In this document: in pieces, positions 1 through 59,364 of the stretch
Layout: each line of letters starts with the position of its first letter
Position numbering within the stretch: the first letter of the stretch is position 1
Origin: Litorivivens sp.
Lineage (GTDB): Bacteria > Pseudomonadota > Gammaproteobacteria > Pseudomonadales > Spongiibacteraceae
Length of the DNA stretch: 59,364 bases
Direction of reading: 5' to 3'
Assembly: GCA_041619575.1 (NCBI GenBank)
Contig: JBFKDP010000001.1
Span: forward strand, 1-59,364
The notes under the pieces: generated by a model
What the model was told of the DNA's origin: nothing
Databases searched by the model: none
What the model saw: only the letters and a program-made list of their open reading frames with translations
Translations under genes and position numbers: made by a program

Positions 1-137
1 CAGGTTCCGCCAACCTCATCGGCTTTTTCCAGCAGCAGATAGCGCGATATTCCCGCCTTCTGCAAGGCGATGGCCATCGCCATACCGGAAAAACCTGTAC
101 CAATAATAACAACGTCGGTAGTAATCATAGGGCGCAT
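1..137 (-). CDS. Flavin-containing/Baeyer-Villiger-type monooxygenase, N-terminal fragment (runs off window)
   Basis: Manual translation MRPMITTDVVIIGTGFSGMAMAIALQKAGISRYLLLEKADEVGGT: GxGxxG FAD motif plus EK..VGGT(W); alternative start at 128. Confidence 0.8.
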   Translation of the reverse strand, partial: MRPMITTDVVIIGTGFSGMAMAIALQKAGISRYLLLEKADEVGGT

Positions 138-212
138 TCTTATATAAGTAGCGCCCTATGTTGACGATTTAAACAGGCAACGCAAGCCCTTTTGCGGGAG
201 AAATGCGTCAGC

Positions 213-1133
213 CTATGACGCGTTCGCCAATTCTCCCTTTTCTATCTGGCGCTTTATCCAGCCGCTGGCATTGCCGCCGTCGCAGTTGCCGGTCAGTTCC
301 GCTGCGAGATCAGCCGCCGCCGCCAGCCTGCCCAGATCAATACCGGTATCAAAACCCATCTGGTTGAGCATCAGCACCACATCTTCGGTGGCAACGTTGC
401 CAGAGGCGCCGGGCGCGAAGGGGCAACCGCCCAGACCGCCGATGGATGCGTCAAACTTGCGGATACCGCACTCCACGGCAGCGTACACATCAGCAACGCC
501 CATACCACGGGTATCGTGAAAGTGGCAGGACAGCTTGTCTGCACCGTAGGCGGCCACCAGTTTGCTCATCAGCGATTTTACCTGTCCCGGCGAGGCCGCG
601 CCGATGGTGTCCGCCAGGATGACTTCGCTCGCACCGTACTCTAGCAGTTTGCCGGTGATCTCAATGACGGTCTGCTCGTCAGTCACGCCCTCAAAGGGGC
701 ACTCCCAGGCCGTAGCCACATAAGCCACTACATTCATAGCATCGGTTTTCGCCTGAGCCAGCACGTCCTCGCAAACCACCAGCGCCTGCTCGGTCGTCAT
801 CCGGACATTTTTTTCGTTCATGGTGTTGCTGGCAGCAATCACCAGGCCCATGGTGGTTATGCCGGCTGTCTTCGCCAACTCATAGCCCTTGCGGTTGGGA
901 ATCAACGCCGAAAAGCCGTAATCCCCTCTTGGAAGTCCCGCTGCGACAATATCTGTCCCGGCCATTGCCGGAACGGCTTTGGGAGAAACAAAAGCGCCCA
1001 CTTCAATATGCTGAACACCGGCATCCAGCAGCTTGCTTATAAGGCTTAAACGCTGCTCCGGCGTCAGAATCTTCGCCTGATTCTGCAAACCATCTCTCGG
1101 GCCTACATCGTTAATAACAATCTTTTCTTTCAT
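213..1133 (-). CDS. HMG-CoA lyase-like (DRE-TIM) acyl-CoA lyase, copy 1
   Basis: DVGPRDGLQN, HFHDTRG, GGCPFAPGASGNVATED motifs. Confidence 0.9.
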   Translation of the reverse strand: MKEKIVINDVGPRDGLQNQAKILTPEQRLSLISKLLDAGVQHIEVGAFVSPKAVPAMAGTDIVAAGLPRGDYGFSALIPNRKGYELAKTAGITTMGLVIAASNTMNEKNVRMTTEQALVVCEDVLAQAKTDAMNVVAYVATAWECPFEGVTDEQTVIEITGKLLEYGASEVILADTIGAASPGQVKSLMSKLVAAYGADKLSCHFHDTRGMGVADVYAAVECGIRKFDASIGGLGGCPFAPGASGNVATEDVVLMLNQMGFDTGIDLGRLAAAADLAAELTGNCDGGNASGWIKRQIEKGELANAS

Positions 1134-1136
1134 AAC

Positions 1137-2336
1137 CTAGCCTATAACCCCGTTCGCTTTCAGTTCGGCAGTGGTGGATTCATCGTAGCCAAGAATCTCA
1201 CGCATCAGCTCGTCGGTGTTTTCACCAAGCAAGGGCGCCGGAGAAAAGCTCTCTTCATTGGTGCGAGACAGCTTGATCGGGCACCCAGGCCCCTTGGTAG
1301 TTTTGCCTGAGGGGTGAGGAAGGTCGACAACCATATTGCGGTACTGGACCTGCTCGTCGGCCAGCGCGCGACTGAAGGTGTTGACCGGTGCGGCAGGTAT
1401 ACGCTTGTCGTTAAGCTTGGCCAGCCAGTTGTCGGTGGTGTCCTGCTTGAAAATTTCCGCCAGCGTAGAGTCAATGTATTCCTTGTCCGCCAACCTGCCC
1501 GGCTGGCCATCATACTCGGGCTTGTCGAAGCCGGGGCAGTTCACCACCTGCTTCAGGTTCTGCCAGAAGTTATCGGTAATCACGCAGATCACCAGATGGC
1601 CGTCAGCGGTAGGATAGCTGTTGTAGGGAACATGCACGAAATGACTGTTACCAATGGGGTGAGGATCCTGACCTGACAGGTAGTACATGGTCGCCATGTA
1701 ATTGAGCAGGGAGATCTGCACGTCGAGCATGGAGATATCGATATGCTGACCGACGCCGGAGCGATCGCGTTCAACCAGCGCCGCCAGCACGCCCATAATG
1801 CCAAACATGCCACCGCCGAGGTCACCAATGGGGATGCCGGCGCGCATCGGGTGTTCGGAATCCGACCCGGTAATGGACATACCGCCACCAAAAGCCTGAG
1901 CCACTTGATCAAAGGCCGGCCGCTTGGCACCGGGGCCTTTTTCGCCAAAGCCGGTTATGGAGCAGGTGATGATTTTCGGGTTGATCTTTGCCAGATGGTC
2001 GTAATCGATCTTGAGCTTGGTCGGCACTCCCGCCGCAAAGTTGTTGATCACTACATCTGACTTGGCTACCAGCTCATAAAACAGCTCAAGCCCGCGCTCG
2101 GTCTTCAAATCCATGGAAATGGTGCGCTTGTTGCGGTTCAGGGTAATAAAGTAAGCCCCCATGCCGTCTATCGAGTTATTCGGGTCAGTCGACAGAAGCT
2201 TGCGGGTACCCTCCCCGGTAAGCGGCTCTACCTTGATCATGTCGGCGCCGAGGTCAGCCAGCGTCATGGTACAGAAGGGGCCGGACAGCATATGTGTCAG
2301 GTCAATAATGCGGATGCCCGCCAACGGTTTGTTCAT
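1137..2336 (-). CDS. CaiB/BaiF family III CoA-transferase, copy 1
   Basis: PLAGIRIIDL..GP..LADLGAD, NRNKR, AFDQVAQ, APLLGE. Confidence 0.92.
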   Translation of the reverse strand: MNKPLAGIRIIDLTHMLSGPFCTMTLADLGADMIKVEPLTGEGTRKLLSTDPNNSIDGMGAYFITLNRNKRTISMDLKTERGLELFYELVAKSDVVINNFAAGVPTKLKIDYDHLAKINPKIITCSITGFGEKGPGAKRPAFDQVAQAFGGGMSITGSDSEHPMRAGIPIGDLGGGMFGIMGVLAALVERDRSGVGQHIDISMLDVQISLLNYMATMYYLSGQDPHPIGNSHFVHVPYNSYPTADGHLVICVITDNFWQNLKQVVNCPGFDKPEYDGQPGRLADKEYIDSTLAEIFKQDTTDNWLAKLNDKRIPAAPVNTFSRALADEQVQYRNMVVDLPHPSGKTTKGPGCPIKLSRTNEESFSPAPLLGENTDELMREILGYDESTTAELKANGVIG

Positions 2337-2402
2337 TGTATATCGCCCTTTCCTTGCATTCGGAGTTACAGCAGCCCTATTCCCGCGGGAATAACGCCAT
2401 AA

Positions 2403-2430
2403 AGATATAATGTTATTACTTTATAGCTTA
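2403..2430. promoter_or_regulatory. Putative operator motif (AGATATAATGTTAT...TTATAGCTTA)
   Basis: 2403-2416 is the exact reverse complement of 40810-40823; lies in a divergent promoter region. Confidence 0.6.
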
Positions 2431-2480
2431 TTATGCTACCATTAGCTTCAAGCATGCAAGATGACTGCGAAGATAAGCGC

Positions 2481-3908
2481 ATGGGAAAAACACTGATAGA
2501 AAAGATTCTAAGCGGACATACCGCCGTCGAACTGGACGCGCGGCGACGCCTGATTTATATCGACCGTATTTTTCTGCACGAGCGAACGGGCAGCATTGCC
2601 CTGAAAAGCCTGCATGAAAGCGGCCGTACCGTGGCGCGCCCGACACAGGTTTTCTGCACTATGGATCACATCGTCGACACCTTTCCCGGTCGCGGCGATG
2701 AGACCCTGATGCCCTCCGGCACCCAGTTCATTCGCGCCACCCGCGAGGCGGCCCGCGAAGCGGGTATTACCCTGTTTGACGTACGCGACCAGAATCAGGG
2801 TATCGCTCACGTGGTAGCTGCCGAGCAGGGTATTGCCCTGCCCGGCCTCACCATGGTCTGCCCCGACAGTCACACCTGCACATTGGGCGGCCTCGGCGCG
2901 CTGGCCTGGGGTATTGGCTCAACCGAAGCTGAACACGCCCTGGCCACACGAACGCTGGAACTGCGCATTGCAAAAACCATGCGCGTCACCTTTGACGGCG
3001 AGCTGGGGCCTGGGGTCACTGCAAAAGATATGATCCTGCACCTGATCTCTCGCTACGGCGCCAACGGCGGTGCAGGCTATGTCGTAGAGTTTGCCGGCAG
3101 CGCTATTCGCGCCCTGCCCGTCGAGCAGCGGATGACACTGTGCAATATGGCGGTAGAATTCTCGGCAGTCACCGGACTGGTGGCCCCCGATGACAAAACC
3201 ATCGACTATGTGCGCGGCCGTCCTTACGCCCCCACCGGCGAACAATGGCAACAGGCCGTTAGCCACTGGCAAACACTGCACAGTGATCCGGATGCTGAAT
3301 TTGATCGAGAGCTTCATATCAATGCAGCAGACATTGCTCCCTCGGTAAGCTGGGGCATCAACCCGGAGCAAACCATCGGCATTGATGACGTAATCCCCGA
3401 GCCAGCGGGCGATGCCGAGCAAAAAAACTACATGCGCAAAGCACTGGCTTACATGAAGCTAACACCAGGTCAGGCACTCGCGGGCACCCCCATTGATGCA
3501 GTGTTTATCGGCTCGTGTACCAACAGTCGCCTGAGCGATCTGCGCGCAGTGGCTGAATTCCTGAAGGACAAAAGAGTCGCACCTGGCGTTGCGGCCGTTT
3601 GTGTGCCGGGCTCAACCCAAGTGAAAAAAGCCGCAGAAGCGGAAGGCATTCATCTGATATTGCAGGCCGCCGGTTTCGAGTGGCGAGAGTCTGGCTGCTC
3701 CATGTGTTTTTATGCCGGAGGTGAAACCTTTGGTGCCGGCAAGCGCGTTTTGTCCACCACCAATCGCAATTTTGAAAACCGCCAGGGACCGGGGGTAAAA
3801 ACCCATATCGCCAGCCCACTAACCGTTGCCGCTTCGGCAGTGAATGGCGTTATCAGCGATCCAAGAATGACCGCCATCCTGCCCTCTCTGAAGGAGTACG
3901 TGCGATGA
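2481..3908 (+). CDS. leuC: 3-isopropylmalate dehydratase-like large subunit (probable alkylmaleate hydratase)
   Basis: MGKTLIEKI start, DSHT, GSCTN, GCSMC [4Fe-4S] ligands, STTNRNFENRQG. Confidence 0.9.
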   Translation: MGKTLIEKILSGHTAVELDARRRLIYIDRIFLHERTGSIALKSLHESGRTVARPTQVFCTMDHIVDTFPGRGDETLMPSGTQFIRATREAAREAGITLFDVRDQNQGIAHVVAAEQGIALPGLTMVCPDSHTCTLGGLGALAWGIGSTEAEHALATRTLELRIAKTMRVTFDGELGPGVTAKDMILHLISRYGANGGAGYVVEFAGSAIRALPVEQRMTLCNMAVEFSAVTGLVAPDDKTIDYVRGRPYAPTGEQWQQAVSHWQTLHSDPDAEFDRELHINAADIAPSVSWGINPEQTIGIDDVIPEPAGDAEQKNYMRKALAYMKLTPGQALAGTPIDAVFIGSCTNSRLSDLRAVAEFLKDKRVAPGVAAVCVPGSTQVKKAAEAEGIHLILQAAGFEWRESGCSMCFYAGGETFGAGKRVLSTTNRNFENRQGPGVKTHIASPLTVAASAVNGVISDPRMTAILPSLKEYVR

Positions 3909-4531
3909 GCCTCCAGCCATTTACGGTACACACCGGCGTCGCCGCGCCCTTCCTGCAGGCCAATATCGATACTGACGCCATTATTCCGTCTCGGGAAATG
4001 AAACTGGTTTCCAAACAGGGGCTGGGCGAAGGCCTGTTCGCAGCCTGGCGCTACAAGCTACCCGGCAGCCGCGAACCCAACCCCGACTTTATTCTGAATC
4101 AAGACGCCTACCGCAACACCAGCATTCTGCTGGGGGGCTCCAACTTCGGTTGCGGTTCTTCCCGTGAACACGCCGTCTGGGCGCTGTCTGAATACGGCAT
4201 CCGCGCCATCATTGCGCCGGGCTTTGGCTCAATTTTCTACAACAATTGTATTGGCAATGGGGTCTTGCCGGTCGTGCTACCTGAAGCTGCCATCCAGGCA
4301 TTGGCGAGCGCCTGTGAAACAGACCCGCAATACCAGCAGATCACCGTTGATCTGGAAAACCTTTGCGTAACATCACCCGACGGCTCGCAGTTTGCGTTTC
4401 AGGTTGAAGCTAACGCCAGAAAAATGCTGCTGAACGGATTGGATACTATCGGAGCCACCGAACTGCACGCCGCAAAGATTGACGCCTTTGAAAGCGCCGA
4501 CCGAAAACAGCGGAGCTGGGCCTACCTCTGA
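3905..4531 (+). CDS. leuD: 3-isopropylmalate dehydratase-like small subunit
   Basis: NIDTDAIIP, NFGCGSSREHA; ATGA overlap with leuC. Confidence 0.92.
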   Translation: MSLQPFTVHTGVAAPFLQANIDTDAIIPSREMKLVSKQGLGEGLFAAWRYKLPGSREPNPDFILNQDAYRNTSILLGGSNFGCGSSREHAVWALSEYGIRAIIAPGFGSIFYNNCIGNGVLPVVLPEAAIQALASACETDPQYQQITVDLENLCVTSPDGSQFAFQVEANARKMLLNGLDTIGATELHAAKIDAFESADRKQRSWAYL

Positions 4532-4691
4532 GTTTGACGCCAACCGACGACCTGATCTGACCCTACAATAAAACCGCACGGGCAGATCGCACTCGCGGGA
4601 GGCGGTGCTCACGATACGACGGAAGCTATCGCCTGCTCTTTCTGGCGCGGTTAATCTTATTTATAAAATGGCTATCATCCGGCAAGGCGCG

Positions 4692-5882
4692 TTAGCGCGC
4701 CTGCACGACATTTTCCGCAAACAAGGCATTGATTTCGTCGTCACTGAGACCCGCCAGCTTCAAAGCCTGTGCTGAGTGCTCTCCCTCTTTGGGCAGATCC
4801 TGACGAACTCCGAAGCGACGCCCGGCCATATTCACTGGCAATCCCGGAAGCTTGGTTTTCTCACCATTGGGCAAAGTCAGATCCAGCAGACCACCGGACT
4901 CGTTCAGGTGTATATCGTCAAATAGATCAGAGGGTTTGTTGATTGGCGCAAAGGGCAAGCCGGTTTTATCCAGCTTGGCCATTAAATCGGTCTTACTCAT
5001 AGACGCAAAGCATTCGCGAATTGCCGGCAGAATACGGTCGCGCTGTTTGACTCGCTCGGTATTGGCATCCAGTGAACGGTCTTGCGCAAATTCGGTCAGC
5101 TCAAAGGCTTCGCAAAACAGACGCCACTGGGTATCGCTGACCACGCCGACAAAAACCTGCTCACCATCCGCACTGTCGAAAATGTCGTAGACTGCCCAAG
5201 CCGAGGTACGCACCGACATGGGCTGAGGCTCATTGCCGCTGACTGCCTGTTGAGCCATATGCTGCCCAACCATAAAGGCCGTACTTTCAAACAGAGAGCT
5301 TTTCACCTCCTGTCCTTTGCCTGTGCGGTGACGCTCTTCCAGAGCCGCCATCACAGCAATCACACCAAACATGCCACCGGCTATATCAACCACAGAGGAA
5401 CCCGCGCGCATCGGCTTTCCGGGCAAGCCCGTCATATAGGCCAGTCCACCCATCATCTGGGTTACTTCATCCAGTGCGGTGCGGTGCTGGTAGGGGCCGT
5501 CCAGGAAACCTTTTAGCGAGCAGTAAATGAGTCGCGGATTTCTTTTAGACATCGCCTCGTAGCCAAAGCCGAGCTTTTCCATGGCACCGGGGCGAAAGTT
5601 CTCAATCAGCACGTCCGCGCTTTCAATAAGCTTTTCTGCCACCGCATGGCCTTTATCGTTTTTAAGGTCGATACACAGACTCTGCTTGTTACGGTTATAC
5701 ATGGGAAAGTAGCCGGCACCGGACCCCATCAGACGGCGGGTATTGTCGCCCTTCAGCGGCTCAACCTTGATTACCTCGGCTCCGAGATCAGCCAGTATCA
5801 GACCAACGGTCGGCCCCATCACCATATGGGTAAATTCAACAACCTTGATACCGGATAACGGCAGATTAGCTTGTTCAGTCAC
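4692..5882 (-). CDS. CaiB/BaiF family III CoA-transferase, copy 2
   Basis: PLSGIKVVE..GP..LADLGAEVIKVE, NRNKQS, ENFRPG. Confidence 0.92.
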   Translation of the reverse strand: MTEQANLPLSGIKVVEFTHMVMGPTVGLILADLGAEVIKVEPLKGDNTRRLMGSGAGYFPMYNRNKQSLCIDLKNDKGHAVAEKLIESADVLIENFRPGAMEKLGFGYEAMSKRNPRLIYCSLKGFLDGPYQHRTALDEVTQMMGGLAYMTGLPGKPMRAGSSVVDIAGGMFGVIAVMAALEERHRTGKGQEVKSSLFESTAFMVGQHMAQQAVSGNEPQPMSVRTSAWAVYDIFDSADGEQVFVGVVSDTQWRLFCEAFELTEFAQDRSLDANTERVKQRDRILPAIRECFASMSKTDLMAKLDKTGLPFAPINKPSDLFDDIHLNESGGLLDLTLPNGEKTKLPGLPVNMAGRRFGVRQDLPKEGEHSAQALKLAGLSDDEINALFAENVVQAR

Positions 5883-5953
5883 GCGATTCCCCTGTCTACA
5901 TCTCAGCGCCGGCGGCTGGCAATTACCCGGCTCAACGGCTACAATTGAATATA

Positions 5954-5976
5954 TGTTATATCTTTATATCATTTGA
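5954..5976. promoter_or_regulatory. Putative operator motif TGTTATATCTTTATATCATTTGA
   Basis: 18 nt identical to 54399-54416 and 14 nt identical to 48645-48658; divergent promoter region. Confidence 0.65.
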
Positions 5977-6000
5977 TTCAACAGGCGTGTTTCCACCACC

Positions 6001-6933
6001 ATGACTAACATCGATATTGAAATCAGCGAAGTTGGCCCCCGCGACGGTTTGCAAAGCATCAAAACCATTATGTCCACCGAGGACAAAAAGGCCTGGATTG
6101 CCGCAGAGGCCGCCGCTGGCGTACCGGAAATTGAAGTGGGCTCCTTTGTCCCCCCGAGCGTCATTCCACAGTTAGCCGACACCGCTGAGATTGTTGCCTA
6201 TGCCCGCACCATTCCCGGCCTGGCAGTAGCCGCGCTGGTACCCAACCTGCGCGGCGCTGAAAATGCGATTGCCGCCGGTGCTCACAAGATTTCCATTCCG
6301 CTGTCGGTCAGCGAAACTCACAGCCTAAAGAACGTAAAGCGCAGCCACGCGCAAATGCTCGACGAGATCGACCGCATCGTAAAACGCATTCGCGAGCTGC
6401 CCGAAGCCGAGCGGCCAAAATTTGAAGTAGGACTGTCAACGGCCTTCGGCTGCACTATCGAAGGCCCCGTTTCGGAAGACCTCGTAGTACAACTGGCCGT
6501 TAAAGCCGTTGCCCTGGGCGTCGACGAAGTGGGTCTTTCCGACACCACCGGCTACGGCAACCCGGCACAGTTAAAGCGTCTGGCAAAACGCATCTGGGAA
6601 AATTGCGGCCGTGAAAAACTTAACGGTGTACACCTGCACAATACCCGCGGACAGGGTCTCGCCAATGCATTGGCCGCTGTGGATATCGGCCTGACCACCA
6701 TCGACAGCTCGCTGGGTGGCATTGGCGGCTGCCCCTTTGCGCCCGGCGCCAGCGGCAATATTGTGACCGAGGATCTGGTCTTCATGCTTGAGGCCATGGG
6801 TCTTAAAACCGGCATTGATATTGAGAAGTTGCTGGCGGTAAGAGAACTGGTGCAGAAGGCCCTGCCGGGAGAGGAGCTATACGGCTTTACGCCGGAGGCA
6901 GGACTGCCCAAGGGCTTTGTAGCGGCAAGCTAG
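6001..6933 (+). CDS. HMG-CoA lyase-like (DRE-TIM) acyl-CoA lyase, copy 2
   Basis: EVGPRDGLQS, HLHNTRG, GGCPFAPGASGNIVTED. Confidence 0.9.
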   Translation: MTNIDIEISEVGPRDGLQSIKTIMSTEDKKAWIAAEAAAGVPEIEVGSFVPPSVIPQLADTAEIVAYARTIPGLAVAALVPNLRGAENAIAAGAHKISIPLSVSETHSLKNVKRSHAQMLDEIDRIVKRIRELPEAERPKFEVGLSTAFGCTIEGPVSEDLVVQLAVKAVALGVDEVGLSDTTGYGNPAQLKRLAKRIWENCGREKLNGVHLHNTRGQGLANALAAVDIGLTTIDSSLGGIGGCPFAPGASGNIVTEDLVFMLEAMGLKTGIDIEKLLAVRELVQKALPGEELYGFTPEAGLPKGFVAAS

Positions 6934-6949
6934 AAACATTGCCCACCAT

Positions 6950-6974
6950 GAGCGCTTTAACGACTAAAGCGCTC
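6950..6974. terminator. Hairpin between convergent genes
   Basis: GAGCGCTTTA/TAAAGCGCTC 10-bp stem; no strong U tract. Confidence 0.45.
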
Positions 6975-6987
6975 GCCAACAACAGCC

Positions 6988-7560
6988 CTATTCTTCCATC
7001 AAGGCCTTGTAGAGGCTCTGTTTCGGCTCAGCCATAACCCGATGCACCAGCGGCGCAAACAAATCCAGTGACAGTTCTGGCTTGCTGTTATCAAACGCCG
7101 GATTATCGTATTTCTCGATAAAGCGCGCCGTTCGTTCGTAGTGCTCTGAATCCTTGAAGTTATCGCGCATGTTTCTATCCATGCCGAAATGATGAAAAAA
7201 GTTATAGCCCTGAAAAATACCGTGATGCTTCACCATCCAGTGATTGGCCTCTGAAACAAAAGGCTCGATTATCGCCGCGCCAACATCGGCATGGTTAAAG
7301 GGGCCTAGGGTATCCCCGATATCGTGCAGCAGAGCGCACACCACATACTCATCATCTTCACCCGCCTCGGCCGCCCGCTCAGCGGTTTACAGGCAGTGCT
7401 GCAAACGATCTACCGGAAAGCCGCCAAAGTCACCACCCAGCAAACTCAAATGCTCCAGTATGCGATCAGGCAAGCCCGCCTGAAACTGGCGCTGCTCACC
7501 GAGAATCACCTGCCAGTCTTCGGCAGTACTTTCAGTCATGGCTTTGAACTGGGTTTTCAT
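6988..7560 (-). pseudogene. HD-domain metalloprotein (PhnZ/TmpB-like) interrupted by in-frame TAA at codon 58
   Basis: ATG 7560 with GGAAGG RBS; MKTQFKAMTES...DRLQHCL*TAERAAEAGEDDEYVVCALLHDIGD; TAA at 7387-7389 is in frame with the 118-aa ORF. Confidence 0.8.
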
Positions 7561-7802
7561 AAGTAACCTTCCTCGCTGGGTTCAAGAGGTTCGCCAGACA
7601 GCCGTCAGTACGCTTTGCTAGCGAGCAAAAGCTCACCGGGTAAGCAGCAGCTGGAATGACAGAGTTTCTTGTTGTTTTTTTTGTTTTGGCTTTCGAAGAC
7701 TAGCGGCTATTGAGGTGACTATACAGAAATTGATCGCCCCAGGCAGGGGGCGATCGGGAAGGGCCTGGGCAAACCAGTGGTAATGTGCAACTGGCAGCTA
7801 AC

Positions 7803-8726
7803 CTACTGCTGCCCTTTCCAACAATCCAGTATCTCGCCTGCACCAGCGCTCCACACGCCTTCCTGAGAGGTAATGTAGTCCAGTGCTTTTTCAAGCCGCG
7901 CGATACGGTGGGGTTGTCCCAATAACCAGGGGTGAATATTCAAAGCCAATATACGACCACCCTGATCTCTGGCTTCTGCCAGCAGAAAATCACAGGCATC
8001 ACACACCTGCTCTACCCAGCTGTCTTCCGAATGGCCGTTGTTCTGGATGACAAAGAAGTCTTCCAGCTCTGTGGAGAGCGGCATGGCAATCAGTTCGCCT
8101 GCAGCCGTGCGAAAGCCATAGGGCATATCGTCGTTTACCCAATCGCAGAAGTATTCGATTCCATGGGCTGCCAGCAGGTCCGGCGTATTGGCTGATTCAC
8201 TTTTGGCCGGAGATATCCAGCCGCGAATCGATTGTCCTGTGAGACTACGCAGGCTATCCAGTGCCCGTTCAATTTGCGCCGCTTCTTCAGTTTTGTCCTG
8301 CCCACCGTAATGCAGCGCGTCCATATGCTCGCCGTGGCAGAGTATTTCATCGCCGCGCTCCTTCAACACCTCCATCAGGTAAGGGGTACGCTCGGCAAGC
8401 CGACTGTTAACCGCAAAGGTCGGGCTTACCCCATAGCGATCAAAGGCTTTGAGAAACCGGTAGATGCCAACACGGTTGCCGTAATCGCGCAGGGAAAAGT
8501 GTCGCAGGTCCGGATAGGGCATGGTCATGCCACCCGGCACTTTAAAGGGCTTGCCCTGCTGATTCAGCGGGAAAAACTGCAAACCCACATTTACCCATAA
8601 CGCCAGTTTGTTGCCCTTGGGCCACTCGACAGGTTTGCGGTCAGTGAGCATCGACCAGTCGTAGCGATCGTGATCCATCCCATAGCTGCGCTCGGGATAC
8701 TCCAGATAGGCTTTATCGAGGCTCAT
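7803..8726 (-). CDS. Polysaccharide deacetylase / PuuE-like cyclic amide (imide) hydrolase, copy 1
   Basis: WPKGNKLALWV, RDYGNRVG, DWVNDDMPY, IHPWLLGQPHR. Confidence 0.85.
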   Translation of the reverse strand: MSLDKAYLEYPERSYGMDHDRYDWSMLTDRKPVEWPKGNKLALWVNVGLQFFPLNQQGKPFKVPGGMTMPYPDLRHFSLRDYGNRVGIYRFLKAFDRYGVSPTFAVNSRLAERTPYLMEVLKERGDEILCHGEHMDALHYGGQDKTEEAAQIERALDSLRSLTGQSIRGWISPAKSESANTPDLLAAHGIEYFCDWVNDDMPYGFRTAAGELIAMPLSTELEDFFVIQNNGHSEDSWVEQVCDACDFLLAEARDQGGRILALNIHPWLLGQPHRIARLEKALDYITSQEGVWSAGAGEILDCWKGQQ

Positions 8727-9676
8727 GCAGCACCTCCCTTCTTGGCCGCAATGTCAGCGAGCGCTACGTCGTAATAGTTTTCCAGGAAATACTCGGCAAT
8801 TTCCCGCCCCGTCGTCACCCAGACATCATCGTGGCTGGTGATATAGTCCAGCGCCTCTTCAAAAGCCTTTAGACGATGCGGACAGCTCACCTGATAATTG
8901 TGGGTAGGAATACACATAATCGTGCCGCTGTCGGCACCTTCCTGGTACAGGCGATCAAAGTTGTCTTTGATGTTCTGTCCGTAGCGGCGCGGCTCAATCT
9001 TGTTCACCACGTAGGCAATGGTGTCATTCATTTCCAGCGAATAAGGGATGGAAACAAACTTTTTGCCACTGCGCAGATGAATGGGTGTGGGCTGGTCGTC
9101 ATGGAACAGATCGCAGGTATAGATACCGCCTTCCTCACCAAACAGCTCACTGCCCACCTCCGCAAACAGATCGAGCGTGAGTTCAGAATGGGACAGAGCA
9201 GGCGCCAGGTACCCGGCGCATTTCTGACCGGTATGCTTGTAGATGGTTTCCATGGAATCGCGAATCATGTCGCGTTCCTGCTGTTCGCTCATGCCATAGG
9301 TGTAGCGGGTGTTATAGATGCCGTGGCTAAAGAACTCCCAGTTGCGTTCTTTACACAGTTCAATAATTTCCGGGTGGTGATCACACAGGGCGGTGCTCAG
9401 GGAAATTGAGCCGCGCACCCCATATTTTTCCAGCACCTGCATCTGCCGCATATGGCCAACCCGGTTGCCGTAATCGCGAATGCTATAACCGCCTACGGCC
9501 GGTGCCGCCTGTGGCCAGGGTTTTCGCTGGGGATTGTCCGGTGGATTCAGCTCGTAGAATTCAATATTGGGAGCAACCCAGAACGCCACTTTTGCACCGT
9601 TGGGCCATTCAATTTTGGGTCGATTCTGATAGGCCCAGTAATCGTAGAAACCCGGATCTTCCTTCATCGATTGCAA
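8723..9676 (-). CDS. Polysaccharide deacetylase / PuuE-like hydrolase, copy 2
   Basis: WPNGAKVAFWV, RDYGNRVG, HDDQP, PYSLEMND. Confidence 0.85.
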   Translation of the reverse strand: MQSMKEDPGFYDYWAYQNRPKIEWPNGAKVAFWVAPNIEFYELNPPDNPQRKPWPQAAPAVGGYSIRDYGNRVGHMRQMQVLEKYGVRGSISLSTALCDHHPEIIELCKERNWEFFSHGIYNTRYTYGMSEQQERDMIRDSMETIYKHTGQKCAGYLAPALSHSELTLDLFAEVGSELFGEEGGIYTCDLFHDDQPTPIHLRSGKKFVSIPYSLEMNDTIAYVVNKIEPRRYGQNIKDNFDRLYQEGADSGTIMCIPTHNYQVSCPHRLKAFEEALDYITSHDDVWVTTGREIAEYFLENYYDVALADIAAKKGGAA

Positions 9677-9682
9677 TCCTTG

Positions 9683-10351
9683 TTACTTAGCCTGCGAATC
9701 CAGCCAGTCAAATACTTCCTGCACGTCCAGCACGTCGGCGTATTTCAGTGACAGATCGGTGAGGTTGGCATAGTGATAGCTCTCATGCTTATCGGCCACG
9801 CACTCTTCCGGCACGATAGTGCGGTACCCGCGCGACAGGGATTCCACAGCAGTTGCGCGTATGCAGCCCGAGGTAGAACCACCAGTGACAATCACCGTAT
9901 CCACCTTGTGCCACACACACAGGGATTGGAGCTGGGTTTCAAAAAAGGCTGAAGGCATTTTTTTCAGGTAGATCACATCGTTAACGTGATCGATTTCCAG
10001 ACGGTCATCGAATTCGCTGCGCTCACTGCCAAACTTGATGTTCTGCAGGCTGTCGGGCGTATCGGTGCGTGTACCCCAGATACCCGCGTCTTCACCTGAC
10101 TCCATATAGGCCACATGAGTCCACACCACCGGCCAGCCTATGGCGCGAAACTTTTTCGCCAGAGTATTGATGTATTCCATCTGGCGCGGATCGGTTTCGT
10201 AGGCAGTTTTAAAAAGGTCAGTGCGGGTATAGGCCTTTTGCGGGTCGATATTTACCAGAATGGCTTTTTCACCAAAGCCAAATCGCTTTCGCGCCGGGTT
10301 GGCTTTCACTTCCTGATAAATTTCTTTGGCCGTTTTGCTTGTGGTTTCCAT
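9683..10351 (-). CDS. Isochorismatase-family amidase (NicF/N-carbamoylsarcosine amidase-like), copy 1
   Basis: Asp-Lys-Cys triad: NID, KKMPSAFF, STSGCIRAT. Confidence 0.88.
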   Translation of the reverse strand: METTSKTAKEIYQEVKANPARKRFGFGEKAILVNIDPQKAYTRTDLFKTAYETDPRQMEYINTLAKKFRAIGWPVVWTHVAYMESGEDAGIWGTRTDTPDSLQNIKFGSERSEFDDRLEIDHVNDVIYLKKMPSAFFETQLQSLCVWHKVDTVIVTGGSTSGCIRATAVESLSRGYRTIVPEECVADKHESYHYANLTDLSLKYADVLDVQEVFDWLDSQAK

Positions 10352-10361
10352 AGTTACCTCC

Positions 10362-11564
10362 TTATTGCACTGCGAGGCTGTCGCGCAGACAGTTGAGCAT
10401 GGCGCGCTCCATCAAAAACGCTTTAGCCTTGACCGGATCGCTGGCCGTTTCCATGAGCATGGCCTGACGTTTCTTCTGAATATCCGGATCCGTGGATTCC
10501 ATCAATTTCTTGTTTTCAATGGTGTGTTTCTGCACAAAGTCCACCGCCAGCTCGCGGCGCTGACGGTCGTACTGACCAAACTCCGCCAGATGATCGCCGC
10601 CCTCTTGCATCAACCGCACCAGCCGCTGGGCCAGATTGTAAGCATCGTGCAGACCGCCGTTCATCCCCATGCCGCCCAGCGGGTTGTTGATATGGCAGGC
10701 ATCACCGGCCAGCACAATCCGTTCGTTGAAGTAGGTATCCGAAACGCGTTGATGCACGTTGTACAGGGTGCGATGACCAATTTCATAGTCACTGCCCTTG
10801 TCGTAAAGATGCTTTAAGCGCTTTTGAATGTACTCGTCAGAGAGCAGCACTTCATCGCTGTCACCCGGCTCCGTGGGCCACAGCACGCGCCATATTTTTT
10901 CGGTACGCAGTATCACGCACCATTCGTCCGGGTCAGACACATAATTCACATAGGCCAGATTGTCGAACACCTCTTCGAAAGGAAAGGGCGTGCTGGCTAC
11001 CAGAAACTTTTCGTCGTAAGTAAAGCCGCCAAAGCCGATCCCGGCGGACTTGCGCACATTACTGGAAGCTCCATCCGTACCGACGCAGAATGCGCCCTGA
11101 AGTGTCTCAATGCCCTGGGGAGTCCGAACATCGACTTCAACTCCGCCTGCTACATTTTTAACCGACACCACTTCATGGCCGAAGCGCACATCGACATGGG
11201 GAAAGGCCTTGAGCTTGTCGCCCACAATATGGGTCATCTCATACTGCTCGAGCTGCAGACGAAAAGGAAACGGGGTTTCGTCGGCGATCAGCTTCATATC
11301 AAATTCGGCAACTTCGCCGGTGCGGCGATCGCGATAGGCATACTTATCGACCTTCAGACCCTTGGCGAACATAGCATCGGTCAAATCAACTTCTGCCAGC
11401 ATTTCCAGTGACGGTGGGTGGAAGGTCGACGCACGTAAATCAATGGGCAGAGATTCCGCCTTTTCGAGCAGAATAACAGGCACGTTGTGTTGCGCCAGAT
11501 AGAGGGTTAGCAGCGAGCCGGCGGGGCCTGAACCGGCTACGATAACGGGTTTGTCGTATTGCAT
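10362..11564 (-). CDS. FAD-dependent monooxygenase (PHBH/MhpA-like, group A)
   Basis: GSGPAG, DGASSNVRK, LAGDACHINNPLGGMGMNGG. Confidence 0.9.
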   Translation of the reverse strand: MQYDKPVIVAGSGPAGSLLTLYLAQHNVPVILLEKAESLPIDLRASTFHPPSLEMLAEVDLTDAMFAKGLKVDKYAYRDRRTGEVAEFDMKLIADETPFPFRLQLEQYEMTHIVGDKLKAFPHVDVRFGHEVVSVKNVAGGVEVDVRTPQGIETLQGAFCVGTDGASSNVRKSAGIGFGGFTYDEKFLVASTPFPFEEVFDNLAYVNYVSDPDEWCVILRTEKIWRVLWPTEPGDSDEVLLSDEYIQKRLKHLYDKGSDYEIGHRTLYNVHQRVSDTYFNERIVLAGDACHINNPLGGMGMNGGLHDAYNLAQRLVRLMQEGGDHLAEFGQYDRQRRELAVDFVQKHTIENKKLMESTDPDIQKKRQAMLMETASDPVKAKAFLMERAMLNCLRDSLAVQ

Positions 11565-11689
11565 TGTGTTCTCTCGTTGGTTGTTTGTGTTGGCAAATTC
11601 CTGTGGCCGCCCCCGCCTGCCCTGGAATCTGCTTTTACCACCACCGCGCCACTCCCTTAAAATGAGAGGAGCAAAGTGAGGCGAACGAA

Positions 11690-12475
11690 TTAGCTGCCTT
11701 TATACTCATCCATACTCAAGCTCATCCGGTACTGAAAGCGCTTTGGGTTGTACTGGCAGTACAGAATATCCACCAGCTTATCGTCACTGGTGTAGGAGTG
11801 ACGCACCAGTGTCAGGGTTGGGTCACCAGGCTTCATTTCCAGCTCCCGCGACACTTCCAGCGAAGCCTCGTCGGCCCCCAGATACTGATCCACCTTGGTC
11901 AGGTTCAGACCGTTCTCGCGGATAATATCTAGGCGCACGCCCTTTTCCAGCTCGCGCTTGGTGAAGCCTTTTTGTATCCCAACGGTCCAGCTAATGTAGT
12001 AAGCGAAGGGCTCGCCCTCTTCGCTGCTGCGCACACGAATAATCCGGTGTGCTTTTTCGCCCGGTGCGAGTTTCAGCTCTGCCCGAATATCACCGGGCGG
12101 CACTACTTTCTCAACGTCAATAACCTTGACCCGGGTGTGACGCCCCATACTGGCCAGTTTTTCCAACATACCCACCAGTGGCGCCTGAACCGCTTCCGGC
12201 TCGTAGTGATGGGTAACATGGGTGCCCTTGCCGCGGCGTCGCTCGACCAGTTCCTCTGCTGCCAATTCATCCATGGCACGCTTGGCTGTAATACGCGACA
12301 CCCCAAACATTTCAGCCAGCTGCTGCTCGGTAGGCATTTGCGTGCCGTGCGAGATCGTGCCATCCATAATCCGGCTTTTCAGCAGGGTGTACATCTGATG
12401 GTACAGCGGTGTCGGCGTGTCGCCCTGCATCAGTTCCAGATCGCGTTTGCTAAAAAGCGGTTGCGCTGCGCTCAT
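11690..12475 (-). CDS. GntR-family (HutC/UTRA) transcriptional regulator
   Basis: PLYHQ..MPTEQQLAEMFGVSRITAKRA..RRRGKGT wHTH plus C-terminal UTRA-like domain. Confidence 0.92.
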   Translation of the reverse strand: MSAAQPLFSKRDLELMQGDTPTPLYHQMYTLLKSRIMDGTISHGTQMPTEQQLAEMFGVSRITAKRAMDELAAEELVERRRGKGTHVTHHYEPEAVQAPLVGMLEKLASMGRHTRVKVIDVEKVVPPGDIRAELKLAPGEKAHRIIRVRSSEEGEPFAYYISWTVGIQKGFTKRELEKGVRLDIIRENGLNLTKVDQYLGADEASLEVSRELEMKPGDPTLTLVRHSYTSDDKLVDILYCQYNPKRFQYRMSLSMDEYKGS

Positions 12476-12530
12476 CTATCTCTCCTAGTCTCCCGGCGGG
12501 TAGAGCACGACCGGCTCCAACCCAAAAGCT

Positions 12531-12545
12531 ATATCATTATAGCTT
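12531..12545. promoter_or_regulatory. Putative operator upstream of the GntR gene (ATATCATTATAGCTT)
   Basis: 15 nt identical to 23554-23568. Confidence 0.6.
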
Positions 12546-12574
12546 AGAGACATTGTGATCTCGCCTGCCTGTTT

Positions 12575-13168
12575 TTACAAACTTGTTACACTTGCCAGCA
12601 CGTCTTGCAGGGACATCACATCCGCATACTTGGCGTGCATATCGTGAAGGTTTGCCGCATGGGCCTGCGGGTTCCGATCCCCCACTGCCTCGCGGGGCAC
12701 CACCACGGGAAAATCATGCTGCAGCCCGTCCACCACCGTGGCGCGTACGCAGCCACTGGTAGTAAGGCCCGTGACCACCAAGGAGTCAGCACCGGCCGCG
12801 CGCAGCTGCACATCCAGATCGGTGCCAAAGAAGCTGCTGGCCCACTGTTTTTCGATAAGTGCTTCGCCTTCCAGTGGTGTCAGTGCCGGATCAACCTTCA
12901 CCCATTCGGACTCGGGCGTCAGACAGTTCAGCGCCTGAATCCGGTTGCGAAATACCGAGGCCTGCTGATCGTTGTGGTAGACCACCGTGGTGAAAAACAC
13001 CGGCAAACCTTTTGCTCTGAAAGCCGCAAGCAGTCTGGCATTGGCTTCAACCACCTCGGGACAATCGGTTCCCAGCGGGCAGTCGGAGCTGGTAAAGCCC
13101 TTGATCATATCGACCAGAAGCAGCGCGGGGCGCAGGCCGATGCCAACACTGTTGCGTTGTAAATCCAT
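12575..13168 (-). CDS. Isochorismatase-family amidase (NicF-like), copy 2
   Basis: RPALLLVD, EKQWASSFF, TTSGCVRAT. Confidence 0.88.
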   Translation of the reverse strand: MDLQRNSVGIGLRPALLLVDMIKGFTSSDCPLGTDCPEVVEANARLLAAFRAKGLPVFFTTVVYHNDQQASVFRNRIQALNCLTPESEWVKVDPALTPLEGEALIEKQWASSFFGTDLDVQLRAAGADSLVVTGLTTSGCVRATVVDGLQHDFPVVVPREAVGDRNPQAHAANLHDMHAKYADVMSLQDVLASVTSL

Positions 13169-13169
13169 A

Positions 13170-13991
13170 TCAATCCCTGTTTCCGGCGCGGGTAAAGAAG
13201 TCGCTCAGCCGCGCGGCAATATCCTGGGCATAGAGATCGCAGGCGTAAGTTCGCGCCCCTTCGATCTCCTGCTTTTCACCCTGCTTCAGTAATTGAAAGG
13301 CCGCGTCCAGCTGTCCGTAGAGCGGGTCCTGGGTTCCGGCAAATACCAGCACCGGACATTCAACTGCCTGCAACTGCTCGCCAAAGGGCTGTTCAATCAC
13401 CGCCTGATAGGCGTCCGGATAGGCCTCGCCAACGTCCAGACCCAGCAGGGTTTCGCGCAGACTCAACGCCAGGGGGGCCTCCGGCTCTTTGTCGCGCATC
13501 CGCCGCCACATGCCCAGCAGGTGGCTGCCATCCTCGCTCAAGGGAAAGGGTTTCGCCTTTTCCGGCAGAATGGCTTTCAATTGATCGCTTAACAGCGTGG
13601 GTCCGGACAGGGCCATCGCCTGCGCCAGATCCGGATTGTCGTGCGCCAATTGCACCGCCACGGAAGCACCGGTGTGATGGCCAAACAACAACGCCGTTTT
13701 TATATTCAGCGCGTCGAGAAACTGTTGTATGGCTCTGGCATAGGCGACAATAGACGCTGGTCCTTGCAAGGGGTCGCTTTGGCCAAAACCCGGCGTATCC
13801 GGTGCCAACAGCCAGTAGTCATCACCCAGTGCGCGCATCAGCGATTCAAACATCACCGACGAGCTGGGGCTTTGATGCAGCAGTACCAGCGGCGTATTCG
13901 CGGGGTTGCCCGCCTGCCGGTAATGCAGTTGACCGGAGTCGATGTCACAGTAGGCGCGACGAATCACTGGCCCAACTCCACGCTGATCCAT
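13170..13991 (-). CDS. Alpha/beta hydrolase with atypical nucleophile elbow (GHHTG)
   Basis: LVLLHQSP, APDTPGFGQSD, GHHTGA in place of GxSxG. Confidence 0.8.
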   Translation of the reverse strand: MDQRGVGPVIRRAYCDIDSGQLHYRQAGNPANTPLVLLHQSPSSSVMFESLMRALGDDYWLLAPDTPGFGQSDPLQGPASIVAYARAIQQFLDALNIKTALLFGHHTGASVAVQLAHDNPDLAQAMALSGPTLLSDQLKAILPEKAKPFPLSEDGSHLLGMWRRMRDKEPEAPLALSLRETLLGLDVGEAYPDAYQAVIEQPFGEQLQAVECPVLVFAGTQDPLYGQLDAAFQLLKQGEKQEIEGARTYACDLYAQDIAARLSDFFTRAGNRD

Positions 13992-15406
13992 TTCAGTTCG
14001 GTAAATTCTTCGGTGCTGTAGTGGCCACCGCTGCGGCCCATTCCTGACAGCCCGAGACCACCCACCGGCGCCATCGCATTGCTCTGAAAGGCGTGCATGC
14101 CGATATGTACGGCGCCACTGCGAATCGCCCTGGCGGCTTTAAAACCTTGCTGGATATTGTGGGTCAGCACGCCGGCAGACAAGCCGTATTCGCTGTCGTT
14201 AGCCAGCTCAATGGCGTCGTCCAGATCAGACGCTTTCACAATGCTGGTCATGGGGCCAAAACTTTCATCGCGCCAGGCGCTGCTGTCGCGGGTTGGCTCC
14301 AGCAAGACCGTCGGTTCAAACACCAGACCGCTTTTAACCTTGCCGCCGGTCAGCAGGGTCGCGCCGCGAGACAAAGCATCTTGTAGGTGGGCTTCGACCT
14401 TTTCCACCGCACGGCGGTTAATCAAGGGGCCGTACACGCTATCGGCATCGCGCTGCTCGCCAATCTTCAGGCTTTCGCAGGCGGCTTTCATGGCTGCACA
14501 AAATGCCTCAAAGACGGGGGCTTCCACGACAATACGGGAGTTGGCCATACAGATCTGGCCGGCGTGATTAAACATACCCTGCACCGCAATAGCGGCTGCC
14601 TCGGCCGGATCAAAATCCTTCAGCACCACCAGCGCACTCTTGCCACCAAGTTCCAGCTGCACGCGTTTCATCTGCTGCATGGCGCTGGCGCCAATAGCCT
14701 GGCCCGTTGCGGTTGAACCAGTTAAGGCAATGGCGTCCACATCCGGATGATTAACCAGCGGCGCACCGCATTCCTGACCAAATCCGGTCAATACATTAAC
14801 CGCATCGGCGGGCACTCCGGCCTCGACTAACAACTTGGCAAAGGCGACGGCGATCAGCGGTGTTTCTTCCGAGGGCTTTATCACTACGCTATTGCCGGCG
14901 GCCAGCGGGAAAGCCGTCATTTTAGCGAGCAGCGCCAGCGGCGCGTTGTAGGGCGATACAATGCCCACCACACCCAGTGGCTCGCGAAACACCATACTGA
15001 TGCGCGCGGGGTTGTCATTGGGAAAGGTATCACCGTATAGGCGGCGCACTTCACCCGCAGCGGTGCGCAGCAAGTCCACAGTGTAGTGAATTTCATAGCG
15101 GGCCTTGTTGATGACCGAGCCGCTTTCGTCCATCAAGAGATCAAGGTAGCGCTGCTCACCGGTGCTCGCCATTAACTCGGCGGCACGCAACAAAACCCCT
15201 TCGCGCTCTTTAGGCGCCAAAGCAGACCATTGCTCAAAACCTTTGCGCGCGGCAACAACCGCAAGATCCACATCCGCTGTATTGGCACGGGCGGCCTTGC
15301 CGATCACCTGTTCCGTTGCGGGAGCGAGTACATCAAAGTACTCGCCGCTTTGGGCTTTCTGTTCGCTACCGGCAATCAGTAATTCGCTTTTGTAGAAATC
15401 AGCCAT
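13964..15406 (-). CDS. Aldehyde dehydrogenase, copy 1
   Basis: KPSEETP, TGSTATG, LELGGKS, GQICMA, ESFGP. Confidence 0.93.
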   Translation of the reverse strand: MADFYKSELLIAGSEQKAQSGEYFDVLAPATEQVIGKAARANTADVDLAVVAARKGFEQWSALAPKEREGVLLRAAELMASTGEQRYLDLLMDESGSVINKARYEIHYTVDLLRTAAGEVRRLYGDTFPNDNPARISMVFREPLGVVGIVSPYNAPLALLAKMTAFPLAAGNSVVIKPSEETPLIAVAFAKLLVEAGVPADAVNVLTGFGQECGAPLVNHPDVDAIALTGSTATGQAIGASAMQQMKRVQLELGGKSALVVLKDFDPAEAAAIAVQGMFNHAGQICMANSRIVVEAPVFEAFCAAMKAACESLKIGEQRDADSVYGPLINRRAVEKVEAHLQDALSRGATLLTGGKVKSGLVFEPTVLLEPTRDSSAWRDESFGPMTSIVKASDLDDAIELANDSEYGLSAGVLTHNIQQGFKAARAIRSGAVHIGMHAFQSNAMAPVGGLGLSGMGRSGGHYSTEEFTELKWISVELGQ

Positions 15407-16841
15407 TAGCGCTCTCCACCTTTCCCGCAACGCCGATAATGCGCGTGCCACGGAAAAATTCGAAGGTTTCTACCACCCCTTCATCACCCAGACCGCTCAG
15501 GCCCCAGGCCGGACGGGGTGCCATCGGGTGAAGGTTCAGCATGCTCACCGCATTGATCTTGATATTGCCGGCACGAATACCGCTGGCTATCTTCCAGGCG
15601 TGTTGTTCTTCACCAAACACATACGCCGCCAGACCAAAGGGTGTGCCGTTGGCCTGCGCTATCGCCTCGGCATCGTCGGTAAAGGTATGCACGGTTGCAA
15701 CCGGGCCAAATATTTCTTCGCTGGCCTGTTCAGCACTTAAACCTGTTATCAGCGTCGGGGCAATAAAGTAGCCGTCCAGCGCGGGCAAGGCCGAGGCGCG
15801 CAAACACTCACCGCCCTGCGCTTCGTATTCTGCGACCGCCTTTTGAATCAGTGCATAATGGCCTTTGTGTACCACCGGGCCCATCGTGCTGGATTCGTCC
15901 ATGACATGGCCGAGCTTAATCTTTGCAAAGCGTTCGGTGATCGCTGACAGCAATGTTTCGGCTACAGATTGATGTACCAGCAAGCGCCCCAAGGCGCGAC
16001 ACCACTGGCCGTTCAAGGTCGTCATTCCGGCAATTACGCCATCGGCTGCCGCTTCAATATCGGCGTCTTCCAATATAACAATCGGGTTATTGCCGCCCAG
16101 CTCCAGCTGAGCCGGTTTGATATCTTTAGCACAGGCCGAAGCCACTGCGCGCCCCGCCTGTAAACCACCGGTAAACGACACGGCGGCAATGCGCGAATCT
16201 TCCACCAACGCGGCACCTGTCGCGCCATTGCCGTGCACCAGCTGGAAGACCCCTGCGGGCAAACCGGCCTCCACCAACGCCTCGGCAATCAGCTGACCGG
16301 ATTGCGGTGCCCACTCCGAAGGTTTAACAATTACCGGACAACCAGCGGCCAGCGCTGAGGCCAGTTTGTGGCAGGTAATTCCGGATGGCGCATTCCAGGG
16401 CGCAATGATCGCCGCTGGACCCAGCGGCAAGCGTTCAACCACCACATCGCCATGAGGGCCTTCAAAGGGCTGACGCAGGGGTGGGTTGCGCAACAGATTT
16501 GCGGCAGCGCGAAACGCGAGCACGCAAATCTGGGCGACCTGGGACGTTGTTTTCAAGAGTACGCCGGTGCAGATGGCGTCGGCCTCGGCAATTGCACTCA
16601 GGCGGGTGTTAATGGCGCCTGCAATGGCATCGAGGGCGGCCGCACGCTCGGAATTGGACAGTGCAGCCCAGTCACCTGCCTCATGGGCGGCATGGGCAGT
16701 CGCAATAGCGCGTTCAACCTGCGCAGCGTCGCTCGCCATTTGATAAAACAGCGGCTTGCCTTCGCTGGCGTGGTAGACCTCCGTCTCCAGCGTGATCGCA
16801 GGAGCCTGCCAGTCGTTGTCGATGTAATTCTTGAGTTCCAT
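15399..16841 (-). CDS. Aldehyde dehydrogenase, copy 2
   Basis: PWNAP, KPSE, FTGG, LELGGNN, GQWCRA, EEIFGPV; start chosen by AAGGAAG RBS. Confidence 0.92.
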   Translation of the reverse strand: MELKNYIDNDWQAPAITLETEVYHASEGKPLFYQMASDAAQVERAIATAHAAHEAGDWAALSNSERAAALDAIAGAINTRLSAIAEADAICTGVLLKTTSQVAQICVLAFRAAANLLRNPPLRQPFEGPHGDVVVERLPLGPAAIIAPWNAPSGITCHKLASALAAGCPVIVKPSEWAPQSGQLIAEALVEAGLPAGVFQLVHGNGATGAALVEDSRIAAVSFTGGLQAGRAVASACAKDIKPAQLELGGNNPIVILEDADIEAAADGVIAGMTTLNGQWCRALGRLLVHQSVAETLLSAITERFAKIKLGHVMDESSTMGPVVHKGHYALIQKAVAEYEAQGGECLRASALPALDGYFIAPTLITGLSAEQASEEIFGPVATVHTFTDDAEAIAQANGTPFGLAAYVFGEEQHAWKIASGIRAGNIKINAVSMLNLHPMAPRPAWGLSGLGDEGVVETFEFFRGTRIIGVAGKVESANG

Positions 16842-16864
16842 ATGGCTTCCTTGGGCGTCAGCCA

Positions 16865-18133
16865 TCAACCCTTACCAAAGGCGTTCTGTTCTTCACCTTC
16901 AATCACCAGACTGGCGGTATCCAGTCGGCCTTTTTCTGCAGGGAAAGCCTGTACCAGCCCCATCGCAAGGTCACGCAGCGCACGCGAATAAGGCGTGCTG
17001 AACATGGTCCCTGAGGTGCCCGCACACTTGAGTGCAGCGATGGCGACCTGAAAGCTGTGCTCGGCGATCTGGCCCTTACAGGTGCGCCAGAATTTAACCA
17101 CCTCTTCCTTGGATACCATCGGCGGCTCACTGCTTTCGATCTGAACCTGACGGCGCGCCCACAATAAAGCGGTCTGCAAGTTGGCGTACATCTCGCCAAT
17201 GATCTGCTGTTGATAGGGGCCAGTACCCACGGGCTTGCCGGTATCGGCAAATTTCTTGTCTTTCATCAGCTGCACAGCCGATTGGTAAGCGGCAACGGCG
17301 CCGCCCATATAGATCACAGACGCAGCCACCTGATTCCCCACAAAGCTGGAGCGACTCATCTGGCAGCTGCGGGCAAAGGCGCCAGGAATACCCAGAGCAT
17401 TTTCATCAGCAACAAAGACATCTTCCAGCACCAGCCCTTCGGTGGCGGTGCCGCGCATACCCATGGCATCCCATTCAATCCGGCCACGCGTGCCTTTGGC
17501 ATCGCGCTCTACGATAAAGGTGCTTAGCGCGCTGGCATCATTGATGCCTTCCAATGCCGCGGTCACCAGATACTGGTCGGCGACACCGGTGGCACAGCCA
17601 AACGACTTTTCACCGTTCAGGAGCCAGCCGCCGTCAACTTTCTTCGCCTGGGTAGTGATGGTGATCGCAGAGTGTTCGGATTTCACGGACTCACTGGCAT
17701 AGTTCGCCAGCCATTTGCTGTCGCGCCCCATGGTATAGAGCACTTTCTCGGCAAAGTCTTTCACCTGAGGTGCTTCATCATCGTTGAACAGCCCTTCTTT
17801 CAGTGCTGACAGGGCGAGCGTGCCGCGCGAGGCCGAGGTATTGTGAAAAAAGTAAGCCAGACCGGTAGACGGGCATACGGTACCAATGGCAAAACAGGCG
17901 GCTGCCCAGTCGCGCAGACCACCACCGAGACCACCGTATTCTCGTGGAACAACCAGACCCAACAATCCGGCGTCAGCCAGCAGGCGTACATTGTCTGGAT
18001 TAAATTCGCCCTGCTTGTCTGTCGCAGTTGCGCGCTCGCGCAGGGTGGGCAGGATACTTTCAACACGCTCGGCGCGCTCACGTTCCTCAGCGGTCATGTC
18101 TTCGATGAGGAGTTCGGAAATCATTTTGCTCAT
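16865..18133 (-). CDS. Acyl-CoA dehydrogenase-fold flavoprotein (possibly a flavin-dependent monooxygenase)
   Basis: VPREYGGLG, GWLLNGEKSF, WDAMGMRGT, RALRD. Confidence 0.8.
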   Translation of the reverse strand: MSKMISELLIEDMTAEERERAERVESILPTLRERATATDKQGEFNPDNVRLLADAGLLGLVVPREYGGLGGGLRDWAAACFAIGTVCPSTGLAYFFHNTSASRGTLALSALKEGLFNDDEAPQVKDFAEKVLYTMGRDSKWLANYASESVKSEHSAITITTQAKKVDGGWLLNGEKSFGCATGVADQYLVTAALEGINDASALSTFIVERDAKGTRGRIEWDAMGMRGTATEGLVLEDVFVADENALGIPGAFARSCQMSRSSFVGNQVAASVIYMGGAVAAYQSAVQLMKDKKFADTGKPVGTGPYQQQIIGEMYANLQTALLWARRQVQIESSEPPMVSKEEVVKFWRTCKGQIAEHSFQVAIAALKCAGTSGTMFSTPYSRALRDLAMGLVQAFPAEKGRLDTASLVIEGEEQNAFGKG

Positions 18134-18173
18134 GGAGGGTTCCTCTGAAACTTTTTTGGGCGGAGGATTCTCC

Positions 18174-18266
18174 TCTCACCCCAGCCCTCTCCCTGAGGGA
18201 GAGGGGGCGCTCAATTTAACTACGGAGTATTCTCCCTCTCCCTTTGGGAGAGGGCTGGGGTGAGGG
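18174..18266. repeat. REP-like double palindrome (CCCTCTCCC..GGGAGAGGG family)
   Basis: CTCACCCCAGCCCTCTCCC ... GGGAGAGGGCTGGGGTGAG outer inverted repeat with two inner hairpins. Confidence 0.8.
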
Positions 18267-18272
18267 TAGGTT

Positions 18273-19016
18273 TTACGCACTCACCTCACGCAGCGACGCA
18301 ATCTGCTTGTCCGCCGCGTCCTGTCCTACCAGCGGCGCTATCCGCTGCCATACCGGATCAACCTCGGCGTTGAAAATGGCAAATTTGTTGCGCTTATCGC
18401 GGGCCGCGAGCTCCTGCGGCGTAACATCTTCCAGTGCCTCACTGGAGATACCCTTTTCGACCAGAGCAAACCAGTGGTCCAGATAGGCATCAACCGGCTG
18501 CATAATCTTTTCAAAAGCCTCTGGCGTGGCGCGATTAGCGAGCATCCACGGTGACATGATGGCGTACTGACGCGGTGACAGATGCGCGGCTTCCAGACCT
18601 TCAATCTTGCGCGCGTCTTCGCATACCTCGGTCAGGGGTTGATACACCTCATTGAGATAATTCAGACGCGAGCCAATATCCACACGGGGTATCAAATCCA
18701 GGTGAAAAGCGTGGTGATCACCGGCCTGCACCGAATCGACCGTGTAGTGCGGCACCGCGCTGTCAGAGGGCATAAAAGCAAAAATCATATGCGAATCCAG
18801 CTGCATGGCAGGCACCACAATGCTGGACGTCAGCACCTGAAACAGCGGGCCACCGGTAAACTTGCGCATACCACCCACGCTGCCTTGGTGCATGGGCAGC
18901 TGGCTTTCCAGCGGTAGAAAGGGTCCGCCTTCGTCGTTCAACACTTCAGTCATGCCAAAGGTATCGACGATGCGATTGAGTACGTGGTCGTGCAAGGCTT
19001 TGGGTAAAGAAGTCAT
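18273..19016 (-). CDS. Divergent RCCR / ferredoxin-dependent bilin reductase-like protein (copy A)
   Basis: VPHYTVD..FHLDLIPRVD..YLNEVY, SPW, YLDHW, ARD..DP pattern shared with copies B and C. Confidence 0.6.
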   Translation of the reverse strand: MTSLPKALHDHVLNRIVDTFGMTEVLNDEGGPFLPLESQLPMHQGSVGGMRKFTGGPLFQVLTSSIVVPAMQLDSHMIFAFMPSDSAVPHYTVDSVQAGDHHAFHLDLIPRVDIGSRLNYLNEVYQPLTEVCEDARKIEGLEAAHLSPRQYAIMSPWMLANRATPEAFEKIMQPVDAYLDHWFALVEKGISSEALEDVTPQELAARDKRNKFAIFNAEVDPVWQRIAPLVGQDAADKQIASLREVSA

Positions 19017-19018
19017 GA

Positions 19019-20722
19019 TTAATCCTTGGTTGCCAGCAGGGGCTCAAGCAAGTGCCAGGGCCGGCCATCGATCAAATGGGTACGGTGAGAAACCACTTTG
19101 TTTTCAGCGTTTTTCGGATGCAGCACCAGCGGTGTCACACTGCGTGAAGCACCCGCACGGGTCAGCATGGGATAGGTCAGCACACCGTCAAACTGGCGGG
19201 TTTTCCATTCACCGAAAATCGTAAAATCTTCATGCAGGGCTGCGCCGAAACTGTTGCCCAAGGCGGAAGGCTGCATCGCGGCCAGCAGGTTCACCCGGTT
19301 TTCTGCAGCCCGCTCAATCAGGCCCGTGGTCAGCTCCCACGGCTCCAGCGGCATCAATGGCACACTCACCACATCCGCGCCCTGCATGGCGACCAACCGA
19401 AAGGCTTCGGGATAGATAGAGTCGTCGCTGCACATCAGGGCAAGACAACCAAACTGGGTTTTCACGACCTCAAAGCCGTCACTCAACACCGACCAGGCAA
19501 AACGCTTACTGAAATGCACCTGCCCTTGACTAGCGACCAAACCACTAGCACCAATTGCAACCGCGCAATGTTGCCTGCCGCCTGCAACGGGCAGCACCAG
19601 CGAGGTGGTGATCAGCGCATCGCCTGACACTTCGGCCAGTGCCGCGATCGCCGCTTCCGACTCTTTCACGGCGGTATCAGCACTTGCATCGGCAATACAA
19701 AACAACCCCGGCAGCGCGATCAAACGGGCGCCCCCGGATACCGCGTTTTTAACCGCGGCTTTGGCTTCTTCCAGCGCACCCGTGCCGTTGTTTTCCAGCT
19801 GAATAAGGGCAGCAGGTAAGTCTGCCTCAGCGGCAAATACCGGCGCTTCGAGTGATTCGGGGTTTTCACCCAGCGCTGAATAAAGCTCAGGGCGGCGACT
19901 GGAAAAAATATCCGTCCCGTCAGGGCGCTGCTTGTTACGCGCCTGCGCGACATCAATTTCAGCAAAGACGACTTCTTCTTCGCGGGTCTTGGCCATAGCC
20001 AGCACCGTGCCATCTGGCGCGACAATCTGACTCTCTCCCGCGCCGTTGAGAAACTCAACCGGAATATTGGTAGCCGCACTGATGCCATCCATCATGGCCT
20101 CTGGCACCAGCGGACCAACCTTGTTCGCCGCAACCACAAACACTTTGTTTTCTGCCGCGCGCACCGGGATATGCAAGGAGCCTTCATCCGGCGCAAAAGA
20201 GTTCAGACTGTTAAGCATGATATCGGCGCCTCGCAAGGCAAGGCAGCGAGGCGTTTCGTTGATCACGCCGTCCATACACATATACAGCCCGAGACGCCCC
20301 AGCTCCGTATCAATCACCGCGCCGGGCTCGGATGCACGCTCTAGAAAATCGTTCTCGTGGCCAATCAGCACCTGCTTGTCGCTCAGGCCAAGCAAGTCAC
20401 CCGCAGGTGAATAGAGAAGGTTGCTGCCACTGACTTTACCGCCCTCACGCTGCAGTGTGACACCGACCACAACAAAGGCTTCTATTTCCCGTGCTTTGGC
20501 TGCAATGGCTTGCAGGAAGTCACCCTCGATCGTCAAAGACACTCGGTAGCAGTGTTCCGCATCGTCATACCAGGACAGGTGATTACAGAATTCCGGCAAG
20601 ACAACGATGTCGGGGTTCTGCTCGCCAGCCTTGCCCAGTACCCGCAGGCAACTTTCAAGGTTGACGTCGATATCACTGCCCACATGAAACTGCGCGGCGG
20701 CGGCTTTTATACGTTGCTTCAC
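19019..20722 (-). CDS. Two-domain carbon-nitrogen hydrolase (nitrilase superfamily)
   Basis: N domain LPEF/K/CMD triad and RAAENKVF; C domain repeat RAAENRV with degenerate triad. Confidence 0.85.
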   Translation of the reverse strand: MKQRIKAAAAQFHVGSDIDVNLESCLRVLGKAGEQNPDIVVLPEFCNHLSWYDDAEHCYRVSLTIEGDFLQAIAAKAREIEAFVVVGVTLQREGGKVSGSNLLYSPAGDLLGLSDKQVLIGHENDFLERASEPGAVIDTELGRLGLYMCMDGVINETPRCLALRGADIMLNSLNSFAPDEGSLHIPVRAAENKVFVVAANKVGPLVPEAMMDGISAATNIPVEFLNGAGESQIVAPDGTVLAMAKTREEEVVFAEIDVAQARNKQRPDGTDIFSSRRPELYSALGENPESLEAPVFAAEADLPAALIQLENNGTGALEEAKAAVKNAVSGGARLIALPGLFCIADASADTAVKESEAAIAALAEVSGDALITTSLVLPVAGGRQHCAVAIGASGLVASQGQVHFSKRFAWSVLSDGFEVVKTQFGCLALMCSDDSIYPEAFRLVAMQGADVVSVPLMPLEPWELTTGLIERAAENRVNLLAAMQPSALGNSFGAALHEDFTIFGEWKTRQFDGVLTYPMLTRAGASRSVTPLVLHPKNAENKVVSHRTHLIDGRPWHLLEPLLATKD

Positions 20723-20775
20723 AACCTGAATCCCTTTAAATACCTAACATGGAGCGGCTGCCGCCGCTCCTGCGA

Positions 20776-23421
20776 TTAAAAGTACGTGTATTTGACAGTC
20801 AGGCCGTAACTGCGGCGCGTTCCCATACCAACCATGTACTGATTGAACACGCCAATCACAAATGCGCTGGCCGGATAATTCTCGTCGGTAATGTTCTTGC
20901 CCCAGAAGCTAATATCCCAGTGATCATTCGGGCCAAGCGCATTCACTGACAAGTTCGCTACCGTGCGCGCCGGTACCCAGCCCAGATTAAGCGGCGTCAG
21001 GAATTGTTTGGACTGGTAGTTGGCATCCAGGCGACCCGTCAGCAACCAACCAGAATCAAAATCTTTCTGCACGTTGAAACCGATCGACGCCTGCTCTTTT
21101 GAACCCCGGGCCAGCTGGTTGCCACCAACTTCACCATCAGTAGGACAGGTAACACCATCACAGCCGACACCCGTAGACGCGTCGCTACGACCGGGAGAAT
21201 ATTTAACGCCGTCATCGTAGCTGGCGTCGTTATAGGTGAGACCGACATCTACCGAAAAATTGCGGTTAAAGCGGTAAGCCGCTTCAAGCTCAATACCAAT
21301 ACTTGTCGCATCACCGATGTTGGTGACTACATCCGATGAGGACAGCGAAGCCTCCTCGGGCGGCACAGAGCCTTGCAGACCGGTCCAATCTATATAAAAC
21401 AGCGCCCCGTTAAGCGTCAGCGCAGCATTAAGTAGCTTGTTTTTGCTGCCAACTTCATAGGTCCAGTTGGTTGCCTCATCGTATACGAGCTGACTTTCAC
21501 TTTCGGCATTGTTGAAGCCGCCCGTTTTCAACCCTTTGGCAACAGAGAAGTACACCATCTGATCATCATTCAGGCTCCAGTTGACGATCGCTCGTGGCGT
21601 GAAATAGAGAAACTGCTCGTCGTCTTCTTCCACGATAATAGAGCTGGTCACGGTATCAGCCAGGCCCGGCACAACCGGATCTTCCGGCAGGCTGTAGCTT
21701 ACTGACTGCCCAAAAGCGAGACCGAAAGGGTCTGCATGACGGAAGACATATTTGTCCTCATGGGTCAGACGCCCCTCAAAGGTCACATCGATAGTGTCAG
21801 TCACCAGATACGACGTCGAGAAGAACAGAGCCATGATCTCATCTTCAAAACTGGTGTCTTCCAGACGGGTTTTCGCATGCTGGCGAACTACCTGATCGTA
21901 GACGATCCCTGTGGTCAGGCGACCGGGATCCGGCACAGCCGACGATGGCGTAGAAAGCGGCTCATAACAGTTCTGGCGTTGCTCCTCGGTGAACGGCGAA
22001 CACACATCACTGATGAAAACGGTGGAGTGCTCACGGTCTTCGGTCTTGGAATAATAGGCACCTAGGCTGGCACGGAAACGGTCACCACTATCAAAGTCAA
22101 AGCGCAACTCATGAGAAAAGGATTCCAGTACCGAGTTCGGGCGGCCACTGAACGTATTCGAGTACTTGTAACCGTTCGGATCCTGGTTATTGGCAGCATT
22201 CAGAACAAAGTCTGCGGCAATACCGCGGCCCACCATAGGGTCTTCACCACCGGGGCCACCGGTTGAATAGGTCTCGTGATCCGCAAAACCAAACAGGTAA
22301 TGGGCACTCCAGCTTTCGTTCAATTCATAGCCGGCCGTAAATGTAACCACTTCGGTAGAGGCCACCTGACCGATTCCACGCGGGTCGATCAGGATACCAT
22401 CCAGCGTACGCGGACCTTCGGCGCCGGCTGCTGTTGTAGGCAATTCACCGCACCAGGCAGAAAAACCGGAGTGGGCTGCTGTGGGTGAGGGGTTACCGAT
22501 ATCGTTGACCGTACGCCAGTTACAGTTCAAGTCCAACTGATTGTCCAGGCGCAGACCAAAACGGGCTGCGTTAACGCCGGAGATACTGTAGCCAGCTCCG
22601 GTTTCTTTCTCTGCGTTGTTTTTGTAGTAACTGGTACGCAACATCAACCTGTCGGTAGGCTCATACGCGAGCATCAGGCTGTAGATCTCGTCATCCCAGC
22701 CACCAAGGTTTCCGGTTGTGCTCGGACCAGATGGATCGGCATCGGCCATTGGGTGATCATTTTTGGTGTGACCATCATACTGAGAGAACCCAAAGGTGGC
22801 TTTCGCCAGCAGCCGGCCTTCCAGTGCGATGGGGCCATTGAAGCTGGCTTTGATATCCTGGCGCTCATTGTCACCCACGGTAACGGCGACATACGCTTCC
22901 GGCTCTGCCTTTGGCTTGGCGGTAATATAGTTAACCGCACCGGCAAAGGCGTTGCGCCCAAACAGTGCATTCTGCGGGCCCTTGATTACCTCTACCCGCT
23001 CCATATCAATCATGCCCAGGTTCAGCATACTCTGACGCTGCAGATACACACCGTCGATAAAGAAGGATACGTTCTGAATGCGCGAGGTCGTGAACTGCTG
23101 AGCCAGACCACGGATAACCGCATTGCCGTGGTTGCCGCCTGTAATAAAGCTCTCAAAAGTGAAGCCGGGTGTGGCCGCCGCAATATCATCCAGACCGGTA
23201 AAACCGCGACGCTCAAGAGAATCAGAGGTAAAAGGTGTTACCGAGACCGGAATGTCCTGGATGGACTCTTCGCGCTTACGGGCGGTAACCACGATCTCCT
23301 CCAAAGACTTGTCCACGCGCGTTTTCTTCGCTGGCCCCTGCTGCGCTTGAGCCGAGACAGCCATCATTTGTAGACCGACTATACCGGAGAGCAGACCGAC
23401 CGATTTCTTCGTCAAATTCAT
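20776..23421 (-). CDS. TonB-dependent outer-membrane receptor
   Basis: Signal peptide, LEEIVVTARKREESIQD TonB box, ERVEVIKGPQNALFG, C-terminal F. Confidence 0.95.
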   Translation of the reverse strand: MNLTKKSVGLLSGIVGLQMMAVSAQAQQGPAKKTRVDKSLEEIVVTARKREESIQDIPVSVTPFTSDSLERRGFTGLDDIAAATPGFTFESFITGGNHGNAVIRGLAQQFTTSRIQNVSFFIDGVYLQRQSMLNLGMIDMERVEVIKGPQNALFGRNAFAGAVNYITAKPKAEPEAYVAVTVGDNERQDIKASFNGPIALEGRLLAKATFGFSQYDGHTKNDHPMADADPSGPSTTGNLGGWDDEIYSLMLAYEPTDRLMLRTSYYKNNAEKETGAGYSISGVNAARFGLRLDNQLDLNCNWRTVNDIGNPSPTAAHSGFSAWCGELPTTAAGAEGPRTLDGILIDPRGIGQVASTEVVTFTAGYELNESWSAHYLFGFADHETYSTGGPGGEDPMVGRGIAADFVLNAANNQDPNGYKYSNTFSGRPNSVLESFSHELRFDFDSGDRFRASLGAYYSKTEDREHSTVFISDVCSPFTEEQRQNCYEPLSTPSSAVPDPGRLTTGIVYDQVVRQHAKTRLEDTSFEDEIMALFFSTSYLVTDTIDVTFEGRLTHEDKYVFRHADPFGLAFGQSVSYSLPEDPVVPGLADTVTSSIIVEEDDEQFLYFTPRAIVNWSLNDDQMVYFSVAKGLKTGGFNNAESESQLVYDEATNWTYEVGSKNKLLNAALTLNGALFYIDWTGLQGSVPPEEASLSSSDVVTNIGDATSIGIELEAAYRFNRNFSVDVGLTYNDASYDDGVKYSPGRSDASTGVGCDGVTCPTDGEVGGNQLARGSKEQASIGFNVQKDFDSGWLLTGRLDANYQSKQFLTPLNLGWVPARTVANLSVNALGPNDHWDISFWGKNITDENYPASAFVIGVFNQYMVGMGTRRSYGLTVKYTYF

Positions 23422-23541
23422 AGTATCTTCCCGCACGAGATGCTTTTGAAAGTTAAATAAACTGGCCTCAGCCAAACTCCGATGCCCTCCCCCCGGCACC
23501 CATGATGAAACCAGCAGCAAAATACCTGCCAAATCACCATT

Positions 23542-23568
23542 TGTTATAATCTAATATCATTATAGCTT
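23542..23568. promoter_or_regulatory. Putative operator motif TGTTATAATCTAATATCATTATAGCTT
   Basis: Shares 15 nt with 12531-12545; divergent promoter region. Confidence 0.6.
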
Positions 23569-23626
23569 TTAAGTCAACAAGGCGGCATACTGGGATTTCT
23601 GGCCGCAACCACAAGAGCCTGGAAAC

Positions 23627-24286
23627 ATGTATGACGACTACACCGTAGCCCTAGCGCTTTTCGACTATATACCCACGGTATTCACGGCACTGGGCCTGTA
23701 CTGGCTATGCACTTCGCAACTATTTGATTTGTCAGTGATTCGCCGGACGGCGATAGTTGGCGCAGCGATGATCATCAGTGGCGGCTTGCTCAAAGCCAGC
23801 TGGAAACTCATCGTCGCCAGCACGGGCGAACACATTCCATGGATGAACAATAGTCTATTTATTTTTATGGCGCCCGGTTTTGTACTACTGTGTTTCGCGC
23901 TCGCAATTCGCCATAGTCGACCCGTTAGTGTATTAGCCCCTGTGCTCTTTACTGGTGCGATTCTGCTAATTGCCCTGTGTCTTTATCTCGTCTATCCAGG
24001 CCAGCGACTTTGGTTTTTCTGGTTGCTCGCAGTGGTCACGTTGGCCAATACCGGTGTGATTTTCATGCTTGCCCGTGAAGGCTGGAACAACAGCGGCCGA
24101 ATTATCAGCCTGTTATATATTGCAAGTTATGTTGGCACCCTCAGTCTCAGCGGGCTGGCCCGCATACCGGAACAAACAGCCGCACTACAGTGGATAGAAG
24201 AAAGTATAAACGCCGTCGCGCAAGGCCTTTTTTTCGCAGCAAGCCTGCGTCTTAACAAACGTTTAAGGGAGACTCACACCCAATGA
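23627..24286 (+). CDS. Hypothetical multi-pass membrane protein
   Basis: About 7 hydrophobic segments; ATGA-coupled to the MFS gene. Confidence 0.7.
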   Translation: MYDDYTVALALFDYIPTVFTALGLYWLCTSQLFDLSVIRRTAIVGAAMIISGGLLKASWKLIVASTGEHIPWMNNSLFIFMAPGFVLLCFALAIRHSRPVSVLAPVLFTGAILLIALCLYLVYPGQRLWFFWLLAVVTLANTGVIFMLAREGWNNSGRIISLLYIASYVGTLSLSGLARIPEQTAALQWIEESINAVAQGLFFAASLRLNKRLRETHTQ

Positions 24287-25587
24287 CCAGCACTACTGCT
24301 AACCGTTTTTTGGGAGTTCAGTTACTCCCTGATGTGCAACGCTCTCATATGGGTAGCTTTTATGTTGCCTGCATGGCGGGCATTCTGCTATCGACATTCA
24401 TGCCCCAGATGCAGCCCTACCTGCTGTCGGAATTTCTGGATATTCCCCAGGAGAGGCAGGGCGTTGTCAGCGGCAATATCGCATTCTGGGGCGAAATTGC
24501 GATCATTCTGGCCGTTGGTGTATGGGGCTCGCTGTCCGACAAGATCGGCCGCCGACCCGTTATGGCTATGAGTTTTGCCATCATGGCCGTCGCCGTGGTG
24601 CTCTACCCATTTGCGCGAACCTATACCGAGCTGCTGGTTTATCGCGTGTTGTTCGGGGTGGGCGTGGCGGCTTTCAGCTGCATGATTTTCGCCATTATGG
24701 CGGACTACACCGCTGACTCTAGCCGAGGCAAGGCTACCGGCTTTCTCGGCATGGCGAATGGTATTGGCGCACTCATCACCGTCTTTTTCCTGTTGCGACT
24801 GCCGTCAATCTTTCAGGCCCAGGGCATGGATAGCCAAGCTGCCGGTCTTGCCACTTACGCCATCGTAGCAGGGCTTGCGGGGATTTTTTCTCTGTGGATG
24901 TGGTTCGGGCTAAAGAAAACACCGCGCCGAGTCACCATGGAAAACGAAAGTTTTTGGGAAATTACGCGCAAGGGCCTGATGGCCGCAAAAGACCCCGGTA
25001 TTGCCCTGTCTTACGGCGCAGCCTTTGTCTCTCGCGGTAACCTCGCCATTGTAGGCACTTTTTTCACCCTATGGATTGCCAACTATGGCACCAGCGAGCT
25101 GGGACTTTCGCGCGCCGATGCACTGGCGCGGGCGGGCATGATTGTGGGCATTGCCCAAACCATGACTCTGCTAAGCGCCCCACTATTCGGCATACTCTCT
25201 GACAAGATCAATCGCGTCAGTGCCGTAGCACTCTCATTGTTTATTTCATTTCTCGGTTATGGTGGCACCTACTTTGTCACCGATCCTTTCAGCAGCGGCA
25301 TGATTGTGTGCGCGGTTCTTATTGGCATGGGAGAAGTTGCCTGCATCATCACCAGCGGCGTTTTGCTATCTCAGCAGGCCCCGGTGGCAATTCGGGGCGC
25401 GGTGAATGGATTCTTCAATCTATGTGGCGCGCTCGGGATACTGGTTGCCGCCAAAGTGGGCGGCGAACTGTTTGACAGCTGGCGCGAATCGGGCCCCTTC
25501 GTGTTTTTCGGTCTGATCGCTTTTGGCGTGATGATCTGGGCCTTGCTGGTGCGCAATAAAGTAGTCGCGCCAATCGATAACACCTGA
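24283..25587 (+). CDS. MFS transporter
   Basis: GSLSDKIGRR motif A; about 12 TM segments. Confidence 0.9.
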   Translation: MTSTTANRFLGVQLLPDVQRSHMGSFYVACMAGILLSTFMPQMQPYLLSEFLDIPQERQGVVSGNIAFWGEIAIILAVGVWGSLSDKIGRRPVMAMSFAIMAVAVVLYPFARTYTELLVYRVLFGVGVAAFSCMIFAIMADYTADSSRGKATGFLGMANGIGALITVFFLLRLPSIFQAQGMDSQAAGLATYAIVAGLAGIFSLWMWFGLKKTPRRVTMENESFWEITRKGLMAAKDPGIALSYGAAFVSRGNLAIVGTFFTLWIANYGTSELGLSRADALARAGMIVGIAQTMTLLSAPLFGILSDKINRVSAVALSLFISFLGYGGTYFVTDPFSSGMIVCAVLIGMGEVACIITSGVLLSQQAPVAIRGAVNGFFNLCGALGILVAAKVGGELFDSWRESGPFVFFGLIAFGVMIWALLVRNKVVAPIDNT

Positions 25588-25649
25588 GCGGACAGAGCGG
25601 AGCACCGTAGGGAGCTCCGCTCTACGAGCGTATCAGCAGGCCTGAAATA

Positions 25650-26249
25650 TCAAGCGGTCAATAAAACTAAACTGCCTATATGCCGCTTTAAACCTTCCAT
25701 CCGCTGGCCTGCCGGATAATCCCGATCATTTACCCAGCTGAGTATAATCCCCACCGAGGCATTCACCGCCAAATCAGCCACAAACGCCGCGTCAAAATCC
25801 TGTTTCGTGTCATCGCGCGCCAGACAGTCTTCAAAATAGCGATGGGCCGCCCGATGATACTCCCGATACAGCCCGGAATACGTCGACAGATGCATGGTCA
25901 GGTTTTGCATCAGCTGCACAAAGGCTTCGATCTTTTTACCCTGATAAGCCGAAAATGGCAGACTGAGCCGGCCGAAGGTATCATCGAGCCTCTCAGCCAT
26001 GCTGGCCTCCGGCCTTCTGCCCGGATCAAACGCGCGAATTGCGCCGGTGAACATGACCCGCTGGCTCACCTCATCCAGAATCGCCTCTTTACTGGCAAAA
26101 TGGCTGTACAGCGTCTTTCTTGCAACGTCGGCCTGGCCACAGATATCGGCCACGGTGACCTGGCGAATATCCTTTCCGCCCAGCAGCTCGATATAGGCAT
26201 TAATAATTTTTAAGCGATTTTCACGCTTCTGCTCGTCGCGCGTCGACAT
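25650..26249 (-). CDS. TetR/AcrR family regulator
   Basis: VTVADICGQADVARKTLYSHFASKE HTH. Confidence 0.9.
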   Translation of the reverse strand: MSTRDEQKRENRLKIINAYIELLGGKDIRQVTVADICGQADVARKTLYSHFASKEAILDEVSQRVMFTGAIRAFDPGRRPEASMAERLDDTFGRLSLPFSAYQGKKIEAFVQLMQNLTMHLSTYSGLYREYHRAAHRYFEDCLARDDTKQDFDAAFVADLAVNASVGIILSWVNDRDYPAGQRMEGLKRHIGSLVLLTA

Positions 26250-26326
26250 CCCAAACAAACCTAATTAATAACAACGAGTTGCAGAATTTCTCAGACATTC
26301 CATAAAAAATGCGCAGTCCTTTAAGT

Positions 26327-26347
26327 GGGTAGACCCACAGTCTACCC
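26327..26347. promoter_or_regulatory. Putative TetR operator GGGTAGAC-N5-GTCTACCC
   Basis: Perfect 8-bp inverted repeat between divergent tetR and SRPBCC genes. Confidence 0.55.
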
Positions 26348-26411
26348 TGAGTTAACCTAAACCCAAACTGCCAGTCTACTTTCGACAACTCTAACGCGCG
26401 AGAAATGAATC

Positions 26412-26939
26412 ATGTTTGATTGCAAAGTCGTAGATCTCTCCTACCTTGAGACCGCCAAAAACCGCTTCAAGGCCGAGGTAGAAATCGATGCCACCCCCGA
26501 GCAGATATTCGAATCCTTCGAGAACGCCGACGACTGGCCCCGCTGGGCGCCACCGATTCAGAAAGTGGAATGGACCTCCCTCAAGCCTTTTGGCCTGGGC
26601 ACTACGCGAACCGTATCCATGTCGGGCGGCATGGTCGGCGATGAAGTGTTTATTGCCTGGGAGTACCCCAAGCGCATGGCCTTTTGTTTCACCGCCTGCT
26701 CCAAGTCGATGACCGAAAGCTTTGCTGAAGACTATATCGTCACGCCGCTGGCGAACGGTAAAACCCAGGTCACCTGGACCATGGCAATGGATGTAAAAGG
26801 CGCCGGGCGCGTCACCCTCCCTCTCTTTGCGCCTATTATGAAATTCGCCAACCAGTGGATGCTGGGGCGCTTTAAAAAACTGGTGGAAGCCAACGCAAAT
26901 CAGGCGAACCGGCAGGAACCATCAACGGACAACAGATAA
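26412..26939 (+). CDS. SRPBCC/START-fold ligand-binding protein
   Basis: IDATPEQIF..WPRW, GLGTTRTV pattern. Confidence 0.8.
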   Translation: MFDCKVVDLSYLETAKNRFKAEVEIDATPEQIFESFENADDWPRWAPPIQKVEWTSLKPFGLGTTRTVSMSGGMVGDEVFIAWEYPKRMAFCFTACSKSMTESFAEDYIVTPLANGKTQVTWTMAMDVKGAGRVTLPLFAPIMKFANQWMLGRFKKLVEANANQANRQEPSTDNR

Positions 26940-26973
26940 TTATCGGCATTGAGTTAAACGACAGCCTATACGG

Positions 26974-27005
26974 GCCGCAGCGCAGATGTGCTGCGGCTTT
27001 TTTTT
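26974..27005 (+). terminator. Rho-independent terminator
   Basis: GCCGCAGCGCA/TGTGCTGCGGC stem followed by T8. Confidence 0.8.
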
Positions 27006-27024
27006 ATAAGAGTGGATTTTTCGT

Positions 27025-27801
27025 TCAGAATTCTTCCAGCAAGCGCCCCTTTCCGGTGATCTTGTCGTTAATACCGCAGGCGCGCAGGGCATGCCAGATA
27101 GTCGCAACGTTAATCGGCAGCATCGGCTTTTCCAACCAGTGCTCCAGGGTCGGAAACAGATCAACCGTGGACAGGTTTGTTCCACACTGAACGATGGCTT
27201 CCACATCATCGCCATCGGCTTTCTTGACCGCTTCGATCACATCTTTGATGGGGGTTTCTGCTATCGCAGTGGCAGAGGCGCAATTCAAGCCCACAACATG
27301 CTTCACTTCGTAACCAATTTCATCAAAGAATTGCCGCACATTGTCATCACCCACGGGCGGGTAAGGCGTGATAACTGAGATTTTCTTGACGCCAAAGTTG
27401 TCCAGCGCCATGCGCGTTGCACCAGCGCCGGTGGTCATCCCCAGGTCGCCAATCTGATCCTGAATATTTTTTTCAAATTCGACGTTGCCGGCCATACCGC
27501 CCCAAAAGGTTTCCGCTGACATACCCAGCATCAAGTGAGAAATCTTCGCTGTCAGTACATTCTCAATCGCCGGTGTCATATCATCGCGCATCAAGTCAAG
27601 GAAGCGCTCGAACACCGTATTGGGATCATCACCGGTCGCCTCCCCTTCTTCCGCCCAGTTGCGCAGTCGAATCAGAAAACGCGAAGGGTGCCAGGTAACC
27701 CCTTCCAGGCCAAACTTTTGCAGGTCGTACTCCACCCCGGTGTTCGTTGAAGGTATAAGTACACCAATCTGGGCGCGACGGGCGATTTGATAGTTTTGCA
27801 T
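27025..27801 (-). CDS. Asp/Glu racemase-maleate isomerase superfamily protein, copy 1
   Basis: GVLIPSTNTGVE, ITPY, DGDDVEAIVQCGTNL, WHALR. Confidence 0.85.
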   Translation of the reverse strand: MQNYQIARRAQIGVLIPSTNTGVEYDLQKFGLEGVTWHPSRFLIRLRNWAEEGEATGDDPNTVFERFLDLMRDDMTPAIENVLTAKISHLMLGMSAETFWGGMAGNVEFEKNIQDQIGDLGMTTGAGATRMALDNFGVKKISVITPYPPVGDDNVRQFFDEIGYEVKHVVGLNCASATAIAETPIKDVIEAVKKADGDDVEAIVQCGTNLSTVDLFPTLEHWLEKPMLPINVATIWHALRACGINDKITGKGRLLEEF

Positions 27802-27828
27802 AATGGAATCTCTATTTACGTTGTGATC

Positions 27829-27862
27829 CCCTCACCCCAACCCTCTCCCGGGGGGAGAGGGA
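27829..27862. repeat. REP-like palindrome
   Basis: CCCTCACCCCAACCCTCTCCC-GG-GGGAGAGGGA type sequence. Confidence 0.75.
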
Positions 27863-27885
27863 GTAGTGCGGAGCAATGATTAAAA

Positions 27886-28698
27886 TTAGGCGATATCGGC
27901 GAACAGGTCGCGCTTGTTAAATCCTGCCGTCATAAAACGACGAAAGGCTTTTCCGTTGGTGAGCCACTCTACCCGGGCACCATTTTTTCGGGTCTTCAGC
28001 ACCCCATCCACCAGCCAGGGCGTCACCGTTTCTACTTTGTCGCCCAAAATATTGAAAATCTTTTTTGCCTTTTCCCATTCGGGTGTAGCGGTGTCGTAGT
28101 CACCGATCAACAGGTCGGTCACCACGATACCGGGGCTAAGTACGTTCACCTGAACGTTTGACTCTGCCATATCTTTGCGCAAGGCCTTCGCCAGATAATT
28201 CACGGCTCGCTTGGTCGCGCCGTAGGCAGCCATGCCCGGCTGTGCGGCGCCGTTACTGCCAAAGCCTTCCATCACCCAAAACTGACCCGCGCCCTGTTTC
28301 TCCATACCTGCCAGCACAACATTGGCGGCATACAAAACACCATTCAGGTTAATCGCCGTGATACGCGCCAGCTCTTCAGCAGATTGCTGGGTGACGGGTT
28401 TGCGCGGCAGGCTGATACCCGCATTATTGATCCAGACATCCACCGTGCCACACTGGGCTTTGGCAAACTCCCAAAGCGACTTCAGTTGCTCGTGCTCGCT
28501 GATATCACAGGCATGACCTACAACTTTATCTGGCCCGTAACTCGCGGCAAGCTCGGAAACGACTTGATCGACTGCCGGCTGACGAGTCGCGCTGATCACC
28601 ACCTTGCAACCCTGCTTTAGAAAATTCTCGGCCAGACCACGGCCTATGCCGCGCGTACTACCCGTAATAACAATGCTTTTGTTCATTGCAGTCTCCAA
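27886..28698 (-). CDS. SDR, chlorophyll(ide) b reductase NOL/NYC1-like, copy 1
   Basis: ITGSTRGIG, DVWINNAG, GFGSNG..AAYGATKR, LSPGIVVTDLL, KKIFNIL, WLTNGKA. Confidence 0.75.
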   Translation of the reverse strand: METAMNKSIVITGSTRGIGRGLAENFLKQGCKVVISATRQPAVDQVVSELAASYGPDKVVGHACDISEHEQLKSLWEFAKAQCGTVDVWINNAGISLPRKPVTQQSAEELARITAINLNGVLYAANVVLAGMEKQGAGQFWVMEGFGSNGAAQPGMAAYGATKRAVNYLAKALRKDMAESNVQVNVLSPGIVVTDLLIGDYDTATPEWEKAKKIFNILGDKVETVTPWLVDGVLKTRKNGARVEWLTNGKAFRRFMTAGFNKRDLFADIA

Positions 28699-28699
28699 C

Positions 28700-29422
28700 T
28701 TAATAAGGTGCGCCGATGGCTTTCAAATGGGGATCATTGGCCGGGTCGGCCGAAACATAGCCCCCACCATGCGACAGCCCAAATACAAAGGGGTGGCGTG
28801 TCGCCGCAGGTGTCGCTTCTTTGCTCCAGGGGGCAGGCATGCGCATGGCAATACTGCACAGGGTCAGCGCCACAACCTGAGAGATAACAAAGCCCCAATA
28901 CGCGTCGAAATACGCGAAATACACTAGCGACAGGGTGATATTGGGAATATGCGTACAAGGCACTTTTACCTTGGTGGTCCAGGGCGTGTCGTGCTCCGGA
29001 GAAACGTAAATGTCCCACACCAGATCCTGCCACAGCACCTGCCATAGTGAGATCAATGTATAGGCCAGCAGGAAGACGCCCCACATCGGCCAGCCGTGCC
29101 CCAGATTCAGGGCCAGATGCCAAAATCCGAGAAAGCTCAGCGCATAGGCAACACCCCAACTCAAGCCAAACACCAGCTGCGGAATCACATCCAGCTTGCG
29201 GTTAAAGCGGAGTGTCCAGCGCGACCAGAGCACACCGTAGGCAAAGGCGACAAACAGCAGCAGCGCAGCGCTTGAGATCAGCCAGGGCAAACCGCCGGCA
29301 GCAGGCACAGCAGAACTATTGAGCAGCGCAGCCAACGCACCGGTCACATGGGCGAACAGGGCGCATGCGGCAAAGTAGAGATAGGCTCGAAGCCAGGCGG
29401 CGGCGGGAGAAAAGAGGGGCAT
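28700..29422 (-). CDS. Hypothetical membrane protein
   Basis: Multiple TM segments; polar motifs VSPEHD and THIPN. Confidence 0.65.
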   Translation of the reverse strand: MPLFSPAAAWLRAYLYFAACALFAHVTGALAALLNSSAVPAAGGLPWLISSAALLLFVAFAYGVLWSRWTLRFNRKLDVIPQLVFGLSWGVAYALSFLGFWHLALNLGHGWPMWGVFLLAYTLISLWQVLWQDLVWDIYVSPEHDTPWTTKVKVPCTHIPNITLSLVYFAYFDAYWGFVISQVVALTLCSIAMRMPAPWSKEATPAATRHPFVFGLSHGGGYVSADPANDPHLKAIGAPY

Positions 29423-29434
29423 TACGCAAAGTGC

Positions 29435-29514
29435 CCCTCACCTTGCTCTCGTCCTAAAGGAAAAGAGCGAACGTTGGCACCGCCTCTCCCGCGGGAGAGG
29501 ATTGACGGGAGGGG
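29435..29514. repeat. Degenerate REP-like palindrome
   Basis: CCCCTCACC ... CCTCTCCCGCGGGAGAGG ... GGGAGGGG. Confidence 0.55.
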
Positions 29515-29525
29515 CTGTTCTTGCA

Positions 29526-30677
29526 TCAGGAGACGGCTTCCTGCTCACCCACAGCCAGACTGGCCACCGGAGCTACCCTGGGAATCTCATCCAGCACCCA
29601 TTTCAGGTCCGGTCGCTCGCGGCGAATCGGCGAGGGAATCGCAAACACCTTGCGCCCTTCGTACTGCTTCACCGTGTAAGAATCGATCTGGTTTCCCTTT
29701 TCGATCAGTTTACGGCGCGACTGGCGGAACGAGCTCATAAACTTGTCGTCGGCAACCGACAACTCGTTGGCCAGATTTTCCGGCAGGTAGTTCGGCGAGG
29801 CGCGCTCTATCACTTCGGCGTCTTCACGGAAGACTTTGCGCAGACGCTTGCGCGAGCCCGCATCAAACAGTTTGATCTTGAAGAACGTTCGCAGCTGCGT
29901 GGCAAAGGTTCGGGTAGTGTGTTCATCGACCGGCGTATTGCAATCGAACATCAGTATGCTCATCCACTTATTCAGATTGATCTGAATGCGCACCACATAG
30001 CCAGACAGGTGGTAGCCGGGGATGGTTTCAGTGGGCTGGCGATCTTTGCGGATAAAACGGCGGATACCCATATCGCCCTTCAACTGGGGCGGGTACTGAA
30101 TATTCCAGGACATCCCATTCAGTTCGTCTTTTTCCACTTTAACAATCTTGTTTTCGCCAGCGGTATCAGGAGTACCAAATACCGGGTGAACAAAGGACGC
30201 GTGGGCCAGATCAATACCGTTTTCTATTACACGGGCCGCTTCGGCCTTCCACACCCACTCATCGGTAATGGCTCGCCAGTTTGGATCATCGTATTCAGGA
30301 AAGGGGGGAATCGACGGGCGCTCTTCTTCGGGTAAATCACCGAGGAAGACCCAGATCATGCCGTAACGTTCTTCAGTGGGATAGGCATCAACACGCGCCC
30401 GGTCCGGAATACGAAAATCGCGGCCTTCAGACGGAATAAACTGCACCTTGCCGTCGCCGTCGAACTGCCAGCCGTGGTAGGGGCAGGCGACATTGCCGTC
30501 AATACACTTGCCGCCAGAAAGGGAGCCGCCACGGTGAATACAGACATCACTCAGGCAATTGGCTTTACCTTCTGAATCGCGGAACAGGACGAAATTCTGC
30601 CCCAACATCTTCACCTTGACCGGCTTGTCCTTAAGAGTTTCTGACCACTCAGCCACGTACCAGAGATTGATTAACAC
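29526..30677 (-). CDS. Rieske non-heme iron oxygenase (PAO/CAO/VanA-type alpha subunit)
   Basis: CIH-x16-CPYH Rieske motif; ENGIDLAHASFVH iron site; ED motif; GTG start after GGAGG. Confidence 0.92.
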   Translation of the reverse strand: MLINLWYVAEWSETLKDKPVKVKMLGQNFVLFRDSEGKANCLSDVCIHRGGSLSGGKCIDGNVACPYHGWQFDGDGKVQFIPSEGRDFRIPDRARVDAYPTEERYGMIWVFLGDLPEEERPSIPPFPEYDDPNWRAITDEWVWKAEAARVIENGIDLAHASFVHPVFGTPDTAGENKIVKVEKDELNGMSWNIQYPPQLKGDMGIRRFIRKDRQPTETIPGYHLSGYVVRIQINLNKWMSILMFDCNTPVDEHTTRTFATQLRTFFKIKLFDAGSRKRLRKVFREDAEVIERASPNYLPENLANELSVADDKFMSSFRQSRRKLIEKGNQIDSYTVKQYEGRKVFAIPSPIRRERPDLKWVLDEIPRVAPVASLAVGEQEAVS

Positions 30678-30752
30678 TGCCTTTCCTCCACATTGTTCGA
30701 GGGCCAGAAGCGCGATCAGGTGCTTCTGTGCCAAGGTTATTTATACTAATAG

Positions 30753-30923
30753 CATATCTTTATATCTTTTTAAATGAAATTCGGCTGATTTGGAGCGCAG
30801 AGCGATGAAATATTATCCATCTGCGCCGGCAAAACGTGTCCACTACCCCTACTATAGTGGCTACAGCAAAAAAAGCGGATTGCACCACGCCATCACAATA
30901 TGTATTATTCATATAACATTATA
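30753..30923. promoter_or_regulatory. Divergent promoter with two motif copies (ATATCTTTATATCTTT; ATATAACATTATA)
   Basis: 30911-30923 is identical to 40808-40820. Confidence 0.55.
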
Positions 30924-30948
30924 CCCAATACAACACAGGCACTCAGCC

Positions 30949-31746
30949 ATGGCACATATCACAAAATCCATTGATGAACTGGTTGCTGAACAGGGCGGCG
31001 TCGATCGTCAGGACACTTTCGAACAACTCTGGGCCATTACGACCGAACTGTTTGACAAGGTTAAAGCCCGTTTCGATCTGGCCCAAGACGCCTGCTCCGT
31101 AGGCGACTACAGCGGTAAGGGCGGCGCTCAGGGCTTCCTTTCAGCCTGGGCGGGCCCGGAGATTGACTGGCTGATCTACAGCTGGACCGGCAACCCCAAG
31201 GCCAGCTTTACCAATATGCACCTCACGATCAATCTCGGCGCCCAGTACGATGTTCCCCACTTCGGCTTTGCACTGGGCACCACTCCCGATCTGTTCTTCT
31301 ATCAGGACTATATGCCGCGTAAGGATTTGTGGACCCACCACGATTACGCTGAAAAGTACTACGGCGGCGAGGTGAATGACACTTATATCGAGTGGGAACG
31401 CAGCGAGCGCTTCAAGCACTTTATCAGCCGTCATATGTATACCCGTGTAGCGCAGTCGCCCTGCTCCCTGGCCTACGGCGGCCCGGTCTGCGCTGAAGGG
31501 ATCGACGACCTGAGAAAAGTGGCTCACGCCCAGCTGGACCGCTGGATCGCCTGGGTTGATGCCGCCGAATTGCAACCGGAAAGCACCCGTGCCGCTCAAG
31601 CTGAGCGCGACCTGCTGATTCGACGCACCATCACTGAAGGGGATCCGGCCAATATCGTGGTGGAAAACCTGTTTGGCAAAGAGCTGTGCGATCAGCTCGT
31701 GGCATCCCTCTGGGGCCGCGACCGTACCTTGCCCCGGCCTGAGTAA
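30949..31746 (+). CDS. RCCR / ferredoxin-dependent bilin reductase-like protein (copy B)
   Basis: IDWLIYSW, DVPHF, DYMPRKDL..DYAEKYY, QSP, LDRW, ERD..DP..LFG resemble plant RCCR motifs as recalled. Confidence 0.75.
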   Translation: MAHITKSIDELVAEQGGVDRQDTFEQLWAITTELFDKVKARFDLAQDACSVGDYSGKGGAQGFLSAWAGPEIDWLIYSWTGNPKASFTNMHLTINLGAQYDVPHFGFALGTTPDLFFYQDYMPRKDLWTHHDYAEKYYGGEVNDTYIEWERSERFKHFISRHMYTRVAQSPCSLAYGGPVCAEGIDDLRKVAHAQLDRWIAWVDAAELQPESTRAAQAERDLLIRRTITEGDPANIVVENLFGKELCDQLVASLWGRDRTLPRPE

Positions 31747-31771
31747 GCCCCCCAATCGCAGGGAATACATA

Positions 31772-32749
31772 ATGACCGACGTTCGCGCTTTCTTTACCGC
31801 CGCCACCGTGCCGGGTGAACCTGAACCCTGGAACACCTTGCAGCTCAAGGTGTACTACCCCAGCGCCTTCGGGGACAGTGCGGACGAGCGCAACATGGGC
31901 TTTATTCCCGCAGCCAGACCGGACCAGCCCTACCCGGTCGTCATCTTTATGCCTGGCTCCAACTGCCACCCGGAAGTGTATGGCTGGCTGGCAAAAGGTC
32001 TGTGTGAGCTCGGCCTTGTCTGCATCACCTTCAGCTGGATCAAGGAAGATATGCCCGGCTTTGTCTCACTAAGTCCGGGCTTTAATCTGCGCTATTTAAC
32101 CCCCGACAGTTTTGGCAAGGCGCCGTCCTGTTCTTCTCTTCCGACACTGCTGCAGGCGGTGGAAAACCTGAACACCAATGGCTTACTCGCCGGCTTGCTG
32201 GATACCAACAAGGTAATATTGGGCGGCCATTCGGCCGGCGGCAATGCCGTACTGCTCAACAGCAACCGCGAATGGTTCCCGCAAGTGATTGGCGGATTCT
32301 CGTATGCAGCGCATACCGGAGCCTCGACCCAGATCGGGTTTCCGGAAGACACGCTGCTGCCAGTTTCTGGAAACGTGCCCATGTTGATTATGGGCGGTGA
32401 GAGAGACGGCGTTATAGCCGCCAGCGCCAACCGCTACGGCGACAGCGAAGACAGCACACCGACCGAGCGCATCGGCAGAACCTTTGATGAAGCGCTGGAG
32501 AGCGAGCGCAGCGACTGCCACTTGCTACTGATCGAAGGCGCCAATCATTTCTGCTTTGCCCATCCCTACGATGGCAGCACCGGACGCCCCTTTCTGGACT
32601 GGCCCGCACAGGGCAACGAGGACGAACTGCGGGGACTGATGCTCGACGCTATCAAAATTTTTATCGGGGCCTGTGTGGGCCAGGGCGAACACAGCGCCCT
32701 GAATACGCTGGCCGATCACCCACACGTTTCGCGCTACGCGTGCAAATAA
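31772..32749 (+). CDS. Chlorophyllase-like alpha/beta hydrolase
   Basis: YPVVIFMPG, DTNKVILGGHSAGG, later Asp (RDG) and His (GANHF). Confidence 0.65.
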   Translation: MTDVRAFFTAATVPGEPEPWNTLQLKVYYPSAFGDSADERNMGFIPAARPDQPYPVVIFMPGSNCHPEVYGWLAKGLCELGLVCITFSWIKEDMPGFVSLSPGFNLRYLTPDSFGKAPSCSSLPTLLQAVENLNTNGLLAGLLDTNKVILGGHSAGGNAVLLNSNREWFPQVIGGFSYAAHTGASTQIGFPEDTLLPVSGNVPMLIMGGERDGVIAASANRYGDSEDSTPTERIGRTFDEALESERSDCHLLLIEGANHFCFAHPYDGSTGRPFLDWPAQGNEDELRGLMLDAIKIFIGACVGQGEHSALNTLADHPHVSRYACK

Positions 32750-32767
32750 CCTGAACAGGAAAACTCC

Positions 32768-33736
32768 ATGAGCGACAAGCAACCCAGCAAATTCCAGAAA
32801 AACATTGCCGGCGACTGGCATGGCTACCCGTCCATCTTCACGCCGGAAGGCACCCATGTCGGCTACAACAAGGTGACCCGCGCCAGCGAATTCAAGGACG
32901 GTCGCACCACCTACTGGATGGATGTCGCGCTGGATGCCGCCGGCGAGCTGGCCAACCGCTTTGAAACCGGCCGCTTTGAATTTGGTGTTATCGACTCAGA
33001 CAAAGACCGTATCTACACCGGCCCGGACTTTATCGGCTCTGGTCGCCCCTTCGGCCCCTTTGTCGACTCAAATTATTTTTCACCGGGCTGGAACGTCAAC
33101 CTGCGCACCATCAACCATGTGCTGGATGATCGCGGCATTCAGGTGTACTCCTCGCAGATGTTTGAAGGAGACACCATGATTGCGGCCTTTAACGGCCTGT
33201 ACATTCGCACCTTCGACCACGACACCAACCCAGAGACCCAGAAGCTGGTTGCCGACTTTCTTGAAAACGAGAAAAAAGTCGGCAAGAAGACCTTCTACTT
33301 GCCGCAGAAACACTCCGGCACCTGGACTGGCGAAATGGATGTATACAACACGGATCAGGAAAAGGTTGGTGTTAACAAGGTTACTATCGACTATATGCCG
33401 ATCAACCTGAACCGCGCCACCATGACCGTAAAAATCGAAGGCGTGATCAATCGTGAGTTCAGTTTTGAGCGCACCCGCAACGGCAACCACCATCAGTTCC
33501 ATGGTCCTGACGTATTCGGTAACGCCATCGGGTATGGCCGCTACCACTACGCCCTGCACCACTTTATGGGCGAAGCTTTCAAGTTCACTACCCGCGACGT
33601 GATGCTGGACGACAAGTACAGCCTCTGCTCCATGTGGCAGTTCCATGAATCACATCATGAGAAATACATGACGTTCGGCGTGCTGGATTGGGAAGAGAAA
33701 GACTTCGTCCTGAAGCCCAATTACATTGAAGGTTAA
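32768..33736 (+). CDS. Hypothetical protein with tandem beta-barrel (calycin-like) repeat
   Basis: Internal duplication GDWHG..GYNKVT..YTGPDFIG.G versus GTWTG..GVNKVT..FHGPDVFG. Confidence 0.7.
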   Translation: MSDKQPSKFQKNIAGDWHGYPSIFTPEGTHVGYNKVTRASEFKDGRTTYWMDVALDAAGELANRFETGRFEFGVIDSDKDRIYTGPDFIGSGRPFGPFVDSNYFSPGWNVNLRTINHVLDDRGIQVYSSQMFEGDTMIAAFNGLYIRTFDHDTNPETQKLVADFLENEKKVGKKTFYLPQKHSGTWTGEMDVYNTDQEKVGVNKVTIDYMPINLNRATMTVKIEGVINREFSFERTRNGNHHQFHGPDVFGNAIGYGRYHYALHHFMGEAFKFTTRDVMLDDKYSLCSMWQFHESHHEKYMTFGVLDWEEKDFVLKPNYIEG

Positions 33737-33760
33737 GTAGCTAGACTTCTTCCTGTGTTT

Positions 33761-33785
33761 GCCCCCGCTCTGCGGGGGCTTTTTT
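33761..33785 (+). terminator. Rho-independent terminator
   Basis: GCCCCCGC/GCGGGGGC stem plus T6. Confidence 0.8.
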
Positions 33786-33806
33786 GCAGAGAAGATTTAA
33801 TAGGAC

Positions 33807-34265
33807 TCAGGGGCCATCGCGAGGGTCGATATTCTCGTAGCTGAGGTAATCGTTCTTCATCGCTTTTATCTTCCACTCACCGTCAATCTTCTCGTAACGC
33901 TCAAAGTACTGAACATTGATACGGCTACCCACTTTTTCGCTGTGCCTGAGCATGACCACTTGCACCAACCAGCGGCCATCCGCTGTGGTCTCCGAGGTAA
34001 GGTCGACAATGCCGTTAGCGCCACGGGGCATCTGCAAGGCGAGATCCTCGCTCAGCAGGATCATGTCAAAAAATTCCTTGATCTTGTCCGTGCCACTCAG
34101 CTCGATTCCCATGCCATATTCCAGAAAGGCATCTGGGGTAAAGCATTTCACCAGCGCATCGACATTCTTGTCCAGAATGGCAAACCAGTAGCGGTAGCGC
34201 AGTTTCTGAATATCGCTTTCGGCTTCCAGCCGTGCGATGCGGCTTTCGAGTGTTGCCTCGCTCAT
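33807..34265 (-). CDS. SnoaL/NTF2-like protein
   Basis: RIARLEAESDIQKLRYRY...YEKIDGEWKI pattern. Confidence 0.8.
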   Translation of the reverse strand: MSEATLESRIARLEAESDIQKLRYRYWFAILDKNVDALVKCFTPDAFLEYGMGIELSGTDKIKEFFDMILLSEDLALQMPRGANGIVDLTSETTADGRWLVQVVMLRHSEKVGSRINVQYFERYEKIDGEWKIKAMKNDYLSYENIDPRDGP

Positions 34266-34507
34266 TTTTTATTCTCCAGAGTAAGTCCAGCGCGGTTTAG
34301 GCCCGGCCACAGTGCTTGTACTTTGAGACTGATACTACCACAATACATTTTCATTGAAATGTTTTAGTCTGCATGGGCGGCACCTTATCATACGGGTACG
34401 GCTATGCCATATTGACACTCCGCAACCTTGACCATCCGGTTGCCCAAATAATGACAACGCTTCCGGGTTAGCCTGAAGCGAGAAACACCCTTCAGGTAGC
34501 AACTACA

Positions 34508-36562
34508 ATGAAACTGCTCGAGCCTACCCGCATCGGAACCATGCAATTGAAAAACCGCATGGTCATGGCGCCGATGACGACCAATTACGGCAATGAGGAT
34601 CAGACCCCGTCGGATAGACTCATCGCCTTTCTGGAAGAGCGCGCCAAAGGCGGCGTGGGGCTCATTACCGTCGAAGTCTGTACGATCGACGTCAAACAGA
34701 AATACCAGCCCCAATCGCTTACCCTCGGCAGCGACGAGTTTATCGCCTCACACCGCAAACTGACCGATGTGTTGCACCAATACGACGTGAAAGTGCAACC
34801 CCAGATCACCCACCCCGGGCCGGAATCGATGAGCGGTTTTTACTTTGGCGAGATGCCCGTCGCTCCCAGCGCAACAACCGGGGCCTGCACTGGGCTACCC
34901 GCGCGCGAACTGGCCGTCGACGAACTCGACGCCATCATTGAGGCCTATGCACAGACGGCGCGCCGCGCGAGGGAAGCCGGTTACGATGGAATCGAGCTTC
35001 ACGCCGCCCACTGTTACATGCTGCTCGGCACTTTTTTGTCCCCCCTGAAAAACAAACGGATGGACGAGTACGGCGCAGATAGCCCGGAGAACCGTACCCG
35101 GCTGCTGGTCCGAGTACTGCGCCGGATCAAAGAAGTCGCCGGTTCGGATTTCCCTATCACCCTGCGCATCTCGGGTTTCGAACGTATTCCCGGCGGTCGC
35201 GATGCCGCCGACACTGCCGCTATTGCCCCGCTGTTGGTAGACGCCGGTGTTGATGCCTTTCACGTCAGCGGCGGTGTCAGTGACCCGATGGTGTCGCAGA
35301 TGATCTGCGGGCCGGAGTACCCCGACGGCTATAACCTTCCGGCGGCCGAAGCCATCAAACGTGTGGTCGACGTTCCGGTCATGGTCGTCGGACGATTTCT
35401 CGACCCGGAATTTGCGGAACAGGCGTTGCACGATGAGCGGGCCGACTTGATTGTAATGGGGCGCCCCTTGCTGGCCGACCCCCATCTACCCAACAAGGTT
35501 GCCGCAGGCCAATTCGACCAGATCCGGCGCTGCATATCCTGTCAGAACTGCATTGACTCCATGTTTCTGTGGCCGATGGACGCGCGCATGAACTGCGCGG
35601 TCAACCCTGCCACAGGTCGAGAGCAAGCACTCAACTATTCCCCTGCTGCGATAAAAAAGCATGTGGTTATTGTCGGGGCCGGGCCGGGAGGTATGGAAGC
35701 TGCGCGCGTTGCAGCAGAGCGAGGTCACCGGGTGACCCTGCTGGATCGACGGCGAAGACTCGGTGGTTCACTGCTGCTGGCCTCGACCGTACACCGTGAT
35801 AACGAGCGACTGCTGGACTACCTTAAGCGGGAAATGCGGCGCCTGCCTATTGAATTGCAGCTCGGAATCAATGCGACTCCGGAGCGAATCGCAGCCCTTG
35901 CTCCCGATGAAGTGATCGTCGCAACAGGTGCGCGACTGCACTACACCCCCATACCCGGGATGGATAGAGCCAATGTCATCACCGGCAGCCAATTGCGGGA
36001 GCTGGTGGCTGGTGAACTTTCTCTCCCGGCAAAGGCACTCCCGCTGCTGGTTCGCGCCGGTGTTCGCCTAGTGGGTCCACTGATCGACCGCTACCTGACA
36101 CCGGATCGCCTGCGCCGCGCAGCGGACACCTACCTTCCTTTCGGTCGACGCGTAGCCATTATCGGCGGTGATCTGGCCGCCATTGAAGTCGCTGAGTTTC
36201 TGGCCAGGCGCGGCAGCGACGTTATGGTACTGGAAGCGGGTGAGGTCATTGCCCCTGAAATTGGCCCCAAGCGACGTCTGGAACACGAAAAACGCATGGA
36301 AAAACTGCGGATTTCTATTAACGTCAGAGCAAAGGTGAGCGAGATTACTGAGCGCGGAGTCGTGCTTGCTCTGGATGGCGGAGGCAAACGTGAGGTACCG
36401 GCGGATACGATTTTGATCGCCGGCAAGCCGGTGGCAAGTACATCTCTATACGATGAACTGCGCGCGGCGGGAATAGAGTGTCATTTGGTTGGTGATGCGT
36501 CAGGCCTTGGCTTGATCGTCAAGGCGACCTATGAGGGGCACAGCATCGCCACCAAACTGTAA
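34508..36562 (+). CDS. NADH:flavin oxidoreductase (OYE, 2,4-dienoyl-CoA reductase/BaiCD-like, FMN+FeS+FAD)
   Basis: KNRMVMAPM, ELHAAHCY, CISCQNC..C, VGAGPGG. Confidence 0.92.
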   Translation: MKLLEPTRIGTMQLKNRMVMAPMTTNYGNEDQTPSDRLIAFLEERAKGGVGLITVEVCTIDVKQKYQPQSLTLGSDEFIASHRKLTDVLHQYDVKVQPQITHPGPESMSGFYFGEMPVAPSATTGACTGLPARELAVDELDAIIEAYAQTARRAREAGYDGIELHAAHCYMLLGTFLSPLKNKRMDEYGADSPENRTRLLVRVLRRIKEVAGSDFPITLRISGFERIPGGRDAADTAAIAPLLVDAGVDAFHVSGGVSDPMVSQMICGPEYPDGYNLPAAEAIKRVVDVPVMVVGRFLDPEFAEQALHDERADLIVMGRPLLADPHLPNKVAAGQFDQIRRCISCQNCIDSMFLWPMDARMNCAVNPATGREQALNYSPAAIKKHVVIVGAGPGGMEAARVAAERGHRVTLLDRRRRLGGSLLLASTVHRDNERLLDYLKREMRRLPIELQLGINATPERIAALAPDEVIVATGARLHYTPIPGMDRANVITGSQLRELVAGELSLPAKALPLLVRAGVRLVGPLIDRYLTPDRLRRAADTYLPFGRRVAIIGGDLAAIEVAEFLARRGSDVMVLEAGEVIAPEIGPKRRLEHEKRMEKLRISINVRAKVSEITERGVVLALDGGGKREVPADTILIAGKPVASTSLYDELRAAGIECHLVGDASGLGLIVKATYEGHSIATKL

Positions 36563-36592
36563 GCTGCGCCCCCTGGGCTTATATGAGCTGCC

Positions 36593-36889
36593 TTACTTGC
36601 GCTGCGCCACAAGATCGCGCTGGCTCTTCTCGCAAGCGGCTTTCGCGGCATCAATCTTGTCACGAAAGCACTGACCTTCCGCGCACCACTGCCTCACACC
36701 CTCCACCGAGCTGATAAGAGGTTCAGTGCGGTTGCTGCAGTGCACCGCGTAAACCGTCAGGCGATCGCCTTCTGAGGTTACATCGTAGCCCCGGAGCTGA
36801 AGGGCCTCAGGGCGAACACCCGCCTGCAAAACCGTTGCAAACAGTGTAAAGGCCAGAGCAATGACTGCGTTCTTTGTTGTAAATTTCAT
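36593..36889 (-). CDS. Small secreted protein with 4 Cys
   Basis: GGAGGAG RBS, signal peptide MKFTTKNAVIALAFTLFATVLQA. Confidence 0.7.
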   Translation of the reverse strand: MKFTTKNAVIALAFTLFATVLQAGVRPEALQLRGYDVTSEGDRLTVYAVHCSNRTEPLISSVEGVRQWCAEGQCFRDKIDAAKAACEKSQRDLVAQRK

Positions 36890-37086
36890 GTGGGCTCCTC
36901 CCAAGCTGTTGCCGGGGTATACGCGGCCGGGGCCCGACTGGTTCACCACAGTTGATTATTTCAATAAATAGCCTTTTGGCTATCTATTTTATAATCAAAA
37001 TATCTTATTAATTATCATTAGACCGCTCTATAGTTCTACCCCATAGTCGATACCCTTAGTAGAAACACTGCCTTTGAGGAAGAACC

Positions 37087-37983
37087 ATGCGTCCACACGT
37101 TGAATTGATTGATGAAAAAGATCTGATCTGGCACCCGGCTGAACTGGTTGGTGCCACCGGTGACGCCCGCCAGCGCAACCTGTCCTACGACGAGGAAGAC
37201 GGGTCAGTCTCAGCCAAGATCGAATTCACCAGCGACTGGTCGCGCCCGGCCGGCGTTCATAACGCCCAGACCGAGTGGTATGTGCTTGAGGGAGAAGTCA
37301 CCATTGGTGATGAAGTGCTGGGTGAAGGCGGCTACTGGTGCACCCCAGCCGGCGTGGTTGCCCCGGCCCTCAAAGTGAAAAAAGGCACCGAAATTCTGTA
37401 TTTCCGCGAGTATGGCGACTGGCAGTTTGAAGCCACCGACCAAGACCGCGACACGGTGCGCGAAGACCAGAAGCTGGTAATCAAACACAGCGCCGACATG
37501 GACTGGATCGATGTCGTTGACGGCAGCCCCATGCGCTTTGATCTGGGCGGCACCCCGGTGCCCGGCCTGTATATCAAAATGCTGTTTCGCGACGAGAAAA
37601 CCGGCTTCTACACCCGCCTGATCAAGGCCAAGCCGAACTGGCGCGAGCATCCGCTGGCTCACCACCCCTGCTATGAAGAGGCCTATTGCCTGGAAGGCAG
37701 CTTCCACTACAACTACGGAGAAATGTGGCCCGGCACCTACTTCTTCCGCCCTGCACTGGTACGACACGGTGACTTTACTGCTGGCGAAGAAGGCACTGTA
37801 TGGCTGCTGCGTTGCGATGGTGACCTGGTGGACTGGTATACCGACAACGCCCGCGTAGAAATGAAAGGCGACCCGGTAAACTGGGGCCCGGATTCCGAGC
37901 ACCCGGATGCCGCCGAACCCGCCTTGCTGCAGCCGGTTCGGTCGCGCTCCATTGGCGCAATGGAAGATCCGGGTTACCAGTAA
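37087..37983 (+). CDS. Bicupin (ChrR/DUF4437-like) protein
   Basis: Two cupin motifs: HNAQTEWYVLEG and HHPCYEEAYCLEG..RPALVRHG. Confidence 0.75.
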   Translation: MRPHVELIDEKDLIWHPAELVGATGDARQRNLSYDEEDGSVSAKIEFTSDWSRPAGVHNAQTEWYVLEGEVTIGDEVLGEGGYWCTPAGVVAPALKVKKGTEILYFREYGDWQFEATDQDRDTVREDQKLVIKHSADMDWIDVVDGSPMRFDLGGTPVPGLYIKMLFRDEKTGFYTRLIKAKPNWREHPLAHHPCYEEAYCLEGSFHYNYGEMWPGTYFFRPALVRHGDFTAGEEGTVWLLRCDGDLVDWYTDNARVEMKGDPVNWGPDSEHPDAAEPALLQPVRSRSIGAMEDPGYQ

Positions 37984-38059
37984 ACGCTTCAGGCGCGTAA
38001 GCGGCTGACCGAGCCGGTCCTAAACCACCTCTTTCCCACCGGGAAAGGGGTGGCGCAAA

Positions 38060-39058
38060 CTATGAAACTATCGGCGGCTGTTTAGGTAACTTCGGACGAT
38101 GATGCTTTTCCCAATAGCTCATACCATCCTTGAGAATTTCCAAGCCATCGCCCAACAGAAATTCTCGAAAGGTTCGGGCCACCACCGAGGGGGTCCGCTC
38201 TCTGGCATTGACCAGATACCAGAACTGCTGAAGGGGGAAACCTTCTACCGGCAGTATCGCCACATCTTCACGGTCCCCCTGATCCAGAATATGACCGGAC
38301 ACCACCGCCAGTCCAAGTCCGGCCATGACGGCATGTTTCAGGGCCTCATTCGAAGCTATCGTCATCTGTTCGCGCACCTCCAAACCCTGCTCAGCCAGAA
38401 ACTGACTGACGGTATGGCGTGTGCCACTGCCGGTTTCACGGACGACAAATCGCTCTTCAGCGACATCGCTCCAGCGCAGCTTTCGTTTGCGCGACAGGGG
38501 ATGCTCGCGGGAGGCGATCACCACAAGGGGGTTGGAAATCAGCGGCACCGCCTCAAGCGCAGTCGTCGTCGGCGGATCACTGACAAAATAGAAATCATCA
38601 AGGTTGTGCTCCAACCGCTCCAGCAACTGCTCTCGATTGCCGACCTGCAAATCCACCTCGATACCGGGAAAGCGCTTACAGAAAGGCCCCAACAGATGAG
38701 GGATAAAGGCGTTGGCACTGCTGGCCACCGCCAGACTCAGGCGCCCGGCCTGCATTCCCTGCAGCTCACTAAGGCGCATTTCCAGCCGCTCGATGGAACC
38801 AAAAATCTCCCGCGCAGCCTGAACGACCTGATCGCCAGCTTCCGTCAGCCTGATCCGTCGCCCGACCAGCTCGTACAAAGGCATATCAATGCCCTCGGCA
38901 AGTTTACGCAGGTGCGTCGAAGCACTGGGCTGGGTAAGATGCAATTGCTCTGCAGCACTGACAATGCCGCCGCTCTCCGCTACGCGCAGCAGGATTTCCA
39001 GACGGCGCAAAGTACCGATACGAGAGGCAAGACGGGGAACCGGTGTACTGTTTTTCAT
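38060..39058 (-). CDS. LysR regulator (CbbR/CmpR-like)
   Basis: TLRRL..AAEQLHLTQPSAS, VRETGSGTR, SNEALKHAVMAGLG. Confidence 0.9.
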   Translation of the reverse strand: MKNSTPVPRLASRIGTLRRLEILLRVAESGGIVSAAEQLHLTQPSASTHLRKLAEGIDMPLYELVGRRIRLTEAGDQVVQAAREIFGSIERLEMRLSELQGMQAGRLSLAVASSANAFIPHLLGPFCKRFPGIEVDLQVGNREQLLERLEHNLDDFYFVSDPPTTTALEAVPLISNPLVVIASREHPLSRKRKLRWSDVAEERFVVRETGSGTRHTVSQFLAEQGLEVREQMTIASNEALKHAVMAGLGLAVVSGHILDQGDREDVAILPVEGFPLQQFWYLVNARERTPSVVARTFREFLLGDGLEILKDGMSYWEKHHRPKLPKQPPIVS

Positions 39059-39142
39059 ATCCACAAATGGCTATGCCAAATAATTAACGATAGCACTATG
39101 GCTATATTTAATCAGAGCGTCAAATACCACTGGAGAACAAAA

Positions 39143-39571
39143 ATGACGAAACCCCGAGGCACCGCACTGGCTATGGTGGCCCTGCTGTTCACAGCACCAG
39201 CCTTCTCTAACGACGTTTCGGTAGCCGTTAGCGAGCTCGCATCGGACACCGGCGCGCTGGTCGTGCAGGTCTACGACAGCAAGGACACCTGGCTATCCGA
39301 TGACACCGTCCTTAGCAAACGCCACACGCTCAGTGAAGGCGATGCGGGTCAGACGATTGTGATCCCCATAGAACTGAAACCGGGCCGTTACGCGCTCTCG
39401 GTGTATCACGATGAAAACAATAACGAAAAGCTCGATGCGAACTTTATCGGCATACCCAAGGAACCGGTGGGGCTATCGAATGATCATCGACCGAAGTTTG
39501 GGCCGCCCAGTTATAAGAAAGCAGAGATTGAGATTGGTGAGGGTTCGGTTGTGGAGATTCGGTTGAAATGA
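39143..39571 (+). CDS. DUF2141-like secreted protein
   Basis: Signal peptide; PGRYALSVYHDENNNEKLD..GIPKEPVGLSN..GPP. Confidence 0.85.
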   Translation: MTKPRGTALAMVALLFTAPAFSNDVSVAVSELASDTGALVVQVYDSKDTWLSDDTVLSKRHTLSEGDAGQTIVIPIELKPGRYALSVYHDENNNEKLDANFIGIPKEPVGLSNDHRPKFGPPSYKKAEIEIGEGSVVEIRLK

Positions 39572-39677
39572 AGGCTGGTGCGCGGCTTTGCTACCTTGGG
39601 TAGCTTTAGCATTTTGTTTCGCCCTGCCGGGCGAAACAAACGCCAAAATTCACCTCGGCTATAAAGCAAAGCGCCAG

Positions 39678-40310
39678 CTAAACCAGCTCCACCTCCCACA
39701 ACTCCCCTTCTGACTGCTGCCAAGCATACCTCTGCAACAAGCCACTCGCGTTAAGCTCATAGCGCGCACCGTCATCATACTCACCACCCATATAGTGGTA
39801 TGCGCCATCAGGCCGCCGCTCAACCGTTCGCTCACTTAACAGTGGTCGAAACAAACTGTCGCGCTGCTCAGGGGTCTTTATAGAAGGCACCAGCACCTGA
39901 CTGCGCCCCCCTTTGCCCACAATCGCCAGCAAGGTTTCACCGCTGAAAACGCGCATCAAAGGAAAGAAGCAGGTCGGCTGATCAAAGCCTTGTTGCTGGG
40001 GCTTTTCGCCTTCAAGATTCCAGCGCACGCCACTGCCCTGAAAGGCATAGTTGGCCGAATAACTGCCCGCAGCGTTCTCCCAATAGAAAGAAGCGAACTC
40101 AACGCCAGTTTCGCCCCAGGCTTTGACGGCCAATACAAAGCTATTGCCGTCACTGCGCAGGGATCGGGTAACCGTATTTCCTCCAAGCTGGTACTTCGCC
40201 CATGGCTCGACGATATCGGTTGCCGCACCATTGCGGAGATAGCGATAGGCGCCATCGTCCGACACAGATTCATCGGCATGCAGCGGAAAAATGTCCTCCA
40301 GCGCTTTCAC
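39678..40310 (-). CDS. Hypothetical beta-rich protein
   Basis: 210-aa ORF overlapping the stop of the VOC gene. Confidence 0.6.
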   Translation of the reverse strand: MKALEDIFPLHADESVSDDGAYRYLRNGAATDIVEPWAKYQLGGNTVTRSLRSDGNSFVLAVKAWGETGVEFASFYWENAAGSYSANYAFQGSGVRWNLEGEKPQQQGFDQPTCFFPLMRVFSGETLLAIVGKGGRSQVLVPSIKTPEQRDSLFRPLLSERTVERRPDGAYHYMGGEYDDGARYELNASGLLQRYAWQQSEGELWEVELV

Positions 40311-40768
40311 GTCGCGTAAACCTCGACCAGCTCAATCAGCATGTCGCCGGTATCGGCGGGATTGAGATAGGCAATACGTGTGCGCCCGGTATCCACAACG
40401 CCATCGGGGGTAACATGGCCCGGACGAATGCCCTGCTCCGCCAATACCGCCAATGCACCATCAATATCGCTCACCACATAGGCCACATGATTAATGCCCC
40501 CAGCGCCGCTGGCCGCTGAATGCAGGGTTGCTTTCATATCGTCACTGATCGGCTCTATCAGCTCGAACTCGACGCCACCGACGTCCAGCAGTCCAAATCG
40601 GGCGGGCGCCTGCTGCTCGAAGGGCGGAAGTATCGTGATGTCGTCGTCAGTCAGGCCATAAATGCGCCGAAAGTCCGTTACGCTGGCTTTGAGGTCGTCA
40701 ACGATATGCCCGACATGACGCAAGCCGACGATAAACTCCTTTAACGCCGTTTTTGTCTGATTTTCCAT
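40307..40768 (-). CDS. VOC-family protein (methylmalonyl-CoA epimerase-like)
   Basis: H/E/H/E metal ligands: RHVGH, FELIEP, INHVAY, IELVE. Confidence 0.85.
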   Translation of the reverse strand: MENQTKTALKEFIVGLRHVGHIVDDLKASVTDFRRIYGLTDDDITILPPFEQQAPARFGLLDVGGVEFELIEPISDDMKATLHSAASGAGGINHVAYVVSDIDGALAVLAEQGIRPGHVTPDGVVDTGRTRIAYLNPADTGDMLIELVEVYAT

Positions 40769-40806
40769 CGCCACAGCTTGACTCCCCCACAGTTATATGT
40801 ACTATT

Positions 40807-40823
40807 GATATAACATTATATCT
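40807..40823. promoter_or_regulatory. Putative operator GATATAACATTATATCT
   Basis: Near-palindromic; matches the 2403 and 30911 sites. Confidence 0.65.
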
Positions 40824-40867
40824 GAAATTATCCCGATGCCCAATGGCATCCACCTATAAGGACAAGT

Positions 40868-41722
40868 ATGAAAGTACTGATTCTCGGCATGGGCCACGCA
40901 GGCAAAGCCATCGCCCAGCGTTTGCGCGCCAGCGGTCACCAGATTGTGGGCACAACTACCACTCCCGGTAAAGTTGACGAGCTGAAAACACTCGCCGATG
41001 AGGTCGCGGTGCTCAAGGGCAGCGAGACCGAAAACGTGATGGCGGCGGCAAAAGGTTGCGACGCCATCATTGCTACCGTTGCGCCCAACGTCAAAAATAC
41101 CCGCACCAAGGAAGAGCGCGAGAGCCAGTACCACGAGGTCCTTGAAAAGTCGCTGGCCAGCGCCGCCAAGGCCTGCGAACGCGTGATTTTTCTGTCGTCC
41201 TTCTCTGTCTATGGCGACGGCGGTGAGGGCACAGATCCCATTACCGAAGAAACACCAACCAGCAACCACGAAGAGCCTTCGTCCAAATATTATCAAGCCG
41301 CCGAGCGCAATGCGCTGAGTGTTAGCGGTGGCTGCGTGCTGCGCCTGCCCGACATTCACGGTGCCCCCGGCGATATGACCTTCACCCAGCGGGTAAAACT
41401 GGCCCACGACTACTTTGGTGGCAAGGCTTTGTTCGGCGCCGATGCGCCGCTGTACACCATTCATTTTGAAGATGTCGTAAACGCCGCCGTGCACGCGCTG
41501 GAAAAAGGTCTGACCGGCATCTACAACGTCTGCGACAACGACAACCTGCCGCCCACCAACCAGCAAATTTTTGACGCCATCTGCGACAAGGAAGGCTGGA
41601 CGCGATTGGAGTTTCTCAATCAAATCAAGGCACCAAACCGCAAAATCTCCGCCGACAAACTTTACGCCACTGGCTACAAGGTGCAACACGAAGACCCCAA
41701 CGCCGCACTGCTGGAGGGCTAG
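40868..41722 (+). CDS. NAD(P)-dependent epimerase/dehydratase-like (extended/atypical SDR)
   Basis: LGMGHAG, FLSSFSVYG, LRL..IHG, IHFED, YNV. Confidence 0.8.
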   Translation: MKVLILGMGHAGKAIAQRLRASGHQIVGTTTTPGKVDELKTLADEVAVLKGSETENVMAAAKGCDAIIATVAPNVKNTRTKEERESQYHEVLEKSLASAAKACERVIFLSSFSVYGDGGEGTDPITEETPTSNHEEPSSKYYQAAERNALSVSGGCVLRLPDIHGAPGDMTFTQRVKLAHDYFGGKALFGADAPLYTIHFEDVVNAAVHALEKGLTGIYNVCDNDNLPPTNQQIFDAICDKEGWTRLEFLNQIKAPNRKISADKLYATGYKVQHEDPNAALLEG

Positions 41723-41725
41723 ATC

Positions 41726-42523
41726 ATGGCCAATGTTGTCATCACTGGCAGTACCAAAGGCATCGGTCGCGGTCTCGCCGCAGAGTTTGCCCGGCTCGGC
41801 CACAAGGTGATGATCGCCGGTCGCAGCCAGCAGGCAATAGACGAAGCCATCGCGACCATTGGATCACAAGCAGGAACGGTGACCGGTCGCCCCTGCGAGG
41901 TATCGGAAAAAGTTCAGGTGCAAGCCCTTTGGGATGCTGCCGTTAGCGAATTTGGCTGCGTCGACATCTGGATCAACAACGCCGGCTTGGCCCGCACGGT
42001 TTGGCCGATTCTGGAAACGCCTGACGAAGAGATTCAGGCGATGGTGACCACCAATATGTTTGGTACCATTTTTGGTTCCAAAGTGGCGGTCACCGGTATG
42101 AAAGCCCAGGGCCACGGCAAACTGTTCAATATGCTTGGCGGCGGCAGTGATGGTGAATTCTTTCCCGGCATCGGCATATACGGCACCACCAAGCGCGGCT
42201 TGAATTACTTTACCGATGCGCTGATTAAGGAGAACAAAGACACACCTTTGGTGATCGGCAAGATTCGTCCGGGCATGGTGATTACCGAAGCCGTTGTGCG
42301 CGAGGCCAAAGCCGATCTCGAAAACTTTAACAAAAACCGCAAGACCATGAACAATCTCTGCGACACGGTCGAGACTGTCTCACCCTATCTTGTGGACAAC
42401 ATTCTCAAGACCGAAAAATCCGGCACCAAGATCCGCTGGCTCACCGGCGGCAAGATTGCCAAACGCATGATGTTGAGTCGCTTTCGCAGCCAACCCGACA
42501 AATTCGAAGCCTTTGGCTTGTAA
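41726..42523 (+). CDS. SDR, NOL/NYC1-like, copy 2
   Basis: NVVITGSTKGIG, DIWINNAG, FNMLGGGSDG, YGTTKR, PGMVIT, IRWLTG. Confidence 0.75.
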   Translation: MANVVITGSTKGIGRGLAAEFARLGHKVMIAGRSQQAIDEAIATIGSQAGTVTGRPCEVSEKVQVQALWDAAVSEFGCVDIWINNAGLARTVWPILETPDEEIQAMVTTNMFGTIFGSKVAVTGMKAQGHGKLFNMLGGGSDGEFFPGIGIYGTTKRGLNYFTDALIKENKDTPLVIGKIRPGMVITEAVVREAKADLENFNKNRKTMNNLCDTVETVSPYLVDNILKTEKSGTKIRWLTGGKIAKRMMLSRFRSQPDKFEAFGL

Positions 42524-42543
42524 CCTTTACCGAGGAATTCACA

Positions 42544-43365
42544 TTGAGCACCAAAACCGCCGATACCAAAACCATCGACCAGTTTCTGTCTGAAAATCCC
42601 AACGTGGATGTCAGCAAGGCCTGGGAGCGCAGCTGGAATATCCTGACGGATATTAAAGACAAAATCGCCGCGCGCTTTCCCAATATTGAACTAGACCCCA
42701 CCTGCGAAGGCCGCGAGTATTACACCTCACCCAACGGCGAGTTTGAAGGCTCGTATCAGTCCTGGACCGGTGAGGGTGTGGAATGGCTGGTCAGCTCCTG
42801 GCTTGGCAACCGCAAAGCCAGCATCCTGGATATGAATGCAACAGCTTTTCTTGGGCAGGAAACCGACGTACCGCATTTTATTATGGTCTTCGGCACGATT
42901 CCGAAACTGTTTTTCTATTTTGATCTGGTGCCTAGAAAAGATCTGCGCACCAACCCCGAGTATCTGGAAAAGTACTACGGCGGTGAAGCCAACGAGGATT
43001 TTCTCGCCCTGCGCGGCCACGAGAACTTCCAGTGGTCAGTAAGCCACGGCACCTACATGCGCGCCCTGCTGTCTCCCTCGGCCCTTAGCCTGAGCGCTGA
43101 TTTGAACGACGCCAATATCGACGTACTGGAAGAATACGCCTACAAATTCCTGAACCGCTGGCTGGGCTGGCTGGATAACGCCACTCCCACCCCGGCGAGT
43201 GAGCGTGTTGCCCAGCAGCAGTATGACCATACTGTCCGCCGCCTGGGCTATGAACTTGATCCTATGAACAAGCTCGCCGCGCAGGTGTTTGGCGAAGATC
43301 AAGTTGAGCGCATGATCCAGATGCGACTCGGCGACGAGCAAATGAAGAAGTCTCGCAAATACTAA
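42544..43365 (+). CDS. RCCR / ferredoxin-dependent bilin reductase-like protein (copy C)
   Basis: WLVSSW, TDVPHF, DLVPRKDLRTNPEYLEKYY, LSPSA, DP..VFG; TTG start after GAGGA. Confidence 0.8.
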   Translation: MSTKTADTKTIDQFLSENPNVDVSKAWERSWNILTDIKDKIAARFPNIELDPTCEGREYYTSPNGEFEGSYQSWTGEGVEWLVSSWLGNRKASILDMNATAFLGQETDVPHFIMVFGTIPKLFFYFDLVPRKDLRTNPEYLEKYYGGEANEDFLALRGHENFQWSVSHGTYMRALLSPSALSLSADLNDANIDVLEEYAYKFLNRWLGWLDNATPTPASERVAQQQYDHTVRRLGYELDPMNKLAAQVFGEDQVERMIQMRLGDEQMKKSRKY

Positions 43366-43371
43366 AACCTG

Positions 43372-43469
43372 CCCTCACCCTGACCCTCACCCTGAGGGAG
43401 AGGGGACGCCAGAAGCTAGTTCGGAGCAATGGCTGCCCCCTCTCCTTGGGGAGAGGGTTGCGGTGAGGA
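43372..43469. repeat. REP-like double palindrome
   Basis: CCCTCACCCTGACCCTCACCCTGAGGGAGAGGG ... CCCTCTCCTTGGGGAGAGGGTTGCGGTGAGG. Confidence 0.75.
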
Positions 43470-43486
43470 GCAAAGGAATTCAAGCC

Positions 43487-44812
43487 ATGCACCCTACCCG
43501 CTTCCTTGGCATTACCCTCACCGACGGCATCAAACGCCGCCATATGTTTGCTTACCTGCTCGCCGCACTGATCTCGTCTGGCTATGCGGGCGCGCTCGCG
43601 GTGCTGCAACCGGGGCTGCTGGCCGTAATGAATATACCTATCGCGGATCAGGGTTCGCTAACCGGTCTGCTGGCTGCGCTACAGGAGGTCGTGCTGATTG
43701 CCATGATGCCACTGTTTGGTGTGATGGCGGATCGGTCCGGCAGACGCATGGTTTACGCCATCGGCCTGGGCCTCACTTCCGCAGGATTTTTCCTTTACCC
43801 CCACGCAGACAGCATCAGCGAACTGGTTGCCTACCGCTTGATCGTTGCCTTCGGTGGCGCGGCCATGGTCGGCATGATGGTAACGGTAGTTGCCGACTAC
43901 GCCTGCGAGGCGGATCGCGGAAAAGCGAATGGCCTGCAGGGTTTTGTCGCCACTATCGGTGCGTTTATCCCCCCCATTCTGGGGTTTATGCCGGCGGTGT
44001 TTGCCAAGCAGGGCATGACCGAGCTGGCAGCGCAGCAGATTACCTTCGCCATCGGCGGCGCTATGGGCGTTGTCGGCACACTGATTGTTCTGGTTGGACT
44101 GGCTCCGCATGTAAAACGCCCGGCCACTGAACACGAGCCCGTGTTGCAGATGCTGAAAAATGGCCTGGCCGCCGCCAAGGATCACGGCGTCGCCCTGTCC
44201 TACGGTGCCGCCTTTATTTCGCGCGGCGACCTTGCCGTAACCGGTGCTTTTATGGGTTTGTGGCTGGTGCAGTTTGGCACCCAGAACCTGGGCATGGCGC
44301 CCAGTCAGGCCATGCAGGAACTGGCGGTACCCCGCGTTCTGACGACGGTGAGCGGGGCCATGGTGGGCGCGATTCTGATGGGCTTTATCAGCGACCGCAT
44401 TCGCCGCGGCACGGCGGTCATGCTGGCCTCTGGTCTGGCGGCAGCCGTGTATTTATCGGTGTCCTTCGTTGACGACCCAACCGCACCCTGGGTGTTTGCC
44501 CTGCTCGGCATTATGGGTGTGGCTGAAATCAGCGCCTTTGTCAGTTCGCAGGCACTGGTCGGCCAGCAAGCCCCAGCCGCTCGTCGCGGCGCTGTGATTG
44601 GTTTTTTTGGTACCGCCGGTGCGGTCGGCATTCTGGTGGGTACCGCTGGCGGAGGCTGGCTGTTCGGCGCTATTTCTCCAGCGGCTCCTTTCGTCTTGTT
44701 TGGCGTTCTGAATGCCGTGGTATTCGTCTGGGCCATTCTGGTTAACAACAAAATTGTCAAACCATCCGTACCCCCTGCAGAGGACTCATCATGCGTCGCC
44801 GCCACCTCCTGA
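43487..44812 (+). CDS. MFS transporter, paralogue of 24283-25587
   Basis: ADRSGRR; shared ADY..RGKA.G and AAKD.G.ALSYGAAF.SRG.LA. Confidence 0.9.
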   Translation: MHPTRFLGITLTDGIKRRHMFAYLLAALISSGYAGALAVLQPGLLAVMNIPIADQGSLTGLLAALQEVVLIAMMPLFGVMADRSGRRMVYAIGLGLTSAGFFLYPHADSISELVAYRLIVAFGGAAMVGMMVTVVADYACEADRGKANGLQGFVATIGAFIPPILGFMPAVFAKQGMTELAAQQITFAIGGAMGVVGTLIVLVGLAPHVKRPATEHEPVLQMLKNGLAAAKDHGVALSYGAAFISRGDLAVTGAFMGLWLVQFGTQNLGMAPSQAMQELAVPRVLTTVSGAMVGAILMGFISDRIRRGTAVMLASGLAAAVYLSVSFVDDPTAPWVFALLGIMGVAEISAFVSSQALVGQQAPAARRGAVIGFFGTAGAVGILVGTAGGGWLFGAISPAAPFVLFGVLNAVVFVWAILVNNKIVKPSVPPAEDSSCVAATS

Positions 44813-46326
44813 TACCCCTGTTGCTGCCCGTACTTGCCTCTTGCAACAGCAGCTCCTCCTCCAATTCAAACCCCGGCGCCGCGGCGAGCGCGCCGGGTAC
44901 CTATATTGAATACCCGATTAGAATCGAGCAGCAATCCGCAGCCTTTCTCGCGGTGGGCGACATCGACGGTAACAGCGACAATGGTCTCGACATTCTGTTA
45001 TCCACCCTGGTTGAACAAACTCCTCCAGGCCCGCCAAATCCGGCCTCGCGCGGCGCTCTGCGCAAATTCAATACCTCCGGTTGCGATGACCCGAGTAGTG
45101 ATTGCCTGACAGGCCCCTGGGAAGAGGAGGTGCTGATTGGCGTTAACGATCCTCAGGGCTATCCCTTTATCAACACCCCACAGATTTTTGACATCAACGG
45201 TGATGGACAGCAGGACGTTATTGTCCAGACAGGCTTTTTGACCACACTGGGCGGCGCCCATTTCTGGCTCGACGGAAACGACATTAAAGACGGCGTGCGG
45301 CCAAGCCACAACTATTTTGCGCCAACTCATACAACACCAGTCACCAATGGCCTGTTTTTCTGGCACGAATCCGATCAGGCCGATCTCGATGGCGACGGTC
45401 TGCTGGATATTGTGACCACTTCCGGCAAAACCCAGCATCCGGGCAACCCGCTGGGTTCACCCGACGGCAATGAAGAAATGAAGGTAGAGTGGTACCGGCA
45501 AACGGCACCGGGGCAATTCAGCTACCACCAGATCACGGCGACTGACAGTGAAGGCAATACCATCAGTAATATCGGTGGTGTATTCGTAAAACTCTATGAC
45601 ATCGATAGTGATGGCGACAAGGATATCGTGCTGACCCAGTTTTTCGACCACACCTACGACACCCTGCCACCCCCCGTCCTGAATCCATCACTGGTCTGGC
45701 TGGAAAATATCGCAAAACCCGCCGAAGCCAACAACTTCACTGGCGAGTGGCGCTATCACGTGATCGACAATACTATCGGTCTGGGTTATCACATGGAATT
45801 TGCGGACATTGACCACGACGGCCGGGATGAGTTGGTTGTGGACAACCACAACAACGATGGCGACCCCCGCTGGCAAGACGAGAATGGCAACGTGGTGGTA
45901 CCGCCAGGGATCTACTGGTTCGAAATTCCGGACGACCCAACCGCCGTCAGCCAGTGGGAAAAGCATGTTATTTCTGAAAATTTCGGCGTAACCCTCTACT
46001 ACGGCAACCCAGCCAGTCAGGGCGTACCCGGCATTTTTAATGTGGGCGATATCAACAACGATGGCCTGCTGGATGTTGCCGTTCCCGGCGACGGCAACAG
46101 CAAGCTGTATGCCTTTATTCAGCAGGCAGACGGCAGCTTTCGGGAAGACATAGTGGATGAGGCGAAAATGTTTGGCATGGCCATCGTTGCCGATATCGAC
46201 GGCGATGGCCTCAACGAGATTGTTGCCGCGCAGCACAATTCGCTGGATATGGACCCTGCAGAAACGGACAGCCTGGATGACCTGTCCCTTCCGCCCGGCA
46301 AACTGTCTATCTATAAATATCAGTAA
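44791..46326 (+). CDS. FG-GAP/VCBS-repeat lipoprotein (probable 7-bladed beta-propeller)
   Basis: Lipobox LASC; seven DxDxDGxxD-type repeats. Confidence 0.85.
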   Translation: MRRRHLLIPLLLPVLASCNSSSSSNSNPGAAASAPGTYIEYPIRIEQQSAAFLAVGDIDGNSDNGLDILLSTLVEQTPPGPPNPASRGALRKFNTSGCDDPSSDCLTGPWEEEVLIGVNDPQGYPFINTPQIFDINGDGQQDVIVQTGFLTTLGGAHFWLDGNDIKDGVRPSHNYFAPTHTTPVTNGLFFWHESDQADLDGDGLLDIVTTSGKTQHPGNPLGSPDGNEEMKVEWYRQTAPGQFSYHQITATDSEGNTISNIGGVFVKLYDIDSDGDKDIVLTQFFDHTYDTLPPPVLNPSLVWLENIAKPAEANNFTGEWRYHVIDNTIGLGYHMEFADIDHDGRDELVVDNHNNDGDPRWQDENGNVVVPPGIYWFEIPDDPTAVSQWEKHVISENFGVTLYYGNPASQGVPGIFNVGDINNDGLLDVAVPGDGNSKLYAFIQQADGSFREDIVDEAKMFGMAIVADIDGDGLNEIVAAQHNSLDMDPAETDSLDDLSLPPGKLSIYKYQ

Positions 46327-46335
46327 AGAGTTTTT

Positions 46336-46374
46336 TATCCCTCACGTCTCCCTCCGGGAGAGATGTGAGGGATA
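46336..46374. repeat. REP-like hairpin between convergent genes
   Basis: TATCCCTCAC..CTCCC..GGGAG..GTGAGGGATA. Confidence 0.65.
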
Positions 46375-46394
46375 GCCAGCCGGACGGAACCCCG

Positions 46395-46829
46395 CTAGCC
46401 TGCAAAATCCTCTTCCGACGCCTTCATCATTTCTTCCAGAAACCATTGTGGAAACTGCCCCACAAACTTGTTCATGTCCCAAAAATCACTCCAGCGCCAT
46501 ACCAGTCCGTCCTTGATTTCGTGCATGGTACAGAAACGGTGCTCGGCGGTTTCATCGGTCTTGAAGGTCCACTTTTCGGTGTGATCCATAAAGACAAGAT
46601 TGCCGTCACAGGCCAGCCGATGGGTTGTCTGTTCCTGTTTGGACAGATGATTAAACGCGATCTGCAAGCGCTTCACGCAATTATCCGGTCCAGTAGCGCC
46701 CACATCACTGGTCGGTACGTCTTCATAGAAAATCTCGGGATGCATGCAGCTTTTCATGGTTTCCCAGTCCATATCGGACAGGGCCTGCCACATTTTTTTG
46801 ACGATTGCCTTGTTGTCTTCGCTCGACAT
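46395..46829 (-). CDS. Limonene-1,2-epoxide hydrolase/SnoaL-like NTF2-fold protein
   Basis: NKAIV, YEDVP, DGNLVFM, EIKDGLVWRWSDFWD. Confidence 0.8.
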   Translation of the reverse strand: MSSEDNKAIVKKMWQALSDMDWETMKSCMHPEIFYEDVPTSDVGATGPDNCVKRLQIAFNHLSKQEQTTHRLACDGNLVFMDHTEKWTFKTDETAEHRFCTMHEIKDGLVWRWSDFWDMNKFVGQFPQWFLEEMMKASEEDFAG

Positions 46830-46858
46830 TCAACTTTCCTTATTGTGCTGTGTTCAAA

Positions 46859-47734
46859 TTACATTTGCGGCACGGACGCCAGATCAATAGGCAGTTCAAA
46901 TCGCTCGTAACGGTCAGCCCGATCGCGCAGGGTGGCGACGCTCTCCTCGCTGTTGAGCATGATAATCACACGTTGCTCTTTCACACCCTGCAGGGTAAAG
47001 CGCGCCAGCTCATCGAGATCCTGAAAGTTCAGCTCCATACCCGCCGCATTAGCCGCTTCCTTGAACTCTTCTACAGACGGAACATGAATGGGCTCTCGCT
47101 CAACCTTCAGGTCTTTGGGTCGATTGCGCTCGGTAGTCCAGATGCCGGTCGCCAGCACGCCACCGGACGGATAGAAGATAGAGGCGCGCAGCTTGGTACT
47201 CTCCGTCACCAACTGGGCAGCAAGACATTCGGTAATACAGGAAACAGCCGCTTTGCTGGAAGCGTAGACCGACTGGTAAGGCAGCGGTGAAATACCGCCG
47301 TCACCGGATGAGGTATTGATGACATGGCCTTCCTTGCCGGATGCAATCATACGCGGCACAAAAGATTGAATACCGTGCACCACGCCCATCACATTCACGC
47401 CATGCACCCACTTCCAGTCGTTGGGTTTGGTTTCCCAGATATTCAGCGAAGGCGCAGCCACCCCTGCATTGTTAAACAGCAGGTTACACTCACCATACTG
47501 GACAAAAACCTGCTCGGCCAACGCTTCTACAGACTCGGGACTGGATACATCGGTCACGACACCGCTGACTTCACCGCGCCCCTTGAGCTCGGCCATCACA
47601 CCATCCAGCGCCGACTGTTCCACATCGCCGATAACCACTCTGGCCCCTTCGTCGAGCAGAGCTGTTACCAAGGCCTTGCCAATGCCACTGGCGCCACCGG
47701 TGACGACCGCGACTTTTCCATTGAAATCCTGCAT
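46859..47734 (-). CDS. SDR oxidoreductase
   Basis: TGGASGIG, NNAG, YASSK. Confidence 0.9.
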   Translation of the reverse strand: MQDFNGKVAVVTGGASGIGKALVTALLDEGARVVIGDVEQSALDGVMAELKGRGEVSGVVTDVSSPESVEALAEQVFVQYGECNLLFNNAGVAAPSLNIWETKPNDWKWVHGVNVMGVVHGIQSFVPRMIASGKEGHVINTSSGDGGISPLPYQSVYASSKAAVSCITECLAAQLVTESTKLRASIFYPSGGVLATGIWTTERNRPKDLKVEREPIHVPSVEEFKEAANAAGMELNFQDLDELARFTLQGVKEQRVIIMLNSEESVATLRDRADRYERFELPIDLASVPQM

Positions 47735-47849
47735 ACGCTACCTCTTATTATTGATCCAGCGGGTGACGGCTCTGGCCGCCATCAAAACCTGATCATAGAA
47801 GTTTGCGCAAAGCCGGGAGATTACAACTCGGTCAGTCTTGCAGGCCGGA

Positions 47850-48557
47850 CTACCAGGGATAGACCGCCCGATCGCGGAACAGCCCGCCATTCGGGCCCTT
47901 GTCCGGCAGTGTGGCCAGCCAGACGATGGTATCGGCACCCTCGTCAGTCGTTCGCGGCGCATCGGGACCACCCAGCTCCGTTTTCACCCAACCTGGGCAG
48001 GCCGCATTGACCAGAACCTTCGGATAGTCCTTTTCCAGCTCTCGGGCCAACAACACTGTCATGGCGTTGAGTGCGGCTTTCGAGCTGCGGTAGGCCACGG
48101 TAGAGCCCATCGCCATCTCACTCATGGAAGCCAGCTCTGTCGACACGTTAACAACCCGCCCAGCACCCCGCTGTTTCATCAAGGGCACCAGCAACTGGCA
48201 GCAATTGAGCACCCCTACGAGATTGGTTTCCAGCGTTTCCCGCAGGCACTCTGGCGATAGCTCAAAAAAGGACTGCCAGTGATCCAACGCGACACCGGCA
48301 TTGTTCACCAGAATATCCAGCCCGCCAAAGCGCTGCTCAATTTCAGAAGCCAAAGTCCGCAGCGAGTCGCGTTCGTTCACCACCATCAGTACCGGCTCAA
48401 TGGGCAGTCCCCGCTCCATTAGGCGCTTTAGCGCAATGGCAGCTTCCGGTTGGCGACAACCGGCCAATACTCTAATGCCCTGCTCTGCCAACTGGCGGGT
48501 AACGGCTAAACCAATCCCCCGATTGGCACCGGTCACTACTGCAATTTTTTCTGCCAT
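47850..48557 (-). CDS. SDR (carbonyl reductase-like)
   Basis: TGANRGIG, NNAG, YRSSK, CPGWVKT. Confidence 0.9.
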   Translation of the reverse strand: MAEKIAVVTGANRGIGLAVTRQLAEQGIRVLAGCRQPEAAIALKRLMERGLPIEPVLMVVNERDSLRTLASEIEQRFGGLDILVNNAGVALDHWQSFFELSPECLRETLETNLVGVLNCCQLLVPLMKQRGAGRVVNVSTELASMSEMAMGSTVAYRSSKAALNAMTVLLARELEKDYPKVLVNAACPGWVKTELGGPDAPRTTDEGADTIVWLATLPDKGPNGGLFRDRAVYPW

Positions 48558-48644
48558 TTCACACCCTGCTGCTTAAGCTTGAGTCATTGGAATACAGACT
48601 AATGCGCCGTGTACCGAAGAACACGCTTGCCACATTAATTCTAT

Positions 48645-48665
48645 TGTTATATCTTTATTACATTA
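48645..48665. promoter_or_regulatory. Putative operator TGTTATATCTTTATTACATTA
   Basis: 14 nt identical to 5954-5967. Confidence 0.6.
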
Positions 48666-48714
48666 GCATAAACCCGCTGCCTGACCAAGAGACAGCCAAC
48701 ACAACGGATCTGCC

Positions 48715-49473
48715 ATGACCGACTACTACGGGTACCGAAAAAAGTTTGCCGTGCTGGTGCCCTCCACCAACACGGCCGTTGAAACCGAGTATCACAAAAT
48801 GTGCCCGGAAGGTGTGGTACTCGCCACCCGCGGCTGCGTGATTCCACCGTTTAGCGTGAAGACTGAAGACGACTTTGTGAATATGGTGAAGGCCATCGGT
48901 GCCGCCACCGAACAGGGTCTGCGCGATGCGCTGACCTGCCAACCCGACCACGTGATCTTTGGCTACTCGGCCGAAACGTTCTGGGACGGCAAGGACCGCT
49001 CAGACAGGGAATTCAAGCGCTACAACGATATCGCCCAGGAAGTGGGCGGCTGCAACGTCACCTTCGGCGCTCAGGCCATCCTTGACTCGCTGGCCTGTTA
49101 CCCGTGGGTAAAACGCATCGGCGTTATCAGTCCCTATATGCCGGTGGGTGACAATCAGGTAGTCAAGTTCCTCGGTGATATCGGTTATGAAGTCGTGCGC
49201 ATCAAAGGTCACTGCTCAGACAGTCCGGTGAACATCGCCCACGAAGAGTTTGCCAAAACCCGAGAGCTAGTGCGCGAAGTGGACGGCGACGATGTAGACC
49301 TGATTCTGCAAGCCGGCACCAATCTCTACTTTGTCGAGTTGGCCGCGCAGCTGGAACAGGAGCTCGGCAAACCGGTGCTGGCCATCAACGCGCTGACCTT
49401 CTGGCACGCCCTGCGCAACAATGGCATACCTGATCGGATTCGCGGCTTTGGCTCACTGTTAGCTGAGCACTAA
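48715..49473 (+). CDS. Asp/Glu racemase-maleate isomerase superfamily protein, copy 2
   Basis: VPSTNTAVE, SAETFW, SPY, DGDDVDLILQAGTNL, WHALR. Confidence 0.85.
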   Translation: MTDYYGYRKKFAVLVPSTNTAVETEYHKMCPEGVVLATRGCVIPPFSVKTEDDFVNMVKAIGAATEQGLRDALTCQPDHVIFGYSAETFWDGKDRSDREFKRYNDIAQEVGGCNVTFGAQAILDSLACYPWVKRIGVISPYMPVGDNQVVKFLGDIGYEVVRIKGHCSDSPVNIAHEEFAKTRELVREVDGDDVDLILQAGTNLYFVELAAQLEQELGKPVLAINALTFWHALRNNGIPDRIRGFGSLLAEH

Positions 49474-49506
49474 ACCTCTTAGGGCGCCAGTTCAGGCTGG
49501 AGTTCT

Positions 49507-49774
49507 AGGGCCTGTTCATACTAATTTGATAGCTGTCGCTGGAGGTCATTTTTCCGACCAGCGAGGCGGAAGGAGAGAATAAGAGTGGACCTCTGTGAGC
49601 GACTGACAACGAAGCTGGGCGGGAAAATGGCCCCAGCCCTTCGGGTTGCGACTAAAAAGGTGCCACTCGGCGTTGGGCTTCCCTACTTTGGAACCACCAA
49701 ACCACGCTCAGCCCGCCTTGATTGGCGCCTTCTTAGTCGCAACGCCAGCTATCAAATTAGTATGAACAGGCCCT
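49507..49774. mobile_element. MITE-like non-autonomous element, 268 bp
   Basis: Perfect 29-bp terminal inverted repeats AGGGCCTGTTCATACTAATTTGATAGCTG; no transposase. Confidence 0.8.
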
Positions 49775-49828
49775 GGGTTAGCTCCTCCCCCAACTGAACT
49801 GGCGCCCGCCCTATTTCCGGAGCAGAAA

Positions 49829-51010
49829 ATGCCCGTATTGTTCGCCACCGTCCTGATCGACCTGATTGGTTTCGGCATTATTATTCCCATTCTGCCCTTC
49901 CTCGCACCTCAGGTAGGCGGCGATGCCATGGATATCGCCTTGCTGCTTGCGATCTATTCCGTATTCGGCGGGCTGTGCGGGCCCTATTGGGGAAAACTCA
50001 GCGACAAAATTGGTCGCAAACCGGTGCTGCTTATCTGCCTCGGCGGCGCAGGGCTGTCTTACATTATGCTGGCCTTTTCCACCACACTGTGGGCATTGTT
50101 TGCCTCGCGCATCTTTGCGGGTGCGATGGCGGGCAATTTCGGCGTTGCCTCGGCCATGGTGGCCGATATGAGCAAACCCGAAGAGCGCGCCAAATTTATG
50201 GGCATGATTGGCGCAGCCTTCGGGCTTGGCATGGTCATTGGTCCCTTTCTGGGCGGTATGCTCGCCGGCCCCAACGGGGAATTCATGCTGCCCGGCCTCG
50301 TCGCTGCCGGACTCTCGTTTGCAGCGCTTATTGCCGGCGCACTCTTTCTGCCCGAATCCCTGACCAAAAGCCAACGCGCAGATCAGGCTGAACAGATGGC
50401 GGCCAGTGCCAAGCACTCCACACTGCGCATGCTCAAGGAAAGTAGCAATACCCTGCTGGCGCTTCAGTACTTTTTTAACAACAGCTGCCACACCACCATC
50501 AGCTACCTTTTTCCCCTATGGGTCGGGCATATGCTGGGCTGGGGAGCAAAGGAAGTGGGTATGGTTTTTGGGGCCCAGGGTTTAGCAATGGCGATACTCC
50601 AGGCCGGACTGATCGGGCGTCTGGTGAAATGGCTGGGCGAACTGAAGTTACTTCTGATTGGCACCTGCATGATGGCCACCGGGTATATCGTTGCCGCCAC
50701 CGCAACCAGTTCAGAGATTATTATTTTAGCGTTTTTCATGATCGTCAGCGGTGGCACCGTGTGTACGCCGGTACTCAACACACTGGTAGCACACCGCACG
50801 CCTGTACACCTGCGCGGCAGAATGCTCGGCACCACCGCCGCCAGCGCTGCCTGGGGCCGGGTTTTCGGCCCACTGGCGGCGGGGTTTGCTCTGAGCCAGC
50901 TGGGCTATCACCTGTCCTGGTTGCTGGGCACAGTCATGGCGCTGTTTATGATTGGCTGGGTTTTGCGGGAACTGACGACATACCGCCAAACACAAGCCGA
51001 CAGCGTTTAG
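49829..51010 (+). CDS. TetA/DHA1-type MFS efflux transporter
   Basis: DLIGFGIIIPILP, GKLSDKIGRKP, GMVIGPFLGG. Confidence 0.9.
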   Translation: MPVLFATVLIDLIGFGIIIPILPFLAPQVGGDAMDIALLLAIYSVFGGLCGPYWGKLSDKIGRKPVLLICLGGAGLSYIMLAFSTTLWALFASRIFAGAMAGNFGVASAMVADMSKPEERAKFMGMIGAAFGLGMVIGPFLGGMLAGPNGEFMLPGLVAAGLSFAALIAGALFLPESLTKSQRADQAEQMAASAKHSTLRMLKESSNTLLALQYFFNNSCHTTISYLFPLWVGHMLGWGAKEVGMVFGAQGLAMAILQAGLIGRLVKWLGELKLLLIGTCMMATGYIVAATATSSEIIILAFFMIVSGGTVCTPVLNTLVAHRTPVHLRGRMLGTTAASAAWGRVFGPLAAGFALSQLGYHLSWLLGTVMALFMIGWVLRELTTYRQTQADSV

Positions 51011-52044
51011 CGGCGCAAGAGCCTCGCAAAGCCCTTTGTCACCGACTGCAAATCATCGCTCTGAAGATAGGCTTCAGCCGCGCCGTCAGCGCGCAAATAG
51101 GTATTCAGAAATGCCACACTTGCGCTGTTTACGAAAGCCAGTGCGTCGTGCTGTGGCTCTGCATCGCGCTCCGGCCGGCAAATCAGATTGCCAAGATAGT
51201 GGTCCGCTCCTTCCACAACCAGTGCGAACTGCTCACCTTCCGGCGCCGTCTCATGCGACATCAAATGCATTTTCCAGTCCGGCCAGAACTGGGCATTACT
51301 ATCCCAGGTCCCTGTGGTTACCAGAACGGGGCCGCGCATTTGCAGCCAGCTCTTATCGTGAATGACATCAAACATCGGGCCAGGCGGCGAAATAGCAATG
51401 ACGCCGACGACGCGGGGATCCACAAGCACTGCAGCCGGACTGCGGTCTGACGCGTTAATATCCCAGGCCTGAGCGCCAGCGAATTGCTGGGCGGTAAAAG
51501 CGCCAAAGGAATGACCGGCAATCACCAGCTGTTGTTTTCGAAACCGAACTGGCGCACCAACGGCCTGCCCAACTTGACGCTCTATTTCCGGGAGCCTATC
51601 CATAACGTAGTGAACATCATCGACACGGGCGGATATCAGGCCCAGCTGTCCGTAACGCAGACTGTTGAAAATGCCCCGGGCCATGCTGCGCCCATCGAGG
51701 TGCGTTGGCGCGATTACGGCATAACCGTAACTGGCCCAGTGGCGCAGCAGGTTGTCATACTTGTTGCGATCGGACCAGTTGCCATGCGAGAAAATCACGA
51801 CGGGCACATCGCCGTCAGCGCTTGCCGGATACCAAACTCTTAACACTAATTCCCGGTTATCCAGCTCAGGCGCATGTAATACCAGATCATCAATCACTTG
51901 CGGTGAGTAGGAGCCCACCTCATAGCCTGGCAATGTTGCTAATTGATGCTCCGCTGCCATCAAGGGTTGCGCTGCCGGCAAGGGTGGCGCGTCGCCACTG
52001 CACCCGAATAGAAAGACTACGACGATCCAAAATATTCTGGTCAT
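51007..52044 (-). CDS. Lipoprotein alpha/beta hydrolase (chlorophyllase/PAF-AH-like)
   Basis: Lipobox LFGC; PVVIFSHG, GHSFGA, D and H (GADH). Confidence 0.75.
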   Translation of the reverse strand: MTRIFWIVVVFLFGCSGDAPPLPAAQPLMAAEHQLATLPGYEVGSYSPQVIDDLVLHAPELDNRELVLRVWYPASADGDVPVVIFSHGNWSDRNKYDNLLRHWASYGYAVIAPTHLDGRSMARGIFNSLRYGQLGLISARVDDVHYVMDRLPEIERQVGQAVGAPVRFRKQQLVIAGHSFGAFTAQQFAGAQAWDINASDRSPAAVLVDPRVVGVIAISPPGPMFDVIHDKSWLQMRGPVLVTTGTWDSNAQFWPDWKMHLMSHETAPEGEQFALVVEGADHYLGNLICRPERDAEPQHDALAFVNSASVAFLNTYLRADGAAEAYLQSDDLQSVTKGFARLLRR

Positions 52045-53021
52045 CGCGGGTACTCGGTGAACAGAAACTCGCGGGTAGCCATCGCACTAACTTCCGGTTT
52101 TTCGACCGGCAGTAAATGACCCGCCTCAGGGATTAGCCGACTCCTTACCGTCAAGGATGCCGACAGCGCTTTTTCGAAGCGCGTAAGGTGTGATGTCGGC
52201 AGTTGCGGATTTTGTGCACCCCACAGAATCAATGTGGGCGCTGTAATGGACGCCAATACCGGAGCAGGTTCACCCACATCGAAAGTGCGCATCCGCTCCA
52301 GCTCCGCCTGGCGATTGCCGGAGTGGCGAAACATGGCGTGAAACTCGTCAACCAACGCGTCACTGACAATGGACGCATCAAATACCATCCACTCGATAAA
52401 GGCGCGATACGCCGCTTGCGGCACAAAATAAAATACCCGGTAGAACCAGTCTGGTATCCCCTCGGCGTTGCGCTTGCTGCTCTGTTCCCGTTTTAAGCCG
52501 CCAGAATTTATCAGAACCAGTTTCTCGACCTTCTCAGAGTGCTTTGCGGCGTAATGAAAGGCAATATTGCCCCCAAGCGACGACCCGACCAGCGACACGC
52601 GGTTAATACCCAGCGCATCAATCAGCCCGTCCAGCATTCGCAGGTCTCGCTCCATACTGTAATCGTTACTCGTATCCGGCCCTGTCAGCCCGTGACTGGT
52701 CAAATCAAAGCGAACGATCGAGAAGGCGTCTTCCAGATAGGGCAACCAGCCATCCCACATGCGGGAATTAAAGTAGTGAGAATGAATCAGTAACAACGCC
52801 GGCGCTTCGCCCAAAGGCCGGCCATCGCGTCGGTAAGCGACGCGGTTACCCTCTATCTGGGCAAAGTGCAGATTTTCGCCGCCGTAGCGAGAAATTAATG
52901 TATCAGTGGGTATATCGCGGTAGGCAGCGGCCGCGTACAGCCCATACACAACCACCAGAGCAACCAGCGCAAACACGGTACGCCCCAGCCATCGGACTGC
53001 GCTGCGCAGAATTGCCATCAA
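52041..53021 (-). CDS. Membrane-anchored alpha/beta hydrolase
   Basis: N-terminal TM segment; GSSLGG; GHL. Confidence 0.85.
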   Translation of the reverse strand: MMAILRSAVRWLGRTVFALVALVVVYGLYAAAAYRDIPTDTLISRYGGENLHFAQIEGNRVAYRRDGRPLGEAPALLLIHSHYFNSRMWDGWLPYLEDAFSIVRFDLTSHGLTGPDTSNDYSMERDLRMLDGLIDALGINRVSLVGSSLGGNIAFHYAAKHSEKVEKLVLINSGGLKREQSSKRNAEGIPDWFYRVFYFVPQAAYRAFIEWMVFDASIVSDALVDEFHAMFRHSGNRQAELERMRTFDVGEPAPVLASITAPTLILWGAQNPQLPTSHLTRFEKALSASLTVRSRLIPEAGHLLPVEKPEVSAMATREFLFTEYPR

Positions 53022-53663
53022 CTAAGCTCCCATACTGGCCGCCAGCCCGGCAGCCATTTCCTCCAGAACAGGAGCGACATGTTGCTGCGCACCTGACGCT
53101 TGCCACCAGGCTTTCAGCTGCGGCGTCTCGGCAAAAATAGCGGTCTCGCCGAAAATAGCGGGCACTTTTTCAACATAAAAAAGAACCGGAGCCAAAAGGC
53201 AGTCGAGAAAACCGAATCGATCCAGCTCAGGCGCGTTGCTCTGCTGCAGGAATTTTTCAAGTATCGCCAGCTTGTCTTTCAGCGCGCTTATATTGCGGGC
53301 GATAGCGTCCTTGTCGCCCGTTTTCAGGCGCAATTCCATAAAGAGCGGAAACAGGGCCTGTGCCAGCTCGAGGTCCGTAAAACGCGACACGCCGCGCAAC
53401 CAGGCACGCTGCTCAGCCTTCTCAGGTAGCAGAGCCGCTTCTGGAAAACGCTCTTCCAGATACTCCATGATCGAAACCGATTCCACCAGATAGTGACCGT
53501 CGACGTGCAGAGTCGGCACTTTGCCTGTCGGTGTCAGGGCTTTGAAGGTGTCGGAGCCGAGCCCTCCTTCCGGGGCTTCCACGCTAACCGGCAAGGCGCC
53601 GGCGCGTATCTGAATACGTATACGCGATGCATAGGGCGAGTGCGGAACACTGTAAAGTTTCAT
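53022..53663 (-). CDS. Glutathione S-transferase family protein
   Basis: SPYASR, PTGKVPTL, ESVSIMEYLEE. Confidence 0.9.
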   Translation of the reverse strand: MKLYSVPHSPYASRIRIQIRAGALPVSVEAPEGGLGSDTFKALTPTGKVPTLHVDGHYLVESVSIMEYLEERFPEAALLPEKAEQRAWLRGVSRFTDLELAQALFPLFMELRLKTGDKDAIARNISALKDKLAILEKFLQQSNAPELDRFGFLDCLLAPVLFYVEKVPAIFGETAIFAETPQLKAWWQASGAQQHVAPVLEEMAAGLAASMGA

Positions 53664-53669
53664 AAGCAA

Positions 53670-54335
53670 CTATCCGATGAGATGAATGCCAAAAGCAGCG
53701 TTGATAAAAAGACCGAGCCAAATCGCCCAGACCCAGGGTCGGCAACGGGCTACTGACGTTGCCATTGTGTCGTTAACAGCATCACTGGGGCCTTCGCTCA
53801 TCAATTTTACAAAAGCAGGCACAAAGGGCTTCAGATTGATACGGATGGCGATGCCACAGCAGACCAGCGCGGCGAATACGATGATTTTCCAGGCAACCCA
53901 ATCGGCATAGATTGGAGCGTATTCGGCCAGTCCCAGCGCGGCAAACACCAGCAGAGCGACCACCACCGCGATACGAAATCCCAGATCAAACTGGCTAAGG
54001 CGCGCGGTAAAGGCCTTGCCCTCATTAAAATAAAGCACCAGGACATTCCCCAACCAGATTGCCGCCAACAGCCACACCAGAACCAGCGCCCACAGCGGAA
54101 TAGCCACCAGCCCCATAATCACCGCCATGTGCATACCTAGCGGCAGAATAAGCGGCATGCTCATTTTCGGCCCCTGATCACAGGCCAGCATGATTTTCAG
54201 GGCGACTGCGCGAGCTTCAACGCCAATGTCCCGATTTACTACATAGCGACTGGCGACAAAGGTGCCCAAATCGCCGCCCAACCAGTAGACAAAGGCGACA
54301 ATATGGGCAAACTGGAGCCAGAGAAATTCATTCAT
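53670..54335 (-). CDS. Hypothetical membrane protein
   Basis: About 6 TM segments; His in TM1 (AHIVAFVYWLGGD). Confidence 0.7.
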   Translation of the reverse strand: MNEFLWLQFAHIVAFVYWLGGDLGTFVASRYVVNRDIGVEARAVALKIMLACDQGPKMSMPLILPLGMHMAVIMGLVAIPLWALVLVWLLAAIWLGNVLVLYFNEGKAFTARLSQFDLGFRIAVVVALLVFAALGLAEYAPIYADWVAWKIIVFAALVCCGIAIRINLKPFVPAFVKLMSEGPSDAVNDTMATSVARCRPWVWAIWLGLFINAAFGIHLIG

Positions 54336-54391
54336 GCGCAATCCAACCCTGTTAACTGAGCGTGCAAGCGACACTCGACTTCAAATGTACT

Positions 54392-54416
54392 ATTATATTA
54401 TCTTTATATCATTTGA
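54392..54416. promoter_or_regulatory. Putative operator ..TATCTTTATATCATTTGA
   Basis: 18 nt identical to 5959-5976. Confidence 0.65.
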
Positions 54417-54462
54417 ATCACAACTTGATACTCCAGGCCTCGCGACAGCGCGATAACAACCC

Positions 54463-55647
54463 ATGGGAACCTATACACCGATGTCGATTCTCAAACGCTT
54501 CGCGCCACTTCTGATACTGGCCACTGGTCTGGCGCTGGCTATCGCCATCGCGAACGGCAAGCCCAAGCCGCAGCCCGCAACAGTATCCCCCGTACCAACG
54601 CCGCAGGTCGATATTCTCACCCTGCAACCGCAAACCACCGTGCTGAGTGTGCGTGGTGAAGGTACGGTCAAGCCCAAACGGGACATCACCCTGGTTGCCG
54701 AAGTCGGTGGGCGCATTCTGAAGGTTAGCGATGACTTTGCCGACGGCGCAACGGTAAGCGCTGGCGATGTATTGCTGGAGATAGACCCTGCCGACTACCA
54801 AACCGAAGTCATTCGCGCCCAAGCGCGGGTAGCGGAGGCCGAACAGGTACTGGCACTGGAAAAAGGACGGGCTCGCCAGTCCAAGCGAGAATGGCGCGAC
54901 CTCGGCAGTGACGAAGCCAACGACTTGTTCCTGCGAAAGCCCCAGATCAAAGCAGCAAAAGCCGCACTGGCCGCAGCCAGCGCTGAGCTGCGCAAGGCGG
55001 AATTGAATCTGGAACGCACACGGATTCGCGCCCCCTTTGACGGGCGTCTTTACAATCTGCAAGCCAATCTCGGCCAGTTTGTTTCTTCAGGCACGCCCAT
55101 CACCAACCTTTTTGACAGCAGTGTTGCCGAAGTCATTCTGCCACTGAGCGAACGCCAGTTGCGCTTGCTGGATTTACCTCTCGCCGCCAGCGCGCCAGTT
55201 GATGTGACCGTACACGCCAGGCTGGGAAGTGGCACGTTTGAGCGCACTGCTCGCCTGGTGCGCAATGCAGCGCGCCTGGACAGCGATACACGCCAACTTG
55301 CCGCCATCGTCGAGATTAGCCAGCCATTTACCGGCCCACAGCCTCTTTACGCCGGCCAGTTTGTCGATATCCATCTGCCGAGCAAGCCACTGGATAATGT
55401 GGTCGTTCTGCACCAGTCCCTGGTTCACCCCCGCGATACCCTGTGGCTGCTCGACGACAGCAATACACTACAAATTCAGCCCGTCACCGTACTTCAGGCC
55501 TTCGCTGACAAGGTCGCTGTGCAAATGCCCGACAGCCAGCCGATAAACCTGGTGACCTCCTATCTGGCAAACCCGGTTGAAGGGATGGCTTTGACACCGC
55601 ACTTTGAAAATGAGTCGTCAGTGCAAACGGCGAAACAATTGCCATGA
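54463..55647 (+). CDS. RND efflux periplasmic adaptor (MFP)
   Basis: AEVGGRI, LLEIDPADY, coiled coil, IRAPFDG. Confidence 0.92.
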   Translation: MGTYTPMSILKRFAPLLILATGLALAIAIANGKPKPQPATVSPVPTPQVDILTLQPQTTVLSVRGEGTVKPKRDITLVAEVGGRILKVSDDFADGATVSAGDVLLEIDPADYQTEVIRAQARVAEAEQVLALEKGRARQSKREWRDLGSDEANDLFLRKPQIKAAKAALAAASAELRKAELNLERTRIRAPFDGRLYNLQANLGQFVSSGTPITNLFDSSVAEVILPLSERQLRLLDLPLAASAPVDVTVHARLGSGTFERTARLVRNAARLDSDTRQLAAIVEISQPFTGPQPLYAGQFVDIHLPSKPLDNVVVLHQSLVHPRDTLWLLDDSNTLQIQPVTVLQAFADKVAVQMPDSQPINLVTSYLANPVEGMALTPHFENESSVQTAKQLP

Positions 55648-58600
55648 GCACAATTACCCGCTGGTTTATTCACAATCCCATTGCGGCGCATCTGGTTATG
55701 GTGCTGGTATTTATCGGCGGCATCACCACGCTTCCCCAGCTGGACAAAGAGTTCTTCCCCCAGCGCAAGCTGAATCAGATCAGCATTACCGTAAATTATC
55801 CGGGCGCCAACCCGGGTGAAGTTGAAAAGCAGGTAGTGTTGCGCATTGAAGAAGCCATTGGCGATGTGGATGGTATTGAGGAAATGCGGTCGACCGCGCT
55901 GGAAGGTCAGGCCAGTGTGATTGTCGACATCGCCAGCGGGTCGGACTCACAGAGACTGCTGAACGACATTAAAACCCGGGTTGAAGGCATCACCACATTT
56001 CCTGCGGAAACGGAGCGCCCGCTTATCAATGAGCGACTCTGGCGCAGCCGCATGATCAGCATGACATTGGCTGGAGATCTCCCCGAAGGCACGCTAAAGG
56101 AGCTTGGTGAAACCATCCGGGAAGAGTTAAGCGCCCTCCCTCATGTGTCGCTCGTTGAACTGCGCACACCGCGGAACGACGAACTTGCAATCGAGGTTTC
56201 CGAGAGCGCCCTGCGCCAATACGGACTGGATTTTGATGATGTCGCGACCGCAGTGCGCCAATCGTCCATCAACATGCCGGCCGGTAAAGTTCGCACCGAT
56301 GACGGAGATATTCAGATACAGGTTAGAGGGCAGGCCAATCGCGCTGAAGATTTTTCAGACATCCCTCTACGCAGCAAGCGCGATGGCGCCGAGCTGACCG
56401 TCGCTGACGTTGCCACAGTGATTGATGGTTTTGAAGAAATTGATGTGATTGGACTATTTGACCGCAAGCCGTCCTATTCCATCGATGTCTATGTGACGAC
56501 CAAACCCAATGTACTGAAAACCAGTGCGGCTGTTCGCCAATACTTAGAGGACATTACACCTACTTTGCCGGAAGGTGTCGAACTGCGGATCTGGCGCGAC
56601 ATGTCGGTTCCATTTGCCGATCGCATGAACACTTTGCTCAGCAATGGCTTTGGCGGACTGGTACTGGTCTTTATTCTCTTGCTGCTTTTTCTGCGACCCT
56701 TGCTGGCCATCTGGGTCTGCGCCGGCATCGGCGTCGCCTTTCTCGGTGCGATATGGCTGCTGCCGGTACTCGGCACCAGCCTGAATATGGTGTCCCTGTT
56801 TGCCTTTATCCTGATACTGGGGATTGTTGTCGACGACGCCATCATTGTCGGTGAGTCCATTTACAGCGCCCAGGAACAGGGCCGCCCCGGCGCTGAAGGC
56901 GCCTGGCATGGCACACGCGCAGTGATGAAGCCCGTGTGGTTCGCGGTGATATCGACCATGCTGTTTTTTGTACCGTTTTATTTCCTGCCGGAGGAAGCCG
57001 CCGAACCCCCTAATCTGGCAGACGTGGTAATGCTCGCACTTGCTTTTTCGCTGTTTGAATCCACCATGATTCTGCCGGCACACTTGGCGCAAATGAAGCC
57101 GGAAAAGCCCGGCAAGTATGGCTGGCAACGCGCCATCGGCACAGTGCGGACACGCTTCTCGGCAGGGCTTCGCCGCATCGCAGATACGATTTACCAGCCG
57201 CTGCTGGAAGCTTGCATTGCCCGCCGTGGCATCACCGTTGCGAGTTTTATCGCCCTCTTTCTGATCATATTATCCTTCCTCTTCGGCGGTTGGATGAAAG
57301 CCAGTTTCTTCCCGCGCGTACCCGGCGATCATCTGGTCGCCAATGTCTCGCTCGAGGAAGGCATTGCGTTTGCTGAAGTCGAGCGAACCATGGAAACCAT
57401 GATCGCTGCCGCCGAGCAAATCAAGACCGAGCTCAACAAGGACGGTGAGCGACCTTTTGCCGGCAGTATTGAGGCCGCCGCCTACAACAACACGGTGCGC
57501 GTCACGCTGGAACTGCTCAATGTGGAGGAACGCAATCAACCCGTTTATCGATTGCGCGATCAATGGCTGCAATTAATCGGACCACTCCCCAATGCCCGAG
57601 ATTTGGACATCGCCTTTACCATTATCCCGCTGGGCAAGCCCATAGAGCTGCAGGTGGTCGCCAGAGATGTCGCCTTGCTGAGAGAATCTACCGATGCACT
57701 CGCGGCTGAACTTCGGCGTTATCCCGGTGTATTCAATGTTCGCAACAGCCTGGCTAACCCTCAACCGGAAATCGATCTGCAACTGAAACCACACGCGGAA
57801 TCACTCGGCGTACAGCTACGCGATGTTGCCCGGCAGGTAAGGCAGGGTTTTTACGGTGAAGAGGTGCAACGCATCCCTCGCCTTCGCGAAGATGTTCGCG
57901 TCATGGTGCGCTATCCGCGCGAGTCGCGTGAATCCATTCACAGTCTGCGGGATATGAAAATACGCACCGCTGATGGCCGCGAGATTCCTTTTGAGGCGGT
58001 GGCAGATCTCGACTTTGTAGACGGCTACACCACCATCGACCGCATAGATCGCCAGCGCGTCGCCAGCATTTCTGCTGATCTGCAGCCCGGTTTCAGCGCC
58101 GGTGCTGTTCTCGGTGCCCTGATCGACGATCCTCAATGGGAAGAACGCTTTCCCGAGGCAACTGTTCAGAAAGAAGGCGAGCAACAACGACAGTCGGAAT
58201 TCCTCGATCGCACCGCGCAGTTGATGATCCTCTCGCTGCTGTTGATTTACGGATTGATGGCGATCGTATTTCAGTCCTACTGGCAGCCCGTCATTATCAT
58301 GACCGCCATTCCCTTCGGTTTTATGGGCGGCCTGCTTGGCCATCTGCTGCTGGGGCAAGAACTTGCGATGTTTTCTGTGCTGGGCATGGTGGCCTGCGCG
58401 GGGGTTGTCGTGAATGACAACCTTGTCCTCCTTGACCGCATAAACACGCTCACAAAGGAAGGGCACAGTGCGATAGAGGCGGTTGTGCGCGGTGCACGGG
58501 ATCGATTTCGCCCAATTGTATTGACCTCCCTGACCACCTTTATCGGGCTAACCCCTATCATGCTGGAATCCTCGATTCAGGCCCAGTTTCTGAAACCCAT

Positions 58601-58733
58601 GGTGGTTGCGCTGGCCTTTGGCGTGCTCACAGCCTCGTTTATCACTTTGCTGTTTGTGCCCTGTATCTATCTACTGGGAGATGCCTTCATGACACACCTG
58701 CGAGGACTGCGCAGCGCCCCCGGCCGAACCTGA
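55644..58733 (+). CDS. RND efflux permease (AcrB-like)
   Basis: YPGA.P.EVE, LGIVVDDAIIVGE, RFRPIVLTSLTT. Confidence 0.95.
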   Translation: MSTITRWFIHNPIAAHLVMVLVFIGGITTLPQLDKEFFPQRKLNQISITVNYPGANPGEVEKQVVLRIEEAIGDVDGIEEMRSTALEGQASVIVDIASGSDSQRLLNDIKTRVEGITTFPAETERPLINERLWRSRMISMTLAGDLPEGTLKELGETIREELSALPHVSLVELRTPRNDELAIEVSESALRQYGLDFDDVATAVRQSSINMPAGKVRTDDGDIQIQVRGQANRAEDFSDIPLRSKRDGAELTVADVATVIDGFEEIDVIGLFDRKPSYSIDVYVTTKPNVLKTSAAVRQYLEDITPTLPEGVELRIWRDMSVPFADRMNTLLSNGFGGLVLVFILLLLFLRPLLAIWVCAGIGVAFLGAIWLLPVLGTSLNMVSLFAFILILGIVVDDAIIVGESIYSAQEQGRPGAEGAWHGTRAVMKPVWFAVISTMLFFVPFYFLPEEAAEPPNLADVVMLALAFSLFESTMILPAHLAQMKPEKPGKYGWQRAIGTVRTRFSAGLRRIADTIYQPLLEACIARRGITVASFIALFLIILSFLFGGWMKASFFPRVPGDHLVANVSLEEGIAFAEVERTMETMIAAAEQIKTELNKDGERPFAGSIEAAAYNNTVRVTLELLNVEERNQPVYRLRDQWLQLIGPLPNARDLDIAFTIIPLGKPIELQVVARDVALLRESTDALAAELRRYPGVFNVRNSLANPQPEIDLQLKPHAESLGVQLRDVARQVRQGFYGEEVQRIPRLREDVRVMVRYPRESRESIHSLRDMKIRTADGREIPFEAVADLDFVDGYTTIDRIDRQRVASISADLQPGFSAGAVLGALIDDPQWEERFPEATVQKEGEQQRQSEFLDRTAQLMILSLLLIYGLMAIVFQSYWQPVIIMTAIPFGFMGGLLGHLLLGQELAMFSVLGMVACAGVVVNDNLVLLDRINTLTKEGHSAIEAVVRGARDRFRPIVLTSLTTFIGLTPIMLESSIQAQFLKPMVVALAFGVLTASFITLLFVPCIYLLGDAFMTHLRGLRSAPGRT

Positions 58734-58798
58734 TTACTGCAAGTCGCCAGCCTGCTTGCTAGAATCTGCAGCCCTCCACCAACAGGCGCGGATTTGAC

Positions 58799-59364
58799 AT
58801 GCGGTTGCGCAATATCTCACTCACACTTGGCTGCAAAACTGTCCTGCACGCCATAGACTGGACGCTGGCCCGGGGAGAGTGCTGGGCGATACTCGGCGCC
58901 AATGCTTCCGGTAAAAGTTCCCTGGCACGAGTGTTGAGCGGCGCACTGCAGGCACACGGTGCAATAGAAGACCGACCGGACCGGGTGCAATGGGTTTCCC
59001 TGGAATCGCAGCAGGCTCTGTATGAAGAGGAGTTATACCGGGATGAAAGCGATTTGCTCAATGAAATTGACGAGGGGCGCAGCGTTCGGCACCTGCTGCT
59101 TGAAACAGCGCCCTGGTCTGCTTTTCACGACGAGCTGTGTACCGCTCTCAAACTGACTCACTTGCTTGATCGCGGCTATCGGCGCCTGAGCAGCGGCGAA
59201 GGACGCCGCACCCTGCTGGCCTGCGCCCTGCTGCAAAAACCTGATCTACTGATCCTGGACGAACCTTTTGAAGGCCTGGATCACGACAGTTACGAACAGC
59301 TTCATCAGGCGCTAAACACACTGGTTATGCAGGGCCAATGGCTGGTATTGGTGGTTAATCAGAC
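58799..59364 (+). CDS. modF: ABC ATP-binding protein, ModF-like (runs off window)
   Basis: Manual translation: GANASGKS Walker A, LSSGEGRR, ILDEPFEGLD. Confidence 0.7.
   Translation, partial: MRLRNISLTLGCKTVLHAIDWTLARGECWAILGANASGKSSLARVLSGALQAHGAIEDRPDRVQWVSLESQQALYEEELYRDESDLLNEIDEGRSVRHLLLETAPWSAFHDELCTALKLTHLLDRGYRRLSSGEGRRTLLACALLQKPDLLILDEPFEGLDHDSYEQLHQALNTLVMQGQWLVLVVNQ

What the first reader, a model, noticed from the sequence alone, without database searches (positions are those of the whole stretch)
213..58733. Candidate bacterial chlorophyll/tetrapyrrole catabolism island
Seen: one co-regulated island with 3 RCCR-like proteins, 2 NOL/NYC1-like SDRs, chlorophyllase-like hydrolases, a Rieske oxygenase and a TonB receptor, plus imidase-, maleamate-amidase-, LeuCD-, CoA-transferase- and HMG-lyase-like genes. 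Established: plants degrade chlorophyll via NYC1/NOL, dephytylation (CLH/PPH), the Rieske enzyme PAO and RCCR, stopping at linear phyllobilins; oxidative tetrapyrrole breakdown yields alkyl maleimides such as methylethylmaleimide and hematinic acid. Inference: a heterotroph imports chlorophyll derivatives or bilins, opens and reduces the macrocycle, and funnels the pyrrole rings to pyruvate, acyl-CoA and ammonia. I know of no characterised bacterial pathway for complete chlorophyll mineralisation.
Basis: partly seen in the sequence, partly recalled or inferred. Interest (0 to 1): 0.95.

Follow-up and report, generated by a model that had tools for sequence, protein, structure and literature searches.

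The report
Bacterial tetrapyrrole pigment breakdown regulon
This marine bacterium carries a conserved block of about 50 genes, most behind one shared DNA motif and including relatives of two plant chlorophyll-breakdown enzymes, that likely imports chlorophyll-type pigments and likely breaks their rings down to pyruvate, acyl-CoA and ammonia; the substrate is untested.

Summary
Real, and more than chance. The contig encodes two RCCR-family proteins, a third more distant one, two SDRs that group with plant NYC1, a Rieske oxygenase, a TonB receptor and an imide-amide-maleate-CoA-lyase set. The genes stay together, reshuffled, across six families in two orders. In the host family the LeuCD paralog occurs in 12 of 14 RCCR-positive and 0 of 25 RCCR-negative genomes. 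A palindromic operator marks eight intergenic regions. Against a plant-like reading: the Rieske is not PAO, and no SGR or HCAR was found. Best reading: aerobic catabolism of tetrapyrroles to central metabolites (about 0.67 in all; chlorophyll-derived entry 0.45, open bilins 0.22); another N-heterocycle 0.25. A 2026 preprint already reports clustered homologs of the upper enzymes and partial chlorophyll conversion in Shewanella, but no ring opening, lower pathway or regulon. This scan noted similar islands before on other DNA (three unchecked notes).

The parts
213..2336 (-). HMG-CoA-lyase-family enzyme 1 (213-1133) and family III CoA-transferase 1 (1137-2336)
   Evidence: Pfam, NCBIfam PRK05692 above cut-off
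2481..4531 (+). LeuC/LeuD paralog pair; predicted alkylmaleate hydratase
   Evidence: present in 12 of 14 RCCR-positive and 0 of 25 RCCR-negative family genomes
4692..5882 (-). family III CoA-transferase 2
6001..6933 (+). HMG-CoA-lyase-family enzyme 2
6988..7551 (-). HD-domain gene with an in-frame stop; not found in the related islands examined
   Evidence: identical letters in contigs of four runs
7803..10351 (-). two PuuE-like proteins (7803-8726, 8723-9667) and isochorismatase-family amidase 1 (9683-10351); predicted imidase plus maleamate amidase
   Evidence: the trio is adjacent in all 8 fetched places that hold it (G000 C1 and C270, G003, G240, G379, L094, L098, L099, L100 less duplicates)
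10362..11564 (-). FAD monooxygenase
11690..12475 (-). GntR/UTRA (HutC-like) regulator, operator match directly upstream
12575..18133 (-). isochorismatase-family amidase 2, alpha/beta hydrolase without GxSxG, two aldehyde dehydrogenases, acyl-CoA-dehydrogenase-fold flavoenzyme
18273..19016 (-). RCCR-A: distant bilin-reductase/RCCR-fold protein
19019..20722 (-). tandem nitrilase-fold amidase; Glu-Lys-Cys triad conserved in the first domain
   Evidence: 12 of 14 vs 0 of 25
20776..23421 (-). TonB-dependent receptor
23627..25587 (+). unknown membrane protein and MFS transporter 1
27025..29422 (-). AMDase/maleate-isomerase-fold protein 1 lacking both cysteines (27025-27801), NYC1/NOL-clade SDR 1 (27886-28686), unknown membrane protein
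29526..30677 (-). Rieske non-heme iron oxygenase of an uncharacterised subfamily; not PAO
30949..33736 (+). RCCR-B (30949-31746), serine hydrolase (31772-32749), tandem beta-barrel protein of DUF3598/BFA1 fold (32768-33736)
33807..36562 (.). SnoaL-like and OYE flavoenzyme cassette; accessory, no operator match, absent from the G003 island
37087..40765 (.). DUF4437 cupin, LysR (38060-39064, minus), DUF2141 (39143-39571), unknown protein, VOC-fold protein
40868..46326 (+). atypical SDR, NYC1/NOL-clade SDR 2 (41726-42523), RCCR-C (42544-43365), MFS transporter 2, FG-GAP lipoprotein
46395..51010 (.). SnoaL-like protein, two ordinary SDRs, AMDase-fold protein 2 (48715-49473), MFS transporter 3
51007..54332 (-). 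chlorophyllase-family hydrolase (51007-52044) and a second serine hydrolase (52041-53021), both with hydrophobic N-termini; GST; unknown membrane protein
54478..58733 (+). RND efflux adaptor and permease
2396..54410 (.). shared operator, roughly TGWTATA-N4-TATAWCA, at 2396, 2404, 2414, 5957, 12530, 23553, 30753, 30912, 40809, 48648, 54397

Best explanation
The island is one conserved gene set behind a shared operator that likely imports chlorophyll-derived tetrapyrroles and likely degrades them aerobically to pyruvate, acyl-CoA and ammonia. Shown: gene families, linkage, co-inheritance, operator motif. Inferred steps: (1) exported esterases would remove phytol or methyl esters, and the TonB receptor and MFS carriers would import the pheophorbide-type product; (2) the Rieske enzyme would oxygenate or open the ring, with the double-barrel protein as carrier; (3) the three RCCR-fold proteins would reduce bridge double bonds and the NOL-clade SDRs a formyl or keto group; (4) flavin oxygenases, aldehyde dehydrogenases, the cysteine-less AMDase-fold proteins (likely decarboxylases) and the nitrilase-fold amidase would release and open single pyrrole lactams or maleimides; (5) the PuuE pair and isochorismatase amidases would give 2-methyl-3-alkylmaleates plus ammonia; (6) LeuCD would hydrate them and two CoA-transferase/lyase pairs would cleave them to pyruvate plus an acyl-CoA, one pair per side-chain type. 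Steps 5-6 are the firmest chemistry, step 4 the weakest; the electron donor is not encoded in the window.
For: Two families whose only characterised members seen here act on chlorophyll catabolites (RCCR, NYC1) co-occur in multiple copies, though RCCR was found in 0 of 400 other phylum genomes. One chlorophyllase-family hydrolase. The barrel protein matches DUF3598/BFA1 (Z 19.4, rmsd 3.8, 247 aligned); single barrels resemble nitrobindins (Z 13) and bilin lyases (Z 11.4, 9.6). Lower-pathway genes track RCCR: LeuC 12 of 14 vs 0 of 25, PuuE-b 10 of 14 vs 1 of 25, amidase 12 of 14 vs 0 of 25, NOL 11 of 14 vs 0 of 25. PuuE relatives are imidases (PMC11424739); LeuC-type maleate hydratase and the (R)-citramalate CoA-transferase/lyase route are known (PMC8307300); maleimides are tetrapyrrole breakdown products (PMC8669743). 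G118 has no reaction centre and no heme oxygenase, yet carries true bilin reductases beside paralogs of island genes, which fits catabolism, not synthesis. The Shewanella preprint gives an experimental hint for a similar upper cluster.
Against: No substrate, expression or activity data. The Rieske lacks the PaO domain and a CxxC motif; no PAO among 55 long hits; its best solved relatives are caffeine and saxitoxin oxygenases. No SGR (the control never rang) and no HCAR-type FrhB domain in 5 of 5 genomes, so the NOL-like enzymes cannot run the plant b-to-a cycle. At the first catalytic acid of plant RCCR (position recalled) RCCR-B has Ala and RCCR-C Val. PuuE-b was missed in 3 of 4 f297 genomes and in G031 although they hold the upper genes; the chlorophyllase-family gene was missed in G1084. 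Barrel folds and the biliverdin-reductase-like satellite gene are not tetrapyrrole-specific. Related genomes are not independent samples. Orthology with the Shewanella cluster could not be tested.
Confidence: 0.45

Rival explanations
1. Same lower pathway, but the entry substrates are already open chains: phycobilins, biliverdin or red bilins excreted by algae. The Rieske enzyme would then attack a bridge or side chain of a linear bilin.
For: No SGR, HCAR or PAO-type enzyme. RCCR and bilin reductases act on linear substrates. G118 and G269 have a satellite TonB receptor - bilin-reductase-fold - biliverdin-reductase/ChuY-like - MFS module. Some green algae excrete RCC (PMC9306834).
Against: NYC1-clade SDRs and a chlorophyllase-family esterase point to intact chlorins; RCCR-B and C are far closer to RCCR than to bilin reductases.
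Confidence: 0.22
2. The island degrades another methyl-substituted nitrogen heterocycle (pyrrole, pyridine or indole alkaloid). RCCR- and NOL-type enzymes would be ancestral enzymes with another substrate that plants later recruited.
For: The imide/maleamate/maleate route is also used for pyridines (recalled). A bacterial origin with promiscuous activity is proposed for SGR (PMC9306834). Rieske nearest solved structures act on purines and saxitoxin. Catalytic acid differs in RCCR-B and C.
Against: It needs three tetrapyrrole-linked families (RCCR, NYC1, chlorophyllase) to meet by chance. All characterised enzymes named for this fold in PMC10151467 (FDBRs, RCCR, coproporphyrinogen oxidase) act on tetrapyrroles. 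The AMDase-fold proteins lack the cysteines of maleate isomerase, unlike pyridine pathways.
Confidence: 0.25
3. The island only detoxifies phototoxic pigments (reduction, glutathione conjugation, efflux), and the maleate genes serve an unrelated substrate.
For: GST, RND pump and a TetA-like MFS are inside the regulon.
Against: An importer-type TonB receptor is in the regulon; the maleate genes share the operator and track RCCR even when they lie elsewhere in the genome.
Confidence: 0.08

Closest known systems
Plant PAO/phyllobilin pathway (NYC1/NOL, CLH/PPH, SGR, HCAR, PAO, RCCR)
   Same: RCCR-family and NYC1-clade enzymes, a chlorophyllase-family esterase and a Rieske oxygenase beside an RCCR gene.
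   Different: Rieske is not PAO; SGR and HCAR not found; three RCCR-fold paralogs; uptake system; about 20 downstream enzymes; plants stop at phyllobilins.
'SH-RCCR type' prokaryotic chlorophyll degradation, Shewanella acanthi (bioRxiv 10.64898/2026.03.19.712979)
   Same: Clustered CLH-, PPH-, Rieske- and RCCR-like genes in a marine gammaproteobacterium; an adjacent pair of serine hydrolases here may match the deleted PPH-CLH genes (untested).
   Different: The main text covers four or five upper enzymes, measures only chlorophyll, pheophytin and pheophorbide, and names no NOL homolog, operator, transporter or lower pathway. Its supplements were not seen.
Maleamate pathway of pyridine catabolism and (R)-citramalate route
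   Same: Isochorismatase-family amidases, LeuCD-type hydratase, family III CoA-transferase and lyase.
   Different: No cysteine-bearing maleate isomerase; hydration plus CoA-lyase instead; duplicated CoA-transferase/lyase pairs; PuuE-type pair upstream.
Pre-PcyA bilin reductase clusters of heterotrophs (PMC10151467)
   Same: Bilin-reductase-fold genes in non-photosynthetic bacteria.
   Different: Those are biosynthetic, typically with heme oxygenase, globin and V4R genes; none of these is in the window, and no heme oxygenase was found in 5 of 5 island genomes.

Membership tests
RCC reductase (PF06405) | profile match above cut-off over the fold | tested here: met
   RCCR-B 45.4 and RCCR-C 56.9 bits vs 24.9; RCCR-A 19.2, below cut-off but linked by profile-profile
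RCC reductase (PF06405) | two catalytic acids of the plant enzyme (Glu154, Asp291; recalled, one search found no source) | tested here: inconclusive
   Second Asp (DP motif) kept in all three window proteins; first position Asp in A, Ala in B, Val in C
RCC reductase (PF06405) | ferredoxin-dependent reduction of RCC | not testable with these tools
   no assay; no ferredoxin gene among the window ORFs scanned
NYC1/NOL chlorophyll b reductase | clade with plant NYC1/NOL | tested here: met
   named long hits after bacterial fusions are NYC1 (E 5e-35 to 6e-28); one clade, SH-aLRT 99, limited outgroup, no NOL row
NYC1/NOL chlorophyll b reductase | partner HCAR in the same genome | tested here: not met
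   PF04432 in 0 of 5 genomes, control rang in 4 of 14
Pheophorbide a oxygenase | Rieske and mononuclear iron motifs | tested here: met
Pheophorbide a oxygenase | PaO domain PF08417 and C-terminal CxxC (motif recalled) | tested here: not met
   no PF08417 at E 5; none over cut-off in 5 genomes; no CxxC
Pheophorbide a oxygenase | tree position with PAO | tested here: inconclusive
   no PAO row was available; separate from CAO
Chlorophyllase (PF07224) | profile match and GxSxG nucleophile | tested here: met
   51007-52044: 42 bits vs 26, GHSFG; 31772-32749 has GHSAG but no Pfam hit
Plant PAO/phyllobilin pathway | Mg-dechelatase SGR | tested here: inconclusive
   0 matches in G000 (86% complete); control rang nowhere
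PuuE-type imidase | Glu-His-Trp triad (PMC11424739) | tested here: inconclusive
   both about 115 bits vs cut-off 424; by eye PuuE-b keeps Glu and His but not Trp, PuuE-a lacks the Glu
Maleate isomerase | two catalytic cysteines (recalled) | tested here: not met
   Ser and Gly at these positions, conserved in 27 and 11 rows
Bilirubin reductase BilR | NCBIfam cut-off | tested here: not met
   OYE scores 395.8 vs 750

The most novel reading that the evidence does not exclude
This is the first complete bacterial route that mineralises chlorophyll's tetrapyrrole core, opening it with a non-PAO Rieske enzyme, and it is the gene pool from which the plant lineage drew RCCR and NYC1/NOL; an unstudied green-algal Rieske family related to the island enzyme may be part of the same chemistry.
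Probability: 0.35. Interest if true: 0.95.

Novelty: categorically new. Interest (0 to 1): 0.82.

Why it matters
About 1.15 billion tonnes of chlorophyll are made each year (figure from the preprint), and ten literature searches here found no described enzymatic route that takes its pyrrole rings to central metabolism. This island supplies candidate genes for every step, one regulator whose effector can be screened directly, cultured carriers (record titles: Litorivivens lipolytica CECT 8654, Zhongshania borealis JCM 17304, Parahaliea maris HSLHS9, Microbulbifer aggregans SaN0-8) and island-free relatives as controls. It would name a sink for pigment carbon and nitrogen, explain turnover of maleimide biomarkers, and bear on where plant RCCR and NYC1 came from. 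If the substrate is something else, it still gives the first bacterial function for these families.

Tried and rejected
Single-sequence fold of RCCR-A failed (pLDDT 38); replaced by profile comparisons. No plasmid match for RCCR-B. The metagenome scan gave 1 locus. Two attempts to reach a Shewanella genome by a decaheme marker failed, so orthology with the preprint's cluster is open. No RNA holder listed. A Rieske-RCCR-B complex prediction was not run. Cluster look-up of 10 Rieske relatives gave only generic names. PMC12290011 passages added nothing. Rejected: Rieske as PAO or CAO ortholog; OYE as BilR; AMDase-fold proteins as maleate isomerases; 38099-39571 as one gene; bilin biosynthesis (no heme oxygenase, no reaction centre). 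The PucC transporter pair of G118 lies beside RCCR-A and Rieske paralogs, but in G364 it lies apart from them and G000 has none, so it is not used as evidence. The shuffle test of the operator (11 vs 0.24) is partly circular because the pattern was read from these sites; the matches in other genomes are the independent test. Searches for print.
Full report
Setting. The window is a whole 59,364-base contig of G000 (86% complete, 462 contigs). The nearest named relatives of RCCR-C are 93-99% identical proteins in records titled Litorivivens and Spongiibacteraceae. Public runs holding half or more of the sampled words are 5 marine metagenomes of 2 studies, one of them a possible source. No photosynthetic reaction centre was found in 5 of 5 island genomes tested.

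Observation. Pfam and NCBIfam scans of 56 and 54 ORFs confirm every gene type named. RCCR-C hits Arabidopsis RCCR structures at 5e-11; the RCCR-B profile hits them at 4e-18 over positions 30-256 and bilin reductases at 1e-4 or worse. RCCR-A is distant (HY2 1e-3, RCCR 0.018) but aligns to the RCCR-B profile at 98.5%. For SDR 1, a search among long proteins gave 73 hits: 41 unnamed or bacterial relatives, mostly SDR-MFS fusions, then 31 rows at 31-35% identity, many named NYC1 or chlorophyll(ide) b reductase, then one tropinone reductase. A quick tree of 72 rows joins both island SDRs, 7 bacterial fusions and 13 NYC1 rows on a long branch (SH-aLRT 99); the careful search did not finish and the outgroup was narrow.

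The Rieske enzyme is not PAO. It has intact Rieske and iron motifs, no CxxC, a VanA-type C-terminus and no PaO domain. Among 55 long hits, the full-length ones were 3 unnamed proteins and 4 uncharacterised green-algal proteins (32-37%), followed by partial matches to chlorophyllide a oxygenase; none was named PAO (a word-seeded search, so absence is weak). In a fast tree of 81 rows it sits in an uncharacterised subfamily apart from CAO.

The unknown 322-residue protein folds with pLDDT 87 as a tandem barrel like DUF3598 and BFA1 (Z 19.4 and 18.9); single barrels match nitrobindins (Z 13) and the bilin lyases CpeS and CpeT (Z 11.4, 9.6). This fits a pigment carrier but does not show one.

Conservation. 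Of 53 window proteins used as queries, 45 lie in the same order within 80 kb of G003; 30, 26, 23, 21 and 18 lie reshuffled within 80 kb of G379, G240, G321, G269 and G121; 19 within 40 kb of G019; 19-20 in four genomes of family f297, outside the host order. G118 and G364 have the set scattered. Prevalence: RCCR in 14 of 39 other host-family genomes, 25 of 151 in family f49, 4 of 221 in f297, 0 of 400 across the phylum; the barrel gene in 9 of 400 across the order.

Co-inheritance. In the 39 host-family genomes, presence in RCCR-positive versus RCCR-negative genomes was: LeuC paralog 12 of 14 vs 0 of 25, nitrilase-fold amidase 12 of 14 vs 0 of 25, NOL-like 11 of 14 vs 0 of 25, PuuE-b 10 of 14 vs 1 of 25, the one being 74% complete. 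Ten of the 14 positives are under 90% complete, and kin are not independent. Against: PuuE-b was missed in G031 (98%) and 3 of 4 f297 genomes; LeuC was missed at the strict cut-off in G240 and G364, although one search shows it in the G240 island.

Co-regulation. A palindrome close to TGWTATA-N4-TATAWCA lies in 7 of 9 listed divergent promoter regions and upstream of the GntR/UTRA gene. A matrix from 8 window sites found 11 sites in the window, 12 in 61 kb of second-copy contigs and 8 weaker ones in the other 3.97 Mb; it found 4-10 sites in each of the islands of G003, G013, G019, G118, G121, G240, G269 and G379, and none in the G321 main island or the four f297 islands, where no GntR ortholog lay in the fetched DNA. 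G321 has sites beside its separate GntR-PuuE block. That the GntR binds the motif is inferred.

Mechanism. The lower half reads as one route. PuuE relatives hydrolyse cyclic imides (PMC11424739, passages). Amidase 1 is nearest to isochorismatase-family amidases (that 4L07 and 3OT4 are maleamate amidases is recalled). LeuC-type maleate hydratase and the (R)-citramalate CoA-transferase and lyase are known (PMC8307300, passages; that this lyase is HMG-lyase family is recalled). This route suits methyl-substituted maleates, which is what opened tetrapyrrole rings give, since each carries a methyl and an ethyl, vinyl or propionate group; two transferase/lyase pairs suit two side-chain types (inference). 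The AMDase-fold proteins, among the best conserved of the set, lack both cysteines and are proposed as decarboxylases. The middle steps, from reduced bilin to single rings, have candidate enzymes but no assigned order.

Independent hints from relatives. G118 holds 7 matches to the RCCR-B profile and 4 Rieske paralogs, a bilin reductase above the Pfam cut-off in an operon with paralogs of island ALDH and MFS genes (also G364), and no heme oxygenase. G118 and G269 share a TonB receptor - bilin-reductase-fold - NAD(P)H reductase - MFS module; that reductase hits biliverdin IX-beta reductase (7e-8) and ChuY (8e-7) but two generic proteins score higher.

Prior art. The bioRxiv preprint (whole main text read; supplements not seen) finds RCCR-type homolog sets in over 400 genomes, notes an 11-kb cluster in S. 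acanthi and shows slower decolouration and no pheophorbide build-up in a PPH-CLH deletion; an acid sterile control also made pheophytin, and ring opening was not measured. PMC2716323 (passages) notes RCCR homologs in Nostoc and Anabaena. PMC10151467 and PMC9306834 were read as passages. None of ten searches listed a paper on this regulon or on a bacterial route from tetrapyrrole to central metabolism; the library lacks most subscription papers. Three earlier notes of this scan describe similar islands in other genomes, two of them actinobacterial; they are unchecked and were not counted as support.

Verdict. The system is real, conserved and co-regulated. It works like an extended, bacterial counterpart of the plant pathway but is not a member of it. 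Tetrapyrrole catabolism is the best inference (about 0.67), split between chlorin entry (0.45) and open bilins (0.22). The class 'categorically new' refers to the full route to central metabolism and holds only if the substrate is confirmed; the upper half is already proposed in the preprint.

Noticed in passing
G000 contigs C31, C48, C166, C230, C270, C370 (and fragments on C59, C78, C5): A second, divergent copy of 39 island genes (51-95% identity) with its own operator sites. Duplicated genes in the bin concentrate on the island; second copy versus co-binned relative is unresolved.
   Followed up: partly
window 6988-7551: HD-domain gene with an in-frame stop, identical in contigs of four runs, so likely a real pseudogene.
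   Followed up: yes
P0196, P0197, P0199, P0200: Uncharacterised green-algal Rieske proteins (Volvox, Coccomyxa, Symbiochloris) with long N-terminal extensions are the closest named long relatives of the island Rieske.
   Followed up: partly
P0122-P0160: NOL-clade SDR fused to an MFS transporter in many bacteria, one named from Pyrinomonadaceae.
   Followed up: partly
L081 4727-18616 (G118): Rieske and RCCR-A paralogs inside a SAM-cycle gene run with two PucC-family transporters and methyltransferases, in a genome without a reaction centre.
   Followed up: partly
L036:382-1137 and 10 other loci: A Crp/Fnr regulator is conserved beside the barrel gene in many related islands but not in the window.
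   Followed up: no
L087:15860-16876 and L087:12696-13409: Two further unknown families (a 338-aa membrane protein, a 237-aa lipoprotein) recur in related islands but not in G000.
   Followed up: no
L060-L061 (G364): Frameshifted copies of RCCR-B and the barrel gene in one island, with intact copies elsewhere in that genome.
   Followed up: no
window 18134-18272, 27802-27885, 29423-29525, 43366-43486: Related GC-rich inverted-repeat elements in several intergenic gaps.
   Followed up: no
L028:6589-9276 and three other loci: Pyruvate dehydrogenase E1 lies within the fetched DNA of four related islands; may be chance neighbourhood.
   Followed up: no

Follow-up and report, generated by a model that had tools for sequence, protein, structure and literature searches.

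The divergent Rieske/RCCR gene pair

Does a heterotrophic bacterium that carries a Rieske oxygenase gene beside an RCCR-family gene use them to open the chlorophyll ring? Chlorophyll turnover amounts to about a gigatonne yearly (Aliyu et al. 2026, bioRxiv 10.64898/2026.03.19.712979), and in the literature searched we found no description of a bacterial enzyme that opens or mineralises this ring. We addressed the question in 59,364 nucleotides of Litorivivens sp. DNA (hereafter the window), where the following features form the pair and its intergenic region.

29526..30677, minus strand: Rieske non-heme iron oxygenase, 383 aa, candidate ring-opener, of its own family and without a PaO domain
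30754..30764, plus strand: operator-like motif, copy 1, Rieske side (ATAWCWTTATR match)
30913..30923, plus strand: operator-like motif, copy 2, RCCR side (ATAWCWTTATR match)
30949..31746, plus strand: RCCR-family gene RCCR1, 265 aa, with His91, Ala108 (Glu in plant RCCR) and invariant Asp120 and Asp232

Both genes are indeed present, divergently oriented and head-to-head, and the shared motif occurs twice between them, as the original prediction held. Homologue comparison placed the start of the Rieske gene at GTG 30677 and that of RCCR1 at ATG 30949, while the longest-ORF starts at 30734 and 30790 were dropped because the homologues begin later. The earlier span, which was that of the longest ORFs, thus stands for the pair and not for the starts, as the gap measures 271 bp (30678-30948) and not 55 bp. 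A single shared promoter, also predicted, found no backing, since a sigma-70 scan returned no site in this gap; the presence of two operators some way apart is explained at least equally well by two divergent promoters.

Linkage of the two genes across genomes

At the order level RCCR was found in 10 of 401 genomes belonging to five families, and the Rieske family in the same 10; in the host's family both were present in the same 4 of 25 near-complete genomes. All 11 Rieske copies in 10 genomes of this family are divergent, with an RCCR match no more than about 1 kb away, and the head-to-head layout is fixed in the host's family (11/11 copies) and rearranged elsewhere. Of 39 metagenome RCCR loci with a length of 9 kb or more, 30 carry the Rieske gene (at least 35% identity), 31 a double beta-barrel gene and 25 a third RCCR-fold gene, and Chloroflexota locus L011 holds all four genes in one run. 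Kinship and shared transfers inflate these co-occurrence counts, which, in genomes and metagenome loci together, bear out the predicted functional link between Rieske and RCCR. No RCCR match was obtained among 72,556 plasmid records. The pair and its neighbours are also present in the cultured strains Litorivivens lipolytica CECT 8654 and Zhongshania borealis JCM 17304, and among the hosts are sediment and non-photic lineages that differ in GC content.

Two observations on distribution speak against a role in chlorophyll catabolism: genome G437 has a Rieske-family paralogue but no RCCR, and four low-GC loci plus three others have RCCR with no Rieske gene within the sequenced stretch. Downstream of RCCR, three low-GC loci have genes for a carbon-nitrogen hydrolase and an aldehyde dehydrogenase, both of families that the island contains as well, and, unlike in the island, no Rieske gene stands beside RCCR. 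Judged from GC content and context only, these loci would be cyanobacterial in origin; RCCR-family homologues are described from Nostoc/Anabaena in the available part of PMC2716323.

The Rieske oxygenase belongs to a family of its own

The Rieske motif (C46-x-H48...C65-x-x-H68) and the mononuclear-iron motif (E152-N153-x2-D156-x2-H159-x4-H164), expected to be intact, are invariant in 30 aligned homologues, and conservation of the iron-binding D286 is 90% or higher. Pfam recognised Rieske and VanA_C domains, the latter with 73 bits and common to nearly all relatives scanned, while PaO (PF08417) gave no match in the protein at E<=0.01 and one borderline match among 62 scanned relatives, in a protein outside the clade. 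A C-terminal CxxC is a feature of plant PAO, and its reported absence here was confirmed in both the translation and the alignment.

A phylogeny had been proposed as a check, and KshA, VanA (one sequence) and PaO proxies (cyanobacterial) all fell outside the Rieske clade, so that the protein nests in neither KshA nor VanA. KshA-type proteins form a separate clade (support 100/100) and grouping with them was rejected (AU p 0.006); KshA_C scores 23.7 bits on the Rieske protein versus 101-246 for the KshA-type genes of this genome, which holds at least seven KshA_C-type genes. VanA, about 28% identical to the Rieske protein, and HpxD lie outside its 36-row clade, and VanA membership was rejected on a single annotated, long-branched VanA. 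Four cyanobacterial PaO-family proxies, one of them Pfam-checked, formed a separate clade in a tree without plant PAO, CAO or TIC55 sequences. PAO orthology was thereby rejected on the missing domain, the missing CxxC and AU p 1.7e-5 against these cyanobacterial proxies only, and 'PAO-like' has to be given up as a family label. The AU groups were the hypotheses of the original prediction and were run once the trees had been seen, under LG+G4 without a mixture model; a motif filter had removed five rows from the first tree (three Rieske proteins of the genome and two algal ones), and the second comprised 54 chosen rows.

The suggestion of a distinct lineage was thus upheld, and by sequence the oxygenase is a member of its own family, which it shares with proteins of cyanobacteria and an unnamed clade of pan-chlorophyte proteins. 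The green-algal members come from Chlamydomonas, Chlorella, Auxenochlorella and prasinophytes. These unnamed proteins are its closest eukaryotic relatives, which favours a role in chlorophyll catabolism; Auxenochlorella is an alga that excretes opened chlorophyll. Against that role, the nearest solved relatives (SxtT/GxtA, NdmA and DdmC; 24-27% identity; Foldseek TM about 0.7, E 8e-28) are small-molecule hydroxylases and demethylases. With these homotrimeric enzymes and VanA the protein shares fold, metal motifs and the VanA_C domain, but no VanB-type reductase gene was seen adjoining it in the window; with the KshA steroid 9-alpha-hydroxylases it shares the Rieske oxygenase architecture. The three to five dispersed paralogues in each of the genomes G116, G350 and G763 point to a family with several reactions, which likewise counts against that role.

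Three RCCR-fold proteins

Besides RCCR1, the island encodes two further proteins of this fold.

42544..43365, plus strand: RCCR2, RCC-reductase family, 3' of epimerase-like and SDR genes
18273..19016, minus strand: third, divergent RCCR/bilin-reductase-fold protein, with an invariant Asp94 in the column of the plant RCCR glutamate

RCCR1 and RCCR2 (39% identical) score 45.4 and 57 bits with Pfam RCC_reductase against a cut-off of 24.9. A 33-sequence profile matched structures of RCCR from Arabidopsis (E 6e-21 to 9e-21) and HY2 (E 6e-5), which substantiates the predicted RCCR-like gene; among bilin reductases, RCCR is the one nearest to both proteins. The third protein was recognised by hhalign at 98.9%, a further point for chlorophyll catabolism. 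The C-terminal pocket aspartate D232 is invariant in 33 of 33 RCCR rows and shares a column with HY2 Asp256; we take this column to be that of Arabidopsis RCCR Asp291, the pocket aspartate, and the Ala108 column to be that of Glu154, the pocket glutamate. This glutamate is absent from RCCR1 (Ala108) and RCCR2 (Val), which counts against chlorophyll catabolism, while the third protein has the acidic Asp94 in that position. In active Arabidopsis HY2, too, the column of PcyA Asp105 holds a residue that is not acidic, Asn133, according to the available part of PMC13446030.

Gene content of the conserved island

The pair had been presented as a two-gene system, and the conserved unit proved larger: Rieske and RCCR are the core of a conserved island of about 55 kb, some 30 genes of which recur, reshuffled, around the pair in other genomes. 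Its further features are as follows.

213..6933, strand not specified: two CoA-transferase/HMG-CoA-lyase-type pairs and a LeuCD-type hydratase, with motif copies 2398, 2406 and 5958
7803..11564, minus strand: FAD monooxygenase (PnpA/HspB-like), isochorismatase-family amidase and two PuuE-like hydrolases
11690..12475, minus strand: GntR/HutC-type regulator, with motif copy 12531 upstream
12575..20722, minus strand: run of a carbon-nitrogen hydrolase, the third RCCR-fold gene, an acyl-CoA-dehydrogenase-type flavin oxygenase, two aldehyde dehydrogenases, an alpha/beta hydrolase and an isochorismatase-family amidase
20776..23532, minus strand: TonB-dependent receptor (longest ORF), with motif copy 23554 between it and a divergent MFS unit
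27025..27801, minus strand: maleate-isomerase/arylmalonate-decarboxylase family protein 1
27886..28698, minus strand: SDR1, downstream of Rieske
31772..32749, plus strand: alpha/beta-hydrolase-like protein, which travels with the pair
32768..33736, plus strand: double beta-barrel protein of DUF3598/BFA1 fold, predicted pigment-binding, the commonest RCCR neighbour
33761..33779, plus strand: terminator-like hairpin, 3' of the RCCR1-hydrolase-barrel run (consensus match only)
40868..42523, plus strand: epimerase-like gene and SDR2, transcribed together with RCCR2, with motif copy 40810 upstream
48715..49473, plus strand: maleate-isomerase/arylmalonate-decarboxylase family protein 2
51007..52044, minus strand: chlorophyllase-family hydrolase
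52041..53021, minus strand: alpha/beta hydrolase adjoining the chlorophyllase-like gene

The chlorophyllase-family hydrolase scores 42 bits in Pfam against a cut-off of 26, and its sole PDB match is chlorophyllase 8FJD (E 0.001); against chlorophyll catabolism, such a gene lies near the pair in only 4 of 11 other tabulated genomes or loci. The alpha/beta-hydrolase-like protein has no Pfam match in its window copy and a weak Abhydrolase_5 match in its L011 homologue. SDR1, which we presume to resemble the chlorophyll b reductase NOL, and SDR2 gave no PDB match at 1e-25. The lower enzymes are of imide, maleamate and alkylmalate type. By a crude motif test, neither a ferredoxin nor an oxygenase reductase occurs in the island or recurs nearby, which again speaks against chlorophyll catabolism. 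Heme oxygenase and PaO-domain genes were not found in the 86%-complete genome in searches whose controls were detected (the PaO control being Synechococcus), a point in favour of chlorophyll catabolism. A search for the SGR dechelatase gave no match, a point against it, and no control matched either. OYE (34508-36562), SnoaL and TetR genes were excluded from the island, as they are not conserved with it; the OYE shows a bilirubin-reductase match below threshold.

A shared motif

ATAWCWTTATR occurs eight times in the window versus 0.10 expected from shuffles, in a test that is partly circular, as the pattern was derived from the window itself. Outside the derivation set, six exact copies were found in 50.6 kb of second-copy contigs versus 12 in the other 3.98 Mb, and genome G119 has nine copies in 100 kb. 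Both intergenic copies align in 9 of 9 aligned orthologous intergenic regions. On sequence grounds, the island is probably under common regulation via the shared motif, with the GntR/HutC-type regulator as a candidate reader. Weak matches elsewhere in the genome (C20, C68 and C351) adjoin unrelated genes, and no electron partner is found there.

What the island may degrade

The RCCR profile, the third RCCR-fold protein, the chlorophyllase-family gene and the DUF3598/BFA1 barrel agree with the tetrapyrrole-catabolism context that was predicted, and we consider it highly probable that the island serves tetrapyrrole catabolism. Its substrate is probably chlorophyll-derived. That the Rieske protein opens the ring, as a non-orthologous analogue of plant PAO, is a claim towards which the sequence comparisons lean slightly, and the same guarded preference applies to heterotrophic chlorophyll catabolism with this enzyme as PAO analogue as the best overall explanation. 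The four chlorophyll-metabolising plant Rieske proteins treated in the available part of PMC6898599 all carry the PaO domain; the present one lacks it, which weighs against this explanation.

In such a pathway the TonB receptor and MFS transporters would import the chlorin or its breakdown products, and the chlorophyllase-family and neighbouring hydrolases would strip phytol and methyl esters, Mg being lost non-enzymatically or via an unrecognised enzyme. Oxygenation of a meso bridge by the Rieske protein would then yield a red bilin, which the double-barrel protein would hold and the RCCR-fold proteins would reduce; these three, which differ in their active-site residues, may each act on a bond or substrate of their own. 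Cleavage of the bilin into pyrrole-sized imides would fall to aldehyde dehydrogenases, flavin oxygenases and the carbon-nitrogen hydrolase; PuuE-like and isochorismatase-family hydrolases and the maleate-isomerase-like proteins would process the substituted maleamates and maleates, which the LeuCD-type hydratase and the CoA-transferase/lyase pairs may convert into pyruvate and acyl-CoA. The repeated motif would be the binding site of the GntR/HutC-type regulator.

It is also conceivable, though we think it rather unlikely, that tetrapyrroles arrive already opened, as algal RCC, phycobilins, biliverdin or photo-oxidised chlorophyll, and that the Rieske protein serves as a tailoring hydroxylase or in the cleavage of a later methine bridge, TIC55-like rather than PAO-like. 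Three bilin-reductase-fold proteins and the barrel do point to linear bilins, the nearest solved Rieske structures are hydroxylases, and the SGR search, in which no control matched, was without a match; moreover, RCC is excreted by green algae and pFCC is hydroxylated by TIC55, as the available part of PMC9306834 describes. The chlorophyllase-family gene, however, implies phytylated, closed substrates, no other ring-opening candidate (heme oxygenase or PaO domain) was found in the genome, and none of the oxygenases is linked to RCCR as tightly as the Rieske protein.

The same logic of opening and reducing could apply to another macrocycle (heme/protoporphyrin, bacteriochlorophyll or chlorophyll c), in keeping with the sediment and non-photic hosts of several GC contents, with RCCR active-site residues unlike those of the plant enzyme and with paralogue expansions that could serve several pigments. 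We hold this to be improbable, as heme-derived bilin reductases are far more distant from these proteins than RCCR is (E 6e-5 versus 6e-21) and a chlorophyllase-family gene is present. Least probable is degradation of a non-tetrapyrrole N-heterocycle or aromatic by repurposed RCCR-fold proteins, for which the nicotinate/nicotine-type lower enzymes (HspB/PnpA match, maleate-isomerase-like and isochorismatase families), VanA_C and the missing pocket glutamate of RCCR1 and RCCR2 could be cited, but the characterised relatives of the fold all act on tetrapyrroles in the available parts of PMC10151467 and PMC13446030, and three RCCR-fold proteins and a chlorophyllase-family gene would hardly come together in one regulon by chance.

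Relation to known pathways and significance

Chlorophyll catabolism by the island would resemble the plant PAO/phyllobilin pathway in combining a Rieske mononuclear-iron oxygenase, a true RCCR-family protein and a chlorophyllase-family hydrolase. It differs in an oxygenase of another family, in having three RCCR-fold proteins among which the pocket glutamate is shifted, and in adding uptake, a regulator and a lower pathway that would use carbon and nitrogen instead of storing the catabolites. Aliyu et al. 2026 (bioRxiv 10.64898/2026.03.19.712979) likewise predicted an 'SH-RCCR-type' prokaryotic pathway, whose PAO-, RCCR-, CLH- and PPH-like genes, mutually exclusive with SGR, are placed in heterotrophs of the Actinomycetota and Pseudomonadota; the top matches of Shewanella acanthi lie within about 11 kb. 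The experiments of that preprint go only as far as pheophytin and pheophorbide, and its main text shows no ring opening and contains no lower pathway, regulator motif, third RCCR-fold or barrel protein, or family placement of the oxygenase.

We further propose, as a tentative combination that we rate rather doubtful, that the island takes chlorophyll all the way to central metabolites, starting with a second, independently recruited ring-opening Rieske family, whose pan-chlorophyte members are the oxygenase making the excreted red catabolites of green algae. With its green-algal clade, the family supplies a concrete candidate for the enzyme that opens the ring in algae. The island supplies candidate genes for most steps of bacterial chlorophyll breakdown; RCCR, Rieske, barrel and third RCCR-fold genes form a marker set for environmental surveys, and the repeated motif is a candidate operator for induction studies. 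If chlorophyll catabolism is indeed its function, the chlorophyll ring would be cut by an enzyme family other than the plant one and its pieces turned into ordinary acids.

The Rieske/RCCR1 pair and its island

The Rieske oxygenase and RCCR-like (RCCR1) genes were found where they had been predicted and in divergent orientation, and the feature is real and conserved. Homologues set the Rieske start at 30677 (protein of 383 aa) and the RCCR1 start at 30949 (265 aa), which leaves a gap of 271 bp between them. The Rieske motifs are intact, as had been claimed: in 30 aligned sequences the cluster ligands C46, H48, C65 and H68 are invariant, as is the iron-site motif (E152, N153, D156, H159 and H164), and D286 is nearly so. 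The translation likewise agrees with the reported absence of a CxxC at the C-terminus. A Pfam scan assigned Rieske and VanA_C domains to this protein and found no PaO domain, the domain of plant PAO-type Rieske proteins. RCCR1 passed the RCC_reductase Pfam cut-off, which supports its designation as RCCR-like, and a profile from 33 of its relatives matched Arabidopsis RCCR (E 6e-21) and HY2 (6e-5) in the PDB. The closest named relatives belong to Litorivivens (92-99% identity). The system is, in fact, bigger than this pair.

Genes of the island in the window
29526-30677, - strand: Rieske oxygenase
30949-31746, + strand: RCCR1
42544-43365: RCCR2, the second RCCR
18273-19016: third RCCR-fold protein, formerly hypothetical (Pfam 4e-5; hhalign 98.9%; weak PDB RCCR matches, E 0.04)
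32768-33736: DUF3598/BFA1 double barrel, formerly hypothetical (predicted fold, pLDDT 92.5)
Chlorophyllase-family hydrolase (sole PDB match, chlorophyllase)
TonB receptor
One carbon-nitrogen hydrolase and two aldehyde dehydrogenases
Two flavin oxygenases
Two PuuE-like hydrolases and two isochorismatase-family amidases
Two maleate-isomerase-like proteins
One LeuCD-type hydratase and two CoA-transferase/lyase pairs

Pigment would be a plausible ligand of the barrel. About 30 island genes were found again, in shuffled order, near the pair in other genomes. A FadH/OYE flavoenzyme (34508-36562) is inserted within the island and is not kept in relatives; against bilirubin reductase it scored below threshold (396 bits vs 750). 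The HMGL2-PuuE1 gap (6934-7802, - strand) holds an apparent interrupted reading frame, under the ORF cut-off used, and related GC-rich palindromic repeats lie between genes at 18170-18265, 27830-27865, 29470-29510, 43370-43460 and 49520-49780, with a longer inverted-repeat element at ~49500-49780. Much of the island occurs in a second, diverged copy on contigs C31, C48, C166 and C270 of the same genome (loci L152, L052, L153 and L154), with 51-92% protein identity to the first and the same motif. Perhaps the genome has a genuine second island, or perhaps a relative was co-binned with it (contamination 4.7%); the DNA of this copy shares no more than 79% identity with the relatives compared. Contig C351 (L151:2015-4256) carries a CBASS-type anti-phage pair, a DncV-like nucleotidyltransferase with an HNH-SAVED effector.

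Linkage across genomes and metagenomes

Counted over genomes that are kin, and therefore not independently, RCCR was present in 15 and Rieske in 10 of 40 genomes of the family sample, and both in the same 4 of its 25 near-complete genomes. All 11 Rieske copies were divergent to an RCCR match at most about 1 kb away, and the five RCCR-only genomes were 61-83% complete. Within the order sample, where Rieske scoring was limited to at most four candidates per genome, each gene occurred in 10 of 401 genomes, the identical 10 from five families; the Rieske matches in G116 and G350 were 35-40% paralogues. In the class sample, members of the Rieske family turned up in 3 of 351 genomes, the window's own included; in G763 the RCCR lies on a different contig from the Rieske-family gene, and in G437, which has a Rieske-family member, RCCR was not found. 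Among the 350 genomes scored for it, the third RCCR-fold gene occurred in the window's genome only. In metagenomes, 321 RCCR loci were confirmed, and counts were made on those of the best 80 that span at least 9 kb (39 loci): the barrel was present in 31, Rieske in 30 (plus one at 34% identity), the third RCCR-fold gene in 25 and the carbon-nitrogen hydrolase in 21. In loci from beyond the family the two genes may stand head-to-head, in a single run or kilobases apart, so that linkage is conserved and geometry is not.

Other neighbours were also noticed. A ~210-aa no-Pfam protein lies beside SDR1 (the gene downstream of Rieske), Rieske or RCCR in 24 loci (L052:13196-13837, L012:9119-9748) and is missing from the window's island copy. 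Chloroflexota-type operons (L011:6642-9967, L089) have a DUF3891 gene and more no-Pfam proteins upstream of RCCR, and these genes recur in 11-18 loci. The low-GC loci L127, L130 and L131 have consecutive genes for RCCR, carbon-nitrogen hydrolase and aldehyde dehydrogenase and no Rieske, possibly a minimal bilin-processing unit in cyanobacteria.

Phylogenetic position of the Rieske oxygenase

The solved relatives GxtA/SxtT, NdmA and DdmC are ~25% identical to the Rieske protein. Among the best 150 matches listed from a profile search of 1.84 billion representatives, the bacterial clade ranked first, followed by cyanobacterial (e.g. Synechococcus PCC 7502) and long green-algal proteins. When one of the algal proteins served as query, an unnamed chlorophyte-wide family was recovered, with members in Chlorella variabilis and in an Auxenochlorella hybrid; no land-plant names were among the 120 listed of 346 matches, many of them unnamed. 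This green-algal family (P0274, P0351, P0519 and relatives) has long N-terminal extensions, shares a clade with the island Rieske and ranges from prasinophytes to Chlamydomonadales and Trebouxiophyceae. In both a 102-row quick tree and a 54-row careful tree the island, cyanobacterial and chlorophyte proteins grouped into a single clade, at 97/95 in the careful tree. Outside this clade lay VanA and HpxD as well as five KshA-type and four cyanobacterial PaO-family proteins. Topologies that made the six closest island Rieskes group with the PaO proteins, which here were cyanobacterial proxies for plant PAO, CAO and TIC55, were rejected (AU p 1.7e-5); so were topologies that grouped them with KshA-type proteins (AU p 0.006). 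The original prediction of a distinct lineage thus stands, as the protein has its own clade and nests in neither KshA nor VanA. Membership of the PAO family itself has to be given up, the PaO domain being absent and the PaO-family proxies lying outside the clade. Dispersed paralogues of the island-type family have expanded in G763 (5 copies), G116 (4) and G350 (3), and one of those in G763 (L157) adjoins PuuE-like, isochorismatase and DUF4437 genes.

An operator-like motif in the island

The motif ATAWCWTTATR occurs in 8 copies in the window, all intergenic, vs 0.10 in shuffles, a comparison that is partly circular because the pattern came from the window itself. Its predicted double occurrence between Rieske and RCCR1 was recovered, and both copies align in 9 orthologous intergenic regions. 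The 16 best matches of a weight-matrix scan of the genome were all on island contigs, and an independent count gave 6 exact copies in the 50.6 kb of second-copy contigs vs 12 in the other 3.98 Mb. Clusters in other genomes have 0 to 9 copies (9 in G119; 0 in G312 and L012). A GntR/HutC-type gene, which has a motif copy upstream and accompanies the island in relatives, encodes the putative motif binder. The proposal that a single promoter serves both Rieske and RCCR1 was not borne out. An RND efflux pair (54463-58733), preceded by a weaker copy of the motif at 54396, could export phototoxic intermediates; it adjoins the island in the closest relative only.

Active sites of the RCCR-fold proteins

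In Arabidopsis RCCR the pocket residues with a catalytic role are Glu154 and Asp291. In the alignment, the invariant D232 of RCCR1 matches the C-terminal pocket aspartate of plant RCCR and tomato HY2, and in the column of the plant glutamate RCCR1 has Ala108, RCCR2 Val and HY2 Asn. His91 of RCCR1 lies 17 residues before Ala108, the same spacing as PcyA His88/Asp105. Arabidopsis HY2 is described in PMC13446030 as active with Asn in the column of PcyA Asp105, so activity can survive the loss of the acid. In the third RCCR-fold protein the glutamate column is occupied by an invariant Asp94; its His76 is nearly invariant and its Asp220 fully so. Three such unlike active sites suggest three separate reductions or a heteromer.

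A proposed route and its relation to earlier work

Judged by family assignments, from which all its steps are drawn, the most economical reading would be a tetrapyrrole route from uptake to central metabolism. Pigment would be taken up and dephytylated, the Rieske protein would open the ring oxygenolytically, and the RCCR-fold set would reduce the opened product, which would then be fragmented into substituted maleimides and funnelled via maleamate, maleate and, finally, alkylmalyl-CoA cleavage. It is established chemistry that pyrrole rings yield substituted maleimide-type imides. No electron donor was found inside the island or recurring near it, and a search for a dechelatase, whose control was uninformative, gave no match. 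That the Rieske protein hydroxylates a bilin opened beforehand is conceivable, if unlikely; that its substrate is a different macrocycle seems distinctly improbable, and we give little credence to an island serving a non-tetrapyrrole compound. The pair probably functions in the PAO/RCCR manner, with a Rieske protein from outside the PAO family.

The general idea is already in a 2026 preprint (Aliyu et al. 2026, bioRxiv 10.64898/2026.03.19.712979), which predicted genes resembling PAO, RCCR, CLH and PPH for several hundred species of prokaryotes and pointed out an 11-kb region in Shewanella acanthi; the experiments in its main text concern pheophytin and pheophorbide only. Earlier papers state that cyanobacterial RCCRs have long been known (PMC2716323), and that in chlorophytes RCCR is apparently absent, RCC is excreted and the activity of the PAO-like gene is unconfirmed (PMC9306834). 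The amoebal PaO-domain genes described in PMC6898599 are a separate case from the island Rieske. Our literature search, which covered few subscription papers, turned up nothing on the lower pathway, on the motif, on the third RCCR-fold gene or on the link to chlorophytes. What is added here is the placement of the Rieske family, the putative regulon and lower pathway, and the algal clade.
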